Shown here: one piece after another, positions 1-64,000 of the stretch
Layout of the letters: every line of letters starts with the position of its first letter
Position numbering within the stretch: the stretch's first letter is position 1
Assembly: GCA_964016885.1 (NCBI GenBank)
Contig: OZ024750.1
Location: 248,001 to 312,000 of the forward strand
Source: Eledone cirrhosa
Lineage: Eukaryota
DNA length: 64,000 nucleotides
Reading direction: 5' to 3'
Notes under the pieces: generated by a model
Told to the model about the DNA's origin: nothing
What the model saw: the letters and a program-made list of their open reading frames with translations, nothing else
Database searches by the model: none
Position numbers and translations under genes: made by a program

Positions 1-198
1 GTAGTAGTGGTAGTGATGGTAGTGTGGTATTGGTAGTGGTGGTGGTATAAGTTATAGTCCGGCATAATATAAGTTATCGTAAGCAAAAGATTTAGATTGG
101 TTGGCAATTCTCCAGGGTCACAGTTTATTAGGTCAGTCTCGTGATTCAGGACAGAAACAATACACACATACATACACAGATACATACATACAGTAGCA

Positions 199-266
<68 letters not shown>

Positions 267-1879
267 TCACACAACAACGCAGATAAGCATGTCACGCATA
301 TACATACATACAGGTTGTTTTATGAATCATTATGTCGCATATCTGTTGTTGGTTTCTAATTTAGGCACAAGGCCAGCAAATTTTAACTGGTACTTTATTT
401 TATCGATCCCGGAAGAATGAAAAGTAAAGTTGACTATGGCGTGATTTGAACCCAGATCATAAATAATACATGTTATATTAGATTCCACAAAGTAATTTAT
501 CTGACGAGTCTGTCACACCCCTCCACCCCACACACCCATTCCATCCCAACAACATACCCTCCACCACCCCTCATGTCACCAATATATAGTGTTATATACC
601 AAGGCAGCAACTATATTTTACATTGATTGTTGTGTGATATTTAAAAGACAGACGTAATAGAGAGACGTAACAACAGAAATGTTCCACAGCTCTCAAAGAT
701 AAACAATTCTACACAATGATTCCTATTTTTTAGGTCATATCAAACAATAAATATATTAACAATACTCGAAATACTATTGTACTCTGAGAGTGATGTGAAG
801 TCGAGCTATCGACACTGCAACCTGCTAATAAGAGAAGCCAAAACTTTCACCATCCGGTCCCGTCGCAGGAGGCACTGGATGGCACTGGGTGGCATTGGAT
901 GGAACTGGATGACACTGATCCCTATGTCAATACTTTTCAATGGTGCACCCTCAGATTTATGGAAGTATGATTATAACGATCCCAGTATTTTATTGATACT
1001 TTATTCTATCGACACTTGAAGTATGAAAGGCAGCCACAAAGTGTTTTGTTCGACGCTCTAAAGATTCTGCCAATCCCCCGCACCATCGACCAAGATCGCC
1101 TCTAATAATAATTTCTATTTTTGGCACAATGCCAACAATTTGAAGAGAAGGGTGAGTTGATTATATCGACATCAGTACTTAAATGGTACTTTATTTTATC
1201 GACCACGGAAAAAGAAAAAGCAAAGTTGACTTTGGTGGGATTTGAACTCAGAGCGTCGAAATCCGGAACAAATACTGCAAGGCATTGTATCTGACATTGT
1301 AACAACTCTGCCAATTGGCCGTAATATATTATGGCGTGAAAAAGACTAAAACATTCACGTAGCTGTCACAATAGCTGTTGATAAAGATCAGAAAATTAAT
1401 AAGCTCCTGACAGAGAGCCAACAAGTATGTCATGAAACGGAAGTAGGGTATTGTCTTTACTAGGTTACATTCGTCTTTTGAGAAGAGATATATTGTGACG
1501 TCTGGCATACCTCCAGTTGTTATCTGTGACGTCTGGCATATCTCCAGTTTGTTATCTATCACAATTGACTGGGTCACGCTCGTAATATCCGACACATTAA
1601 ACACACTTAGATACATAAGTACATTCACACACACGGAATGCATCTCCGTCGGTTTCAACGATGATTGTTCAATCTATGGATCAGCTTGCTCATGATACTA
1701 ATGAGGATGTGGCTAAGCCCTCCACAGACACGTGCAGTCAAATGTAATTCTCAAGGAGATCAAATGCGGCACAGTGTTTGACAAGGCTGGTCCTTTGAAT
1801 TACAGACAATCTTTTCGATAAATTTCTAAAAACAGTTTCCGTCAACCCAATTTCACCGACAATGGTCGACCTGTGGTTA

Positions 1880-2040
1880 AGATAAGACGTAGAATGTTCG
1901 CATTAGCTGGACATGTGAACCGTCACAATGAAGCAGAGATCTTTTCTGGAAAGCTGATGTGTGCAGACAAGTTGGGAAACCAACCACAACGCTGAAGGAT
2001 GTTCTTGAAGATGACACCGGGTTGATGCTAGACAGCATCT
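1880..2040 (+). mobile_element. RTE-X/RTE-like LINE 3' fragment (degraded)
   Basis: RRRMFALAGHVNRHNE, then a frameshift, then GKPTTTLKDVLEDDTG. Confidence 0.6.
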
Positions 2041-2094
2041 GCGTCTTTCACTCTTTTTCACTCCCCCTTACTCTCTCACCCTCTCATAATAACA

Positions 2095-3245
2095 ATAATT
2101 GTTTCTACTTTTGGCACAAGGCCAGCAATTACCCCAGTGCATTACTGGTACTTTATTTTATCGTCCCCGTAAGGATGGAAGGCAAAGTTAACCCCGTTGG
2201 GATTTGCACTCAGAATGTAAAGGGCCGTAACTCTATGCTGCTAAGCATGATGTCTGAAGCTCTACCGATACTGCCAATCCATAACAATAAAATTGTTATT
2301 CTCTTATCCAGATCTCCTTGTCGTTATAAATAACTTTAACTTAGCATCTGATGGAGGAATTACTCATGAATTTCCAGCTCATCAATAATTCCTCCTATTT
2401 CCTTTATCGGTAAAGACAGGAGTAAACTTAGTTTTCCACATAACTTAATATTTATTATAGAGAAGGGAAGGGAGATAACTCCTTAGTTTCTCAGGTGATA
2501 GCTGGGGAAAATGGTAGTGTTTTGAAGAAAATTATTTCCAGTATTTATATTACATCTCAAATCCTTCTGATGCCGAGTTTTCGTTTTAATTTTTCTGTGG
2601 GTTAATAAAATAAATAGGTACCAGCTTACTATACATACAAGGGAGGATTCCGAGGAAGCCCAGGGTTCCGCGACAAAAATACTGAAGTTCAGTAGACGTT
2701 GTGTCTTAATAATTGTTTCTACTTTTGACACAAGGCCAGCAAATACCCAGTGTATTACTGGTACTTTATTTTATCGACCCCGTAAGGATGAAAGGCAAAG
2801 TTAACCTCGGCGGGATTTGAACTCGACTATAAAGGACCGTAACTCTATGCGGCAAAGCATGGCGTCCGACTCTCCACCGCCCTAATAATGATAATAATTG
2901 TTTCTACTTTTGGCACAAGGCCAGCAATTAAACCAGGGTATTACTGGTACTTTATTTTATCGACCCCATAAGGATGAAAGGCAAAGTTAACCTCGGCGGG
3001 ATTTGAACTTAGATCATAAAGGGCCGTAACTCTTTGCTGCAAAGCATGGCGTCCGACCCTCTACCGATACTGCCATGATTTCTTATATAGGCACAAGGCC
3101 AACAATTTTGGGGGGGGGGGGGGGGAGTCGATTAAATCGACTCCAGTACGTGACTGATACTTTATTTTATCGACCCCGTAAGGATGAAAGGCAAAATTAA
3201 TCTCGGATTTGAACTCAGACTGTAAAGCGCGGTAACTCTACGCTG
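2095..3245 (-). mobile_element. Cluster of 4 tRNA-derived SINE copies (Meta/MESC-like core)
   Basis: The minus strand has the B-box GAGTTCAAATCC, the core GCCTTTCATCCTTACGGGGTCGATAAAATAAAGTACCAG and the tail GGCCTTGTGCC.AAAGTAGAAA. Many other copies occur in the window (350, 1110, 6650, 6870, 12230, 30900, 36570, 44400). Confidence 0.85.
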
Positions 3246-3269
3246 AAAATAAATAAATAACAGAATATT

Positions 3270-3670
3270 TGGGGGGAGATCACCCAGGGGTAGTTTAGTA
3301 ATCCCACAGATCCGAAACCGAATCACCAGGAGCACCCATTGGAAGGTGCCCCAGTCTCCAGCCTACAAGTGCATGCTTAGAGTAGGCCCATTCACTCGGG
3401 CCATTCTCGCCACATTCAGCCACCTTTTAACAGATGTACTGGAGGTGAGGTCAGTACAACCCTCTGCCTCCTCACATACCTTTCCAAGTTGACTTTGAAA
3501 ACGTTGATGAGGGCTTGGCCGAAGAAGAAAGTGTCTGTCCTCAATCCTTTCAGTCGTGTCCACCATACAACTTCTTTCGTCACAGCCACCAAAATAAAAC
3601 TGCCAGCTCTTCACGGCGAAAGTTCACAAGTGATGTCTTCTGTGTTTGCTGACTCAGCAACTAAAGAGTG
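3270..3670 (-). mobile_element. 3' fragment of the same L1/Tx1-like LINE family
   Basis: WTRLKGLRTDTFFFGQALINVFK...SVKRWLNVARMARVNGPTLSMHL*. Shares CAAGCCCTCATCAAC and GTGAATG.GCCTACTCTAAG with 48700-48840. Confidence 0.65.
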
Positions 3671-4594
3671 AACAATGAGAAATGTTATCTAAGGGACATA
3701 ACTTTTAAAATTATTATTTCAATGATAGGAACAAATTCGTATTTAACCCTTTCTCTCCGTATTTCGAGGGATTAACTAAAATCATAAAAATTATTCATTA
3801 AAATCATTACTTAGATATGTGAGCATATGGTTCTTATAAAAAATTGTGTTGGAAGATTTCAATTTAAAATGAGTGGATTGTTTTGTTTTTCATAAAAACC
3901 AAGGCGGTTTTTGACCGGGTTGGTATTAATAGGGAAACAATACTGATTGATGACATATCGACCACTTTCCGATACGTTTGTTGCTGAAACTCTGGTGTCC
4001 TTGGACCCTGGAACCCCTTTCTACTCACTGTCAATGAAACAGATTTGGCCACCCACTGGAATGTAGGGCTATTTGGCTATTTCAACTTGTTTTCTTCGCT
4101 ATCATCCGGGATAACCCTTTTTTTTATTTTGTCCGCTGGAACCTGGGATTCTGGGGAGCGTTCTTCCATACTGTGGTATTGATGGTCACGTCGATACAAA
4201 CATACACACGTGGAAATACACACGCGAAAACACACTCTCACATACATAGAAACAAGAGAAAAAGTCACATGCACACAGACATACTCAAACATAAATACAC
4301 ACGCACAAAAGCTTCCCTCTACAGATAATACACGCCTACAACACACGTGATAATACACACACACATGCATAGAAACAATTAAAAAAACCACCTCCACACC
4401 CGCGTGTAGAAACTCTCACACACATCTACCAATTTCTTCCCCCCTTCAGCACACACAACCACACCCATGACTCCCCATTACCCCCCCCCCCCCCCCATCC
4501 AGGCCGCATCTTTCACCTCCCAACCTGCTTTTCCTAACTTCCTTTCCTATTCCTCACACACTACCCATAATCTACCTGTTCTCTCCCTATCCAG

Positions 4595-4635
4595 ATTTTC
4601 CTGATGAAGGACTTCTGTCCGAAACATTGACCTCT
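4595..4635 (+). ncRNA. Hammerhead-like core in a Penelope-type pseudo-LTR remnant (about 4500-4735)
   Basis: CTGATGA-A-GGAC(TTCT)GTCC-GAAAC at 4601-4625. Helix III and the cleavage site look decayed. Followed by a pyrimidine-rich tail and AATAAA. Confidence 0.6.
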
Positions 4636-4819
4636 CCTCCACTTTCTCCAAGCATGAACCTAATAAAACTGTTTATTTTTGCATTCCTGTGTTTGTTTTG
4701 CTCTCTTTCATTTATTAACCATATATATTAACTATATATATAATGCAGTCTTGGATACATACTCTGTATTTATACAGATATAACATCATCATATCATCAT
4801 CATCACCGTTTTACATATA

Positions 4820-6190
4820 TACTGTATATGCCAGTGTACAAGTCGATCTGGCGCGTAGGTCGACCCCTAAAATTCTGAGATGTAATTCAGGTTTAAGCCT
4901 ATATTCGCCGGATGAGACAACACCCCCCAAAAATATGGCAGTTGCAGGGGAAATAATTCAAAAAATTTAGTGGTACGCTGAAGGCTAAGACACTTCTAAA
5001 ACACTTCAGTCATAAGTGAGTTCTAACTCACTGAGTAAACCAGCCTCACCTTAACGAACCTATGGTAACCTACCATATGATAACCTAACCTATGGTAACC
5101 TACCCTATGGTAACCGACCTATAGTAACCTAATCTATGGTAACCTATCCTATGATAACCTAACCTATGGTAACCTACCCTGTGGTAACCTAACCTATGGT
5201 AACCGACCTATAGTAACCTAACCTATGGTAACCTACCATATGATAACCTAACCTATGGTAACCGACCTATAGTAACCTAACCTATGGTAACCTACCATAT
5301 GATAACCTAACCTATGGTAACCGACCTATAGCAACCTAACCTATGGTAACCTACCATATGATAACCTAACCTATGGTAACCGACCTATAGTAACCTAACC
5401 TATGGTAACCTACCATATGATAACCTAACCTATGGTAACCGACCTATAGCAACCTAACCTATGGTAACCTACCATATGATAACCTAACCTATGGTAACCG
5501 ACCTATAGTAACCTAACCTATGGTAACCTACCATATGATAACCTAACCTATGGTAACCGACCTATAGCAACCTAACCTATGGTAACCTACCATATGATAA
5601 CCTAACCTATGGTAACCGACCTATAGTAACCTAGCCTATGGTAACCTACCATATGATAACCTAACTTATGGTAACCGACCTATAGCAACCTAACCTATGG
5701 TAACCTACCATATGATAACCTAACCTATGGTAACCGACCTATAGTAACCTAACCTATGGTAACCTATCCTATGATAACCTAACCTATAGTAACCTAACCT
5801 AAGGTAACCTACCATATGATAACCTAACCTATGGTAACCTAACCTATGGTAACCGACCTATAGTAACCTAACCTATGGTAACCTACCCTACGGTAACCTA
5901 CCCTATGGTAACCTACCCTATGGTAACTTACCCTATGAGCTACGGCAAGTCATTGATATTATTATAATCTCTACGTTAAATAGACTCAACAAATATGAGA
6001 TTCAGTAGGAAATAATTGTGGTGGGCTGCTAGAGTTATGGTAAGTGGTGTACGAGTGTTAGGCAGGCAGTTTCACTGTTTACCCCTCAGTGGTAAAGGTT
6101 CACATTATATATTTGGTGGACAAGTCGACCCTTGGTTTTGGAGCGATATTTTTAGGCTTCAAATATTGACTTGTATGCCAGCATATATAT
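4820..6190. mobile_element. Tc2/pogo-like non-autonomous element containing a satellite array
   Basis: Left end TA-CTGTATATGCCAGTGTACAAGTCGA and right end TTGACTTGTATGCCAGCATATA form an imperfect TIR. GTCGACCC subterminal motifs occur at both ends. Confidence 0.55.
5058..5936. repeat. Satellite with a 15-bp monomer (AACCT AACCT ATGGT) and 59-bp and 118-bp higher-order units
   Basis: Read directly from the sequence. The AACCG ACCT ATAG(T/C) variant recurs every 59 bp, with T and C alternating. Confidence 0.95.
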
Positions 6191-7487
6191 CATCATCGTC
6201 ATTGTTTAACATTCATTTTCCACGCTAGCATGGGTTGGACGGGTTAACTTCCATAAGGCAGTAAAACATCAGTTTGCACTCAAAATACTAAAGAAAAAAC
6301 AAAACAAAACTGCTGCCATCTAATCTCGTCTGCAAATGTCACAATGTTTGATAATAAATTTGAAACGCAAGTATATTTCCCATATGAATCTTGGTATTAA
6401 CCTTATTCTGATAACACAAGTATATTTCCCATATAGATCTGGATGTAAATCTGTTTCTGATAATAAAGAGGACAGAACCCTATCCATGAACTATCATCTG
6501 AAAATCTTAACTGTTTCAGAGATAAGATGTTAAAAGAATAAATCTTCATACAGATAAAAAGATTCAATTTCTGTTCATGTTACTGCCTTAGTATATACTA
6601 TTTTCCTCTTTTACTTTTTCACTGGTTTCAGTCAATGATTAAATTGTATTGTGGTGAATTGGTAGTGCATCAGACACCATGCTTTGCAGCATAGAGTTAT
6701 GGCCCTTTATGTTTTGAGTTCAAATCCAGCCGAGGTTAGCTTTGCCTTTCATTCTTACGGGGTTACAAGCTCATGGTCAGTCATTTACCTTATTAATGTG
6801 TGTGTTTGTGTGTTTGTGTGTGTGTGTGTGTGTGTGTATTTAGAGAGAGGAGAATGAGAGAATTGATCTCGGTACTGAACTGGTACTCTATATTATTGAG
6901 CTGGGAAAGATGAAATGTAAAGTGGACCATGGTGGGATTTGAACTCAGAATGTAAAGAGCTGGAATAAATACTGCTAAGTGTTTGTCCGATGCTCTACTG
7001 ACTCTGCTATAATGATAAACATTTGATAACCTTATCCGGTAACGTGTAACCCTCGTGAAGATAAGATTTGTGAGTTATGTAATTCCAACTACTCCCCCTG
7101 TCCACATAGCAGTATCCTGATTTACACGCATGCATCTAATGTTATGTAAATATAGTTAAAAGGGAGCACTGTGCTGTGCTAGTGAGCTGGATGAAGTTCA
7201 CAAACTGGAACACAAGTTTATGTGGACTAAAACGTTTGTGAAGGTTGATGCTCACGTGATAAAGTGATGTTTATAAACCACAACTTTCACACCAAACTAT
7301 CACAGATTCTCTTCCGAAGCTGTTCACATCACATCTCTCATAATACTGTAAGTAGAAATAGTTCTTTCATATATCTTATACATTTATTACCTGTTGCATT
7401 GTGGTTCTTCTTCCAGGTCAGAACACTTATTTCTTTTAGCGTAGACTTTGGTTTTAACCCTCTATCTTAATTATTATTATTATCATC

Positions 7488-7690
7488 CAGAATCGGTAGA
7501 GCGTCGGACAACATGCTTAGCTGCATAGAATTACGGCTCTCTACGTTCTCAGTTCAAATCCCGCCGCGGTTAACTTTGCCTTTCATCCTTACAGGGCCGA
7601 TGAAATAAAGTACCAGTAATGCACTGGGGTCGATTTAATCGACTTTCCCCTCTCCCAAATTTCTTGCCTTGTGCCTAAAGTAGAAAATTT
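7488..7690 (+). mobile_element. Near full-length copy of the same tRNA-derived SINE
   Basis: A-box-like CAGAATCGGTAGAGCGTCGG, B-box AGTTCAAATCC, core, GGGGTCGATTTAATCGAC hairpin and tail. Confidence 0.85.
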
Positions 7691-10600
7691 TATTATCATC
7701 ATCTTCAAAAACTTCGTTTTATCTACTAGCAATGGGTTGGAGAGGTCGTCACACACTAAGTCAGTATTTAATCGGAGTTAATGACCTCTCAGACAGGTCT
7801 TTGGCCGTGTCTACTTACGAGTTTACACTAGCACTAGACTGTTCCTCATGTTTTTACCACAAACGAGCAACTATATCGACCCTTTATTTGCTAACTTTTG
7901 CGGCTGGGTGTCCTTCCTATCATCAATCACTTTACAGAGTGTATTGAGTACGTTTTATAACGTTTATGAAGGTTCAATCAAAAACAGTGAAATTAATTTA
8001 GAGATGTTTTGTTGATGTCTCCGATCTGTTTTTGTTTATAAATATGTGTTTGTTTTGTGCTATAAAACTTTGTATTATCATATAACAAATATATAAGATT
8101 AAATAAAAGTACATACATGTAATTAATTGATTATTGCTAGGAACCTTATAAATACACAAAATGATATAAGCAAAGCGAGAATAAGAAAAAACATCAATTT
8201 CATTTGCATATGAAGTATACAAATAAATATATTGTGCTTGTATTTTATACGTAAATGTTCATCCATAATAAAGTGAAACTGTAACAACATCCAAATATAA
8301 ACAAAAACGGTAAATGTATAGAATAACGAATATATATATATATATATATCGAATGTAGAAAAGTAACACACGAGTTGATATATATAAAAACAAATTGTAG
8401 AAAGGAAAAAGATTTTTTCAGTAAAATAAATTAATAAATTAATGTTTTAAATAAATTAATGTTTTGATATTTCACTGAAAAAATCTTTTTCCTTTCTACA
8501 ACAATTTGTTTATATATCTGTGTGTGCGTGTGCGTGTGCGTGTGTGTGTGTTCTTTCATTACAATCAATCATTTCGAAAAAAAAAAAAAATTTTCAAATT
8601 ACGTCCCTTACATCGGTTCGTTATTCTATTCGTCGACCACAAAAACACTGCTTCAGTGGTTCATTGGGTTAAAGATTTACAATTTATTAATAACATCATT
8701 TTTTAAAAATAAACGATCTCTATGAAATTACATGAGAGCAAAAGTTCACATTTTTTCCCCTAAATAAATGTGTTGACAATATAAATAGCTTGAAATTACA
8801 CATACAAATTTCATAGCTGTCAAAAATCAACACATACACACACATATCTTTATTACTTAATCACATAAATATTTCATATGAAAATATAGAATCAAAATGA
8901 AAAAAAATATTGAGTCAATATGTCACACACTACAAGGAGTGCTGGAGCCCCACTCTATTACCTTTTGAGGCAAGCCAACACACTGACAGCACTACCAAGG
9001 GTGATAGAGTGGCTAAGGCGCTGGAACAACCAAGTCACCTCACCAGACACCTGAGTATGGCTGGGTGAGGCACAGGAACAACGAAGCATGTGGTGACGAT
9101 GACGAGGATAGGATAAGTTAATTTTTACAATTATACCCGTCTCGCATTGGATGTGAAAATAATGCTTTTCCTGTGTTTTCTGGTTTGTTTTCAATGAACC
9201 AGGCCTTCGTGGGGGTGATTGTACTTGGGATGGAAGCAATGCCGGAGTTTTCTTTATAACTACATACATCTAGCTTCATACACTGAAGTGTATGATTGTT
9301 TTTTTGTTTTTTTTAATTAATCTGGTTGGGGATGGACACCCTCGGGTTTGTAAATATTACACTCATGTCTACAGTGAACTGGAGAAATGTGAAATATAGG
9401 GTCTTGCTCAAGGACACAACACCCAATCCGGGAATCGAACTCACAACCTTGAGAACCCAATGATTTAACCACTTAGCCACATGTCTTCACTAGATATTTT
9501 TTAATGTTTCATCTCTTTAGATATTCAATAAACCCACCAGCTTGGGAAATTGGATGTAAAATTATGATAATGAATTTTATTTTCAGTTTGAGTTTCTTGT
9601 GTACATGAAAGACTTAGAAACAACAAAAATGCCCAAAGAAGTTAGCATTGAACATCATAATAAAATAAACAGGTATGTGAAACTATTGATTACTAATTTC
9701 TGTTACGCAGGAACAGTGGAAGCATTTCTGAATTGGGGGGAGGGACAAATTTGGTCAATTTAGTTGTAGTGATTAGTTTAGCTGTTATCAAATATCAACC
9801 GAGATATAAAAAAACTTTGATATATGATAAACATAACACGTATATAAACTGTAGCGTATATACAAATAGATGTGTGTTTTGGTAGTTTGGGGAGTAAAAT
9901 ATATGGGGTCCCCCCAGCTCCATTGCCTCTCATATGTAAGATATTTGTTAATCCTAATTTGTCGACCTTCCCAAATTTTCAGGTTACTGGAGGGGTTTAT
10001 AATAGTTATAATGTATAATTAATCATTTTAGTTCTATCATAAATGGACCTCAGTCTGTTTCAATGAGTGTTCCAGTTGTTCAATCAGTGGAATAAACTGC
10101 TCATGAAATTAATATACAAGTGCCTGAGCATTCCACCCACATGTGTACCCATAACATAATTCTCAGTGAGATTCAGAACGACAGTGTGTGTTAAGTCTGG
10201 CCCTTTAAACTACAGGTACAGTCAATTCTACAGGCTTCCAAACAGTTTCTATCTACCCAGTTTCACACATGAGTCATGGATCAACCCAAGGCAATGATAA
10301 ATGACACTTGCTCACGATGTCACACAGTGGAATTGAACCTGGAACATTAATAATTGTCAAGTAAACACCATAACCATTTGCTATGCGTTGTCAACAGTCC
10401 TAGCATATGGTCCTAACAAAATATATAACTCTACACACAATTGGCAGTATTGTATATTGTCTAACAGTAAATTTTATAATAAATGTTGATTTTATAATCA
10501 ACCCTTTCAAGTTTATAGCTAAACCTTATCTTCCTTTGTACTAATTCGCATATCCAATTTAGATAGATAGCAACCTATCAGCTGTATTGTAGATTAGCAT

Positions 10601-13414
10601 TATAATTGGTGGAAATCATTATCTTCCCCTCATCTGACTTTTGGTCTGCTGTGCCTTTCCCTGGGACATAATGGCCTTTTTGAGTCCTTGAGTTTGAGAC
10701 CCCCTGCTTTAGCCTGTTACATCCCTTTTTGAAACCCCCAGCTTTTGATTAACTCTAAGGCTACTTTTTAGCAAGAGAAAACCTTGTAAATCTATCTATT
10801 TTTGTACCACTCTTCTAAGTCAAGAACACTTATGTGTAAGGTCTTTCCACTTGGAAAACAACAATAAAATAACAGAAAAAAAAAAACATTTTCATCCTCA
10901 TGCCATATATAATTCACATAAAGGGTTTCATTACATTGCCATATATCCTTCACATCTTCATACATACCTTATTTAAATGAATATGATTGAAATTAGTCTA
11001 TACTTGTAATATATTTCTTTTCCATCTTTCTATTTTTTCCTCTTCAGCAACATGAGCCATAATAAGAAGACAAATCACATATACAAAGACAATCAAGCCT
11101 TTACAAACACGGAACAAAGGACAGACAATAGTAACAACGGTTGGGGACCATTATTTAAAAACAAGGCACACTTTGTTAATTTACACGTGTGCTAAATAAC
11201 AAGATCTGAATTTTACTCATCACAATGTTGCATAAGAATTAATCAATATATTAAAAAAACCCAGCTCAGGATAAAATACTAAGTATGAAACATGGAAGAG
11301 AGAAAAGATGAAAGGAATTAGAATATATCAATAGTCTTGTAGCAAATATCCATTTCACTTGGATTTCATTTTTTAAACTTTTCAAGTCCTTTTTTTTAAA
11401 TCACATTCTAATATCACGTACACACACACACACATATACACATTGTATTTTCCATCCATATTTTGATCATTTCTCAAAATAAAACAAGACAACAAATGTA
11501 TAGGAATTGTGGCATAATTGATTGGCGTGATTCCAATGTATAACTGGTACTTATCTATCAAAATGGAAAGTTATGTTGAATCTGGTGAGATTTGAACTCA
11601 GAATACAGAGAATTCTGCAATTCTATTGCCTACGTATTTCAGTAGCCTAGTTACATCATCCAATCTTGATGTAAGATTTAGACGATTTCATCAGGTGTGG
11701 ATTGCAAAATTACATCATGGTTTACTAACAGGAATCACCATTTCTACCCATTAGTAAACCACACTATATATAAATATAGTTCCACTTTCAGCATTTATAT
11801 AATATCAATATTTTGAGCTTGATGCACTTTTTCAGCATCAAATATAACATCATATACAGTTGAGTACACTGTTAGCTATTTATTGAGTTAAAAAACAAAC
11901 ATGTAAAAGGCATAATTGAAACTTACCTTATACATTTAGATGGCTGGCTGAATAAAGTAAAAACCTACCAGTTTATATTCAGTGTTTCATTGAATCTCTC
12001 TAGATGATGTACATACTTCTACTTGCCTCAGTTTATATAACTAGATGATAACTGGATGCATGAATACATGGTCCCATAACTCTTGAGGGAGACATTGGCT
12101 ATGTGTATTGACATACAGTGTTTCTAGGGTATTCTTAAATCTAGCAAAGCCCATGCATCTCCAGGTCTGAATACAGCAGATATCTTCCAGAGAAGATTAG
12201 AGAATGAAAGTGAGAAAGAGATATAGAGGAAAAATCAACTCCAGTACTTGACTGGTACTTTTTTTTATCGAGTTCAAATGGATGAAAGGCAAAGTTGACC
12301 TCAGAGAGCAGAGAGCCAAAACGAATAACGCAAAGCATTCTATCTGACGTTCTACTGACTCTACCAATTATTAGACTTTATTGTACACCATTGAAGGTCA
12401 ACTTTACCTTTCATTCCTTTGAGGTCAATAATATACCAGTCCTCTACTGGTTGATTCTTTTTCTGGAAGAAATCAGTTTGTTTTCAAACTTAGAGGGGGA
12501 CAGGCTTCACCAGGATTTTATACCCAAGACATACTGAGTATCACAAGAGTACTCCTACAACTTAATCAGGAGTTTAGGGCCTGTACATGGCATACTATTC
12601 AGTACATCCACAACCTGATTTTGGTGGGGAAGTTTTCAGCAACAGAGTCCCATTCTCTTCAGAGGAAGAATGACCTTCATCTAGTTGAGTTAATAAAAAC
12701 CAAGGTTTAGTCTAATAACTCATTGAGACTCAAGGAATAGTTAAATCTATTTATGAGACAGGTTATCTACATCAACATGCTAAGCATTTAAAAAACATCA
12801 ATTTCCAACAAATATTTTCACTTTCAAAGTGAATAAAATAAAATGATTTACAAAGCTTGTTTGTTTGTTCTTATTCTATGTCAATCATGTTTTTTTAGTT
12901 AAGACAGGTGTGTGTGTGTGTGTGTGTGAATGTGCTACCTATTGTATGTGTGTGAATGTGTTGCCTATTGTGCAATGTAACAGTAGTAAGATCTGAACTT
13001 ATGACCATGTAGCCTGTAGTCCAGTACTATAACTTCATAGACATAGTTGACCATGCTTCACTGTTGAGGTTTAATAAGACCAGAACATGCCTGGAGTTAG
13101 CACTGTATTGATTACTAAAGGTTTGGCTCACTTCCTACTGCATTCTATATTTAATTAATTATTAAAATGTTGGGAGACTAGGTAGGTGGTGGGGAGATCA
13201 AGTATGCAAGGCGGAAGACTAGGTGAGTCGGACAGATGGTGCAGAAGGGGTGATGATGGGACAACCTAAGTGTTGTTACATCTTTCTCATCCCACCTGAG
13301 TAGGGAGGCATGTCTTCTGTAGTGAGTCTTATTGCCAGCCAACTCAATCCTTTGTCATTTCCTCTGCAAAGTCCAGCTTCATCCCATATTTTTCGCTCTT
13401 CTACAGGTTTGAGT

Positions 13415-13490
13415 TATAATCTCCTGTCTCTCCAGACCTGAATCCGTTGGACTACTATGTACGAGGTGTAATCAAAAGGGAAGTCAACAC
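13415..13490 (+). mobile_element. Tiny Tc1/maT-like transposase remnant
   Basis: SPDLNPLDYYVRGVIKREVN motif only. Confidence 0.5.
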
Positions 13491-15214
13491 CCCCATAATA
13501 CTATATAATCTCTAAAGTCTGCCATATCTAGCACAATGTCCCAAATAGATTTTAAAAAGCATCTGAGTCATGCATGTCAATGTTTCAGACTTCTTATTAA
13601 AGCAGTCATTGGTGCTAATGGTGGATTCATTGAGTAGATACATCAAGAAGAGACACAAGATTACTCAAGTCAATTTTTTTCTCAAATAAAGCTCTTCTTC
13701 TTTTACTAAATTCAATTTACTGTAATGGTCCTGTAACTCCTGTGGGAGTTGTAGGGGCGCCATATGTCAATACAGCATTTCTAGGGCATTTTTAAATCTG
13801 GCAGAGCTCATCTCCTCTCCAGGTCTGAATATAGCAGATTTCTTCCAGAGAAGGATAGAGTGTGAGAGAATGGAAGAATCAACCCCAGGACTGAGATAGA
13901 AGGCAAAGTTGACCTCGGTGGGATTTGAACTCAGAGAGTAGAGAGCTGAAACAAATACTGCAAAGCATTCTATTCGACGTTCTGTAATTGTGAACTGAAG
14001 TGGCAGTAATGGTAAAGTGCCAAACTAAATGTTTGACAGTATTTAATTGGTGATATGTATGAAGGTCACCCGAAAAGTTTATAGGCTGACCAAGATACTC
14101 TCATGGAATGACCAAATGAAGTTTATTTTTCAACATAGTCCAATATTTTTCAACATAGTCTTTGGAAAGAAACAATGCAGTTATTAATAAGAGTTGGAAT
14201 TAATGTTTGCAAGATTTCACAGCTCAAGCATCACTCCTTCATAGTCAGCCAACATTTGTATTAATGACAAGAGAAGCAATGACAAGGTCAAAGCTAATAA
14301 CAGGCAGTTGTCAAGTATCTTGTTTAATCAACTATAGTAGTTTGTTAACAAGTGAAATAACATTAATTAAGTATAATTTCATAAAGTATTAACTGATTGA
14401 ATTGTTATTTTTTTCTTTTAAATTTACTTATCCCAAGTAAGGCAACAGTTACTAACAGAGAGAGAAAATGAAGCCATTCCTAACACAATGTTTCAGATGT
14501 AATTGGTAATACAGAAAATATAAATAAAACCGTTATTGTTCCAATCAGTCCACAAACATTCTAAACCGAACGCCAACCTGTACTCATGACTCCTGCCAAA
14601 CCAAATGGTACTCTCCCTCAAAATTTGGCAAATCAAATGCAGACCACCCATCTTCCCAAACTCAGCATAGGTAATCAGACCAAAACAGCCACCAAATGGG
14701 GAAGACAGATGTTACCAAGCCACAGCTGTCACACCATACACTTTCTATATAATAAAGCCAAAAGGGCTATATTTTTAATAGAACTGTTAACCAAAAGTAG
14801 CTTCAGTTAAAGTGAAAAAATTAATAGCAAAGAAGAATATTTAGAATACAATCTGTCTTTTAAATAACAAAGGAAAAGATTGGGAATGTTCAAACTTATT
14901 TTGTAAAATTAAAACAAAATATAAAAATATTTTTAAATATTTTAATACAAAAAGACAGAAGAAAACATAATAAATTAAAATAAATTATTGGTTATTTCTA
15001 AAGATCATACTAAACATATTACAAACAACAGCAATAAGATTATAAAATAAATACAGAATGATTAATTTTTTAATGCAGCATGTGTGGTGGTATGTCTCAT
15101 ACCCAATTGTCTGATATGGAGTCCAGTGATTTCTTCACAGAATATATGTAGGAAGTGTTGGCTTACTGGAAATCATTCCCTTCTAAGCTACACTCACAGG
15201 AATTTAATTAAGCA

Positions 15215-15560
15215 CTAAAAAAGGGTAAAGACCCCCTTCGGTCATGAATGACCATGGGATTTGCACCTAGAAAGTTCCCCTCCAAGGCACAAGTCCAGGC
15301 AAGGTTGTTTGTGGAAGACCAGCAGTTGCCCATGTATACCAGTCTCCCCTCTCCATGCCACTTATATTGTCCAAGGGAAAGGCAATGGTTGATATAGCTT
15401 GGCACCAGTGATGTTGCAATTCATTTCTATAGCTGAGTGATCTGGAGCAACGTGAAGTAAAGTGTCTTGCTCAAGAACACAATGGAAAGCCTGGTCTGAG
15501 AATCAAACTTACAACCTCATGAATGTAATGTCGATGCTCTAAGCCATGCACCTTCACAAT
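15215..15560 (-). mobile_element. SINE with the same body and a different 3' tail (another copy at 22090-22480, plus)
   Basis: Shares TCTTGAGCAAGACACTT...GTTGCTCCAG and the tail ...GACCGAAGG..GTCTTTA. Confidence 0.7.
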
Positions 15561-15786
15561 TAAGCACTACAAGCTGACAAAACACTCAAATTTTTATAAT
15601 ACTGTCATTGCTTACAATGGCGAGTTATTTCTATCATGTGGTTCCTATTTACATCTAGGTGCCCTGGGCCATTTCAGAGTTTTAAATGTTTTGGTCTCAG
15701 ACATAATGCAGTACTGGAGACAAAATAATTTTGGCTTTTTCCTGGTGCTTAGCAAAGGTTGAAGGGGTCATTACGGACCAAGAACT

Positions 15787-15975
15787 TACTGTATATACTG
15801 GAGTATATGTCAACTCCCCCTTACTTTGTCTGAGAAATAGGCAAAAATCCAAACCCCATTTATAAACCGAAGCAGCTAATCTACACATTAAGATGGTGTA
15901 TATAAGCCAGCCTTCTATTTTACCATCGATCTTTTGGTCACATATTCCTTGGCTTATATTCGAATATATATGGTA
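15787..15975. mobile_element. Tc2-like MITE (C.GTATATACTCGA.TATAAG-type TIRs, TA flanks)
   Basis: Related copies or pieces at 17085-17292, 29830-30030, 59600-59802, 61260-61312 and 63340-63470. Confidence 0.65.
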
Positions 15976-16489
15976 ATCAGAGCTACGGGCCAGGGGGTCA
16001 CATCTTGCTTACATACATTCCTGTACTCTACCCAATGCATTTTATCATAGCACCAATCCAGTTCAATTAATATGCAATAAAGTAAGTAATGATGTTTATA
16101 TTTTCTACTTGAAATTATTTTAAATTTAGTATCCAGTAATCTTGAACTAAATGTTTGGATTATTAACTGAGAAGTACCTTGACACAGGGTCTAATAGTAA
16201 GACTCTCTTCAATTTCTCATGTCTCAAAGACGTATATCAGAACTTCTCGTTCTCATTCATGATTTCTCTGAAGCATGAAAACACAAAGGTAATCGTATTG
16301 AACCAAAATTGACGATATCAAGACATGTCTAATACTAACATCTGAAAACTGGAAGCTGTATATTATTTTTCAAATTCTACCTCCTCTACAACTTATGTCA
16401 ACATCTGTGGAAGTGTTTACATGTGTGTATGTATTATATAGATATATTTATATCTATATGTATACATATATATATTTATATTTATATGT

Positions 16490-16660
<171 letters not shown>

Positions 16661-18149
16661 TAACAGTTGCAGAGCATATTCATACTTTTATAATTGAAAG
16701 ACATCTAACATTTTCACTAGGTGCAGGGCTAGTTTAAGTTTACACAGTGTACCTAGGACTACATTAGCCAATGTGTCCTATCTATTTTAAGACAGTGAAC
16801 GTGTGATTTTCTAGCATTGGCTTGACACTATTTTAGGTATCCTAATGGTAGATATTTTACTGGTTTCTGTTAGAAATAGCAGCCAAATTTCCTTTAAATC
16901 TCACCTTAGTTACTGTCTTTGGACAATGTAGTCTCTAATACTCAAATTGACAGGATGGTCACTAGTAGAATGGCTTTGATAAAGGGTGATTTGCCACATG
17001 TAAAAATAAAAGTTTATAAAAAAATTATATCTTTACAACCATTTTACTTGACTAAATAGATGCATGGTCAATTTATATTTATAATACCATACATACTCAA
17101 ATATAAATTGATCTCAATATAAGCCGACCCCACTATTTTATGTCTGAGAAATAGGTAAAAATCCAAACCCTTTTCTAAATTGAGGCAGCTAATCAATACA
17201 TTTTTTTAGATTGCATATATAAGCCAACCTCCCATTTTACCATTGATTTTTTGGTCACATATTCTTCAGCTTATATTCCAGTACATATGGTAATTATTTC
17301 ATCTGCTTCATAAGATATTGAACTCAGAACAATGAATCATTGTAATAGAGACTATATAACTTCTAGTCATGTCTGTAGCAACTCCTGAAACTTGCTTTGG
17401 ACCTATTAATAGTTTCTTATAGAAGCATGGCCACTGAGTTTGAAGACAAGATATGGGATCTCATGACAACCTTATTTTCCCACAAGGAATATAGGGTATC
17501 TCAGCTTGCTAAGAACATACCTCATACAAAAGGATCTATGAAATTTAAAAAAATTTTCAATTAAATTATAGTAAAAATAATAGAAACAAAATATTTAAAT
17601 AGATATGATTTTAAGCCAACTCAGTTCAAATCTACTACAGGTATTTTGTGGCATATTTGGGCAGTAAACTTCAATGTAGCATTTCTCCCTTTACCAAGAT
17701 GTCTAGATTAGGTTCTCACTAGATATATCTAAAGATAGTGATTATATTTGGACTTTTTTCACATCATGTAACTGGTGCTAACGACCAGGTTTATTGAATC
17801 CACAATTAATTTTCATTACAAAACAATAAAAGATTAAAGCTATTGTACAATATTTATCAGGCTCAAATGACATATCAGTTGAAGAATCAGGAAAAGGTTT
17901 TTGTTTCTTTCAGTATTTGATTACTTGGAACCATCTGTGACTTTGAAATGAACATTTTTAAAAATCATTTTAAAAAAAAACTTTCCCCATTTCCTTCGCA
18001 AACTTAAAGGGATTACATGTCCATCAAATAAACAGTGGATACAATTTACAAAATAAACAAATCAATAAAATATCCAAGAAAAATAAAAGAGGAAAAGACA
18101 AGCACACTCCCACAATTACAGACTACAACAGGGAATGTTGATGTTGTCT

Positions 18150-19500
18150 TTTAAAAGCTTTTGAAGTATTAGTACTGGCGATAGTGAAGTTAGGGTACTG
18201 GAATTTCCAAGCACTCTCCCAAGTATTACCTGATATCTCAGTATGATAGGTCACCAATGATGACAAAATTTCCAGTTAGCAAGCCAGCTCCATCAAATGT
18301 TTCGAAAGTAATTTACTGATACATAACAGTACTCCAGTGATTTCTTCTGTTCAACTAATGGATGCAGCAACCCCTAATCTCTACCACAGTGTTTACGGTC
18401 TGAAAGCAAGGGGAAATGATTGCTACCAGTGGCATCTCACTGTAAGCTACCTCTAGCTCAAGAGTAAACAATGAGTTTGTAGGACTCCTTCCCATCAACT
18501 GGCCCCAGAGATTATTAACTCTAGCTAGGGCCCATTATCCTGATTAAGTTTAATTTGATGTGATGAATGAAGCAACCTACATTCAGTTGATATGACAATT
18601 CATGGAGATACCCTGGAATCAAAGTGTTTGCCACATTAACACTTCCATCCTTCACAAATCTCAGAGCAATGGAGATGTGGAGTTCATATGGACTCAGTAA
18701 GCCATCAATGTTTTTCTCTTGCAAAGCATCAACCCAATCCCTAGAAAATTGCAGAAGGTAAGCAACACCATAAATATTGATTGGTTTCATCAAAAATAGA
18801 GTAGGTTGTCCAAAACTCTCTGAATCAATTTATCCTGCTTTGGAACTCATAAATCCAGCCCCATTCCACTGCAGCAGGGCTTTATCCACTTCCTTGTTGA
18901 CAAGAATTTCAATGAGGGACAAGCTTTAATGATGTATAACTTGGTGATTGACAAATTATTCCTAAAAATACAACAAAAAATATCCTGTGAGGATCAATTA
19001 CATTGATGCTTTTGAGTAATTACTTAAGGTTTGGTAGCTTAGACAGAATGGTAGGCTTGAAAGCAAGATCAGAAATTGAGACTCCAATGGAACACCATGC
19101 TGATAGGGGTAGAGCCCCAATGAAGAGGAAGATGTTACAAAACTTGAAGGCCCCCTACAATCAAGCTTTTCGATCAACTTTGCTGTAGCAAGCACCCTAT
19201 CTAGGGGCACCCCAAACAAACATCATAAAGGTATCAGACATTCAAATCCAAATCAGATCCCAACCTTGCAATATAATCAATTCTGAGTGCAAATAGAGTA
19301 GGCCCAAAAGTGTCACCCTGTTAAACTCCCGAGGGGCAAAGAATACCCTAGTCTCCAAAGAGATAGAAGAGTTCTCAATAAGCCTGCCAAGCAAAGTGGT
19401 AGAGTTCCTGAGTCCTCTCATTCACTCAAGTGAGCATGGCTTCATATCTGATTGAATTAAACGTGTTCTTAGATCAGATGTAACAACAACCTTCATGAAC
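18150..19500 (-). mobile_element. Probable very old L1/Tx1-like LINE relic
   Basis: More GC-rich than the flanks. Faint IDGL..PYEL and L.LE-type motifs on the minus strand; no intact ORF. Confidence 0.35.
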
Positions 19501-20367
19501 TCAGGAGTATGACAACTCCAAGCTGAAGAGAAACAAATTTAGAAAACAAATAGGACGTAAGACCGATGAGCAAAACAGTTTTTTTATGAAGCATTTCAAA
19601 GTGTTCTCAACTATAATGGGGTAGAGATCATTAGGTTTGACATAATTAAACAGGTTAGCAGCTAAGGACAAGGGTCATGTGTTGGGAGGATACTCTCAGA
19701 ACAGGCCCTGTTAACGAACTGAGGGAAATATTCTAAAAACATAAAGCTGACGTCTCCAACAGAGCTATTTATTCTTGGACTCACCACCACACACACCAGG
19801 AAAGGATGGGATCACCTTTCTGTTATTAACTGGAGTAAAAACTGGTTTTAAAGAGCCTGGTGGTTAGGGTCAGTGTAAACTATCATCCAGAGTGACAGAA
19901 CGATGTTTCCTATACAACTGATCGAAGGACTTTGATGGATGATAACGGACATAGAAGCAATGAGGGGAAGTACCAGTTTAGTGTCTAGTTCGTTGAATTT
20001 GTCATTGATGCCTTCATCTTACTGATGTATCAGATGATCTTGGTCAGATAGCTTAGCTGTTCCAAAGTCTCAGCCACGCGAATCACCTCCGGTAATTCGG
20101 TGTTTTGAGTTACCTCAGACATATTTAGAGGGTAACAACACTTCACATCTTTTTCTCTTTCGTTTTTATACATGCCAACTCATTTTTTTTTATTGATTTG
20201 TTTCTTTTGTAAATCATATTTACTGCTTACTTCCTGAATGTACGACAATATTCAAAATATAAAATAAACGTCGAAAACTTATACGAACTCCATAATGAAA
20301 CAAACATTACAATATAAACCACAGAAAAAATGTTTTAAAAGTTTACATAAAATATTTAGAAAAATAT

Positions 20368-20425
<58 letters not shown>

Positions 20426-21070
20426 ATATGTGAATGTATAAATGAATGACTTTTAGGTGGAAGGTTACATGGAAAATAATGTTCATTTAAGGAGAATTAA
20501 AGGGATAATTTATTCCAACTGGAAATTGTATACAATTATATATATATATAAATTGTTATACTTGGGGAGGTTCATACTGTTGTAATAATAGTGCCAGAAA
20601 TAATAACAGAACACACTCACTGTTTGGTTGGTTTTCGCTTCTGTATCTTTTATATCTCCATAGTTAATTTATTTGGCAACCAATGTTTAGCATTGATTGA
20701 CTAACGGTTAAATATATATATATATATATATGCGTTTGTGTGTGTGTGCGTATGTGTGCGTGTGTATACGTGAGAGAGGGGGTTTCTGATATGCCATACT
20801 GTTTCTATCATGTCCTTTCGTAAGCACCAAAATATGTTTTGCATTCATTGTAATTAGAATGACAAATAACTGTTTACATATTCACAAAAACAAAAAAACT
20901 GAAAAACACAATCCCAACACCGGGAAGTTTCTTAACCTTAATAAAATATATTATCTAAAAACAAAACCATGATGTGAGGAAGGGTATTCAGGTAGTTATT
21001 ATGAGAGACAAATAATATGAGGTTTGACAAAAATTAAATAAAAACTGAGTGGGGACAGGTTGTATGCCCC

Positions 21071-21820
21071 TTAGTAGCTAGGTATTTCAGGTCCATTGTA
21101 ATCGGATTCGTCACACCAAAAATCCGCCGGCTGTTGAATTTGAACCAACCACGATATATTCCGAGAACTATTCTCTGGTTGAGTTAGAGGCGAATGTCCT
21201 TTGGTGATTTCGTAATAATTGCATCTACGATCAGAGTCCATATCGTACGGTGGAGCAAGGATATCGAGGAAGGCCGCCGGTCCACCATCCGGACGAATTT
21301 CGTGAAGATTGCCCTTAGTAGGGGATAATACACAACAATCATCGCTCACGGATGCTTTCAATTTTGGTGCTTCCAGAAAGGGCTTTGGTGTTCTTTCGTA
21401 ATCTTTGAGAAATTTTTTAAATTCATTATTAAAGCTAGTAGATGTACTGGAAGCGGAAGATGTAGATTGTTCAGTTGAAGCGGGGAGTTCATCGAAAGAT
21501 TCAAGAGAAAGGGTTCCATGGATGACTTTGATTATACCAAACATACCTGGATGATCGTGTAAAGGAATCCGACTGTTTTCTTTCAAAACAAATATTCCCA
21601 TACTGTACACTTCATCTTCGAAAATATGTATATATGTGACTGGAGCATTACTATTTTTACTTTTTTCGGTTAAAGCTGGGTTAAAGTTAACATCTCTTCC
21701 TCTTATTTGATTCATCAATTTAACAAGTTCGTTAAGCTTTTCCTGTACAGCTGGCTCTTTCAGGCTACCAGAAAAGGTCCTGCGAGCAGCTCTACTGATT
21801 TCTTGAATCAGTGACGCCAT
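21071..21820 (-). CDS. ADO: 2-aminoethanethiol (cysteamine) dioxygenase, intronless, 249 aa
   Basis: Single ORF from ATG to stop with PCO/ADO cupin motifs: APVTYIHIFEDEVYSMGIFVL, IPLHDHPGM (two Fe-binding His), GNLHEI (third His), PAAFLDILAPPY, and RRCNYY (C-x-Y cross-link motif). Confidence 0.96.
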   Translation of the reverse strand: MASLIQEISRAARRTFSGSLKEPAVQEKLNELVKLMNQIRGRDVNFNPALTEKSKNSNAPVTYIHIFEDEVYSMGIFVLKENSRIPLHDHPGMFGIIKVIHGTLSLESFDELPASTEQSTSSASSTSTSFNNEFKKFLKDYERTPKPFLEAPKLKASVSDDCCVLSPTKGNLHEIRPDGGPAAFLDILAPPYDMDSDRRCNYYEITKGHSPLTQPENSSRNISWLVQIQQPADFWCDESDYNGPEIPSY

Positions 21821-22777
21821 TCTGATGACAATCGGAGTGTGTTGGCGCCAACAATAAATCTGGATTAGTTAGGTGGGAGATAAAGACTAGTACTTGCCAC
21901 TACTCCACGTTAATGATGGCAGTCACGTAGGCTAGCTAAAGGGAGATAATATGCAGAAACTTAGAAATCCCTGTGTAAGTTAAATCCCTTAGTTTCTCAT
22001 GATAATTTTGGTGGAGAAGCCTACTTCTTATAAGGTTTCTGTTGCTAATTACACCTTTTTTTTTTAAAGTGATAACGCTCCCTAATGGGGCTATGCGTTG
22101 TGTCATTGAACAAGGTACTTTATTTCTCGTTGCTTCAGTTCACTCAGCTGGAAAAAAGGAGTTGCGATGTCACTGGTGCAAAGCTGTATCAGCTTTTATC
22201 TTTCCCTTGAATAACATCATATATAGTGTATATATAATTTATATATAGCTTATATGGTGTGTATATAATGTATATATATGAGTTGTGACATCAATGATGC
22301 TAAGCTATATCGCCATTTCCTTTCCACTGGTAACATCGGTGGCGTAGAGAGAGGAGACTGGTATGCAAGGGTGAATGCTGGTATTCCGCAAAAACACCTC
22401 GCCCAGGCTTGTGCCTCGGAGACGAACATTCCAGGTGTAGATACCATGGTAATTGGTGACCGAAGGAGACGGGTCTTTAAACCTTTATTGTTAATATTCT
22501 TGCAAAAGAAACGCACGTCTCAATTCATCCTATCCGCTTCCCTACAAATCGTAAGCATTATAATTAAGAAATTATTATTTCATGACCATAGAGAAAAGAG
22601 TAAGTTCACATCGCTAGTGTGCTTAGTTATTTCAGAACTATAGCCACGCTATTGCCTGCATCAATGCCAGTGTGTTGGCTTGACACAAAAATAATTAGAG
22701 GAACATTCTAGCCTCCCTTGTAGTATGTAACTGGGTGTGTGGGTTTTCTCCTACTTTGTAGAATGTTACATAACAGA

Positions 22778-22831
22778 TGGCTTCGACAGGACTAGAACTG
22801 TTTCATTCGAAGGAAATCATCAGGGAAGCCA
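22778..22831 (-). ncRNA. Hammerhead-like motif, family B
   Basis: Minus strand TGGCTTC-C-CTGATGA-T-TTC(CTTC)GAA-T-GAAAC-AGTTCTA-GTC-CTGTC-GAAGCCA. The outer TGGCTTC and GAAGCCA can pair. Confidence 0.55.
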
Positions 22832-23129
22832 ACTGTCATTGTAATACGGAGGTGTTTGTATGTTTTATGGTGGTTGGGAAAGGTGGTGATTTTAAGGATA
22901 GGTAGAGGTCTTTGGCTGGGGATTTTAAAGAACTGGGGTTCTTTAAAAAAACTATTTCTAGAAATGTACAGTTAATACAATAACACAGATCAGAAGCAGG
23001 TTTATATTCACACTTAAATACCTATAAACATTCATACATACTGACGCCCACATATTTTAAAATAAACAAAAGGATTTATAGTGGTTAGTTTTGTATGTAT
23101 ATTTATGTATGTGTGTATATATATATATA

Positions 23130-24012
23130 TTGCTGTCAGCAAAGTGAGAGTAGAAAGTGAGTTTAGTGGGGAATTCAAGGTACAGGTAGGCGTTCATTAG
23201 GGTTTGGTTCTTAGCTCACTACTATACATTATAGTTCTCCAGGCTATAATAGAGGCCGGTTGCCTATGGGAAATTCTCTATGCAGATGATCTGATCCTTA
23301 TAGCTGAATCCGTAAAAGAACAAGAAAATATGTTCCAACTATAGAAACAGAATTTAGAATCAAAAGGCCTAAATCCAGTCACCTGAAGGGCCCATAGAAG
23401 TCGTTGATGACTTCTGCTTTCTAGGCAACATAATTAGCAGCAGTTGAGGGTGCTCTGAGAGCATAATAGCTAACTATTAGTAAGGATAGGATGGAAGAAG
23501 TTTAGTGAGTTACTCCCACTGTTGACCACAAAAGGTCCCCCCCCCTCCCATGTACAAAAGGATGACTGTGTGACGCCTGTGTGCAAAGTGTGATGCTACA
23601 TGATAGTGAAACATGGGCTGTGACTGCAGAGGACATGCATATATTGGAGAGAAATAAAGCAACCATTGGATGTGCAATGTAAGTGTGAGAGAAAAGCAGA
23701 GTTTGGACGAGCTGAGGGAGAAACCAGTTTTAAGAGGAATCAAAGACTGCATTGGTACAGACGTGATGTGCTTGGATGATGACCGATGGGTCAAGAAGTG
23801 CCAGGAAACCTCACTGGAAGGAAGTCAGAGTAGAGCTTGACCAAGAAAGACCTAGGCAAGGTTCTGAGAGCTCACCTCAAATCATTGAGACTCACAGCAG
23901 AGATGATGAAGGATCGCAACAAGTGGAGAGATGCCATGCTGAGAAGGACCCATTCAATCCATGCAAGCATGGAAAAACAGAAATAAAAACGATGATGTTG
24001 ATGAAGGTAATG

Positions 24013-24015
<3 letters not shown>
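23130..24015 (+). mobile_element. Older, heavily degraded RTE LINE copy with internal deletions
   Basis: Remnants of VGVH*G..LS.LL, LYADDL (23278), GWKKFSELLPLL and SETWA, plus the RTE-type tail CCATGCAAGCATGGAAAA...GATGATG. Confidence 0.8.
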
Positions 24016-24071
<56 letters not shown>

Positions 24072-24309
24072 TAAAATCTGTCCCAAGCCATCAAGCTCAT
24101 CAGGCTAGTGCTTATTCTTGGTTTCATTTTTCATCACCATTAAGCGCGTAAGAGTTAAGAGTTTTCCTGGTGAGGACACCAGTCCATTGCAGAGTTAACC
24201 AACAACCAACTATTTCTGGTATCTATTTTCAACTGAGTGTATTGGAGCAAGGTGCCTTCACACACACTCACATATTATATGTCCTCTACCTCCCACCATA
24301 TTATCATAC

Positions 24310-24540
24310 TAAGGCCTTACTCTTGGTGCAACTGCTGTGGACTGGATGAACCTCGTGGCAAGCTCCACACTTGACGGATGGATGGGATTAAAGAAGATCT
24401 CCAGAGACTTGATATTGGAGGATACAGAGGGCCTGGCACAGGACTGCCAGTAATGGAGGGCCCAGTCAGCTCTACGCATGATGACACCTCTGGGATCGGT
24501 GACGTAGGATAACCCTAGGATCATCAAGCAAAGAAGAAGA
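24310..24540 (+). mobile_element. LINE (RTE-like) extreme 3' fragment with (AGA)n tail
   Basis: PRGK...DGIKEDLQRL...AQD..*WR remnant followed by AAGAAGAAGA. Confidence 0.5.
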
Positions 24541-24551
24541 TATATATTTAT

Positions 24552-24634
24552 ATGCAGGATGTCCCCCCAAAATGTATACACATTTCAACAGCATTATAAT
24601 CAAAGTATGTATACCTTTTTGGGGACACCCTGTA
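24552..24634. mobile_element. Miniature Tc1/mariner-type MITE
   Basis: CAGGATGTCCCCCCAAAATGTATACA ... TGTATACCTTTTTGGGGACACCCTG-TA. Confidence 0.65.
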
Positions 24635-24642
24635 TGTGTGTG

Positions 24643-24676
<34 letters not shown>

Positions 24677-24800
24677 GAGTGCCCCCCCCCCCCACCCACC
24701 AAAAAAAATATATATATATAAATATAAAAGAAAAAAGTATTATTTCATATATATATATAAATATAAAAGAAAAAAAGTATTATTTCACATATGTATATAT

Positions 24801-24833
<33 letters not shown>

Positions 24834-27052
24834 GTTTAACGTCCATTTTCCACGCTAGCATGGGTCTGGACGGGAATTGTCCCACTTGAGGCAAGATTGG
24901 TTGTCTTGTTCAGGACTGTCTGGCGGGTTTTCTACGGCCGGGTGCCCTTCCCAACACCAACCACATTTACAGTGTGGACTGGGAGGTTTTTACCGTGTTA
25001 CCTACACGGCCACATTACAGCGTGGACTGTGTGTTTTTGTTTTTTTTTTGTCGTGACACCTACACGACCTCATTTGTTTCGGACTGGATGTTGTGGTACC
25101 AACATAACTTCACATTTAAGGGGGTGGTGTGGATGGGGTGGGGGTAGTGGGATGGGGGTGTATTTTGTTAGAGGTGCCTACTGACTTTAGGTTTCGCTTT
25201 GTACTTAGGCAAGGCGGGTCTTCTGTATAACTGTGTAGCGCCAAAGATCTCGGTCCAGTGACATTGTCTTGGAGAGGTGTAAGTGTGTTGGGTCGGAATT
25301 TATCAAGTCGTCCCAGGTTTTTCTGGGTCTGCCTACTCCGTGGCTACCGTCTATTTTTATCGTCCTGCACTTTTTTATACAGCTGTCGTCTTTCATGCGC
25401 ATCACGTGACCATACCAACGTAGTCTTCTCTCGAGTAAACAACATCTGATCCCTCTTATTCCTAATTTCTCCCTTAGTTCGTTTATGCTTTGCCGTTCAC
25501 GTATATTACTATTACATATCCAGCGGAGCATGCAAGCTTCGTTTCTCTCCAGTCTGCGTATACCCTCTGCACACAATGCCCAGGTCTCACTGCTATGTAA
25601 CATTGCTGTTCGTATGCAGGCATCATACAGCCTGCCTTTCATTTTTAGAGAGAACCCTTTAGCGGCCAATAGTGGTATAAGCTCTCTGAACTTTTTCCAT
25701 CCCGTTCTGACTCTAGCTACTAAATTTTCAGAGCACCCTCACCCACTGCTGATTTTGTCACCCAGGTAACGGAAGCTGTCCACTATTTCTATAGAACCAT
25801 CAGTGCAATGGAATGAGCTAGTATTCTGTGGGCACTTGCTGCTACTTATTGCACCAGAGCACCGGCCACATATAAAATCTATATTCTTAGTTAGCTTACC
25901 TGTGATCCCACAACATCTTTTATGCACCCATACTTTGCATTTGGGACATAAAATGGAGTTTCTGCCTACTCTTTTCCTACACACTGAGCATGGCCATTTC
26001 CCAGATGGGACCGGTGCCCTATTTTCCTTCCTACAAACTAGAACTTTAGTCTTAGACAAGTTAACTTTAAGGCCTTTTGATTCTAGGCCATACTTCCATG
26101 TTTGGAATTTCTTCTCTAGTTCAGCCATTGATTCAGCTATGAGCGTTAGATCATCTGCATATAGGAGTTCCCATGGGCAGCCGGTCTTGAACTCCTCTGT
26201 TATAGCCTGAAGGGCAATAATAAATAGTAGGGGGCTAAGGACGGAGCCCTGATGAACACCAACTTTTACGCTAAACTCTTCACTATATTCGTTGTTAATT
26301 CTAACCTTGCTGACTGTTTCTTTATACATGGCTTGTATAGCTCTCACAAGCCATTCATCAACACCTAGTTTTCTGAAGGCCCACCAGATAATCGAGTGGG
26401 GTACTCTGTCAAAGGCTTTCTCCAAGTCAACAAAGGCTAAGTATAGGGGTTTACTTTTAGCTAGGTACTTCTCTTGTAGTTGTCGTACAATGAAGAGAGC
26501 GTCTGTTGTACTTTTACCTGACACAAACTCGAACTGCATTTCGTCTAGATCAATTGCGCTATTACTTTTTCTGTGACCTTCATGACCTGGTCAATCAATT
26601 TAATAGTTTCCCCTATCTAGGGCATCACCTTTACCCTTGTAGCAGTTAATGATGATGCTGCTGCGCCAGTCCTTCGGAACGACCCCATTCTGTATGACTT
26701 GGTTTACTATCTGAGTGACCATAGTGTGTCCCACCGTTCCAGATGCTTTCAGCATTTCAGCAACTATTTCCGAAGGCTCGGCCGCCTTGCCCGTCTTCAT
26801 GTCTTTGATCGCCTTACTTATTATACTACCTTCAACTTGCACTGCTGGTCCCTCTATTGGGTCGATGTGGGGGAGACTGTCTTTCTCCCAACTATTCTCC
26901 TAATTTAGTAGCCTTTCGTAGTGACACTTCCAAGCTACCTTCTTATCAGCGTCAGTGATGGCAAGTACACCATCATCATTAAGGACACACTTCTCCCCGA
27001 CAATATCACTGTTTTCCTTGACACATTGCCTAGCAATCCTGAACACCTCACG
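24801..27052 (-). mobile_element. 5'-truncated RTE-clade LINE with frameshifted ORF2 (RT, PHD-like insert, C-terminus) and (GAT)n tail
   Basis: ORF pieces 26600-26842, 25739-26539 and 25205-25669 carry FVDLEKAFDRVP, GVHQGSVLSPLLF, LLYADDL, FRYLG and RRLRWYGHVMRM. The 3' end is CCATGCTAGCGTGGAAAATGGACGTTAAAC(GAT)n. Confidence 0.95.
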
Positions 27053-27154
27053 TTTTTATGAAGTATATCCGTAGGAAAAGTAAAGGAAAAGAGAGTGCTC
27101 TATGTAGGCTACAGAGCTTTATAGTTATGTAATAAACAACATAAGATAATTTAT

Positions 27155-27211
27155 TCATTTACCAATGGTTTCATGAAGACAGATGTGTCTGCCTTCATTC
27201 ATCAGAACAAA
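27155..27211 (-). ncRNA. Putative minimal type I hammerhead ribozyme with an intact core
   Basis: Minus strand reads UUUGUU-CUGAUGA-AUGAAGGCAGA(CACA)UCUGUCUUCAU-GAA-ACC(AUU)GGU-A-AAUGAA. This gives the full core consensus, an 11-bp helix II, a 3-bp helix III, a GUA cleavage triplet and a wobble-rich 6-bp helix I. Confidence 0.75.
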
Positions 27212-27997
27212 TTTGTTCTGATGAATTATCTTATGTTGTTTATTACAAAACTATATATTATATATATATATATGAAATAATACTTTTTTTCTTTTTTCTT
27301 TTTTCATGTGTGCATAATTATTTCTTTTTGACTCTTTAACACGTCTTTCTCATAAAATATATTGATACTAACTTAACTGAAGGGTATTTAGTCCCTGGTT
27401 TTACTGTTATTTCTTTGCCCTGTATGAACATAAATATAGTTATCATATCATATTTATTCTTTTCATTTCAGAGCTAACAACTTCAGTCATAAATACTCAC
27501 TCAAAAATTATAATTTATGGGTGAGTATTTATAACTTCAATAATTATTGAAGGCAGAAAGTGTTTTACTTTAAATAGAATGCATATAAATAAGCACAATT
27601 TATATTTTAAAATAAACTATAAAATAAAAATGGGCGAAACACGGAAAAAGGCTCGCACATTGGATCACATACCACAAGGGACGCTCGAGTTTCGTTCTAA
27701 CCTTTTTAGGCAACACAATTGGAGCAGCATTTTTTTTTTTTTACAAATCTAATATAATGTCCGTAAATTAATCTTTTTTTCCTTTATTTTCTTTCTCTTT
27801 GTTTGTTTAAAGCTTCGATAATTTTCTGATAAGAATAAGGAAAGAAATTCTGAATGACATTTAGGTTTTTCCGTAATTCGATAAACTGTGACACGGAATA
27901 TTAATGAAAGCATTCAAGTACCTGCTAACAGCATTACTGTAAGAGTTGTCTATCCATTTTAAAATCGTCAACTGATGTAATTGGATTACAACAAAAG

Positions 27998-28379
27998 ATG
28001 AGCAGGTTATCCCTTTATTTATTCTATTCTATTTCAACTCATGATTTTTTGTCGTCACACCATTTTATAAATATATGTTTCACACTTACCCCCGTTAATT
28101 TGTTTTGAGGTACAAACTAGAAATAAATACGAACAAACGCTCGAAAATTATAGAACAACGCCTCCCAAAATAGTAAAACGTGTAATAAATTGGTTTGATG
28201 CGTGGAAGAAGAAAATCTTTAGATAGAATTTTACTCTTCTTTGCGACTAACCAATTATAAATATCTATAATCACTAATTGTTGACGCACAACATCACTGT
28301 TTCGGCTTATTCATCATTCTTAACTATTGGATTTGCGACCGATAGATAGTATTAACAATTGAAAGTCGATCGACTGTCG

Positions 28380-28423
<44 letters not shown>

Positions 28424-28634
28424 CGTTTATGTATTTGTTTTGAAAGAGTGTTGATTAGAAATCGTGTGTTGAAACCGACATCGTCATGTTGCCAATATTC
28501 CCAGTATATATACACACAGGGTGTATCAAAAAGAACCACCAGACATACTCGAGTATGGGACGAGTTTAACTATGGTGTAGGTATATTCCGTGTGTCCAAA
28601 GGAGGGTATATTGAACATTTGTAAGACCTGTGTG

Positions 28635-28686
<52 letters not shown>

Positions 28687-31600
28687 CACACACACACACA
28701 CTCAATTTTCTATAGGTTTATGTGTGTTTAGACACAATACTATCCTGGCTTATTTTTAAGTCAAAACGAAACTATTTAATAATTAATAATGGTGTGTGTG
28801 TGTTTCAGAAACACTCACGTACCTCTTAAGAATAATTAAGCCTTCTGTTTGGATTTCAGCTGTGTTGGCCTGTTTGTCTTGTTCATGCACTTTATATATG
28901 TGTGTGTTTTGAATTAAAATAACTCTAAGCTAGTATTACCTTCCTGATCAAAGCGAGAAAAAGAAAGAAAAAAAGAGGGGTTACAAGCACGTAGTTTGAT
29001 TTTATATATATATATATATATTAATCACTATATTAATAGTGAAGGCGCATGGGCTTGCAATCGAAAGGTTGTGAGTTCGATTCTCGGACCGTGTGATGCA
29101 TTGAAATAAAGTGTCTTGCTCAATTTCTGTAAATTAGTCAAACCATAAATAGTTTAAAGTGAGTATAGTCTATCTCAGTTTGAAAGGTACATTGATTGTT
29201 TTGGGATATCACTTCTTTCTTCGGCTTAAGGGTCAATGCTGACTATAAGGTGTTGGAGAGTATTATGTATAGAGTGTGAGCAAAGGAAGACCACACACCT
29301 ATCAAGAATGTTATAAAGCTCTCCAGGATCTGTTGTACTATTATATATAGGGAGTCCACATCCCCATAACACTATATAATCCTAAAATCTGTCATATCTA
29401 GCAGAACGTCCAAAATAAATAAAGATCATGTCAATGTCATGTCATGGTTATCATGGGGTATCTTCCTAGCCCTTCATTTGGTAGGATTTCTATAGTCAGA
29501 TGCCCTTCTTAACATTATACATTATATATTGCTGTGTGCATCCTAGTTTGTATCCCTGCATGCTGTAAGAGGTCAGGAAGAGCTTCTAGCTGTAAAACAT
29601 TGTCGCCAAACATCCCTTCCAACCCACGCCAGTGTGGAAAAGTGGATGTAAAAACATTTCTGATCCTACAACGTATTGCATTTATATTTTTTTGTCATTA
29701 AACTCATTTCTTCTGAATTTTATATTTGCAGGATATTCAAGCTCTCCACTCCGAAAAGAAATGTTGCATTGTGGAATGTAAGTCACTTTTATAATCATGA
29801 AAATAGATTTTCATTGGCATCTTTCATTTATTGTATATACTCGAATGTAAGCCGATCCCACTATTTTAAGTCAGAGAAATGGGCAAAAATCTAGACCTAT
29901 TTACGTAGAATTTGAAGTTGGTGAAAATTGTCAAAATATTGACCTGAACATAATCCAACCTCCTTCAACCATCAAATTTTTTTTTTGGGGGGGGAGGGGG
30001 GGGGTCACATATTCCTCTGCTTTTATTATAAATTAATCTTGTCACACTCTGTGTTGTGCTGAATCAGCTCACTTTCATGTTTCAAAAGAAGGAAGTTCCA
30101 TTGATTCAATGTCCATTCTTATCACTACTCACCAAAAGCTAATGACAAATCTCATTGCAGAAGTTATGACAATATATCTTTTTTATTTTCTCTTAAATTC
30201 TAATTTTTATCTCACAAATACCAAAATGTTAAATATAAATATTTCCTTTTATTTCAGGAAGAAAAGGAATTTGAAAAGGAAGGCAAGAAGCTAGAAGAGT
30301 GCGTTGACTGCTGTTGTTATTTAGATCCAAGTTAACCCTGATTGACCAGTCATAACTATTTTCTCTTTAGTTTCAGATACAATGTATCTAGTACTAACTA
30401 CATTATTCTGTGTATTTTCTCCTTTTTTTAAGAACTTTGGTGTTAAATGAGGGAGGTTTGGTTGTTATTTCTAGTAGGGTGAAATACCAAGAGGCAACTA
30501 AAAAAGAAGGGCATCTGGCTGCAAAACATTGCCTGAAAAACTGAGGTTCAGCTGAAAAGTTCATAGGTTGATCAAGATACTCTCATAGAATGATCAAATG
30601 AGGTTTAATTTTCAACATAGTCTGTAGAAAGAAACAATGCCGGTATTAATAAGAACAGTTAAAATTAATACATGTAAGATTTGACTGCTCTAGCATCACT
30701 CCTTCATACTCAGCCTATGAACTTTTCAGCCGACCCTTGTACCTCCTGATGGGTATAATCAAGCCTGTCATAGAGTTTACATGGCTAGCCCCTACTTTAG
30801 CATAGAAAATGGCCTTAAAATACTTCTTGTTGTATTAAATAACCTCAATCAGATATGATTGTGTGACCTATTTTGGATATTGATGTAATTTATTTTAAAT
30901 AATTGTTTCTACTTTTGGCACAAGGCCAGCAATTATCCAATGCTTTACTGGTACTTTATTCTATCGACCCCGGAAGGATGAAAGGCAAAATTAAATAATG
31001 TGAGGAAAAAAGATTGTCAAATTAGAAGATGACTCTGTTATTTAACTGGCTTTCAATCCTGTTTAAGCAGGATGTAATATACTTAATAGTTTTGTTACTA
31101 ACTGGACTAAAACTGGCTCTGGTTCTATGAAATAAAATTACTCATTTTAATGGTTTCCAATTTAAATTAAAGTCTTCCAACATAATTTTATATAAGAACC
31201 TTACATTGAGTTACTATCTTAGTAATGAAATAATTAATGATTTAAGTAAATTGCTCAAAATTCTTCATTAATTAATTGAAATAGAGTATATTTCATTAGA
31301 AATATGATCCTGAAAGGGTTAAAGTAGTGGGCAGAAGATGAATCTATTATATCTATGATATAACTGGCTGTCAATCTTGTTAAGCTGGATATAATATACT
31401 CTAGGGTCCTAAATAATAGCGAGGTTGGAAAATCAGTAATTTTCCTAAGTTGTCTGTTGATTTTTTTTTTAAAAACCAGAATTAGTCATATGGGATTTCT
31501 AGTAATCTACTTTTTTTGTCATGTATAATGTTTTTTAATGTCCTAAGAAATATAATTGAGAAATTTAGTAAAATAATTATTCACTCCACACTGTAACACA

Positions 31601-34600
31601 GTTGGTGTTAGGGAGGGCATCCAGCTGTAGAAATCAAGCTAAAATACAGATTCATATGAGCAAAACGTGATCTCTGGATCTGACTTGTCTCATGTCGTGA
31701 CAACCCATTTAACCCATGCTAGCATGGAAAATGGACGTCAATGATGTTTGAGAAATTAACAAATTCTTATATAAAATTATGATGAAATCTTTTAATGTAT
31801 AGAAGAAGACTTTAAAACAAGTAGTTTGGTATCGCAGGGTTTAAAACAAATGTTTTTTTATTATTTCAGACTTGAGGAGACATGTAGGAAACTTTACAAA
31901 GATTCTAAGAAATGTTCAGAAACGGCTTCAGGTGTGTATTTGTCAAACATTAAATTGCCATCTTTGTAAGTAAGTGCGTGTGTGTATGTGTGAGAGAGAC
32001 ATCCAAACGAGTATCCTCCACCTCTATCTTACTCTCCACCTCTTGGTCCCGGCCGACAGATCAGTAATTCAGACATGATTTTCATTGTAATATTTCATTA
32101 TTCTCTGTCAGTTTTGTTGATGTCTTTTTATTAAAATATTTATCTATTGCACAGCTCTGAGTAAATGTGAACGGAGAATCACACAAGATTTAATGGGCAG
32201 TACATTATGTAAGTCAGAACTGAAATTAAAACATCATTGTGAAGAGTGGGATAATTCCATTGTAAAGCTGAACCTTCATATGCAAGATATGGTAAGTTAT
32301 AAATATTTGAATCATGAAATTTCAATTTAGAGTTAACATACTGTATATAGTTTTCAAATAACTGTGAACATAATCAAAAATTTGGAAGGATTTAGTAACG
32401 TAACTAAATATTAAATTGATGTTTGGAACTTAACTAAACAAAGGCTCTAACATAAAATTATGAATATTTGAATCATGATTTTAACCTGAAATTTTAATTT
32501 AGAGTAAAGATAATGTCTATGGCTTTCAAATAACTTTGAACATAATAAAAAATTTGGAAGGATTGCAGGATAATTAGATGTAAGAATTGGAAAAAAGTTT
32601 TAACAATTGTACTGAATTTGAAAGCTAAAATAGATTAAAACATGGGTGCAACACAAATTGAATGAAAACACCATTATGAAGTCTGCTCTACGCTTCTTTT
32701 GCACAATAAAAACAACCCATTTTTTTACCACATTGTGATGTGCAATGAAAAATGAATTCTATATAACAAGTGACCACATTCAGCAGAGTGGTGGACTGAG
32801 ATGAGACTCCTAAACACTTCACAAAGCCAAAGTTGCACTAAAAAAAGATTATTGTGATTGTTTGGTGGTCAGCATCCTAGCAAAACAATCACAGCAGAGA
32901 AATATTGTCATGAAATCGATGAAATGCACCAAATTTACAGCATATGTGTCCAGCATTGATCAATAGAAAAGGTTTAAACCTCTTGCACAACAATGCTCAA
33001 CCACACATCACACAATGAAGGTTTAAGAAGTTGAACAAATTGGAATATGAAACTCTCCCTCACCCAGCATACTCACCAGATCTTTTTCAAACAATTCAAA
33101 AACTTCTTGCAAGGAAAATTCAACAACCAAACAGCTACAACAAAATATCTTCAAAGAATTCATCACCTTCAGAATTCTAGATTACTGGAATAAATAAACT
33201 TGTATCTTGTTGGGAAAATGTGTAGATTTTAATGGTTTTCATTTAAATGAATAAAGTTTATTCTGGACTGAATTATGTTGTTTTTGTTTTTTTTTAAATG
33301 CATTAATTTATAAAATCTCTAATTATTATTTTATTTTTTTCTAATAGAATTCCAACATCCAAAAGACATTGGTTGAACCCATCAAAAAGTAAATACTTTC
33401 TTCTTTTTCCTGAGTAAACCAGAAAACAAATGGACCATGTTTCTTTTTTCTTAAGCACTCAATGAATGGTAGATTGAAAGACTAAGTGGTAGAGACAAGG
33501 GGTGTAAAAGCTGGCTTTTTTTTTAAAAAGCACCCAGTACACTCTGTATAGTGATTGGCATTAGGAAGGGCATTTAGCAGTAGAAACTATTTGAGATGTC
33601 AGTATTTTAAAAAATTATTTTTCTAATTAATTTTATTGAGAAAAAAATTAAAAAAATATATTACTACTACTACCACCACCACCACCACTACTACAACTTC
33701 ATATCATTTCAGATTCAGTAGTATATTCCCAAGTCTTCATGCTGCTAAGAAAAAGAGGGAACAGTCTTTGGAGGTTTGTACTCTTATTTACCTATTTTCT
33801 TATACTTTATATCAAGGGTCTTCAACATTTGGTATGCAAACTACTCTTGGGAAGGTGATGGGGGCAGAGTCCTCGCCCACGCTTTCCAGTGGATCCTGTC
33901 AAGAGCAACTGTCACCAACCAAGCTCATGGACGTTTTCCAACATTGTTGCTTGTGGTGTAGCTCAAGATCTCCTGTTGCTTAGCTTTGCCTATAAAATCT
34001 TACCAGCAATTCTTTTCTTAGACATTCTAACCACATGTCCATACTATTGGAGCTGTGATCTCTCGATGTGGAGAAATAATGGCTCAACCTTGAACAACTC
34101 TCTGATCTCTGAGCTATGCACTCTATCAAGTAACTCTAAAGACACTTTGTGTTCGTATCTAAAGTTTCATTAACTATTTTCTTTGTTCCAGGAATACAAA
34201 AGATGTGAAGCCAAGTTCAAAAAGTACCAAGAACGTGAACGTACTGGAAACAATATTGTCAAGTTAAATCAGGTATTATTCACTATATATACATCATCAT
34301 TAATTTGTTTGAGTTGGGAGAAGATTCGGGGAGAAGAAAATTGTTGTTCACATAAAGTATTAACCTTTAATGGACATATTTCTCATGAAGGACATTGAAT
34401 ATGTTTCAATTAATTTTCAAAATAATCAAGAATTTGGAAGAATTTAGTAAAATATTTTTTAAAGTTAGTGTCAAGTTCTTACACTTGTTTGGGTTGGATG
34501 GGTCCTTTCCAGCATGTACACACACACAAAGGTGTCTTTGCTTTGACTCTGCTTAAGCAGTTGGTATTAAGATATCTATTTCTAATTATTATCTTGTTGC

Positions 34601-35072
34601 CTCTTTTGAATGATTATTCTCATTTCTCTATTGAATTCTCTCAGAGCCAGAAATCCTTGACGCCAGCCAAAGAAGAATTCTACGACCAGCACACGATCTT
34701 GATGGAAGATATGCCTAAATTATACGACCTCCGAATTAGTTACTATCAACCATGCATTGAAGCTTTAATCAAATCTCAGGTTGGTTTCCAGTTCTGGCCT
34801 GGTTGTTATTTAAGGGGTTAACTTCGCACATCCATTGAAGCTTGCTCATCTCATTTCCCTCCAGCTTTTGCAATATCTTCTGACTCTGTTTCACTTCCAT
34901 CTCATGTATTGTTCCTTTCTGTCTACAGGTTGCCTACAATTCTGAATGTTACAAAATCTATAGTGAGTTAGCCAGCCATCTTGCTCCAGAGACATACACT
35001 AGTGAAGAATATGCTACCAGAATACAACAGAAACTGCAAGATATCAAGGCATTGTCTATAGTTGATTGATTA
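27998..35072 (+). CDS. BIN3: Bridging integrator 3 (N-BAR protein), 10 coding exons, 251 aa
   Basis: Exons with GT-AG introns and consistent phase: 27998-28005, 29732-29777, 30258-30298, 31870-31931, 32155-32291, 33348-33388, 33713-33773, 34192-34272, 34645-34779, 34929-35072 (total 756 nt). Translation MSRIFKLSTPKRN...EEKEFEKEGKKLEELEETCRKLYKDSKK...IQKTLVEPIKKFSSIFPSL...KREQSLEEYKRCEAKFKKYQERERTG...LMEDMPKLYDLRISYYQPCIEALIKSQV...KLQDIKALSIVDD* matches BIN3 from memory, including the ALSIV(A)DD C-terminus. The 8-nt exon 1 is the least certain. Confidence 0.93.
30540..30741. mobile_element. Mariner-type MITE (second partial copy at 14058-14250)
   Basis: GCTGAAAAGTTCATAGG.TGA ... TCAGCCTATGAACTTTTCAGC inverted ends. 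Confidence 0.65.
32640..33255 (+). mobile_element. Decayed mariner transposase fragment in BIN3 intron 5
   Basis: Remnants YEVCSTLLLHNKNNPF, HIVMCNEK*ILY, VIVWWS, LLHNNAQPH and ETLPHPAYSPDL (33049-33084), with many stops. Confidence 0.88.
33830..34135 (-). mobile_element. RTE LINE 3' fragment in BIN3 intron 7
   Basis: Minus-strand translation LLDRVHSSEIRELFKVEPLFLHIERSQLQ*YGHVVRM is typical of the RTE ORF2 C-terminus. Confidence 0.75.
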
Positions 35073-35224
35073 ATTATAACCCATGTAAGCATGGAAAAAT
35101 GGACTTAAATACGATGATGATGATTAACAAGGACAAAAAAAAGGAAATTTCATTGGAAATAAAAAAAATCAAATATCCTTTTCTATCATGACTGTTCATA
35201 CGGTGTCCACTGAAGAAATCCATT

Positions 35225-35435
35225 TTAACCCTTTACCATTTACATTACTCTATTTACTGTTGTATTTTCACAGTAAAGGCTTTACCTCATATAATATCAA
35301 ATCTATGAGATTTTGATATTTATTTTGAGAACAACACCTTAACATGAATATGAGCGGCCGGTTGCTGCCAGTTTGAACAGAAAGAGGTGAGAGAATTCTG
35401 GCCGGATATGGCTGGTTTAAATGCTAAAGGGTTAA
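35225..35435. mobile_element. piggyBac-like MITE
   Basis: TTAA-CCCTTTACCATTTA ... TAAATGCTAAAGGG-TTAA. Family copies at 37211-37370, about 49470-49630, 50513-50747 and 60407-60627. Confidence 0.85.
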
Positions 35436-35574
35436 TCATTGGACTACAGTAGATTCAGTAAACTACAAGAACGACTCCATTACAAAGAAGATTATTCTGT
35501 ACATTCATTGTAATATTTTATATTTCATTAATGTCAGCACATTACTTTGGTTTATCATGACATGTTACTATGTG

Positions 35575-35793
35575 GTGGCATGTGCCTCAGATTGTGTGAT
35601 GCATGTCTCAGATTATGTGGGATGTGTGTCCTAGGTTGTGTGAGGCGTGTATCTCAGATTGTGTGGGATGTGTGTCCCAGATTATGTAGCATGTGTCTCC
35701 AATTGTATAATGTGTTCCAGATTGTGTAGGATGTGTGTCTTAGTGTCCCAGATTGTGGGGTGCATGTCTCAGATTGTGTACTTCAAGATTGTG
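35575..35793. repeat. About 21-bp degenerate tandem repeat downstream of BIN3
   Basis: CAGATTGTGTGGGATGTGTGTC variants, about 10 copies. Confidence 0.85.
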
Positions 35794-36870
35794 AAATACT
35801 CAATGATAATGAAAAAAATAATATTTTAAGGTATGGACATTTATGAATGGCAGATTAAGCTTGTAGCAAGTAGCATATGTTACTAACCCTTCATGTAGCA
35901 AGTAGCATATGTTACTAACCCTTCATTTTCAGAAGGTCCACATGAAATACTTTTTACCTTCAACTTTTTTTAACCACTGGGTGTTCAAGGTTAATCCAGT
36001 ACACAGTATTTCCAGGATCTGATACACTTTAAACTAATTCTTCATTGTAGCTTATAACTCCAGGTGGAGTTGTAGGGGCATAAGTGTTTCTTGGGCATGT
36101 TTTTTTTTTAAAAACCTGATGGAGCCCATTTCATCTCCAGGTTTGATACAGAAAATTTCTTCCAGAGAAGGAGAGTGATAGTGTAAATAATCAGATTGAA
36201 GGATTACATTAAATGGATAGATTTACTTCATCAAATATTAACTAATTAACTATTAACATCCTGTAAATATTTAGCAGAAAATAAAAAAAAAAGTTTATTA
36301 ATTCAAATGTTTATAGTATCTTGCAGTAAACTAAAGTAAAAAGTTTTAATTTTTAATGTACTTCAATAATAGTGCTGTTTTGTACTTTTGAAGAACATTA
36401 ATATATTAGACATCATAATGTTGACAATCTCTAGTAAATCTCCTCTGCCTTCCTCTATTTCTCCTCTTCCGTCTCTTTCTACTCCCACGTATTCCTGGGA
36501 GGATCATAGAAATAATTATAATTTAATAAAGTAGTTAAAATGTTGGATAGACTGCTTTGCATTATTTGTTCAGTAATGTACTGGGTAATTTGCTGGCCTT
36601 GTGCCTAAAGTAGAAACGATTATTTGTTGCATCCTCCTGCGTTCTGAGTTCAAATCCTACTAAAGGTCAATTTTTCATCCTTTCTAGGTTGATAAAGTAA
36701 CTCTCTAATAATGGTGGTCAATTGTAACTTTCTTTAAATTGCCAAGACACAATGCCATGACGGCACTCCTATCACTCCACCCATGTATCTACTACAAGCC
36801 CTACACTAGCTTAATCTGCTTTTTCTTGTTAAGGAATGATTTGTGTTATGAAATACGATCTATTGTAAAA

Positions 36871-37087
36871 TATTGGGACATCCCATAAATAATGTAGGTT
36901 TTTATTTTTTTATTTTTTAAATTAAGATAGTGCAAGCTTTGAAAAGGTGCAGTTTAAGAATGACAAAGTGAATTTAAAAGCAAGTATATAGCTTTTATAG
37001 CAAGTATCTGCAGGTGTTTATCTCCCCCTACCTCTGACTTTTATTGCATGTAATTGAAAAACCTATTATTTATGTGATGACCCAATA
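36871..37087. mobile_element. Mariner-type MITE
   Basis: TATTGGGACATCCCATAAATAAT ... ATTATTTATGTGATGACCCAATA. Confidence 0.65.
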
Positions 37088-39585
37088 TATCATTTGTATC
37101 ATGTAAATAACAAAAAAAATTAAAATATGCTCCCTTTTTTTAATTTATGATTTATCTGTCATAAAAACTTGAATATGCTGACTGTGGTTGTTACATTTAC
37201 AAAACGTCTGTTAACCCTTTACCATTTACATTACTCTATATTTACATGGTAAACACTTTATCTCACAGAATATCAAATCTATGAGATTTTGATATTATTT
37301 ATTTTGAGAACAATACCTTAACATCAGTATGAGTGGCCAGTTACAGCCGATTTAAATGCTAAATGGTTAAAAGAACCTGGAAATTGCCTATAAAACGATA
37401 TGAAAATTGTTTTTGTCAATTACTTTCATCAGTTTTAATGAGTGTTTCAGTTGTTTGATCAATGGAAAAGCCTGCTTATGAATTTAACTTGTAAGTGGCT
37501 GAGCATTCCATAGACACATGTACTCATAATGTAATTCTCAGGGAGATGCAGCATGAAAAAGTGTCACAAAACTAACCCTTTGAATTACAGGTACAGTTCA
37601 TGTATTACAACATAAGTGGCTGAGCATTCCACAGACATGTGTACCCTTAGCATAATTTTCAGGGAGATTCAGTATGACAAAACTAACCCTTTGAATTGCA
37701 GGTTCAGTTCATCTGATGGGCTTCCAGACAGTTTCCGTCTACCAAATTTCTCTTACATAGGTCAACCTGAGGCAATAGTAAATGACATTTATCTGGTCTA
37801 GAACTCAGGACCCAATGATTGTAAAGTGACCCCCTAAACCAATCAGCTGTGTCCTGTCAATTATTACCTGTTATTTGATTTTTTCTTTTTTTTTTTTTAA
37901 TAAAAGTTTCTTTTTACCAACAAAAAAATGAATTTTGAATTTCTTTTCCAACGGCCATTGATCTTATATTCATGAAAAAAGAACCACAAAAACATTTTAA
38001 AACAATTTAAATGATTATATTTACTCATCTCTCCCACTCCTACTTCGCTGCTCTTGTCTCTCCATTTCTCTCATTTTTTAAAATTCTATTTATTATATAT
38101 GAGTTGGATTGGAGGTGAGAATGTACATAAGTTTAAAAAGTGATAAATAAATAAAAAAGCCTTAGGGCTAATAAGAACTTACCAGTAACTAAGTATCTAA
38201 TTAGTTGCAGTGAAGCTTTGTCAGTGGCCAGGTTGCAAGAAGTGTGATGAAAGTTTTGACACTAAGAAATAAATGTAATATGAATTTCAGTTTTTGTTTT
38301 TCTTTTTAAATGGCCAAAATGACTTCTCAATATGTAATTGCTTTAGTTCTTCAACCATAAGTATTGTTAGCATTTGCTATTGTTGTCTTCCAGTACTCAA
38401 CATATATTAACACTACAGTGTTTACTGCATACATTTTACTTCTTTACACCTATAACTCCTCGTGGAGCTGTAGTGATATATAGCCTCTGTTGCGCATTTT
38501 AAAAACCTGTTGGAACCAATCCCCTCTCCAGGTCCAAAAACAGCCTATTTCTTCCAGAGAACAGGTAATAATGGTAGATAAGAGATATAGAAGAATTGAT
38601 TCCAGTACTGGACCTGAGCAGGATTTAAACCAAAACAAATACCACAAAACATTCTATCTAATGGTTCTGCCAATATGCTGACTCTACTGCATACATCAGC
38701 CACTATTTTAACACACAAAGGCATGTACATGCAATGAGAAGCAGAATGGAATCTACAGTTCAGATTTTATGGTCTGAATTGTGATTCCACTCCAGAAAAA
38801 AAAAAAAATTAAAAGAAAGTCAAAAGATGGTAGATTTTTGTATGAAACTTTCAATTTATCCAAAATAATACAATTAGGGTGAACAATATTTTCATTTACA
38901 GAAGTATGTCTCTTGAATAACCATTATTTAGCTCAAAAACATTGTCTAAAATGAAATAACAAAAATTAAAAAACATACAAATATTAATTAATTATTTCTT
39001 TTGACTAAGTACAAGGCCAATGTTTTATATAAAGGGAGGGATATAGTCAATTGGATCAACATAACATATTACTGGTACTTATTTTATCAATCCCATGGGG
39101 ATGAAAGACAAAATCAGCCTTAGAACAGAGAGGAATGAAACTAAATCCAGTAAAACATTGAATTTGTTGTTCTACTCTCTTGATCATCTCCATTACTTTA
39201 TTATTATTATTATTAATGATAATGACAATAAAAATAGTGATATTGTATTTGGTGAGGGAATATACAAGGTGAGGTTGTCACCGGTTAAAAAAAAACCACA
39301 CATAAGGATACTAAACCTGCCTACTATGTCACTACAGCACTGTTACTATGTAGCAATGTTGCTTTGTATTAGAAATAACATCCAACAGTTTAAATATAGT
39401 CTACTAGAATATCATTACATATTGACACATTCAAAACTACTCACACATCCACTACACACTCTACTACATACACAAACACACGACACACCAACCATACATT
39501 TCATATATATTTACACTAGAATGTTCTACCAACCACTCAACTGTGAATTGAAATTGGTTAGATTGTGTCTGTCAACAGACTGCAG

Positions 39586-39725
39586 CAGTTATGTGGCGCT
39601 CTCATGACCACATGAGGTCAGTTATGTGGTTTTCTCATGACCACATGTGGTCAGTTATGTGGCGCTCTTATGACCACATGTTGGCTATCATACAGTTTAA
39701 TCTCAGAAACATGTGGTCAGTTATA
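39586..39725. repeat. About 33-bp tandem repeat
   Basis: CAGTTATGTGGCGCTCTCATGACCACATG.GGT, 3-4 copies. Confidence 0.8.
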
Positions 39726-39944
39726 CAACATTCACAACCATGGTATACATACAAGATAAGTTCAATTCCACTTTAAAAAACACTACTATATAATCTCTTC
39801 TACAAAAATACACTTGTCATCATCATTGAGTGAATATGTAATGATATGAGGTCTGTAGAGAATGGGGGGGGGGGGTATAATTGTGAGTACAACAGCAGCA
39901 GATCTTGTTAGCATAAAACTAAGGTCAGAGATATCCATCACCTG

Positions 39945-40123
39945 TATAGTCTACCAACTACTTTATAGTTGTCTAACAGTTACTATTAGTTACCACATAA
40001 CTTTATAGTTGCCTACCACTTACTATTAGTTACCCCATAACTCAATAGTTATCTACCAGTTACTATTAGTTACCACATGACTCTATAGTTGTCTACCAGT
40101 TACTATTAGTTACCATATAACTT
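39945..40123. repeat. About 39-bp tandem repeat (4-5 copies)
   Basis: CTTTATAGTTGTCTACCAGTTACTATTAGTTACCACATAA variants. Confidence 0.85.
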
Positions 40124-40139
40124 TCTGAATTAATGAATA

Positions 40140-40520
40140 AAGACCACTGCAAAGCTTCTATCGCTTCACATGAAATAGTCATTCCCGACTCAACTTCTGA
40201 AATCTAAGAACAGGTTTTGGATACCTCTTCTCGGTACACAGACACACAAATAAAAACAACAACATGCACCTCATCCACACACAGATAACACCAGGGACCT
40301 AGACACACTGAAACCACCTCTACAAACTCCAGCATGCCAGACAACTCCCTCCCACAAACACCTCACCAGTTCTCATAAATATTTTTTCTTCAACTTTTCA
40401 ATTTCCTTTTTCTCCTAACTTTACTTTTTGCTGATGAAGGGCTAACATCCGATATATTGACACATTCCTTTTCTTTTCCCAATAAGCGTGAAACAAATAA
40501 CACTTTGTGTAATCATATCT
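40140..40520 (+). mobile_element. Penelope-like pLTR remnant with a degraded hammerhead core
   Basis: LKSKNRFWIPLLGT resembles the C-terminal end of Penelope GIY-YIG ORFs. CTGATGAAGGG...CCGATATATTGAC at 40431 and its tail resemble the 4600 copy. Confidence 0.5.
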
Positions 40521-42159
40521 CTGTGTTTATATATAAATATGTACATACACCCGAAATTGCTTGGCGCTGCGTTCGGGATTCTCTCTTACTCTCATATATA
40601 TATATATATAGTAATAATAATAGAAACACCAAAATCTAGAGACAACTTGATAAGGGTTGTATATATATATATAAGTATATATATAAACCTGTAGAGTAAA
40701 TATTTGTTATCAGATTAAAAGTTTAAGCAAACAATTTCTGCTTTCACCCTAGAGCGAGATGATTTCATACAAATGAAACAGTTCTAGTCCTGTAGAAGTC
40801 ATTTCTATATATATAATAAAGATATATATCTATATGTATGTATCTATGATGTGAGTTTGTACACACATGAATAAATGGGTATTCTGATGTCTTCCTCTCA
40901 CTGAAATCTGTAATAAAAAAACACTCATTAATGGTTACCCATGTTTATTATAGTTAAACAGTCAAGCCAATTGATCACATTATTGTAGAACATAAATAAA
41001 TATATGTCCTTTTTAAATATATATTTTATATATGAGATGAAACAGGATGAGTTGATATCAGTCAGCTGAATTATCAATGATTAATATTATATCACAAATA
41101 CTACAACCTATTGATGGCCATTCTGCTATTTCACTTACAAACGGTTCAGTTCTCTTAGCTGTAAATAAGCATCAGGGAAGATAGAACTTACCACTGTAAG
41201 CGAAGGGGCATAGAATAACTGACAAGTATTTCATTAACTTGCAGTATCATTTTATTAGTAACACTGAAAACTGAATATTATGATGTCATGGTGTATGACA
41301 TTTCTGGAAATAATGTCTGTTAAACCTTTTTGACACAGAACCACCTGAAACTGCTCCTGGTTCTACTATAAAAGACTGTTTTAAAGAGCTTATATGTATC
41401 TAAAAAGCTTCCATTATAATTTTATATAAAAACCTTTGTTAAATTATGTTCCAAACAAACTTAATAATGAGAAACTTAGTTACATTCCTAAGTCTCACCA
41501 AATTCTTCATTATGTATTTTTCAAAATTAATTGAAAATCATAGGCAGTGTCTTTCATTAGAAATATGGTAGCAAAAAGGTCAACTCCCTGCAGGGTTACC
41601 CCAGACTTTATAGGATAAAAATGAATTGTTTATTTGCTTATTTAATGACAATATATGAAGAAGATGTGAGAGGTGGGAACCATCACAGACAACAATTGGT
41701 TAAGAATCCTATAGATATATACAGCCTGGTCAATTATTGGCTTTTACCCCCATAGTTGCCCTATATCTGTTATGGGATAATGGTTTTACCCCCATAGTTG
41801 CCCTATATCTGTTATGGGATAATGTTGTCATCATTGCTTGGTATAGCTCCTTATGTATTTGTGAGAGAGAAAGAAAGTTGTGTGTGTGAAAGAGAGAGAG
41901 AGTGTGTGTATGTGTGTGACAGGGTGTGTAAGAGAGAGAAAGAGAGTGAGTGAGTGAGTGTGTGTGTGATTTCTATAGAATGGTCTTGATTAGAATATGT
42001 CTGAGTGGAGATTCTTCAGTGATGTGTTATAGAGAAGCTGGAAATAAATATATACACACACACATATATACACATACACATATATACACACATACATATA
42101 AATATACAACACACATATACATATATATACACACAAGGAATTTTATAGAGGTTGCTTAA

Positions 42160-42450
42160 CTTGGCGTATGTCTAGGGCAGGTAAAATTCCCGAGATCCAT
42201 GGACAAGTTCTCTCTAGCAGTCTCTGTCCCTCATTATCGCTGCCATGTCCTGCATCTCCAAGAGACCAGTGTCTGTCCTTAGGGCATCAACATATGTTAA
42301 CCTCTGTCTTCCTCTTCCAGTGTGTCCATGCAGGGGCTCGCACAGGAGCACTGAATGCAGTGTCAACTCTGAATGTCGGTGAGCATGTCCAGCTAACCTC
42401 AGTCTCCTCTGTGTTACTCTTGAGCTGACTTTTGGCGTATGTTTGCATCA
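42160..42450 (-). mobile_element. RTE-X/RTE-like LINE 3' fragment
   Basis: Minus-strand translation RVTQRRLRLAGHAHRHSELTLHSVLLCEPLHGHTGRGRQRLTYVDALRTDTG...MRDRD. Confidence 0.8.
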
Positions 42451-44996
42451 TTAAATGACACCAAACTTGTAAAATTCCTTTTATGCCCAATAAACATACA
42501 TATATAGTTTATACACACACATATACATATACACACTCACAGAGATCATATAAATATAAAGAGAATTTTTTCTATATTTGTATAAGTATGTGTGTGTACA
42601 AATTACACACACACTCGATAAGTATTGTATATATAAAAAAGTATATATAAACCCGTAGAGCAAATATTTATTATTAGTTTCAGAAGATCCAATAATAGGG
42701 TGAAAGCAACGATTCTTTGCTTAAACTTTAATCTGTACTAATAAATAAATATATATATATACACACATATATATACGTACATATATATGTATAGACGAGT
42801 TGTCCTAATGTCAGCAATGCTAAGTCAAGTGACCATGCCTTGCTCAGTTCTGTATAAGCAAAGGATGGTCACCTGACCCATCATTGCCCACAACAGGGCA
42901 ACTTGTCTAACCCATGCTAGCATAGAAAAATGGATATAAAACGGTGATGATGATGATGATGATAATGATATGCCCACATTCATGCATACAATATTTTTTG
43001 CAAGCAAATATTACATATATTACGGTGACCTCTCAAAACAGCAGACTTTATTCTGCAGAGTTAAAAGCTCTACATCACTCATCAGTGATTCAATAAAGAC
43101 CGACTGATGGTGTTTCATCTTTCACAACAACTCCTATGTACAAGATGAGATATATATGAAGCAGAATTTACCCACATTGTCATTTCTACATTGGTCATTT
43201 GATACAGGAGCACTAACAACAGATGTGCTTTAAATCTGGCTACTTATCACCAAATAGAAGCTTTTTGAAGATTTTTTTTTTCAGTTTACCATATCGATTT
43301 GTGTATTTCAGAAGGTAGGGTTTTGGAGGTTTTTCTTCTTTTTTTTTTGTCTGGAAACTGATAACAGGAGATTCTTCCAAGTCATTGGTTATATTTTTTT
43401 ATATTTTACAAAATTCCCTTGTCCCTTTTGGAGTAAATTGAGGATCGAAATCTGACTGAGGATAAACTCCATTCAGTGGTGTCATTTCAAAGATCTGGTG
43501 GATGAAACAGAAATAAAAAATAGCATCTGTAAATATTTTATTCTTTAGAAATATTTTATATATAGAATATATTTTATTGTAAATATTTTATAATTTAGAA
43601 TTTATAATAGAAATTTTCTTTTCTATTATATATATAAATACTCAAATATATTCTGAGGACAAGATTACATAAAAATAATAAAGAATTTAATATTTAGTCA
43701 AATATACAGAAAAAGAAAGTAGTATTGGGAACGACTATAAATGCTATAAATGAGGAAAAAAGGAGGGGAAGAGCAAGGATTGTTAAGACAACAAAAGAAG
43801 GGGGAAGGAGAGAGGGTGAGAAACTCTACGCCTAGTTTAGAGCAGTGTTTTGGCTGCACCCAGCAGACAAAATGGCAAAGGCATTTCATCAACTTTAGTT
43901 GTGTAAAGAAAATGACAGCCTCTCTAGTGTTGGTGACACAATAAAATATACCTAGTGCTCTCTGTGAAGAGATTGATGCTAGGAATGGTATCCAATCATA
44001 GATAATTTGCCAAACAAAGATTCAGGAGGACTCTTCAGTTGTGTAAAAGACATGATAAAATGCACCTTGCACACATACTCTGTAGATTGTGGGAATGTAT
44101 GTAAAATGTAGTCCTGGTTATCTAAGAAATCAGTAGCTTGATTAAGTATTTATTGACTTGCACTGTAACAACCTGTCCAACCCTCGCTAACAGAGATAAT
44201 GGATGTTAAATGATGACGATGGTGTGTATGCGTGTATACAATAAAAGAATAGGGTAACGATATTTATGTGTGTGTATGTTTCTTTAGAGAGATCCCACTA
44301 ATTAGATATATAAATATCTATCTTACTTATAAAAGTGAAGATTGGCATCAGAAAGGACATTCCAGGCTAAAGCTCTGCCTCATCCAATCCATGATGGTAA
44401 AAGTGTTGGACAACATGCTTTGTGGCATAGAGTTATAGCTCTTTACTTCTGATTTCAAATCCTGCATAGGTTAGCTTTGTCTTCTATCCTTATAAGGATC
44501 GATAAAATAAAGTACCAGTAATGCAATGAGGTCGATTTAATCAACTTTACCCTCTCCCCAAAATTGTTGACCTCGTGTCTAAATCAAAAACCATCATTAT
44601 TATTATTATTGTGATGTTGATGATGATCTTTCTATTAAAAAATACTACAATTCATTTAAATATAATAATTGGGATTTTTAGTCACATACTTCTTGGCTCG
44701 TATTTCAGTATCATTATTATTTTGCAACCATAGATGTTTAAACTGGGATTTTAGTCAAAAACCCCGTCATTCAACATTGCCTTTATTTCCTTCTTCCAGT
44801 CACTTCAAAGCACCAACACACTTCTCTTTCAATTTTTCCTATATTTCATCTGCCTGTCACCCAACTTGTGGATTATCTCTGTTGATCACTTGCCACTGGT
44901 CTTGAGGCATTTTTGCCCAGCACTGTCTTTAACGGCATTAAGCTGTTTTAACAGCTGTTCTAGCGATCAATTTTCTCTCTCTCTCTATATATATAT

Positions 44997-46496
44997 ATCG
45001 ATCTCGAGAAAGCCTTTGACAGAGTTCCCCATGCTATAATCTGGTGGGCTCTTAGAACACTAGGAGTAGATGAATGGTTTGTGAAAGCTGTACAAGCCAT
45101 GTATAGGGGAGCAGTCAGCAAAGTTAGGATTAGCAATGACTATAGCGAGGAATTTAGCATACAGGTCGGTGTCCACCAGGGCTCTGTTCTTAGCCCTCTC
45201 CTGTTCATCATAGTTTTGCAGGCAATAACGGAGGAGTTTAAGACCAGATGCCCATGGGAACTCCTGTATGCAGATGACCTTGCACTTATAGCTGAATCTA
45301 TGGTAGAACTAGAGAAGAAATTCCAAACTTGGAAGCAGGGACTAGAAAGAAAGGGTCTCAAAGTCAACCTGACAAAGACTAAAGTTCTTGTAAGTAGATA
45401 AGAAACAGAACCCAGGTCCCCTCGGGGAAATGGCCTTGCTCAGTATGTAGGAAAGATGTAGGTAGGAACTCCATTCTCTGCCCCAAATGCAAACAATGGG
45501 TAAACAAGAGATGTAGTGGGATCTCAGGAAGTTTAACTAAGAATGTAGGCTTCACATGTAGCAGCTGTGCTGGAACAGCAAGCAGCAAACAGCCACAGGA
45601 AACAAGTACCACCAAACTCTGGGAGGGCTCTGTAGAAACAGTAGACAGATTCTGCTACCTAGGTGACCGAATTAGCAGCGGAGGTGGGTGTTCGGAAAGT
45701 ACAATAACTAGGGTAAGAACGGGATGGAAGAAGTTCAGGGAGCTACTGCCACTGCTAGCTGCAAAAGGCTTTTTCCTCAAAATGAAAGGCAGACTGTATG
45801 ATGCATGTATACAAACAGCAATGTTACATGGTAGTGAGACCTGGGTGCTGTAGATTAGAAAGAAACGAACCCTGCATGCTCCGATGGATGTGTAATAGTA
45901 ATATACGCGAACGGCAAAGTATAAACGAATTGAGACTGAGCATAAGAGGAATCAAATGCTGTGTGCAGGAGAGGCAGTTGCGTTGGTATGAACATATGAT
46001 GCATATGAAAGATGACAGCTGCATAAAAAGGTGCAGAGCACTAGAAGTCAATGGAAACCACGGAGTGGGGAAACCCAAGAAGACCTGGTATGAGGTGATA
46101 AAAGCCGACCATACCCAATTGCACCTCTCAAAGGCGATGTCACACGACCATGACCTCTGGAATACAGAAGACCCGACCCCCCACGGGTACAAGCCGAAGC
46201 TGAAACATGTAGACAATATGCCCGCACACCCTCCCACTGCAAAATGGTCGTGGAGGTGCCATGACAAAAAAGCACCCAGCCCACACTGTAACGTGGACGT
46301 GTAGGTGCCACGGAAAAAAAGCACCCATCACTCACTGTAAATGAGGTTGGTGTTAGGAAGGGCATCCAGCTGTAGAAATCAAACCAGAATCAGTTCCTGT
46401 ATGAGCAAGACAAGGTCAGCTGACAGGACAACCCGTCTAACCCATGCTAGCGTGGAAGAACAGACGTAAAACGGTGATGATGATGATGATGATGAT
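44997..46496 (+). mobile_element. Second 5'-truncated copy of the same RTE LINE family (decayed)
   Basis: DLEKAFDRVP, GVHQGSVLSPLLF, LLYADDL and the same Cys-rich insert, with stops and frameshifts. Ends in CCCATGCTAGCGTGGAAG...(GAT)n. Confidence 0.93.
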
Positions 46497-46786
46497 ATAT
46501 ATCAGACAGGGTGTGGTAAAACTCAGCTAGACCATAACCCACCAGAGTACTCAATACTTGGGGTAGTAGAGTGGGTAAAATGAAAAGATTCATCTCCTAC
46601 TTTCGCAAGGGGTCCTGAATCTTTTCATATATATGGTCCACACTGTAAACGTGGTTGATGTTAGGAAAGGCATCCAGCCGTAGAAAACCTGCCAGACGGT
46701 CCTATATGAGCGAGACGACCAATCTTGCTTCAAGTGGGACAATTCCCGTCTAAGCCCATGCTAGTATGGAAGATGGACGTTAAACA

Positions 46787-46821
<35 letters not shown>

Positions 46822-48414
46822 ATATATATACACACACACACACCTATACAAGAGTTCAGTTAATCACAACACTATGTATTAACGTATTTTTTTTTTTTTA
46901 GATAATTAAATTCTACATCTTTTTTGTTGTTGAATAATTATAATAAATTATAATTTATTTTACCTCAGCCTTCTGGAGAATGTGTAAAAAAGTGTTGCTG
47001 CCATGAATATCCAAAAATATCTGATGTATCATCCAGTCTACTTTACAGGGTTTTTCCTCATGCATAAGATGTCTTCATCTCAATTTGAAAGGTGTGTCCT
47101 AGAAACGACCATATCAGAGGGTTCAACAGCAACCAGCATGAAAAAAAGATCTGTTTATCAATAACCAATACATAGTCTACTTCTGCTCTGCTGAGTGGTG
47201 GGCAGCAAGTACTGGGTCATGACTAAAGGGATATGGTAGCACAGGAGTACATGTAACAACATGCGACATCACAAATAAGGAAAGAGTTTTCCCATTTGGA
47301 TGTCTGCCTTGCTGTCGTTGAGGACAACAGGTTCCAGTTGACAGGAAGTTGTAGGTATGAAAGCCCCCTAAGTAGCATCAGTTTAGTGTGGCATAGCAAA
47401 GGAAATAACCCACAGTCTTTATGTAGCTCAAACATATGGAGGCCAAGGTGAACAACAACTCTGATGAATGTGCATAAGGGTCCTTGAGCCAGGGCGCCAG
47501 TTTGGATGTCAGAGCCAGGGCACCGCTGTTTAATTGTGAGGTTGGTGCCAGAACCAGGGCACTGCTGTTTAATTGTGAGGCAGGTGAGACAGGGCTGGTT
47601 GAGAGATAATGGATCTACATTCGATATTCTCTTAGTTGTACTCATCAGCTGTATTCTAGGAGACAGTGAGGCCCCCAAGAATCTAGACATTTTGAAGTAT
47701 TTTACAAATGATATAGGTGAGACTGTCTTTTATCATAGAACTGCTAGATTGAGAATGATGTGTAACTATACAACATTGTGGTATGCTATATACTAGATAT
47801 ACAATATATTATATACTATATATATACATTGTATTATATAATATAGACTGGTTTTCATTTTCTTACTGTTTTTCTTACGGTTTTATTTGCATATATATCC
47901 CATTCTTTCTTCCCAACTTCAGCAGTCATGTACACAAAGTTTCTGGCAACTGTCATGGTTCAGAGATTCATAAGCAATGAGGGAGATGTAATGCATCCTC
48001 ACTTCTTTCCTCAGGGCTTAAGGGTCAATGTTGCTAACTATGTATATATATATATATAAATAACCTCTCCACATCTATATTATTTCCAAAACTTATGACC
48101 AATATATATATATATATATATATACAAATACACATATATATAGCGTCATCATTTTCCATTCACCTTCTATGCTGAGTTGTTACAGTCTCTGATAAGACAA
48201 ATCAGAGAGAACTCATCTTGTTCATGTATGCCATGGTTGGCATGGTTTCTATCACTAGATGCCCTTCTTAATGCTAACAAATTTACAAGACGTAGTGGGT
48301 GTGTTTTATTGTGACCACTCCACAATATGTTGTGAATGCTACCATAAATTCCAGTTGTTACTGTTGTTATAGTGGTGGCAGCATTGTAGTACCAGTGTTG
48401 GTAGCAGCAGTAGT

Positions 48415-48845
48415 TCTATAGACATAGAAGTGCTGTCAGATGGACCTGTCCAAGATGTCTGTAGAGCGATGAAACCATTTTGTATACACACATCCACTGT
48501 CGTCCGGGAATTGTTGACTTATGGAGTTTTGTCAAACAGCTGTTGTCACATGTAGGACGGATCTGATGACTGTCGGCCAGCTTTATCATGAAGATTACCC
48601 TGCTGCCATCTTTTGACTGGGAAGGGCTAGCAGTTTTCCTGTCTGGTGGCTGTGGTGAAAAAGGTTTTATGGTGGACGTAACTGAAAAACTGAAGACAGG
48701 CACTTTTTTCTTCAGTCAAGCCCTCATCAACTTTTCTAAGTTCTAGTTGGAAAGAGAGGTGAGGGTACATTTGTTAAAGGTGGGGAAAGGTAACGAGAAT
48801 AGTCCAAGTGAATGAGCCTACTCTAAGTATGTACCTATAGGCTGG
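48415..48845 (+). mobile_element. L1/Tx1-clade LINE ORF2 C-terminal fragment
   Basis: LYRH...TCPRCL*SDETILY...HC...LWSFVKQLL resembles the C-terminal zinc knuckle of L1/Tx1 ORF2. Nucleotide similarity to 3360-3670 in the opposite orientation. Confidence 0.7.
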
Positions 48846-50068
48846 AGAGAATAGAGTGACCTTGGATCTGTATAAAAATCTTCAATTTTAGCCCTTTCAT
48901 TATATTTTTAATGAAATACACTGTTTCTGAATTAATTGCTGAAAACATTGGAGGGATTTACTAAAATTATTAATCATTCCATTATTAAGATGAACTTAAT
49001 AAAAGGTTCTTATATCAAATTCATGTTAATGGCCAAGGAAAAATTATCCTGGTCTGTTACCTTAAAGATCACATCCCTAATGGATAAAGACCCATACAAT
49101 ATAGAAGGGAGCCATCTGGTGTGCAGGATCCCAGGTGCTAATCACCTCATGGTCTCAGCAAACAGAATGGAGAAAGTACTGCCCCAGATAATGGCAAACG
49201 AGATGTGTTGGATTAGCCATTCCAGCTTGATGGTCTTGTGCTTAAAATCTCCAGTAGCCTTAGGCTGCCAAGGATTCTGGACAATATGGGAGAACAAAGA
49301 AGGAATGAAAGCATATTGTGACCAGTGATGTATAAGGACATCTAATTGATCCAAGGACATTGGTAGAGAAAGCTGGGTCACTTCTCAACTAAGAGAGAAG
49401 TTTGTCTATTGTGTGATCTTTCTGAATAAGAACAATAGACAGGTATTACAGAGTTTCAACTGAGCACCTAAACCCTTTAGCATTTACATTACTTTATATT
49501 TACTATTATATTTTCACGGTAATTATCTCACATAATATCGAATCTGAGATTTTGGTATTATTTATTTTTAGAACAATACCTTAACATCAGTATGATGTTA
49601 AGGTATGGTTACAACCATACCTTAACATCATAGTATTTAATTAGCTTGCCAAGTCATGCTGACAGGAAGTAGTAAAGAAATTCCATTTTATTTCTAATGT
49701 CAAAGAGTGAAGGTTAAGTGGATAAAGAGTTGTCTCCCTTTAAAAGGGTTTGGACATGTATGTCTAAGTGTGTGTGAGAGAATATGTGAAGGTGTAAGCA
49801 TGTGTGTGTGTGTGAATGAGAGAGGATATGTTTATATGTAAATGTGGGAACTAGATGCTTTATCATGTTTTGAAACTGGTCTAAGTGTATGTGTGTGAGA
49901 ATAAGTAAAGGTGTAAGCATGCGTGTGTGTGTGAGTGTGAGAGGATACGTGTGTGTGTGAGTGTGAGAGGATACGTGGAGGTGTAAGTGTGGGGGCTATA
50001 TATATCGACAGATCACTATAAAAGACAATGTATATATATCATCTACTACACTTGACTATGACACACAC

Positions 50069-50215
<147 letters not shown>

Positions 50216-51322
50216 CACACATATATATATACACATTTCATTTTTCCATGCTAGCATCTATATATATATATATATATATATCCAGCGGTGAACCACCAAA
50301 CTTAACGTTATATATTGCTACGACACTTCACTATAAAACACATAATCTATAATGCTAATAAATAGCAAGCAAAATAAAACAAATTCGACATTGACAGTAT
50401 GTAGAACATTAAAAAAGTTAAAATATCTCAAAGCCTGGAAAAGTTAAGTAACACTATCAATGGCAAACACGTTTGTGAACAATATCAAGTATTTGATCAT
50501 ATTATACAACATTCAACCCTTCAGCATTCACATTCTACATTTACTGTTATATTTTCACAGTAAAGGCTTTACCCCATAATTATCTCACATAATAATTATT
50601 ATTATTATATTGAATCTATGAGATTTTGATATTTATTTTGAGAAGAATACCTTAACATCAGTATGAGCGGCCAGTTACAGCTGGTTTGAACAGTAAGAGG
50701 TGAGAGATTCTGGCTGGATATGGCCAGTTTAAATGCCAAAGGGTTAAACAAACTGATTTTTTTAAAATTCCATGTAAATTTGTCTTGTCATTCTTTTAAA
50801 ACTCTCCCACAACAAAATTAAATTGATTAAATATGAAAATATTTTATTGAAAATCCTTATTTGACTTTTGAAAATTATCTTTATTAATTTGCTTATTAAA
50901 TAAACATTTCTTCTGCATACAGGAAACTATGTTATGAAATTTGCATAAAGCAGTTTTTCTTTACTAAAGAAAAAACTCAGTATTTAAATAAAATAAACTT
51001 TGGATAAACAAATGAAGATTGAATTTTTGTTTTATTTTATTCATAGAACTTTTATGTTAACATAATGGTTTCGTTGAAACAGGGGTCATAACAAAGTGAA
51101 AGCCTCAATTTCAGTATTAAGCAAATTAAGCAAACGGAGGGGGGGGGGGGGGGTAAACTTTCTGTTATGAAAGAAATTGATTTGAGAAATTATATATATA
51201 ATTTCTGAATCCAATGCTTCATATTATTCCTAGAGACTTTTCTGGATTTCTTTAAAGTATTATTATTATTTGTTTAAATTGATTTCCTATGATAGTATGG
51301 GTGATGTTCCTCACCACCCATC

Positions 51323-51361
<39 letters not shown>

Positions 51362-51586
51362 ATAACAAGTAGAAGAAGCCATTATTTTCAATACAGCAGA
51401 GTTAGATATGCAGGTTAGCTTGTCCTTGTTCTAAGGGGCCATTGTTACACAAGGTTTGAACTGAAGACATAGGATCGATACACCACCACTTTCAATTTAT
51501 AGCCCGTATATATATATATATATATAAATATATACACACACACATATATATTAATATATATATATATATTAATATATATATATATA

Positions 51587-51710
51587 TTAATATAGAAGAG
51601 CTTCTACAGGACTAGAACTGTTTCATTCGTGAAAAATCATCAGGAAACGCTTCCCGATGATTTCTCACGAATGAAACAGTTCTAGTCCTGTAGAAGCTCT
51701 TCTATATTAA
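51587..51710. repeat. Near-perfect palindrome (about 60-bp arms) made of two back-to-back family-B hammerhead-like motifs
   Basis: TTAATATAGAAGAGCTTCTACAGGACTAGAACTGTTTCATTCGTGA...TCATCAGG is followed by its reverse complement, with a few mismatches and a loop of about 4 nt. Confidence 0.9.
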
Positions 51711-51857
51711 AACATTTATACTCTGCTTTGTATTGAGTACCTTACTTACTGTGGTTACCTCCGATTCAACCAGGAATAACTTTCATCATCACCGTTTTAC
51801 GTCCGTTCTTCCACGCTAGCATAGACTTTATATATATATTTATATATACATATATAT

Positions 51858-52554
51858 ATATAAACGTTTGTATGTATAATAAAGCCAAAACAATGCAGGT
51901 ATGGACATAGAATAAAGAATGCAAATGCAAAAGATATTGTTGACAATTAGTCTTTTACCTTAGATTTATTTAAATATCCTTAATTTTCGAGATAATATCT
52001 CTTCTTTGGAGGGAAGTAAAGCAGTTAAACCAGTGTTCTAAATAGCTTGCCAAGTCATGCTGACAGGAAATGGTAGAGAGTATCTGTTCTATCTCTAATA
52101 TCAAAGAGTTAAGGTTAGGTGGATAAAGAGTAGTCTCCCTTTAAAAGGGTTTTTTTTTTTGTACATGGCTGTTTAAGTGTGTGGGAGAATGCGTGAAGGT
52201 GTAAGTAAGTGTGTGTGTGAGAAGATATGTCTATACGTACGTAAATGTGGGGGGTAGATGTTATCTCGTGTTAGAACTGGTCTTTGTGTGTGTATGTGTG
52301 AGAGAGAATAAGTGAAGGTGTAAGCGTGTGTGTGTGTGGCCATTTCTGTCAGCATGACTTGGCAAGCTATTTAGAACACTGGTTTACCGCTTTACTTCCC
52401 TCCGAAGAAGAGATATTATCTCGAAAATTAAGGACATTTAAATAAATCTAAGGTAAAAGATTAATTGTCAACAATATCTTTTGCATTTGCATTCTTTATT
52501 CTATGTCCATACCTGCATTGTTTTGGCTTTATTATACATATACAAACGTTTATA
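51858..52554. repeat. Long inverted repeat (about 215-bp arms, about 266-bp spacer), probable inverted Penelope pLTR pair
   Basis: 51858-52073 is the reverse complement of 52340-52554 with few mismatches. The right arm has CCGAAGA-A-GAGAT(ATT)ATCTC-GAAA and the left arm has a further-mutated copy. The spacer family recurs at 49640-49990. Confidence 0.88.
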
Positions 52555-52647
52555 CCTCATTACAACTGTAACTCCCTCCATATATATATATATATGTTTA
52601 TATATATATATAAACATATATATATAAATATATACACATATATATAT

Positions 52648-52985
52648 GGAGGCACATGGCTTAATGGTTAGAGCATTGGCCTTGCAATCAAAAGGTTGTG
52701 AGTTCAATTCTCAGACCGGGTGATGTGTTGTTTCCTTGAGCAAGACACTTTATTTCACATTGCTCCAGTTTACTCAGCTGTAGAAATGAGATGGTAGGGA
52801 CTGGGGTCCATATCATTCCACTGCAAAGTGGTCGTGGAGGTGCCACGGCAAAAAAGCACCCAGCACTCACTGTAAATGAGGTTGGTGTTAGGAAGGGCAT
52901 CCAGCTGTAGAAATCAAGCCAGAATCAGTTCCCATCCCACCCTTGCTAGCAGGGAAAAGCGGACGTAAAATGAATGAAATGAATA
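52648..52985 (+). mobile_element. Second tRNA-derived SINE family with an RTE-derived 3' tail
   Basis: Head GGCACATGGCTTAATGGTTAG...GAGTTCAATTC; body CCTTGAGCAAGACACTT...TGCTCCAGTTTACTCAGCTG. The 3' part matches the RTE 3' UTR at 46230-46470. Confidence 0.75.
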
Positions 52986-53319
52986 TATATATCCAAGTCT
53001 AAAGTCTGTCTTAAGCCAGAAGGCTCATTTGGCCGGTGCTTATCCCGGTTTCATGGCGTGAAGTGATTCAGAGTACAAGACTCCCCCCTGGACAGGACGC
53101 CAGTCCATCGCAGGGTTAAACCTCCAGCTATTGCTGGTACCATTTCCAGCTGAGTATACTAGAGCAACGTGAATGTATATATATATAAATATACATATAT
53201 ACACATATATACACACACACATATACATATATATACACACACATATACATATATGTGTGTATATATATATATACACATATATAAATATGTAATATATAGA
53301 TCCCGAGTAAAATTGGGGT

Positions 53320-53432
53320 GGGGGTAACCACAGTTAAAAAAAGTATTCAATATATTAGTAGAGTATAAGGAATGTCCTGATGATTTCATATGAATGAAAC
53401 AGTTCCAGTCTTGTAGAAGCCATTTCTATATT
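53320..53432 (+). mobile_element. Penelope-like pLTR remnant with a family-B hammerhead-like motif, preceded by an inverted piece of its own tail
   Basis: CTGATGATTTCATATGAATGAAACAGTTCCAGTC at 53377-53410. GGTAACCACAGT...GTATTCAATA upstream is the reverse complement of the tail seen at 51730-51759. Confidence 0.55.
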
Positions 53433-54125
53433 AAATAATTGTTTCTACTTTTGGCACAAGGCCAGCAATTATTCCAGTGCATTACTGGTACTTTATTTTA
53501 TCGACCCCGTAAGGATGAAAGGCAAAGTTAACCTCGACAGGATTTGAACTCAGATCATAAAGGGACGTAACTATGCTTCAAAGCATGGTGTCCGACTCTC
53601 TACCGATACTGCCAATCCACCGCCCTTTCTATATTAAATAATTGTTTCTACTTTAGGCACAAGGCCAGCAATTACCCAGTACATTACTGGTACTTCATTT
53701 TATCGACCCTTTCAGGATAAAAGGCAAAGTTAAATAATTGTTTCTACGTTAGGCACAAGGCCAGCAATTACAGTGTATTACTGGTACTTTATTTTATCGA
53801 CCCCGTAAGGATGAAAGGCAAAGTTAACCTCGGCGGGATTTGAACTCAGAATGGCAAGGGCCGTAACTATGCGTCAAAGCATGGCGTCCGACCCTCTACC
53901 AATACTGCCCAATAATGATATATATATATATAATTGTTTCTACGTTAGGCACAAGGCCAGCAATTACCCAGTGCATTACTGGTACTTTATTTTATCGACC
54001 CCGTAAGGATGAAAGGCAAAGTCAACCTCGGCGGGATTTGAACTCAGATCGTAAAGGGACGTAACTATGCTTGAAAGCATGGCGTCCGACCCTCTAACGT
54101 TACTGCCAATCCACCAATCCACCAA
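53433..54125 (-). mobile_element. Head-to-tail array of 4 copies of the same SINE
   Basis: Four units each begin (T)AATTGTTTCTAC.TT.GGCACAAGGCCAGCAATT. TTTCTATATTAAATAATT is duplicated at 53423 and 53626. Confidence 0.88.
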
Positions 54126-54708
54126 ATACCAAATAATACATCTCTATGGCAATAAAAAAAAATGGTAGCATAAAAATATTTTCTACATCTTTGAAAACTT
54201 TAATGGTTTAGTAAATATTACTTTCTATGTGAAAGAAACATGTGAAGTGATGACATTCAGCCTTGAAAGTGGTATTAGCACCATAAATGAAGCAATTCAA
54301 ACCAGACTGCAGAATGGATTCAACGACACCTTACTATTGTCATGCAATAAGTTATTGTATAAAGAAATGTCTGTTTTTTTCCTATGCTGGCATGGGCTGG
54401 ATAAAACCTTTTTGAGTCAGAATATTATAGTTGGATGCCTTTCCTAACATGAACACTTGTTTTTCCAAGTAAGGTACAGAGCTTCACACAATTGCTGAGC
54501 AGTGGATCTCTATTTACACAGAATGTAAACAAATATCACTGCTTGACATGTCAAATGTGAAGAGCAAAGAAGAGACAAACACACACACATATATATGTAT
54601 ATATCTATATATACACAACCCATGCAAGCGTGGAAGATGGACGTTAAACGATGATGATGATGATGATGATGATGATACACATGTATATATATATCTATAT
54701 ATACAATG

Positions 54709-54749
<41 letters not shown>

Positions 54750-55360
54750 TATATATATTTATACATATGTAAGGTGATTGGTTGGTGATAGGAAGGGCAT
54801 CCAGTTGTAGAAAACATGCTAAAGCAGGAATATAAGTGAGATATACAGACCCACCCCACCCAATGTGGGAGAACAGTCACTCAGCTAAAGTGATGATTTG
54901 GTCTGTAACAACCCCCCCATCCAATTATTGCCAGCATAGATTATAAAATGATGCTATGATGTAATGTGTGTGTGCATTCACATGTGTGTATCTACACAAT
55001 AGGCTTCTTCATATTTTCCGCCTACCAAATAAATTCACAAGGCATTGGTTGGCTGTGGAATGGACAGGGGCAGACATTATAATAGCAGACACTTGACTAT
55101 GTATCACAGACAGAGAGCAAGAAGCCAAGACTGTGGTTGTAAAGAGAACATCTTAGCCACACAGTCACACTTTGCAATGTTTGTTGCATGCTTTTTTTTT
55201 CAAAGGAGCCTTAACAAAGTATATAGACTAGTTCACAGTTGAGAAAGAAATAGTTCTGTGGAATTAGTTGCCATACTAATGAGTGTGTATATATATATAT
55301 ATATGTAGATATATACATATATATACTTATGTATATATAGATACATATATATATAAAAAT

Positions 55361-55394
<34 letters not shown>

Positions 55395-56277
55395 CAAAAT
55401 AAAGACTCGCGTTAGTCCCTGTTATCTTTTCTACATATTATATATATATAAATAAATATATATATGTGTGTGTGTGTGTAATCTTTTTCCCTTAAAACAG
55501 AAAGTTTCTTTAAAATGAGTAAGATGTATAAGGCCAACTAAATCAACACTATCCTTTAAACATTACTGGTATTTTTTGTTATCGGTATAATATATAGAAC
55601 ATGTTGATTTTACTTATGTTGAATATTTTATAGGGAGCGAAACCCTTTAGATTTCTTTATAAGGGTAATAAATATAAGGAATCTGTTGAAGCTTCAATGT
55701 GTTTATAATGGTATTCAGTTTATTAAACATTCAGGGTTATAAGGGTTTTGTAAACATTAGCAAAATTGGAACACAGAATCATTTATGAAATTGTATTCTT
55801 TCCTAATAATTTGATAACAGATCTTTCCCTCCATTTTACAATAAATATATAAAATTCTCATTTGCAATTGATAATTTATATAAAATATTTTAAGAATAAA
55901 GGAATCGTATATGTTTGAATATATATATATATATACATACATATATATGTGTATACATATATATGATCACCATCATTTCACATTCGTTTTTCCATATATA
56001 TATGTATCTATGTATGTATGTACATCATGTACATGCACACAAATAAATATAACATATGTGTGTGTGAATAGAAGTACATCTGTGAATGTGGTGTATATAT
56101 GTATGTATGTATGTAAATAGAAGAACCAGTGTGAATGGTGTGTGTGTGTGTGTGCATGTGTCTGTGTTCATCAGTCTGTTTTCTTCACAAGGACAATAAT
56201 TACTATAACTACACAACAACAACAACATCAACTGAAGGCAGCAGAGTGAGGCAGACACGTCAACCCACAGTGTAGGT

Positions 56278-56308
<31 letters not shown>

Positions 56309-56360
56309 GGGGGCAGTAAATCAGAGACAACATCATGCACAGATGAGATGACCACTAAAA

Positions 56361-59300
56361 TCACCTGGAGGGACAGCTACTCAGGCCTGACTGGCTGCTC
56401 TGATTAGTTCCAATGCTCAGAGAAGAGATGCCACTTTGAAAGGACTGAAGGCTGCTCATAGAGCCCCTGAAAATAAGCAAAAAAATAGGTCTGTAATGAC
56501 ATGTAGCTTATCACCCCCACCTCATCTTACACCCCTCACTCCCAACACTGCCTCCCTAGCCTGGTCAAGAACACAAATACCGTAATGCCATAATGGGTTA
56601 GTGCTGGTGTCACAATAAAAAGCACCTAGTCCACTCAGTAAAGTGGTAGTTTTGGTGTTACAATAAAAAGCACTCAATCCACTCAGTAAAGTGGTAATGC
56701 TGGTGCCACCATAAAAAGACAAGGTCATTTTCAGCATTCCTCCACTCATTGCAGTTCTTCGTGATCTTGTCTGTGAATTTCATGGTGAGGAGTTCAATTC
56801 CAAGTAGCACTTTATTTTATGTTGCTCCAGTCAACACAGTTGGAAAAAATGAGTTGTATCTGTAAATTCAAAGGGCCAGCCTTGTAACACTCTTTGTCAT
56901 GCTGAATCTCCCCAAGAATTACATTAAGGGTATGCAAATTTATGGAAAGCTCAACCATACATATGTTAATTTCACAAGCAGGCTGTTCAATTGAACATAT
57001 GTTGTTGGAACCAACAGAGGTTTAATATGACTGGTAGAAATAGAAGATGTGTTGCTGGAGCCAACAGAGGTTTAACATCTTTGAAAGACACAGAACATAT
57101 GTTGTTGGAGCCAAGAGTGGTTTAACATCATTGGTAGACACAGAAGATAATGTGAGTAAATACTTACTTGAAAGCTTCCGATTTCAGCAATTCAGTATAG
57201 TACATGACTTTGGATTTGTGTGAGGAAAGTGGGAAGTCAAATGAAGGTTTAGCTGAGTCAAAATGTTTCCATTGTAAAATGTAACTGCCAGGTTGACCTG
57301 TTACAATGGAGCCCTGAAATAAAAATATAACTATGATAACACACCGGTTTCTATACTTGCAGTATTCAGAACATTCTAATTGTGTGAGATACATTGGAAT
57401 TGATTATCAGTGACAAAGTCATAGATATATGACAAAATATTTTGATTCCATTACAAAGTAAAAGACAAGTGAATGTAATGGCATTGATATGCTTTAAGTG
57501 ATTACCGTGACTACCAAACTTCAATTGATTCTGAAAAGGTATAAATGAAACGTCTTCAGAATTAGCAGTTAGAGCCAAAAGTAAAGAAATCTTATGATTT
57601 ATGAAGGTGTTTAGCTGATTTAAAATTAGAAATGTTGAATCTGTTTCGATTTCAACATTTCTATCTTAAGAATTATTCTATGATTTCTTGGCACTTCTTC
57701 ACTCAATGATCATGATCATCATCCATACAGATATCACCATACCAATGCAGTGCAGAAGATATTAATCATGATTTAAACATAGATCAGCTTAATAAGCACA
57801 AAGTGAATCTAATTAGTATTTATATGGTTTAGAGGGATAAAATAGTCATTAGTAATATAGTGCAGTTCATTACAAAAAGTGATTTTGTACTTAATTAAAA
57901 TAGATCAATATTGAATTTATATGTGTGGATAATGAAACAATACCAATAATATCAGACTTACCTGTATACTGTCACCATCTCGACATATATGAGGAGGTTC
58001 CACAATACTCAGTTCAGCTCCAACAGCCATTGATTTCTCAATGTACTGTATAGAACCTATACCTGCCGTTGCTCCAGTTACATGGTGAGTGTGGATGGGT
58101 TCATGTAATTGTTTGATACACCGGAACACAGTGAAAGTAATGTCACCTTTTAAGATATCAAAGTCCCATGTGATCACAGAGTTTTTCTGGGGTACTTGAA
58201 TTAAAACCTGATAACAAATGCAGTCAGAGAGTGTATTGACATTAAAATTGTGTTGTACTTCCTAACCAGTATAGAACAGTAAAAAAAGTAAAATAACCAT
58301 ATAACTAAAATATAATATATAAAAGAATGTTGTAGTTTGCTTGAAGCATTGTGAAATATGAAAATTGGTTAAATCTTTGAATCTGCTACAATACAGATAG
58401 GGTTGTAAATATTAAAGCAACAAAATGAGGTGAAAGGTGAGGCTGAGTGGAGAAGAGGAAGATAGAACAAGAATGAGATGTAATGTTACCTTTGAATATT
58501 GCAACTAATAAATATTTCTTTCTTCTTCTCCACAAAACCTCACTTCTCTCTGTCTTCGCCTGATTTTGTTGCCTTAATATTTACAACTCCTACATTGTAG
58601 TGGCTTCTAAGACATAACCCATAATATATAAAATACAGAGCAATGTAGTTGATACAAAGCATTGTGAGATACATAGTAAAAGACCAATAATTTTCAAAAA
58701 GCTGGTACAATGATGTAAAAATATACAAAATGCAAATGATGACAAATAAAATAAAACAAAATAATGTTTTACCCACTGTATGTTAATATATTTCAGGGCT
58801 AATACCCTCTTTTCAAATGCAGAGCTGAAACAGTTCAAAACAAAACAAAATGAACGATTGATTGATGTATTCTTCCCTAACTAGCCTCCGCATTTGAAAA
58901 GAGGGTATTAGCCCTGAAATATCACGTTATAATACACTCGGTAAAACGTTATTTTGTTTTATTTGTATTTACTACATTGTACCGGCTTTTTGAAAATTAT
59001 CTATCTTTATATTTTCTTTAGGTCGTTTTGGAAGCCTCAACAATGCAGATGGGTAATTCTCCGAGTAACAAGATCCGGTGGTGAAGAGAGAGATGTAAGT
59101 GAATGTAGAATGAGATGTATAGTGTGTAGAAGAACGTTGTTTTGAATATCAATCAGCGGAGGACACATTTCGTACCTTTCCGACAGATAACCTTCTGTCA
59201 GAGAGGAGGGGAAAAAGCGAGAAAACTTTAAAAGTAAACTAAGAAGAGGTAAGAGGATTACCTCATGTGGATATTCTTTAACAACGTGTGCTGTCTGATA

Positions 59301-59402
59301 GATACTATCTGTAGCAAAGGTTGGTTCATCAGGAGATTTATCAACATCTTCCTCTTTCATGTAGAGGGACTTAGGGACAACACCACCATCTGGTATATGA
59401 CA
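56361..59402 (-). CDS. SEC14L1: SEC14-like protein 1 / real-time homolog, last four coding exons (GOLD domain and Ser-rich tail); upstream exons not found, probably beyond 64000
   Basis: Minus-strand exons 59402-59262 (CHIPDGGVVPKSLYM...IYQTAHVVKEYPHE), 58207-57962 (VLIQVPQKNSVITWDFDILKGDITF...ICRDGDSIQ), 57313-57168 (GSIVTGQPGSYILQWK...SSHKSKVMYYTELLKSEAF) and 56466-56361 (GSMSSLQSFQSGISSLS...CPSR*). All introns are GT-AG and in phase. The peptides match the SEC14L1/SEC14L5 C-terminus. Confidence 0.92.
58540..59100. mobile_element. Foldback/MITE-like inverted repeat in a SEC14L1 intron
   Basis: The inner arms ATATTTCAGGGCTAATACCCTCTTTTCAAATGC and GCATTTGAAAAGAGGGTATTAGCCCTGAAATAT are perfect. 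Degenerate pairing continues outward. Confidence 0.8.
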
Positions 59403-60269
59403 CTGAAATACAGAAAATAACAGACATTAAAGATCATTGAACAACAGCAACAATAACAACAATCAGATTAATGAAAAAGTAGTGTAGAAAAGTCAAAATC
59501 CCAATTCTGAAAGTTGATGTGGGATTCCTATCAGCTTTTACTCAGTTTTAGTTCTTCCCTGTATAAAGGATCACTTGCCGTAAAGAAATAAGAATACAGC
59601 GCCGTATATACACATGTAAAATCCAACTGTACTTTTTACCCTAAAAAATTAAGCTCACCAGGCCAGTGCTTGACCTGACTACATTTTTCATTGGTGTTAA
59701 GAGACAGAGTACGAGACTCCCCCTTGACAGGACACCAGTTCATTGCAACAACTGCTGATACTCCTTTCTAAAACAATTCCACTTTTATATGAGTATATAC
59801 AGTAATTAAAAAACTGACAATTTATGATTCCCAGCTCAATATCTTAATATTGAGGCAACACTACTCTGACATTAACAGTCTAGTTGTGTATTAGCAGGTA
59901 ACTAGCTTCAACTCATAGTTTTCCATCACTTTTATCACAAAGAATCTGCTTTAGTTCACTCTCATCCACATGAGCAAAATATTATTAATAACAGTTGATT
60001 ATGAGCCAACAATTGGCCTCTAAGTAGCCACACCATAACATCTTTTAAAAGGATTCATTAACGTAACAATGAAAATAAATGTTGAAGTATCAAACTATCA
60101 AGGTTGGATCAAATCCACATAGCCTGCATCTACTGCAAACATAATGAAGACTAAAGAGATATTTAATTAACTGGTTAACGAACTAACTACAACATGCCCA
60201 AACTGTCACATGCTTAGAGAAACATTCACAGCATCACAAACAACTAAATAGTATATGATAGAATATATA

Positions 60270-60642
60270 ATGTGATCTCAGACCAGACTGAAACATGAGA
60301 TTTTGATATTTATTTTGAAAACAATACCTTAACATCAGTAAGAGTGGCTGGTTACAGCCAATTTGAACAGAAAGAGGTGAGAGAATTCTGACCAGATATA
60401 GCCAGTTTAACCCTTTAGCATTTAAACCGGCCATATCCGGCCAGCATTCTCTTTCTGTTCAAACCGGTCATAACCGGCCACTCATACTGATATTAAGGTA
60501 TTGTTCTCAACATAAATGATATCGAAATGTCATAGATTCAATATTATGTGAGATATTATGTGAGATAAAATATTTACCACAAAAATACAATAGTATATAT
60601 AGAGTAATGTAAATGCTAAAGGGTTAAATGTTAACGGATTAA
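60270..60642. mobile_element. piggyBac-like MITE (60407-60627) nested in an older copy of the same family
   Basis: Perfect TIRs CCCTTTAGCATTTA flanked by TTAA. The host copy is in the opposite orientation and resumes as ATGTTAACGGATTAA. Confidence 0.8.
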
Positions 60643-61792
60643 TCCTTATAAGACAACTTTGTTGATTTATCAGACTGCCATTTTTGTGTTAGAAATCAAG
60701 AAATTGCTAATATCTTCAAGAATAATTTGGCCAAATGTTTCAACCAAATGATTGCGGTGATGTTAGGGCAACTCCTTTGAGGATTTATTGATTATATTGA
60801 TCTCAGTCAGGTATTTATTTTATCAACTTTTGTTTGTAGAACTGTAAGGTTATAGTATATAGAGAGACAACATAAACAACTACAATGAGACATAAACAGT
60901 AACACACACAGACACATACGTGCAAAAAAACCCCACACACACACACATTTAATGATGCATACACACAACAGGCTCTTATATATTTTCCATTTACCAAATT
61001 CCTGTGACTATAGTTGTAAAACAAAACTTGCCCCAGGAACCACATAGTAGGTTCAAACTCAGAATGATGTGGTTGTGAAGCAAACCTCTTAACCATGCAG
61101 CCATGTGTGCATATGAAGGCTTCTTCTCCAGAGGATAAAACGATTAACTTATTTGATGATGGCCTATAGTGTTCAAACTAATTAACATATTTTGTAAGCT
61201 AAATGGCAACATAAAAGGGGAAGATATTATTATAGATCCACACTGTAATATTACCATCAATATGGAGGGAGGGGGCACATATTCCTCGGCTTATATTCAA
61301 GTATCTACAGTAAATACATGAACATTTCCAACTAATATAAAATACAAATTTAATTTCTGAAAATAAAAATTAACTTTATTTAATAAAACTAAATAAACAG
61401 TAACTGACACTACAGAAGATGAACACCATCTCTCCAAAAAACTTATATGAGAATCCAGTTAATCTACATCTTAATAAAAATGTTTTGAAATGGAAAGGCA
61501 TGAGAGAAGTGATAGCAAGACATATACAGGAAGACAGAGAAAGAAGGAATGGAAAGGAACACTCTAGAAGTAAATTGTAAAAAAAACAATTAAAATCTTC
61601 AAAACCAATCACGTAAAACTGAAAAAAATATATTAAAAGAAAGCAAAGCAAGATGAAATATAATCCATGCAAAGCAGCAGCAGTAGTAATAATAGTAGTA
61701 ATAGTAGTAACAGTAGTAGTAACAGTAGTAGTAGTAGTAGTAGTAATAGTAGCAGCAGATATGATAGTTATAATCCAATAATTAGATGGAAA

Positions 61793-62340
61793 GATTTATA
61801 TATACTTATAGACACAAGGTTATATAGAGAGATTTATAGTGACAAGGTTGTATATAGAGATTTATAGTGACAAGGTTGTATATATACTTATAGACACAAG
61901 GTTATATTTAGAGATTTATAGACACAAGGTTATATATAGAGATTTATAGTGACAAGGTTGTATATAGAGATTTATAGTGACAAGATTATATATATACTTA
62001 TAGACACAAGGTTATATAGAGAGATTTATAGAGACAAGGTTGTATATATACTTATAGACACAAGGTTATATATATACTTATAGACACAAGGTTATATAGA
62101 GAGATTTATAGAGACAAGGTTGTATATATACTTATAGAGACAAGGTTGTATATAGAGATTTATATAGACACAAGATTATATATTGAGATTTATAGTGACA
62201 AGGTTATACATAGAGATTTATAGACACAAGGTTATGCATAGAGATTTATAGAGACAAGATTGTATATAGAGATTTATATAGACACAAGATTATATATAGA
62301 GATTTATAGTGACACAAGGTTGTATATAGAGATTTATAGA
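61793..62340. repeat. AT-rich minisatellite (about 24-28-bp variants of GAGATTTATAG..ACAAGGTTGTATATA)
   Basis: About 20 tandem degenerate units. Confidence 0.92.
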
Positions 62341-63492
62341 GAGTGTTTACCCTCCAATTGTGTAGTGTTCTATTTCTAAATATCAACAATGTCCAATACT
62401 AGATTTAAAGTCTGGAACTTCATTTAAAAAATAATATCTCCAAGATAATGATGTCTTCAGCCTGAGAGACAGTATATATTGAAGAGAACACTTGAGAAAG
62501 ATCAAAGATTGACACGATTGAAATGTGTAAATTGAAACACAAATGATGTTAATAGTTTGGGAAAGTTTAAAAACTGTACAAATTGGATAAGAAGTCATTC
62601 CATCACCTAGAGGACAAATGAAATATATTTGACAAGACAAGTGTGAGTTAAGGAAACAATTGTGGAAGATTCAGGAAAATACTAAGACAATAAACTTGTA
62701 ATTGAAGATAACAATGTTTCTTTTTTTAAAATCTGATTTCAGCAAATACTCTGCAACAATATTTACTAGTAGAGGCAACTAGCTACAATTAGAAAATGCA
62801 ACTTCAAATAAATCATTTTTTATCAAAGCCATGCTAATCTGGAAAATAAATGTGAAGTATGGTTGAAGGAGTGTGATGATGAAACTTAATCAATAGGAAC
62901 TTGAAATGTGTACGTCCCAACACAATCGATGATAATAATAGTCGATCATTATAAATAATAGTTGAGAAAGTCTGGTAAAATATTCCTGACAACAGGAACA
63001 AATGGATAGAGGCTTGCTTGCTAATACCCCAGTTCACCTTTTTGCTTCTTGGGGCACTTTACCCAATTTTCTCAATTATTATTTATGGTCATTTGCATTG
63101 GGATGTACACATTTCAAATTTTCCAAATGTTTCTAAGTCAACTGCTTTGTTTACTTAATAGTGTGATTTCTGATGAAAATAAAAAAAAATCTGGATCTGA
63201 ATAATGATGTTTTACTTTGATGTCTCACTTCAGCATCAGCTAGAATTCTGTGAATAAATTTAATAAAAGCACCAACTGAAGTTCTTTACAGTTAAAAACA
63301 TCAACTAAAATTCACCATCACTGCTAGGTTATACAAATATTGTATATACTCATATATTAGCCGGGAAATATGTGACAAAAAAAAAAAGGTAAAACAGGGG
63401 GTGGGGGATTTATATTCATGGTCAATATTTTGCCAATTTTCACCAACTTCAAAATTCTACGTAAATGAAGTGCTAAAATATTGTCGCTTTTG

Positions 63493-63869
63493 AGGTGAAT
63501 ATTACACCAGTTTCACTTTGGAGTTGAATATTACACCAGTTTCACTTTGGAGTTGAATATTACACTAGTTTCACTTTGGAGGTGAATATTTCACTAGTTT
63601 CACTTTGGAGGTGAATATTACACTAGTTTCACTTTGGAGGTGAATATTACACTAGTTTCACTTTGGAGGTGAATATTACACTAGTTTCACTTTGGAGGGG
63701 AATATTACACTAGTTTCACTTTGAAGGTGAATATTACACCAGTTTCACTTTGGAGGGGAATATTACACTAGTTTCACTTTGGAGGTGAATATTACACCAG
63801 TTTCACTTTGGAGGGGAATATTACACCAGTTTCACTTTGGAGGGAAATATTACACCAGTTTCACTTTGG
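63493..63869. repeat. 29-bp minisatellite, about 13 copies (GGTGAATATTACACTAGTTTCACTTTGGA)
   Basis: Contiguous near-identical units with no spacers. Confidence 0.95.
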
Positions 63870-64000
63870 TAAAAAAAATCTTTACGTAATGGAATTATGA
63901 AACAAAAATTATACACTAAACGACACTTAAAACATTTTAAATATCAAAATATTAAAACTTTATATTCTCCACTTATGAGAATTTCAAAACTGCATCATCT

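What the first reader, a model, noticed from the sequence alone, without database searches (positions are those of the whole stretch)
4595..53432. About ten hammerhead-like cores from at least four sequence families in one 64-kb window
Seen: CUGANGA-stem-GAAA motifs at 4601 (+), 40431 (+, decayed), 22778-22831 (-), 40755-40800 (+, decayed), both arms of 51587-51710, 53377 (+), 27155-27211 (-), 52402 (+) with its inverted twin near 51990-52010 (-), and a weak one near 42680 (+). In family B the helix II loop varies (CTTC, TCAC, ATAT) while the TTC/GAA stem and GAAAC...GTC are mostly kept, as expected if structure were under selection. Inference: this genome hosts very abundant non-autonomous, ribozyme-bearing Penelope pLTR or retrozyme-like elements, and this may be under-annotated in cephalopods. 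No Penelope RT ORF is visible in the window.
Basis: partly seen in the sequence, partly recalled or inferred. Interest (0 to 1): 0.75.

Follow-up and report, generated by a model that had tools for sequence, protein, structure and literature searches.

The report
Penelope retrotransposon hammerhead end fragments
These motifs are the hammerhead-bearing end pieces of a known kind of jumping gene (Penelope-like elements), present in tens of thousands of copies in this animal genome, and in the commonest family most young copies stop sharply at the ribozyme's front edge, which likely marks where the element's RNA begins and so hints at how these elements copy themselves.

Summary
The motifs are real: ten cores plus one partial arm, in five repeat families (A-E), all dispersed genome-wide (family B: 24,101 exact hits, control 0). 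They are 5'-truncated pLTR ends of autonomous Penelope-like elements, not retrozymes. B matches both pLTRs of a young Hydra-clade element (intact 713-aa ORF, TERT-like fold). D matches a canonical RT+GIY-YIG element, and A lies downstream of GIY-YIG remnants. C and E are likely Hydra-type. Hydra elements with such hammerheads, one from Octopus, are published, so the kind is known. Only about three window copies keep core and helices; cleavage is untested.

I found no paper describing the end statistics. About 65% of young B copies stop within 7 nt upstream of CUGAUGA, about 30 nt after a TATA box. 4,748 B hairpins have spacers of 20 nt or less, 57 of 60 carry one 'tailed' arm, and three insertions join arms of two different families. 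The likely reading is two separately primed cDNAs running off the 5' end of an uncleaved RNA. This scan noted a similar strong-stop reading in another genome. Verdict: new members of a known kind, with a testable mechanism.

The parts
4200..4720 (+). Family A 3' end: 3'UTR remnant plus minimal hammerhead (core at 4601, extra A before helix II; palindromic helix III ACGT here changed to ACAT; helix I 2 bp). Boundaries approximate.
   Evidence: GIY-YIG remnant about 1.3 kb upstream of a relative; A-type pattern 6,037 genome hits
22777..23061 (-). Family B (CTTC-loop subfamily) pLTR piece extending about 240 nt upstream; intact type I hammerhead, core at 22823, GUC site, helix I with one bulge
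27058..27253 (.). Family C two-armed insertion: tailed minus arm with intact hammerhead (core 27205, 11-bp helix II) head-to-head with a plus arm that has lost most of its core
40380..40530 (+). Decayed family A-type end (core 40431; GAAA changed to GATA). Boundaries approximate.
40594..40815 (.). Mixed two-armed insertion: tailed family E arm (minus, 40594-40750, cut inside helix II) joined head-to-head to a short family B arm (plus, 40758-40810, core start lost)
   Evidence: two more E/B joins in the genome
42614..42752 (.). Family E insertion: plus arm with decayed hammerhead (core 42681, U4 to A) and an inverted tail-only arm
49638..49965 (-). Older family D 3'UTR fragment without hammerhead
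   Evidence: 75% to the 3'UTR of L139
51587..51786 (.). Family B hairpin: short minus arm 51587-51646 (intact core 51643) and tailed plus arm 51651-51786 (core 51654, U4 to C); cores 10 nt apart; (TA)n on the short side
51871..52554 (.). Family D two-armed insertion: minus arm to 52338 carrying about 330 nt of 3'UTR (core CCAAAGA near 52009) and tailed plus arm 52340-52554 (core CCGAAGA at 52402, palindromic helix III AATT)
53300..53435 (.). Family B insertion: inverted tail-only arm joined to a plus arm starting at helix I (core 53377; 5' strand of helix I disrupted). Left boundary approximate.

Best explanation
The sites are 5'-truncated end pieces (pLTRs) of Penelope-like retrotransposons, and in family B they were likely left when two separately primed cDNAs ran off the predicted start of the element's uncleaved RNA and were joined head-to-head. 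Shown: family membership, ORF-bearing parents for B and D, ends in (TA)n, two alternative 3' ends (short, about 22 nt past the cleavage site, and tailed, about 60 nt further), one of each per hairpin, a sharp 5' stop 5-7 nt before CUGAUGA in B, a TATA box about 30 nt before that stop, and mixed-family arms. Inferred: (1) the GIY-YIG domain nicks both strands of (TA)n and RT starts at the two internal sites, as shown in vitro for anole Poseidon; (2) the RNA starts at the 5' strand of helix I; (3) the template is uncleaved at that hammerhead; (4) longer copies and full pLTR-ORF-pLTR units come from read-through templates, or from a jump to the RNA 3' end using the hammerhead core, which would be repeated at both ends like a retroviral R region; (5) the hammerhead cleaves in the parent RNA. 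Most window copies are decayed by-products with no function of their own.
For: B pattern 24,101 hits vs 0 control. 8 of 9 fetched parent loci show hammerhead-tail-ATG and a 713-aa ORF; 5 also show the 3' pLTR hammerhead within the stretch. Hydra hallmarks RWR, DKT, CxCx5C, CxxC/CxH, no CCHH. Model pLDDT 92.8, best PDB match TERT, E 1e-9. Family D: inverted copy + partial tandem + 905-codon frame with RVT_1 and GIY-YIG. Young B subfamily exact counts: core 4,311; with 5 nt upstream 3,276; with 8 nt 1,495; with 13 nt 1,425, i.e. a 54% loss over 3 nt, then 4.7% over 5 nt. Hairpins with spacer 0-20: 4,748; spacer 21-50: 403; 34 of the first 50 have spacers of 4-8. TATAAATA at -36 and -37 in two diverged subfamilies whose arms stop at -5/-6 and -6/-7. 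57 of 60 hairpins have exactly one tailed arm. Only 26 hairpins centre near the cleavage site, 1 exactly. E/B mixed arms occur in both tail orientations. Helix I has changes on both sides at 2 of 6 pairs between subfamilies. PMC11167929: internal RT start at two sites, tail between them, unprocessed RNA the main substrate, product shortens with 5' truncation.
Against: No RNA data bear on the start site or on cleavage. The test for an untemplated cap-derived G was inconclusive. The predicted start coincides with the distal end of helix I, so a structure-caused stop fits the same counts; some junctions hold short inverted copies of the 3' strand of helix I. Family C arms mostly end 9-15 nt upstream, some at 3-4, less sharply. 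Family D shows no such stop (29 arms of 14-900 nt, a sample biased against short arms; 7 short hairpins, CCGA subfamily only). TATA distance is 30 or 38-43 in some copies, and D. virilis Penelope has a TATA-less promoter well upstream of its hammerhead. Helices II and III of B show no double-sided change; MFE folds of several B copies, the young parent's included, are not the hammerhead; Rfam finds nothing. The parent link for C rests on one locus with a (TA)n break and no 3' pLTR found; none was sought for E. The U4C subfamily of D spread at 94-99% identity, so catalysis may be dispensable.
Confidence: 0.68

Rival explanations
1. Same elements, but the sharp 5' stop is caused by RNA or cDNA structure: once both strands of helix I are copied, the cDNA end folds back or RT falls off, whatever the transcript start.
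For: The stop equals the edge of helix I in B (5-7 bp) and roughly in C (9 bp). Junction spacers sometimes contain the inverted 3' strand of helix I. Family D, with only a 3-bp helix I, shows no stop.
Against: TATA-to-stop spacing of about 30 nt in two diverged subfamilies. Anole PLE RT products shorten with 5' truncation of the template, i.e. RT reaches the RNA end. About a third of young copies pass the site and then lose under 1% per nt.
Confidence: 0.2
2. The inverted pairs arise by self-priming (fold-back) on one template, possibly antisense, as proposed for rotifer Penelope, rather than from two separately primed cDNAs.
For: Palindromes at inverted junctions were read this way in PMC3846280 (passages). 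Many junctions are near-perfect palindromes.
Against: Three insertions join arms of two different families, which one template cannot give. The arms end at different 3' sites in 57 of 60 hairpins.
Confidence: 0.05
3. The window copies are monomers of non-autonomous retrozymes or SINE-like RNAs that spread through circles made by hammerhead cleavage and ligation.
For: A 9 x 311-bp hammerhead tandem and a 1.08-kb tandem of the B pLTR exist elsewhere in the genome. Retrozymes derive from PLE pLTRs. Genomic ends lie past the cleavage site, which a circle would also explain.
Against: No window copy is tandem. B and D copies match pLTR and 3'UTR of ORF-bearing elements. A circular template has no end at -5/-6.
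Confidence: 0.05
4. Chance motifs in AT-rich DNA, or terminal inverted repeats of MITEs.
For: A relaxed descriptor gives no excess over shuffles; no Rfam hammerhead hit.
Against: Strict descriptor 3 vs 0; genome counts with zero controls; position in pLTRs of RT-EN elements; arms diverge from a centre and end asymmetrically, unlike TIRs.
Confidence: 0.01

Closest known systems
Hydra clade of C-terminal EN+ Penelope-like elements, incl. Hydra-1_Obim (Craig et al. 2021, PMC8557442; seen: passages, section 11, supplement part 2 with Files S1 and S2)
   Same: RW[KR], DKT, CxCx5C, CxxC/CxH, no CCHH; (TA)n target; type I hammerhead with 4-bp helix III and unpaired bases flanking helix II (U.U in many File S2 rows).
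   Different: The family B parent spans 4.8-6.0 kb between hammerheads (published: generally <3 kb) because of a 2.5-3.1 kb microsatellite-like 3'UTR. Its hammerhead differs by eye from Hydra-1_Obim (8-nt loop III). Copy numbers and end statistics are not in the parts read.
Minimal PLE hammerheads (Cervera and de la Pena 2014, PMC4209133; seen: parts 1-2 of 4)
   Same: Families A and D: extra nucleotide after A9, G10.1-C11.1, short helix I, palindromic helix III suited to dimers; mostly solo copies; opposite-strand pairs 100-700 bp apart noted there.
   Different: B, C and E have a monomer-type helix III and no G10.1-C11.1 pair. Pairs only 4-8 nt apart are not described in the parts read. A D subfamily carries U4C.
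Anole Poseidon PAc in vitro mechanism (Frangieh et al. 2024, PMC11167929; seen: parts 1-2 of 4 and passages)
   Same: Two internal RT start sites bounding a tail; both strands nicked and extended; uncleaved RNA used; predicted dimer.
   Different: Different clade. No hit there for 'template jump', 'transcription start' or 'circular', and 'inverted' only as a reagent, so the 5' stop and head-to-head joining are not addressed.
Non-LTR retrozymes (PMC7229834, passages; bioRxiv 10.64898/2026.07.22.740005, part 1 of 5 and passages)
   Same: Type I hammerhead; pLTR origin; a 311-bp array of this kind is in the genome (L172).
   Different: Window copies are solo or head-to-head, not tandem, and have coding parents.

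Membership tests
EN+ Penelope-like elements | Single ORF with telomerase-like RT and C-terminal GIY-YIG | tested here: met
   B: 713 aa, YRDD, TERT best fold match; GIY-YIG Pfam E 2e-4 on the C-terminal part, none on the whole protein. D: RVT_1 and GIY-YIG above cut-off. Met by parents, not in the window.
EN+ Penelope-like elements | pLTRs with hammerhead, partial tandems, inverted 5'-truncated copy, optional tail | tested here: met
   L174, L176, L177, L179, L180 (B); L314-L316 (D); window hairpins
Hydra clade (family B parent) | RWK-type motif, DKT, CxCx5C linker, CxxC and CxH, no CCHH | tested here: met
   RWR38, DKT116, CNCLNKETC566, CDLC666, CMH694
Hydra clade (family B parent) | Insertion into (TA)n | tested here: met
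   arm ends
Hydra clade (family B parent) | Short element, generally <3 kb | tested here: not met
   4.8-6.0 kb between hammerheads; the excess is the microsatellite-like 3'UTR. A tendency in the paper, not a strict criterion.
Hydra clade (family B parent) | Phylogenetic placement with published Hydra RTs | not tested
Hydra clade (families C, E) | Hammerhead in both pLTRs of a Hydra ORF | tested here: inconclusive
   C: one locus with RWK/DKT/CxCx5C ORF 400 nt downstream across a (TA)n break, no 3' pLTR found. E: no parent sought; Hydra-type core, and arms joined to B.
Canonical PLE clades (families D, A) | GxKF, DKG, CCHH (D); linker type decides the clade | tested here: inconclusive
   D frame shows GPKF, DKG, CxxC..H..H and a Cys-rich linker by eye; Nematis-like is my reading, no tree. 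A: only EN remnants (5 of 20 loci with an A-type motif downstream); Neptune-like is recalled.
Type I hammerhead ribozyme | CUGANGA, GAAA, NUH with helices I-III | tested here: met
   22823, 51643, 27205; family B pairs 91.9%. Not met by the five core-mutated copies.
Type I hammerhead ribozyme | G10.1-C11.1 pair | tested here: not met
   U.U in B; A.A or C.A in most C copies by eye. Published Hydra hammerheads share this. Met in A and D.
Type I hammerhead ribozyme | Self-cleavage | not testable with these tools
   needs an assay or end-mapped RNA
Non-LTR retrozyme | Head-to-tail 150-400 bp units each with a hammerhead, non-coding | tested here: not met
   no such array in the window; met by L172 elsewhere

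The most novel reading that the evidence does not exclude
Hydra-clade Penelope elements start their RNA at the first bases of the hammerhead and replicate by a strong-stop and strand-transfer cycle. Two RT subunits prime on separate RNAs at the two internal sites, run to the RNA 5' end, and either join head-to-head (thousands of hairpins, rarely of two families) or jump through the hammerhead core, which acts as an R repeat once the 3' hammerhead has cut, so building the pLTR. This would give the PLE hammerhead a defined job and link PLE and LTR-type replication. The active element also carries 2.5-3 kb of TA/TG repeat in its 3'UTR and may seed its own targets.
Probability: 0.35. Interest if true: 0.8.

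Novelty: new member of a known kind. Interest (0 to 1): 0.5.

Why it matters
As an annotation this is ordinary: hammerheads in Penelope pLTRs have been known since 2014, and Hydra elements in Octopus since 2021. The value lies in the end statistics. How PLEs make pLTRs and inverted copies, and what their hammerhead does, is still open in the papers read. A young family with thousands of near-identical insertions gives base-level maps of where copying starts and stops, and the mixed-family arms argue for two templates per insertion. This yields exact predictions (RNA start at -5 to -7, uncleaved template) that one CAGE or 5' RACE run and one in vitro assay can test.

Tried and rejected
Rfam scan: no hammerhead family at E<=1, only microsatellite-driven miRNA hits. 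Relaxed motif descriptor: no excess. A 2.55-kb tandem on C14 held only Hydra ORF fragments, no parent. Cap-G test: inconclusive, because opposite-arm bases and short fill-ins give the same letters. Arms ending at the cleavage site: 26 loci, 1 exact, no pile-up. My first guess of a start at -11 for the CTTC subfamily was wrong (arms stop at -6/-7), and a start at -3 for family C fits only a minority of arms. I first took the U.U pair as new; File S2 of PMC8557442 already shows it. No intact family A parent found: 8 young copies had no PLE ORF within 5-6 kb upstream. Genome-wide CTGANGA-N10-30-GAAA gives 443,601 vs 148,254 control, too crude for a copy number. PDB sequence-profile search found nothing; BLASTP between the B and D proteins aligned only the DKT/DKG stretch. 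The bacterial promoter scan is not relevant to Pol II. A look for scrambled hammerheads in the window showed nothing convincing by eye. Lunse et al. 2017 is not held, so the effect of U4C is unchecked. A counted tally of family C 10.1/11.1 bases and the TATA distance for the GCTTC subfamily are left open; both are by eye only. Searches for prior description found no paper on a 5' stop at the hammerhead edge or on mixed-family arms; subscription papers (Arkhipova 2006, Pyatkov 2004, Evgen'ev 2005) and unread supplements may hold it.
Full report
Observation. All ten sites are present. A strict hammerhead descriptor finds 3 window sites against 0 in 12 of 12 shuffles; a relaxed one finds no excess (25 vs 14-30), and Rfam finds no hammerhead. 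The decayed sites are therefore confirmed by homology. Each belongs to a dispersed repeat in the 3.0-Gb genome G000. Exact patterns give 24,101 hits for B and 6,037 for A-type, controls 0. There are five families: A (4601, 40431), B (22823, 40758, 51643, 51654, 53377), C (27205), D (52402, 52009) and E (42681, plus an arm at 40594-40750). Three copies keep core and all helices; two keep the core with a broken helix I; five have core changes.

Hammerhead anatomy. B is type I: helix I 5-7 bp; U.U then a 3-bp helix II; helix III ACAG/CUGU with an 8-nt loop; cleavage after GUA (GUC at 22823). In 121 cores the loop II positions are 40-63% conserved and the stem 93-100%. In an 18-row alignment 91.9% of cells pair, and helix I has double-sided changes at 2 of 6 pairs, while helices II and III have none; these are few independent events. 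MFE folding often prefers other structures. C has a long helix II and a 1-nt loop III. A and D are minimal, with palindromic helix III, as in PMC4209133 (parts 1-2 read). The missing G10.1-C11.1 pair of B, C and E is already in published Hydra hammerheads (File S2 of PMC8557442).

Parents. No PLE coding remnant is in the window. Elsewhere, B sits directly before an ORF. A protein search scored 150 of 70,552 candidates, all 94-100% identical, 17 of them in a 758-codon open frame. Of 9 loci fetched, 8 show hammerhead, tail, ATG and 713 aa, and 5 show the same hammerhead again 4.8-6.0 kb later. The protein has the Hydra motifs RWR, DKT, CxCx5C, CxxC and CxH and lacks CCHH (against section 11 of PMC8557442). 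Pfam misses its RT, but the model (pLDDT 92.8) matches TERT best. D has a textbook locus: inverted copy, partial tandem and a 905-codon frame with RVT_1 and GIY-YIG. A has a GIY-YIG remnant about 1.3 kb upstream in one relative, and A-type motifs follow 5 of 20 related EN hits. C precedes a Hydra ORF in one locus, across a (TA)n break and without a 3' pLTR. No parent was sought for E. No tree was built.

Ends. Arms end in (TA)n either about 22 nt past the cleavage site or about 60 nt further (the tail), and 57 of 60 B hairpins have exactly one tailed arm. This matches the two internal RT start sites of anole Poseidon (PMC11167929, parts 1-2 read). At the 5' side B stops sharply. Young-subfamily counts are 4,311, 3,276, 1,495 and 1,425 for 0, 5, 8 and 13 nt of upstream sequence, so about 65% end within 7 nt of the core. 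Head-to-head pairs number 4,748 with spacers of 0-20 nt and 403 with 21-50 nt; 34 of the first 50 have spacers of 4-8 nt. In the first 30 loci of the general pattern, 14 stop and 16 extend (four pairs among them are arms of one insertion). TATAAATA lies at -36 and -37 in two diverged subfamilies whose arms stop at -5/-6 and -6/-7; the roughly 30-nt TATA-to-start spacing of Pol II promoters is recalled knowledge, and TATA plus Inr in pLTRs was noted for rotifers (PMC3846280, passages). Hairpins centred at the cleavage site are rare (26, one exact), so cleaved RNA is seldom the template. The window's 40594-40815 joins a tailed E arm to a short B arm. L326 is the reverse case, and L327 a third. 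This points to two RNAs per insertion and against self-priming on one.

Against. There is no direct evidence for the start site or for cleavage. The cap-G test was inconclusive. The stop coincides with the edge of helix I, so structure could cause it. C stops less sharply, and D shows no stop in a biased sample. D. virilis Penelope has a TATA-less promoter (PMC2377424, passages).

Mechanism. Shown: identity, parents, end positions, mixed arms. Inferred: double nick in (TA)n; two RT starts on separate uncleaved RNAs; run-off at an RNA start in helix I; head-to-head joining; longer copies from read-through RNA or a jump through the hammerhead core repeated at both RNA ends. Confidence is about 0.95 that these are PLE ends, and 0.68 for the whole statement.

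Known and new. Hammerheads in pLTRs, inverted truncated copies, tails, Hydra in Octopus and abundant Penelope in cephalopods are in print. Retrozymes do not describe the window copies, though a 311-bp array exists elsewhere. Eight paper searches found no account of the 5' stop or of mixed arms. I noted the strong-stop idea; I saw that this scan had proposed it in another genome (e1-8651555) and the one-of-each rule in this genome (e1-8804728). Those notes are not independent support. Verdict: new members of a known kind; interest 0.5, carried by the testable mechanism.

Noticed in passing
G000:C2:258899500-258907500 (L174), also L177, L180: The young Hydra-B element carries a 2.5-3.1 kb 3'UTR of which 61-68% is TA/TG runs, with a shared pattern across copies; it could spread its own target repeats. 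Four marker words of it are absent from the window.
   Followed up: partly
L172 (G000:C1:1241766-1244278): Nine identical 311-bp tandem units, each with a type I hammerhead (palindromic helix III): a retrozyme-like array ending in (TA)n.
   Followed up: partly
L317 (G000:C1:83678500-83686500): Tandem of about 1.08-kb units made of the Hydra-B pLTR, tail and microsatellite; 12 copies listed.
   Followed up: partly
L182-L190: Further hammerhead families in the first 2.5 Mb of contig C1, several with unpaired bases flanking helix II; parents not sought.
   Followed up: no
window 51719-51737: Small hairpin (ACTC...GAGT) just past the short end of family B, as noted in earlier findings.
   Followed up: partly
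window 21071-21868 (-): Uninterrupted frame for a cysteamine dioxygenase (ADO)-type protein, Pfam PCO_ADO E 4e-50.
   Followed up: no
window 25205-26590 (-) and 44964-46304 (+): Pieces of a LINE with RT and PHD finger, about 80% alike and inverted; RTE-like by recall.
   Followed up: no
window 57917-59426 (-): Two short frames that read like exons of a SEC14/GOLD-type protein (by eye, recalled).
   Followed up: no
window 53430-54110 and about ten other sites: Abundant SINE-like repeat, here in a tandem cluster starting right at the end of the family B copy.
   Followed up: no
window 58784-58926: Hairpin with arms of about 35 bp around an A-rich spacer; no hammerhead core; possibly a MITE.
   Followed up: no
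window 5061-5937, 61806-62340, 63487-63869: Minisatellites with 59-, 28- and 29-bp units.
   Followed up: no
L116-L135 vs L282-L293, L314-L316: Family D copies nearest the window's copy mostly read CCGAAGA, whereas 20 of 21 ORF-linked cores read CTGAAGA: a U4C subfamily amplified recently.
   Followed up: partly
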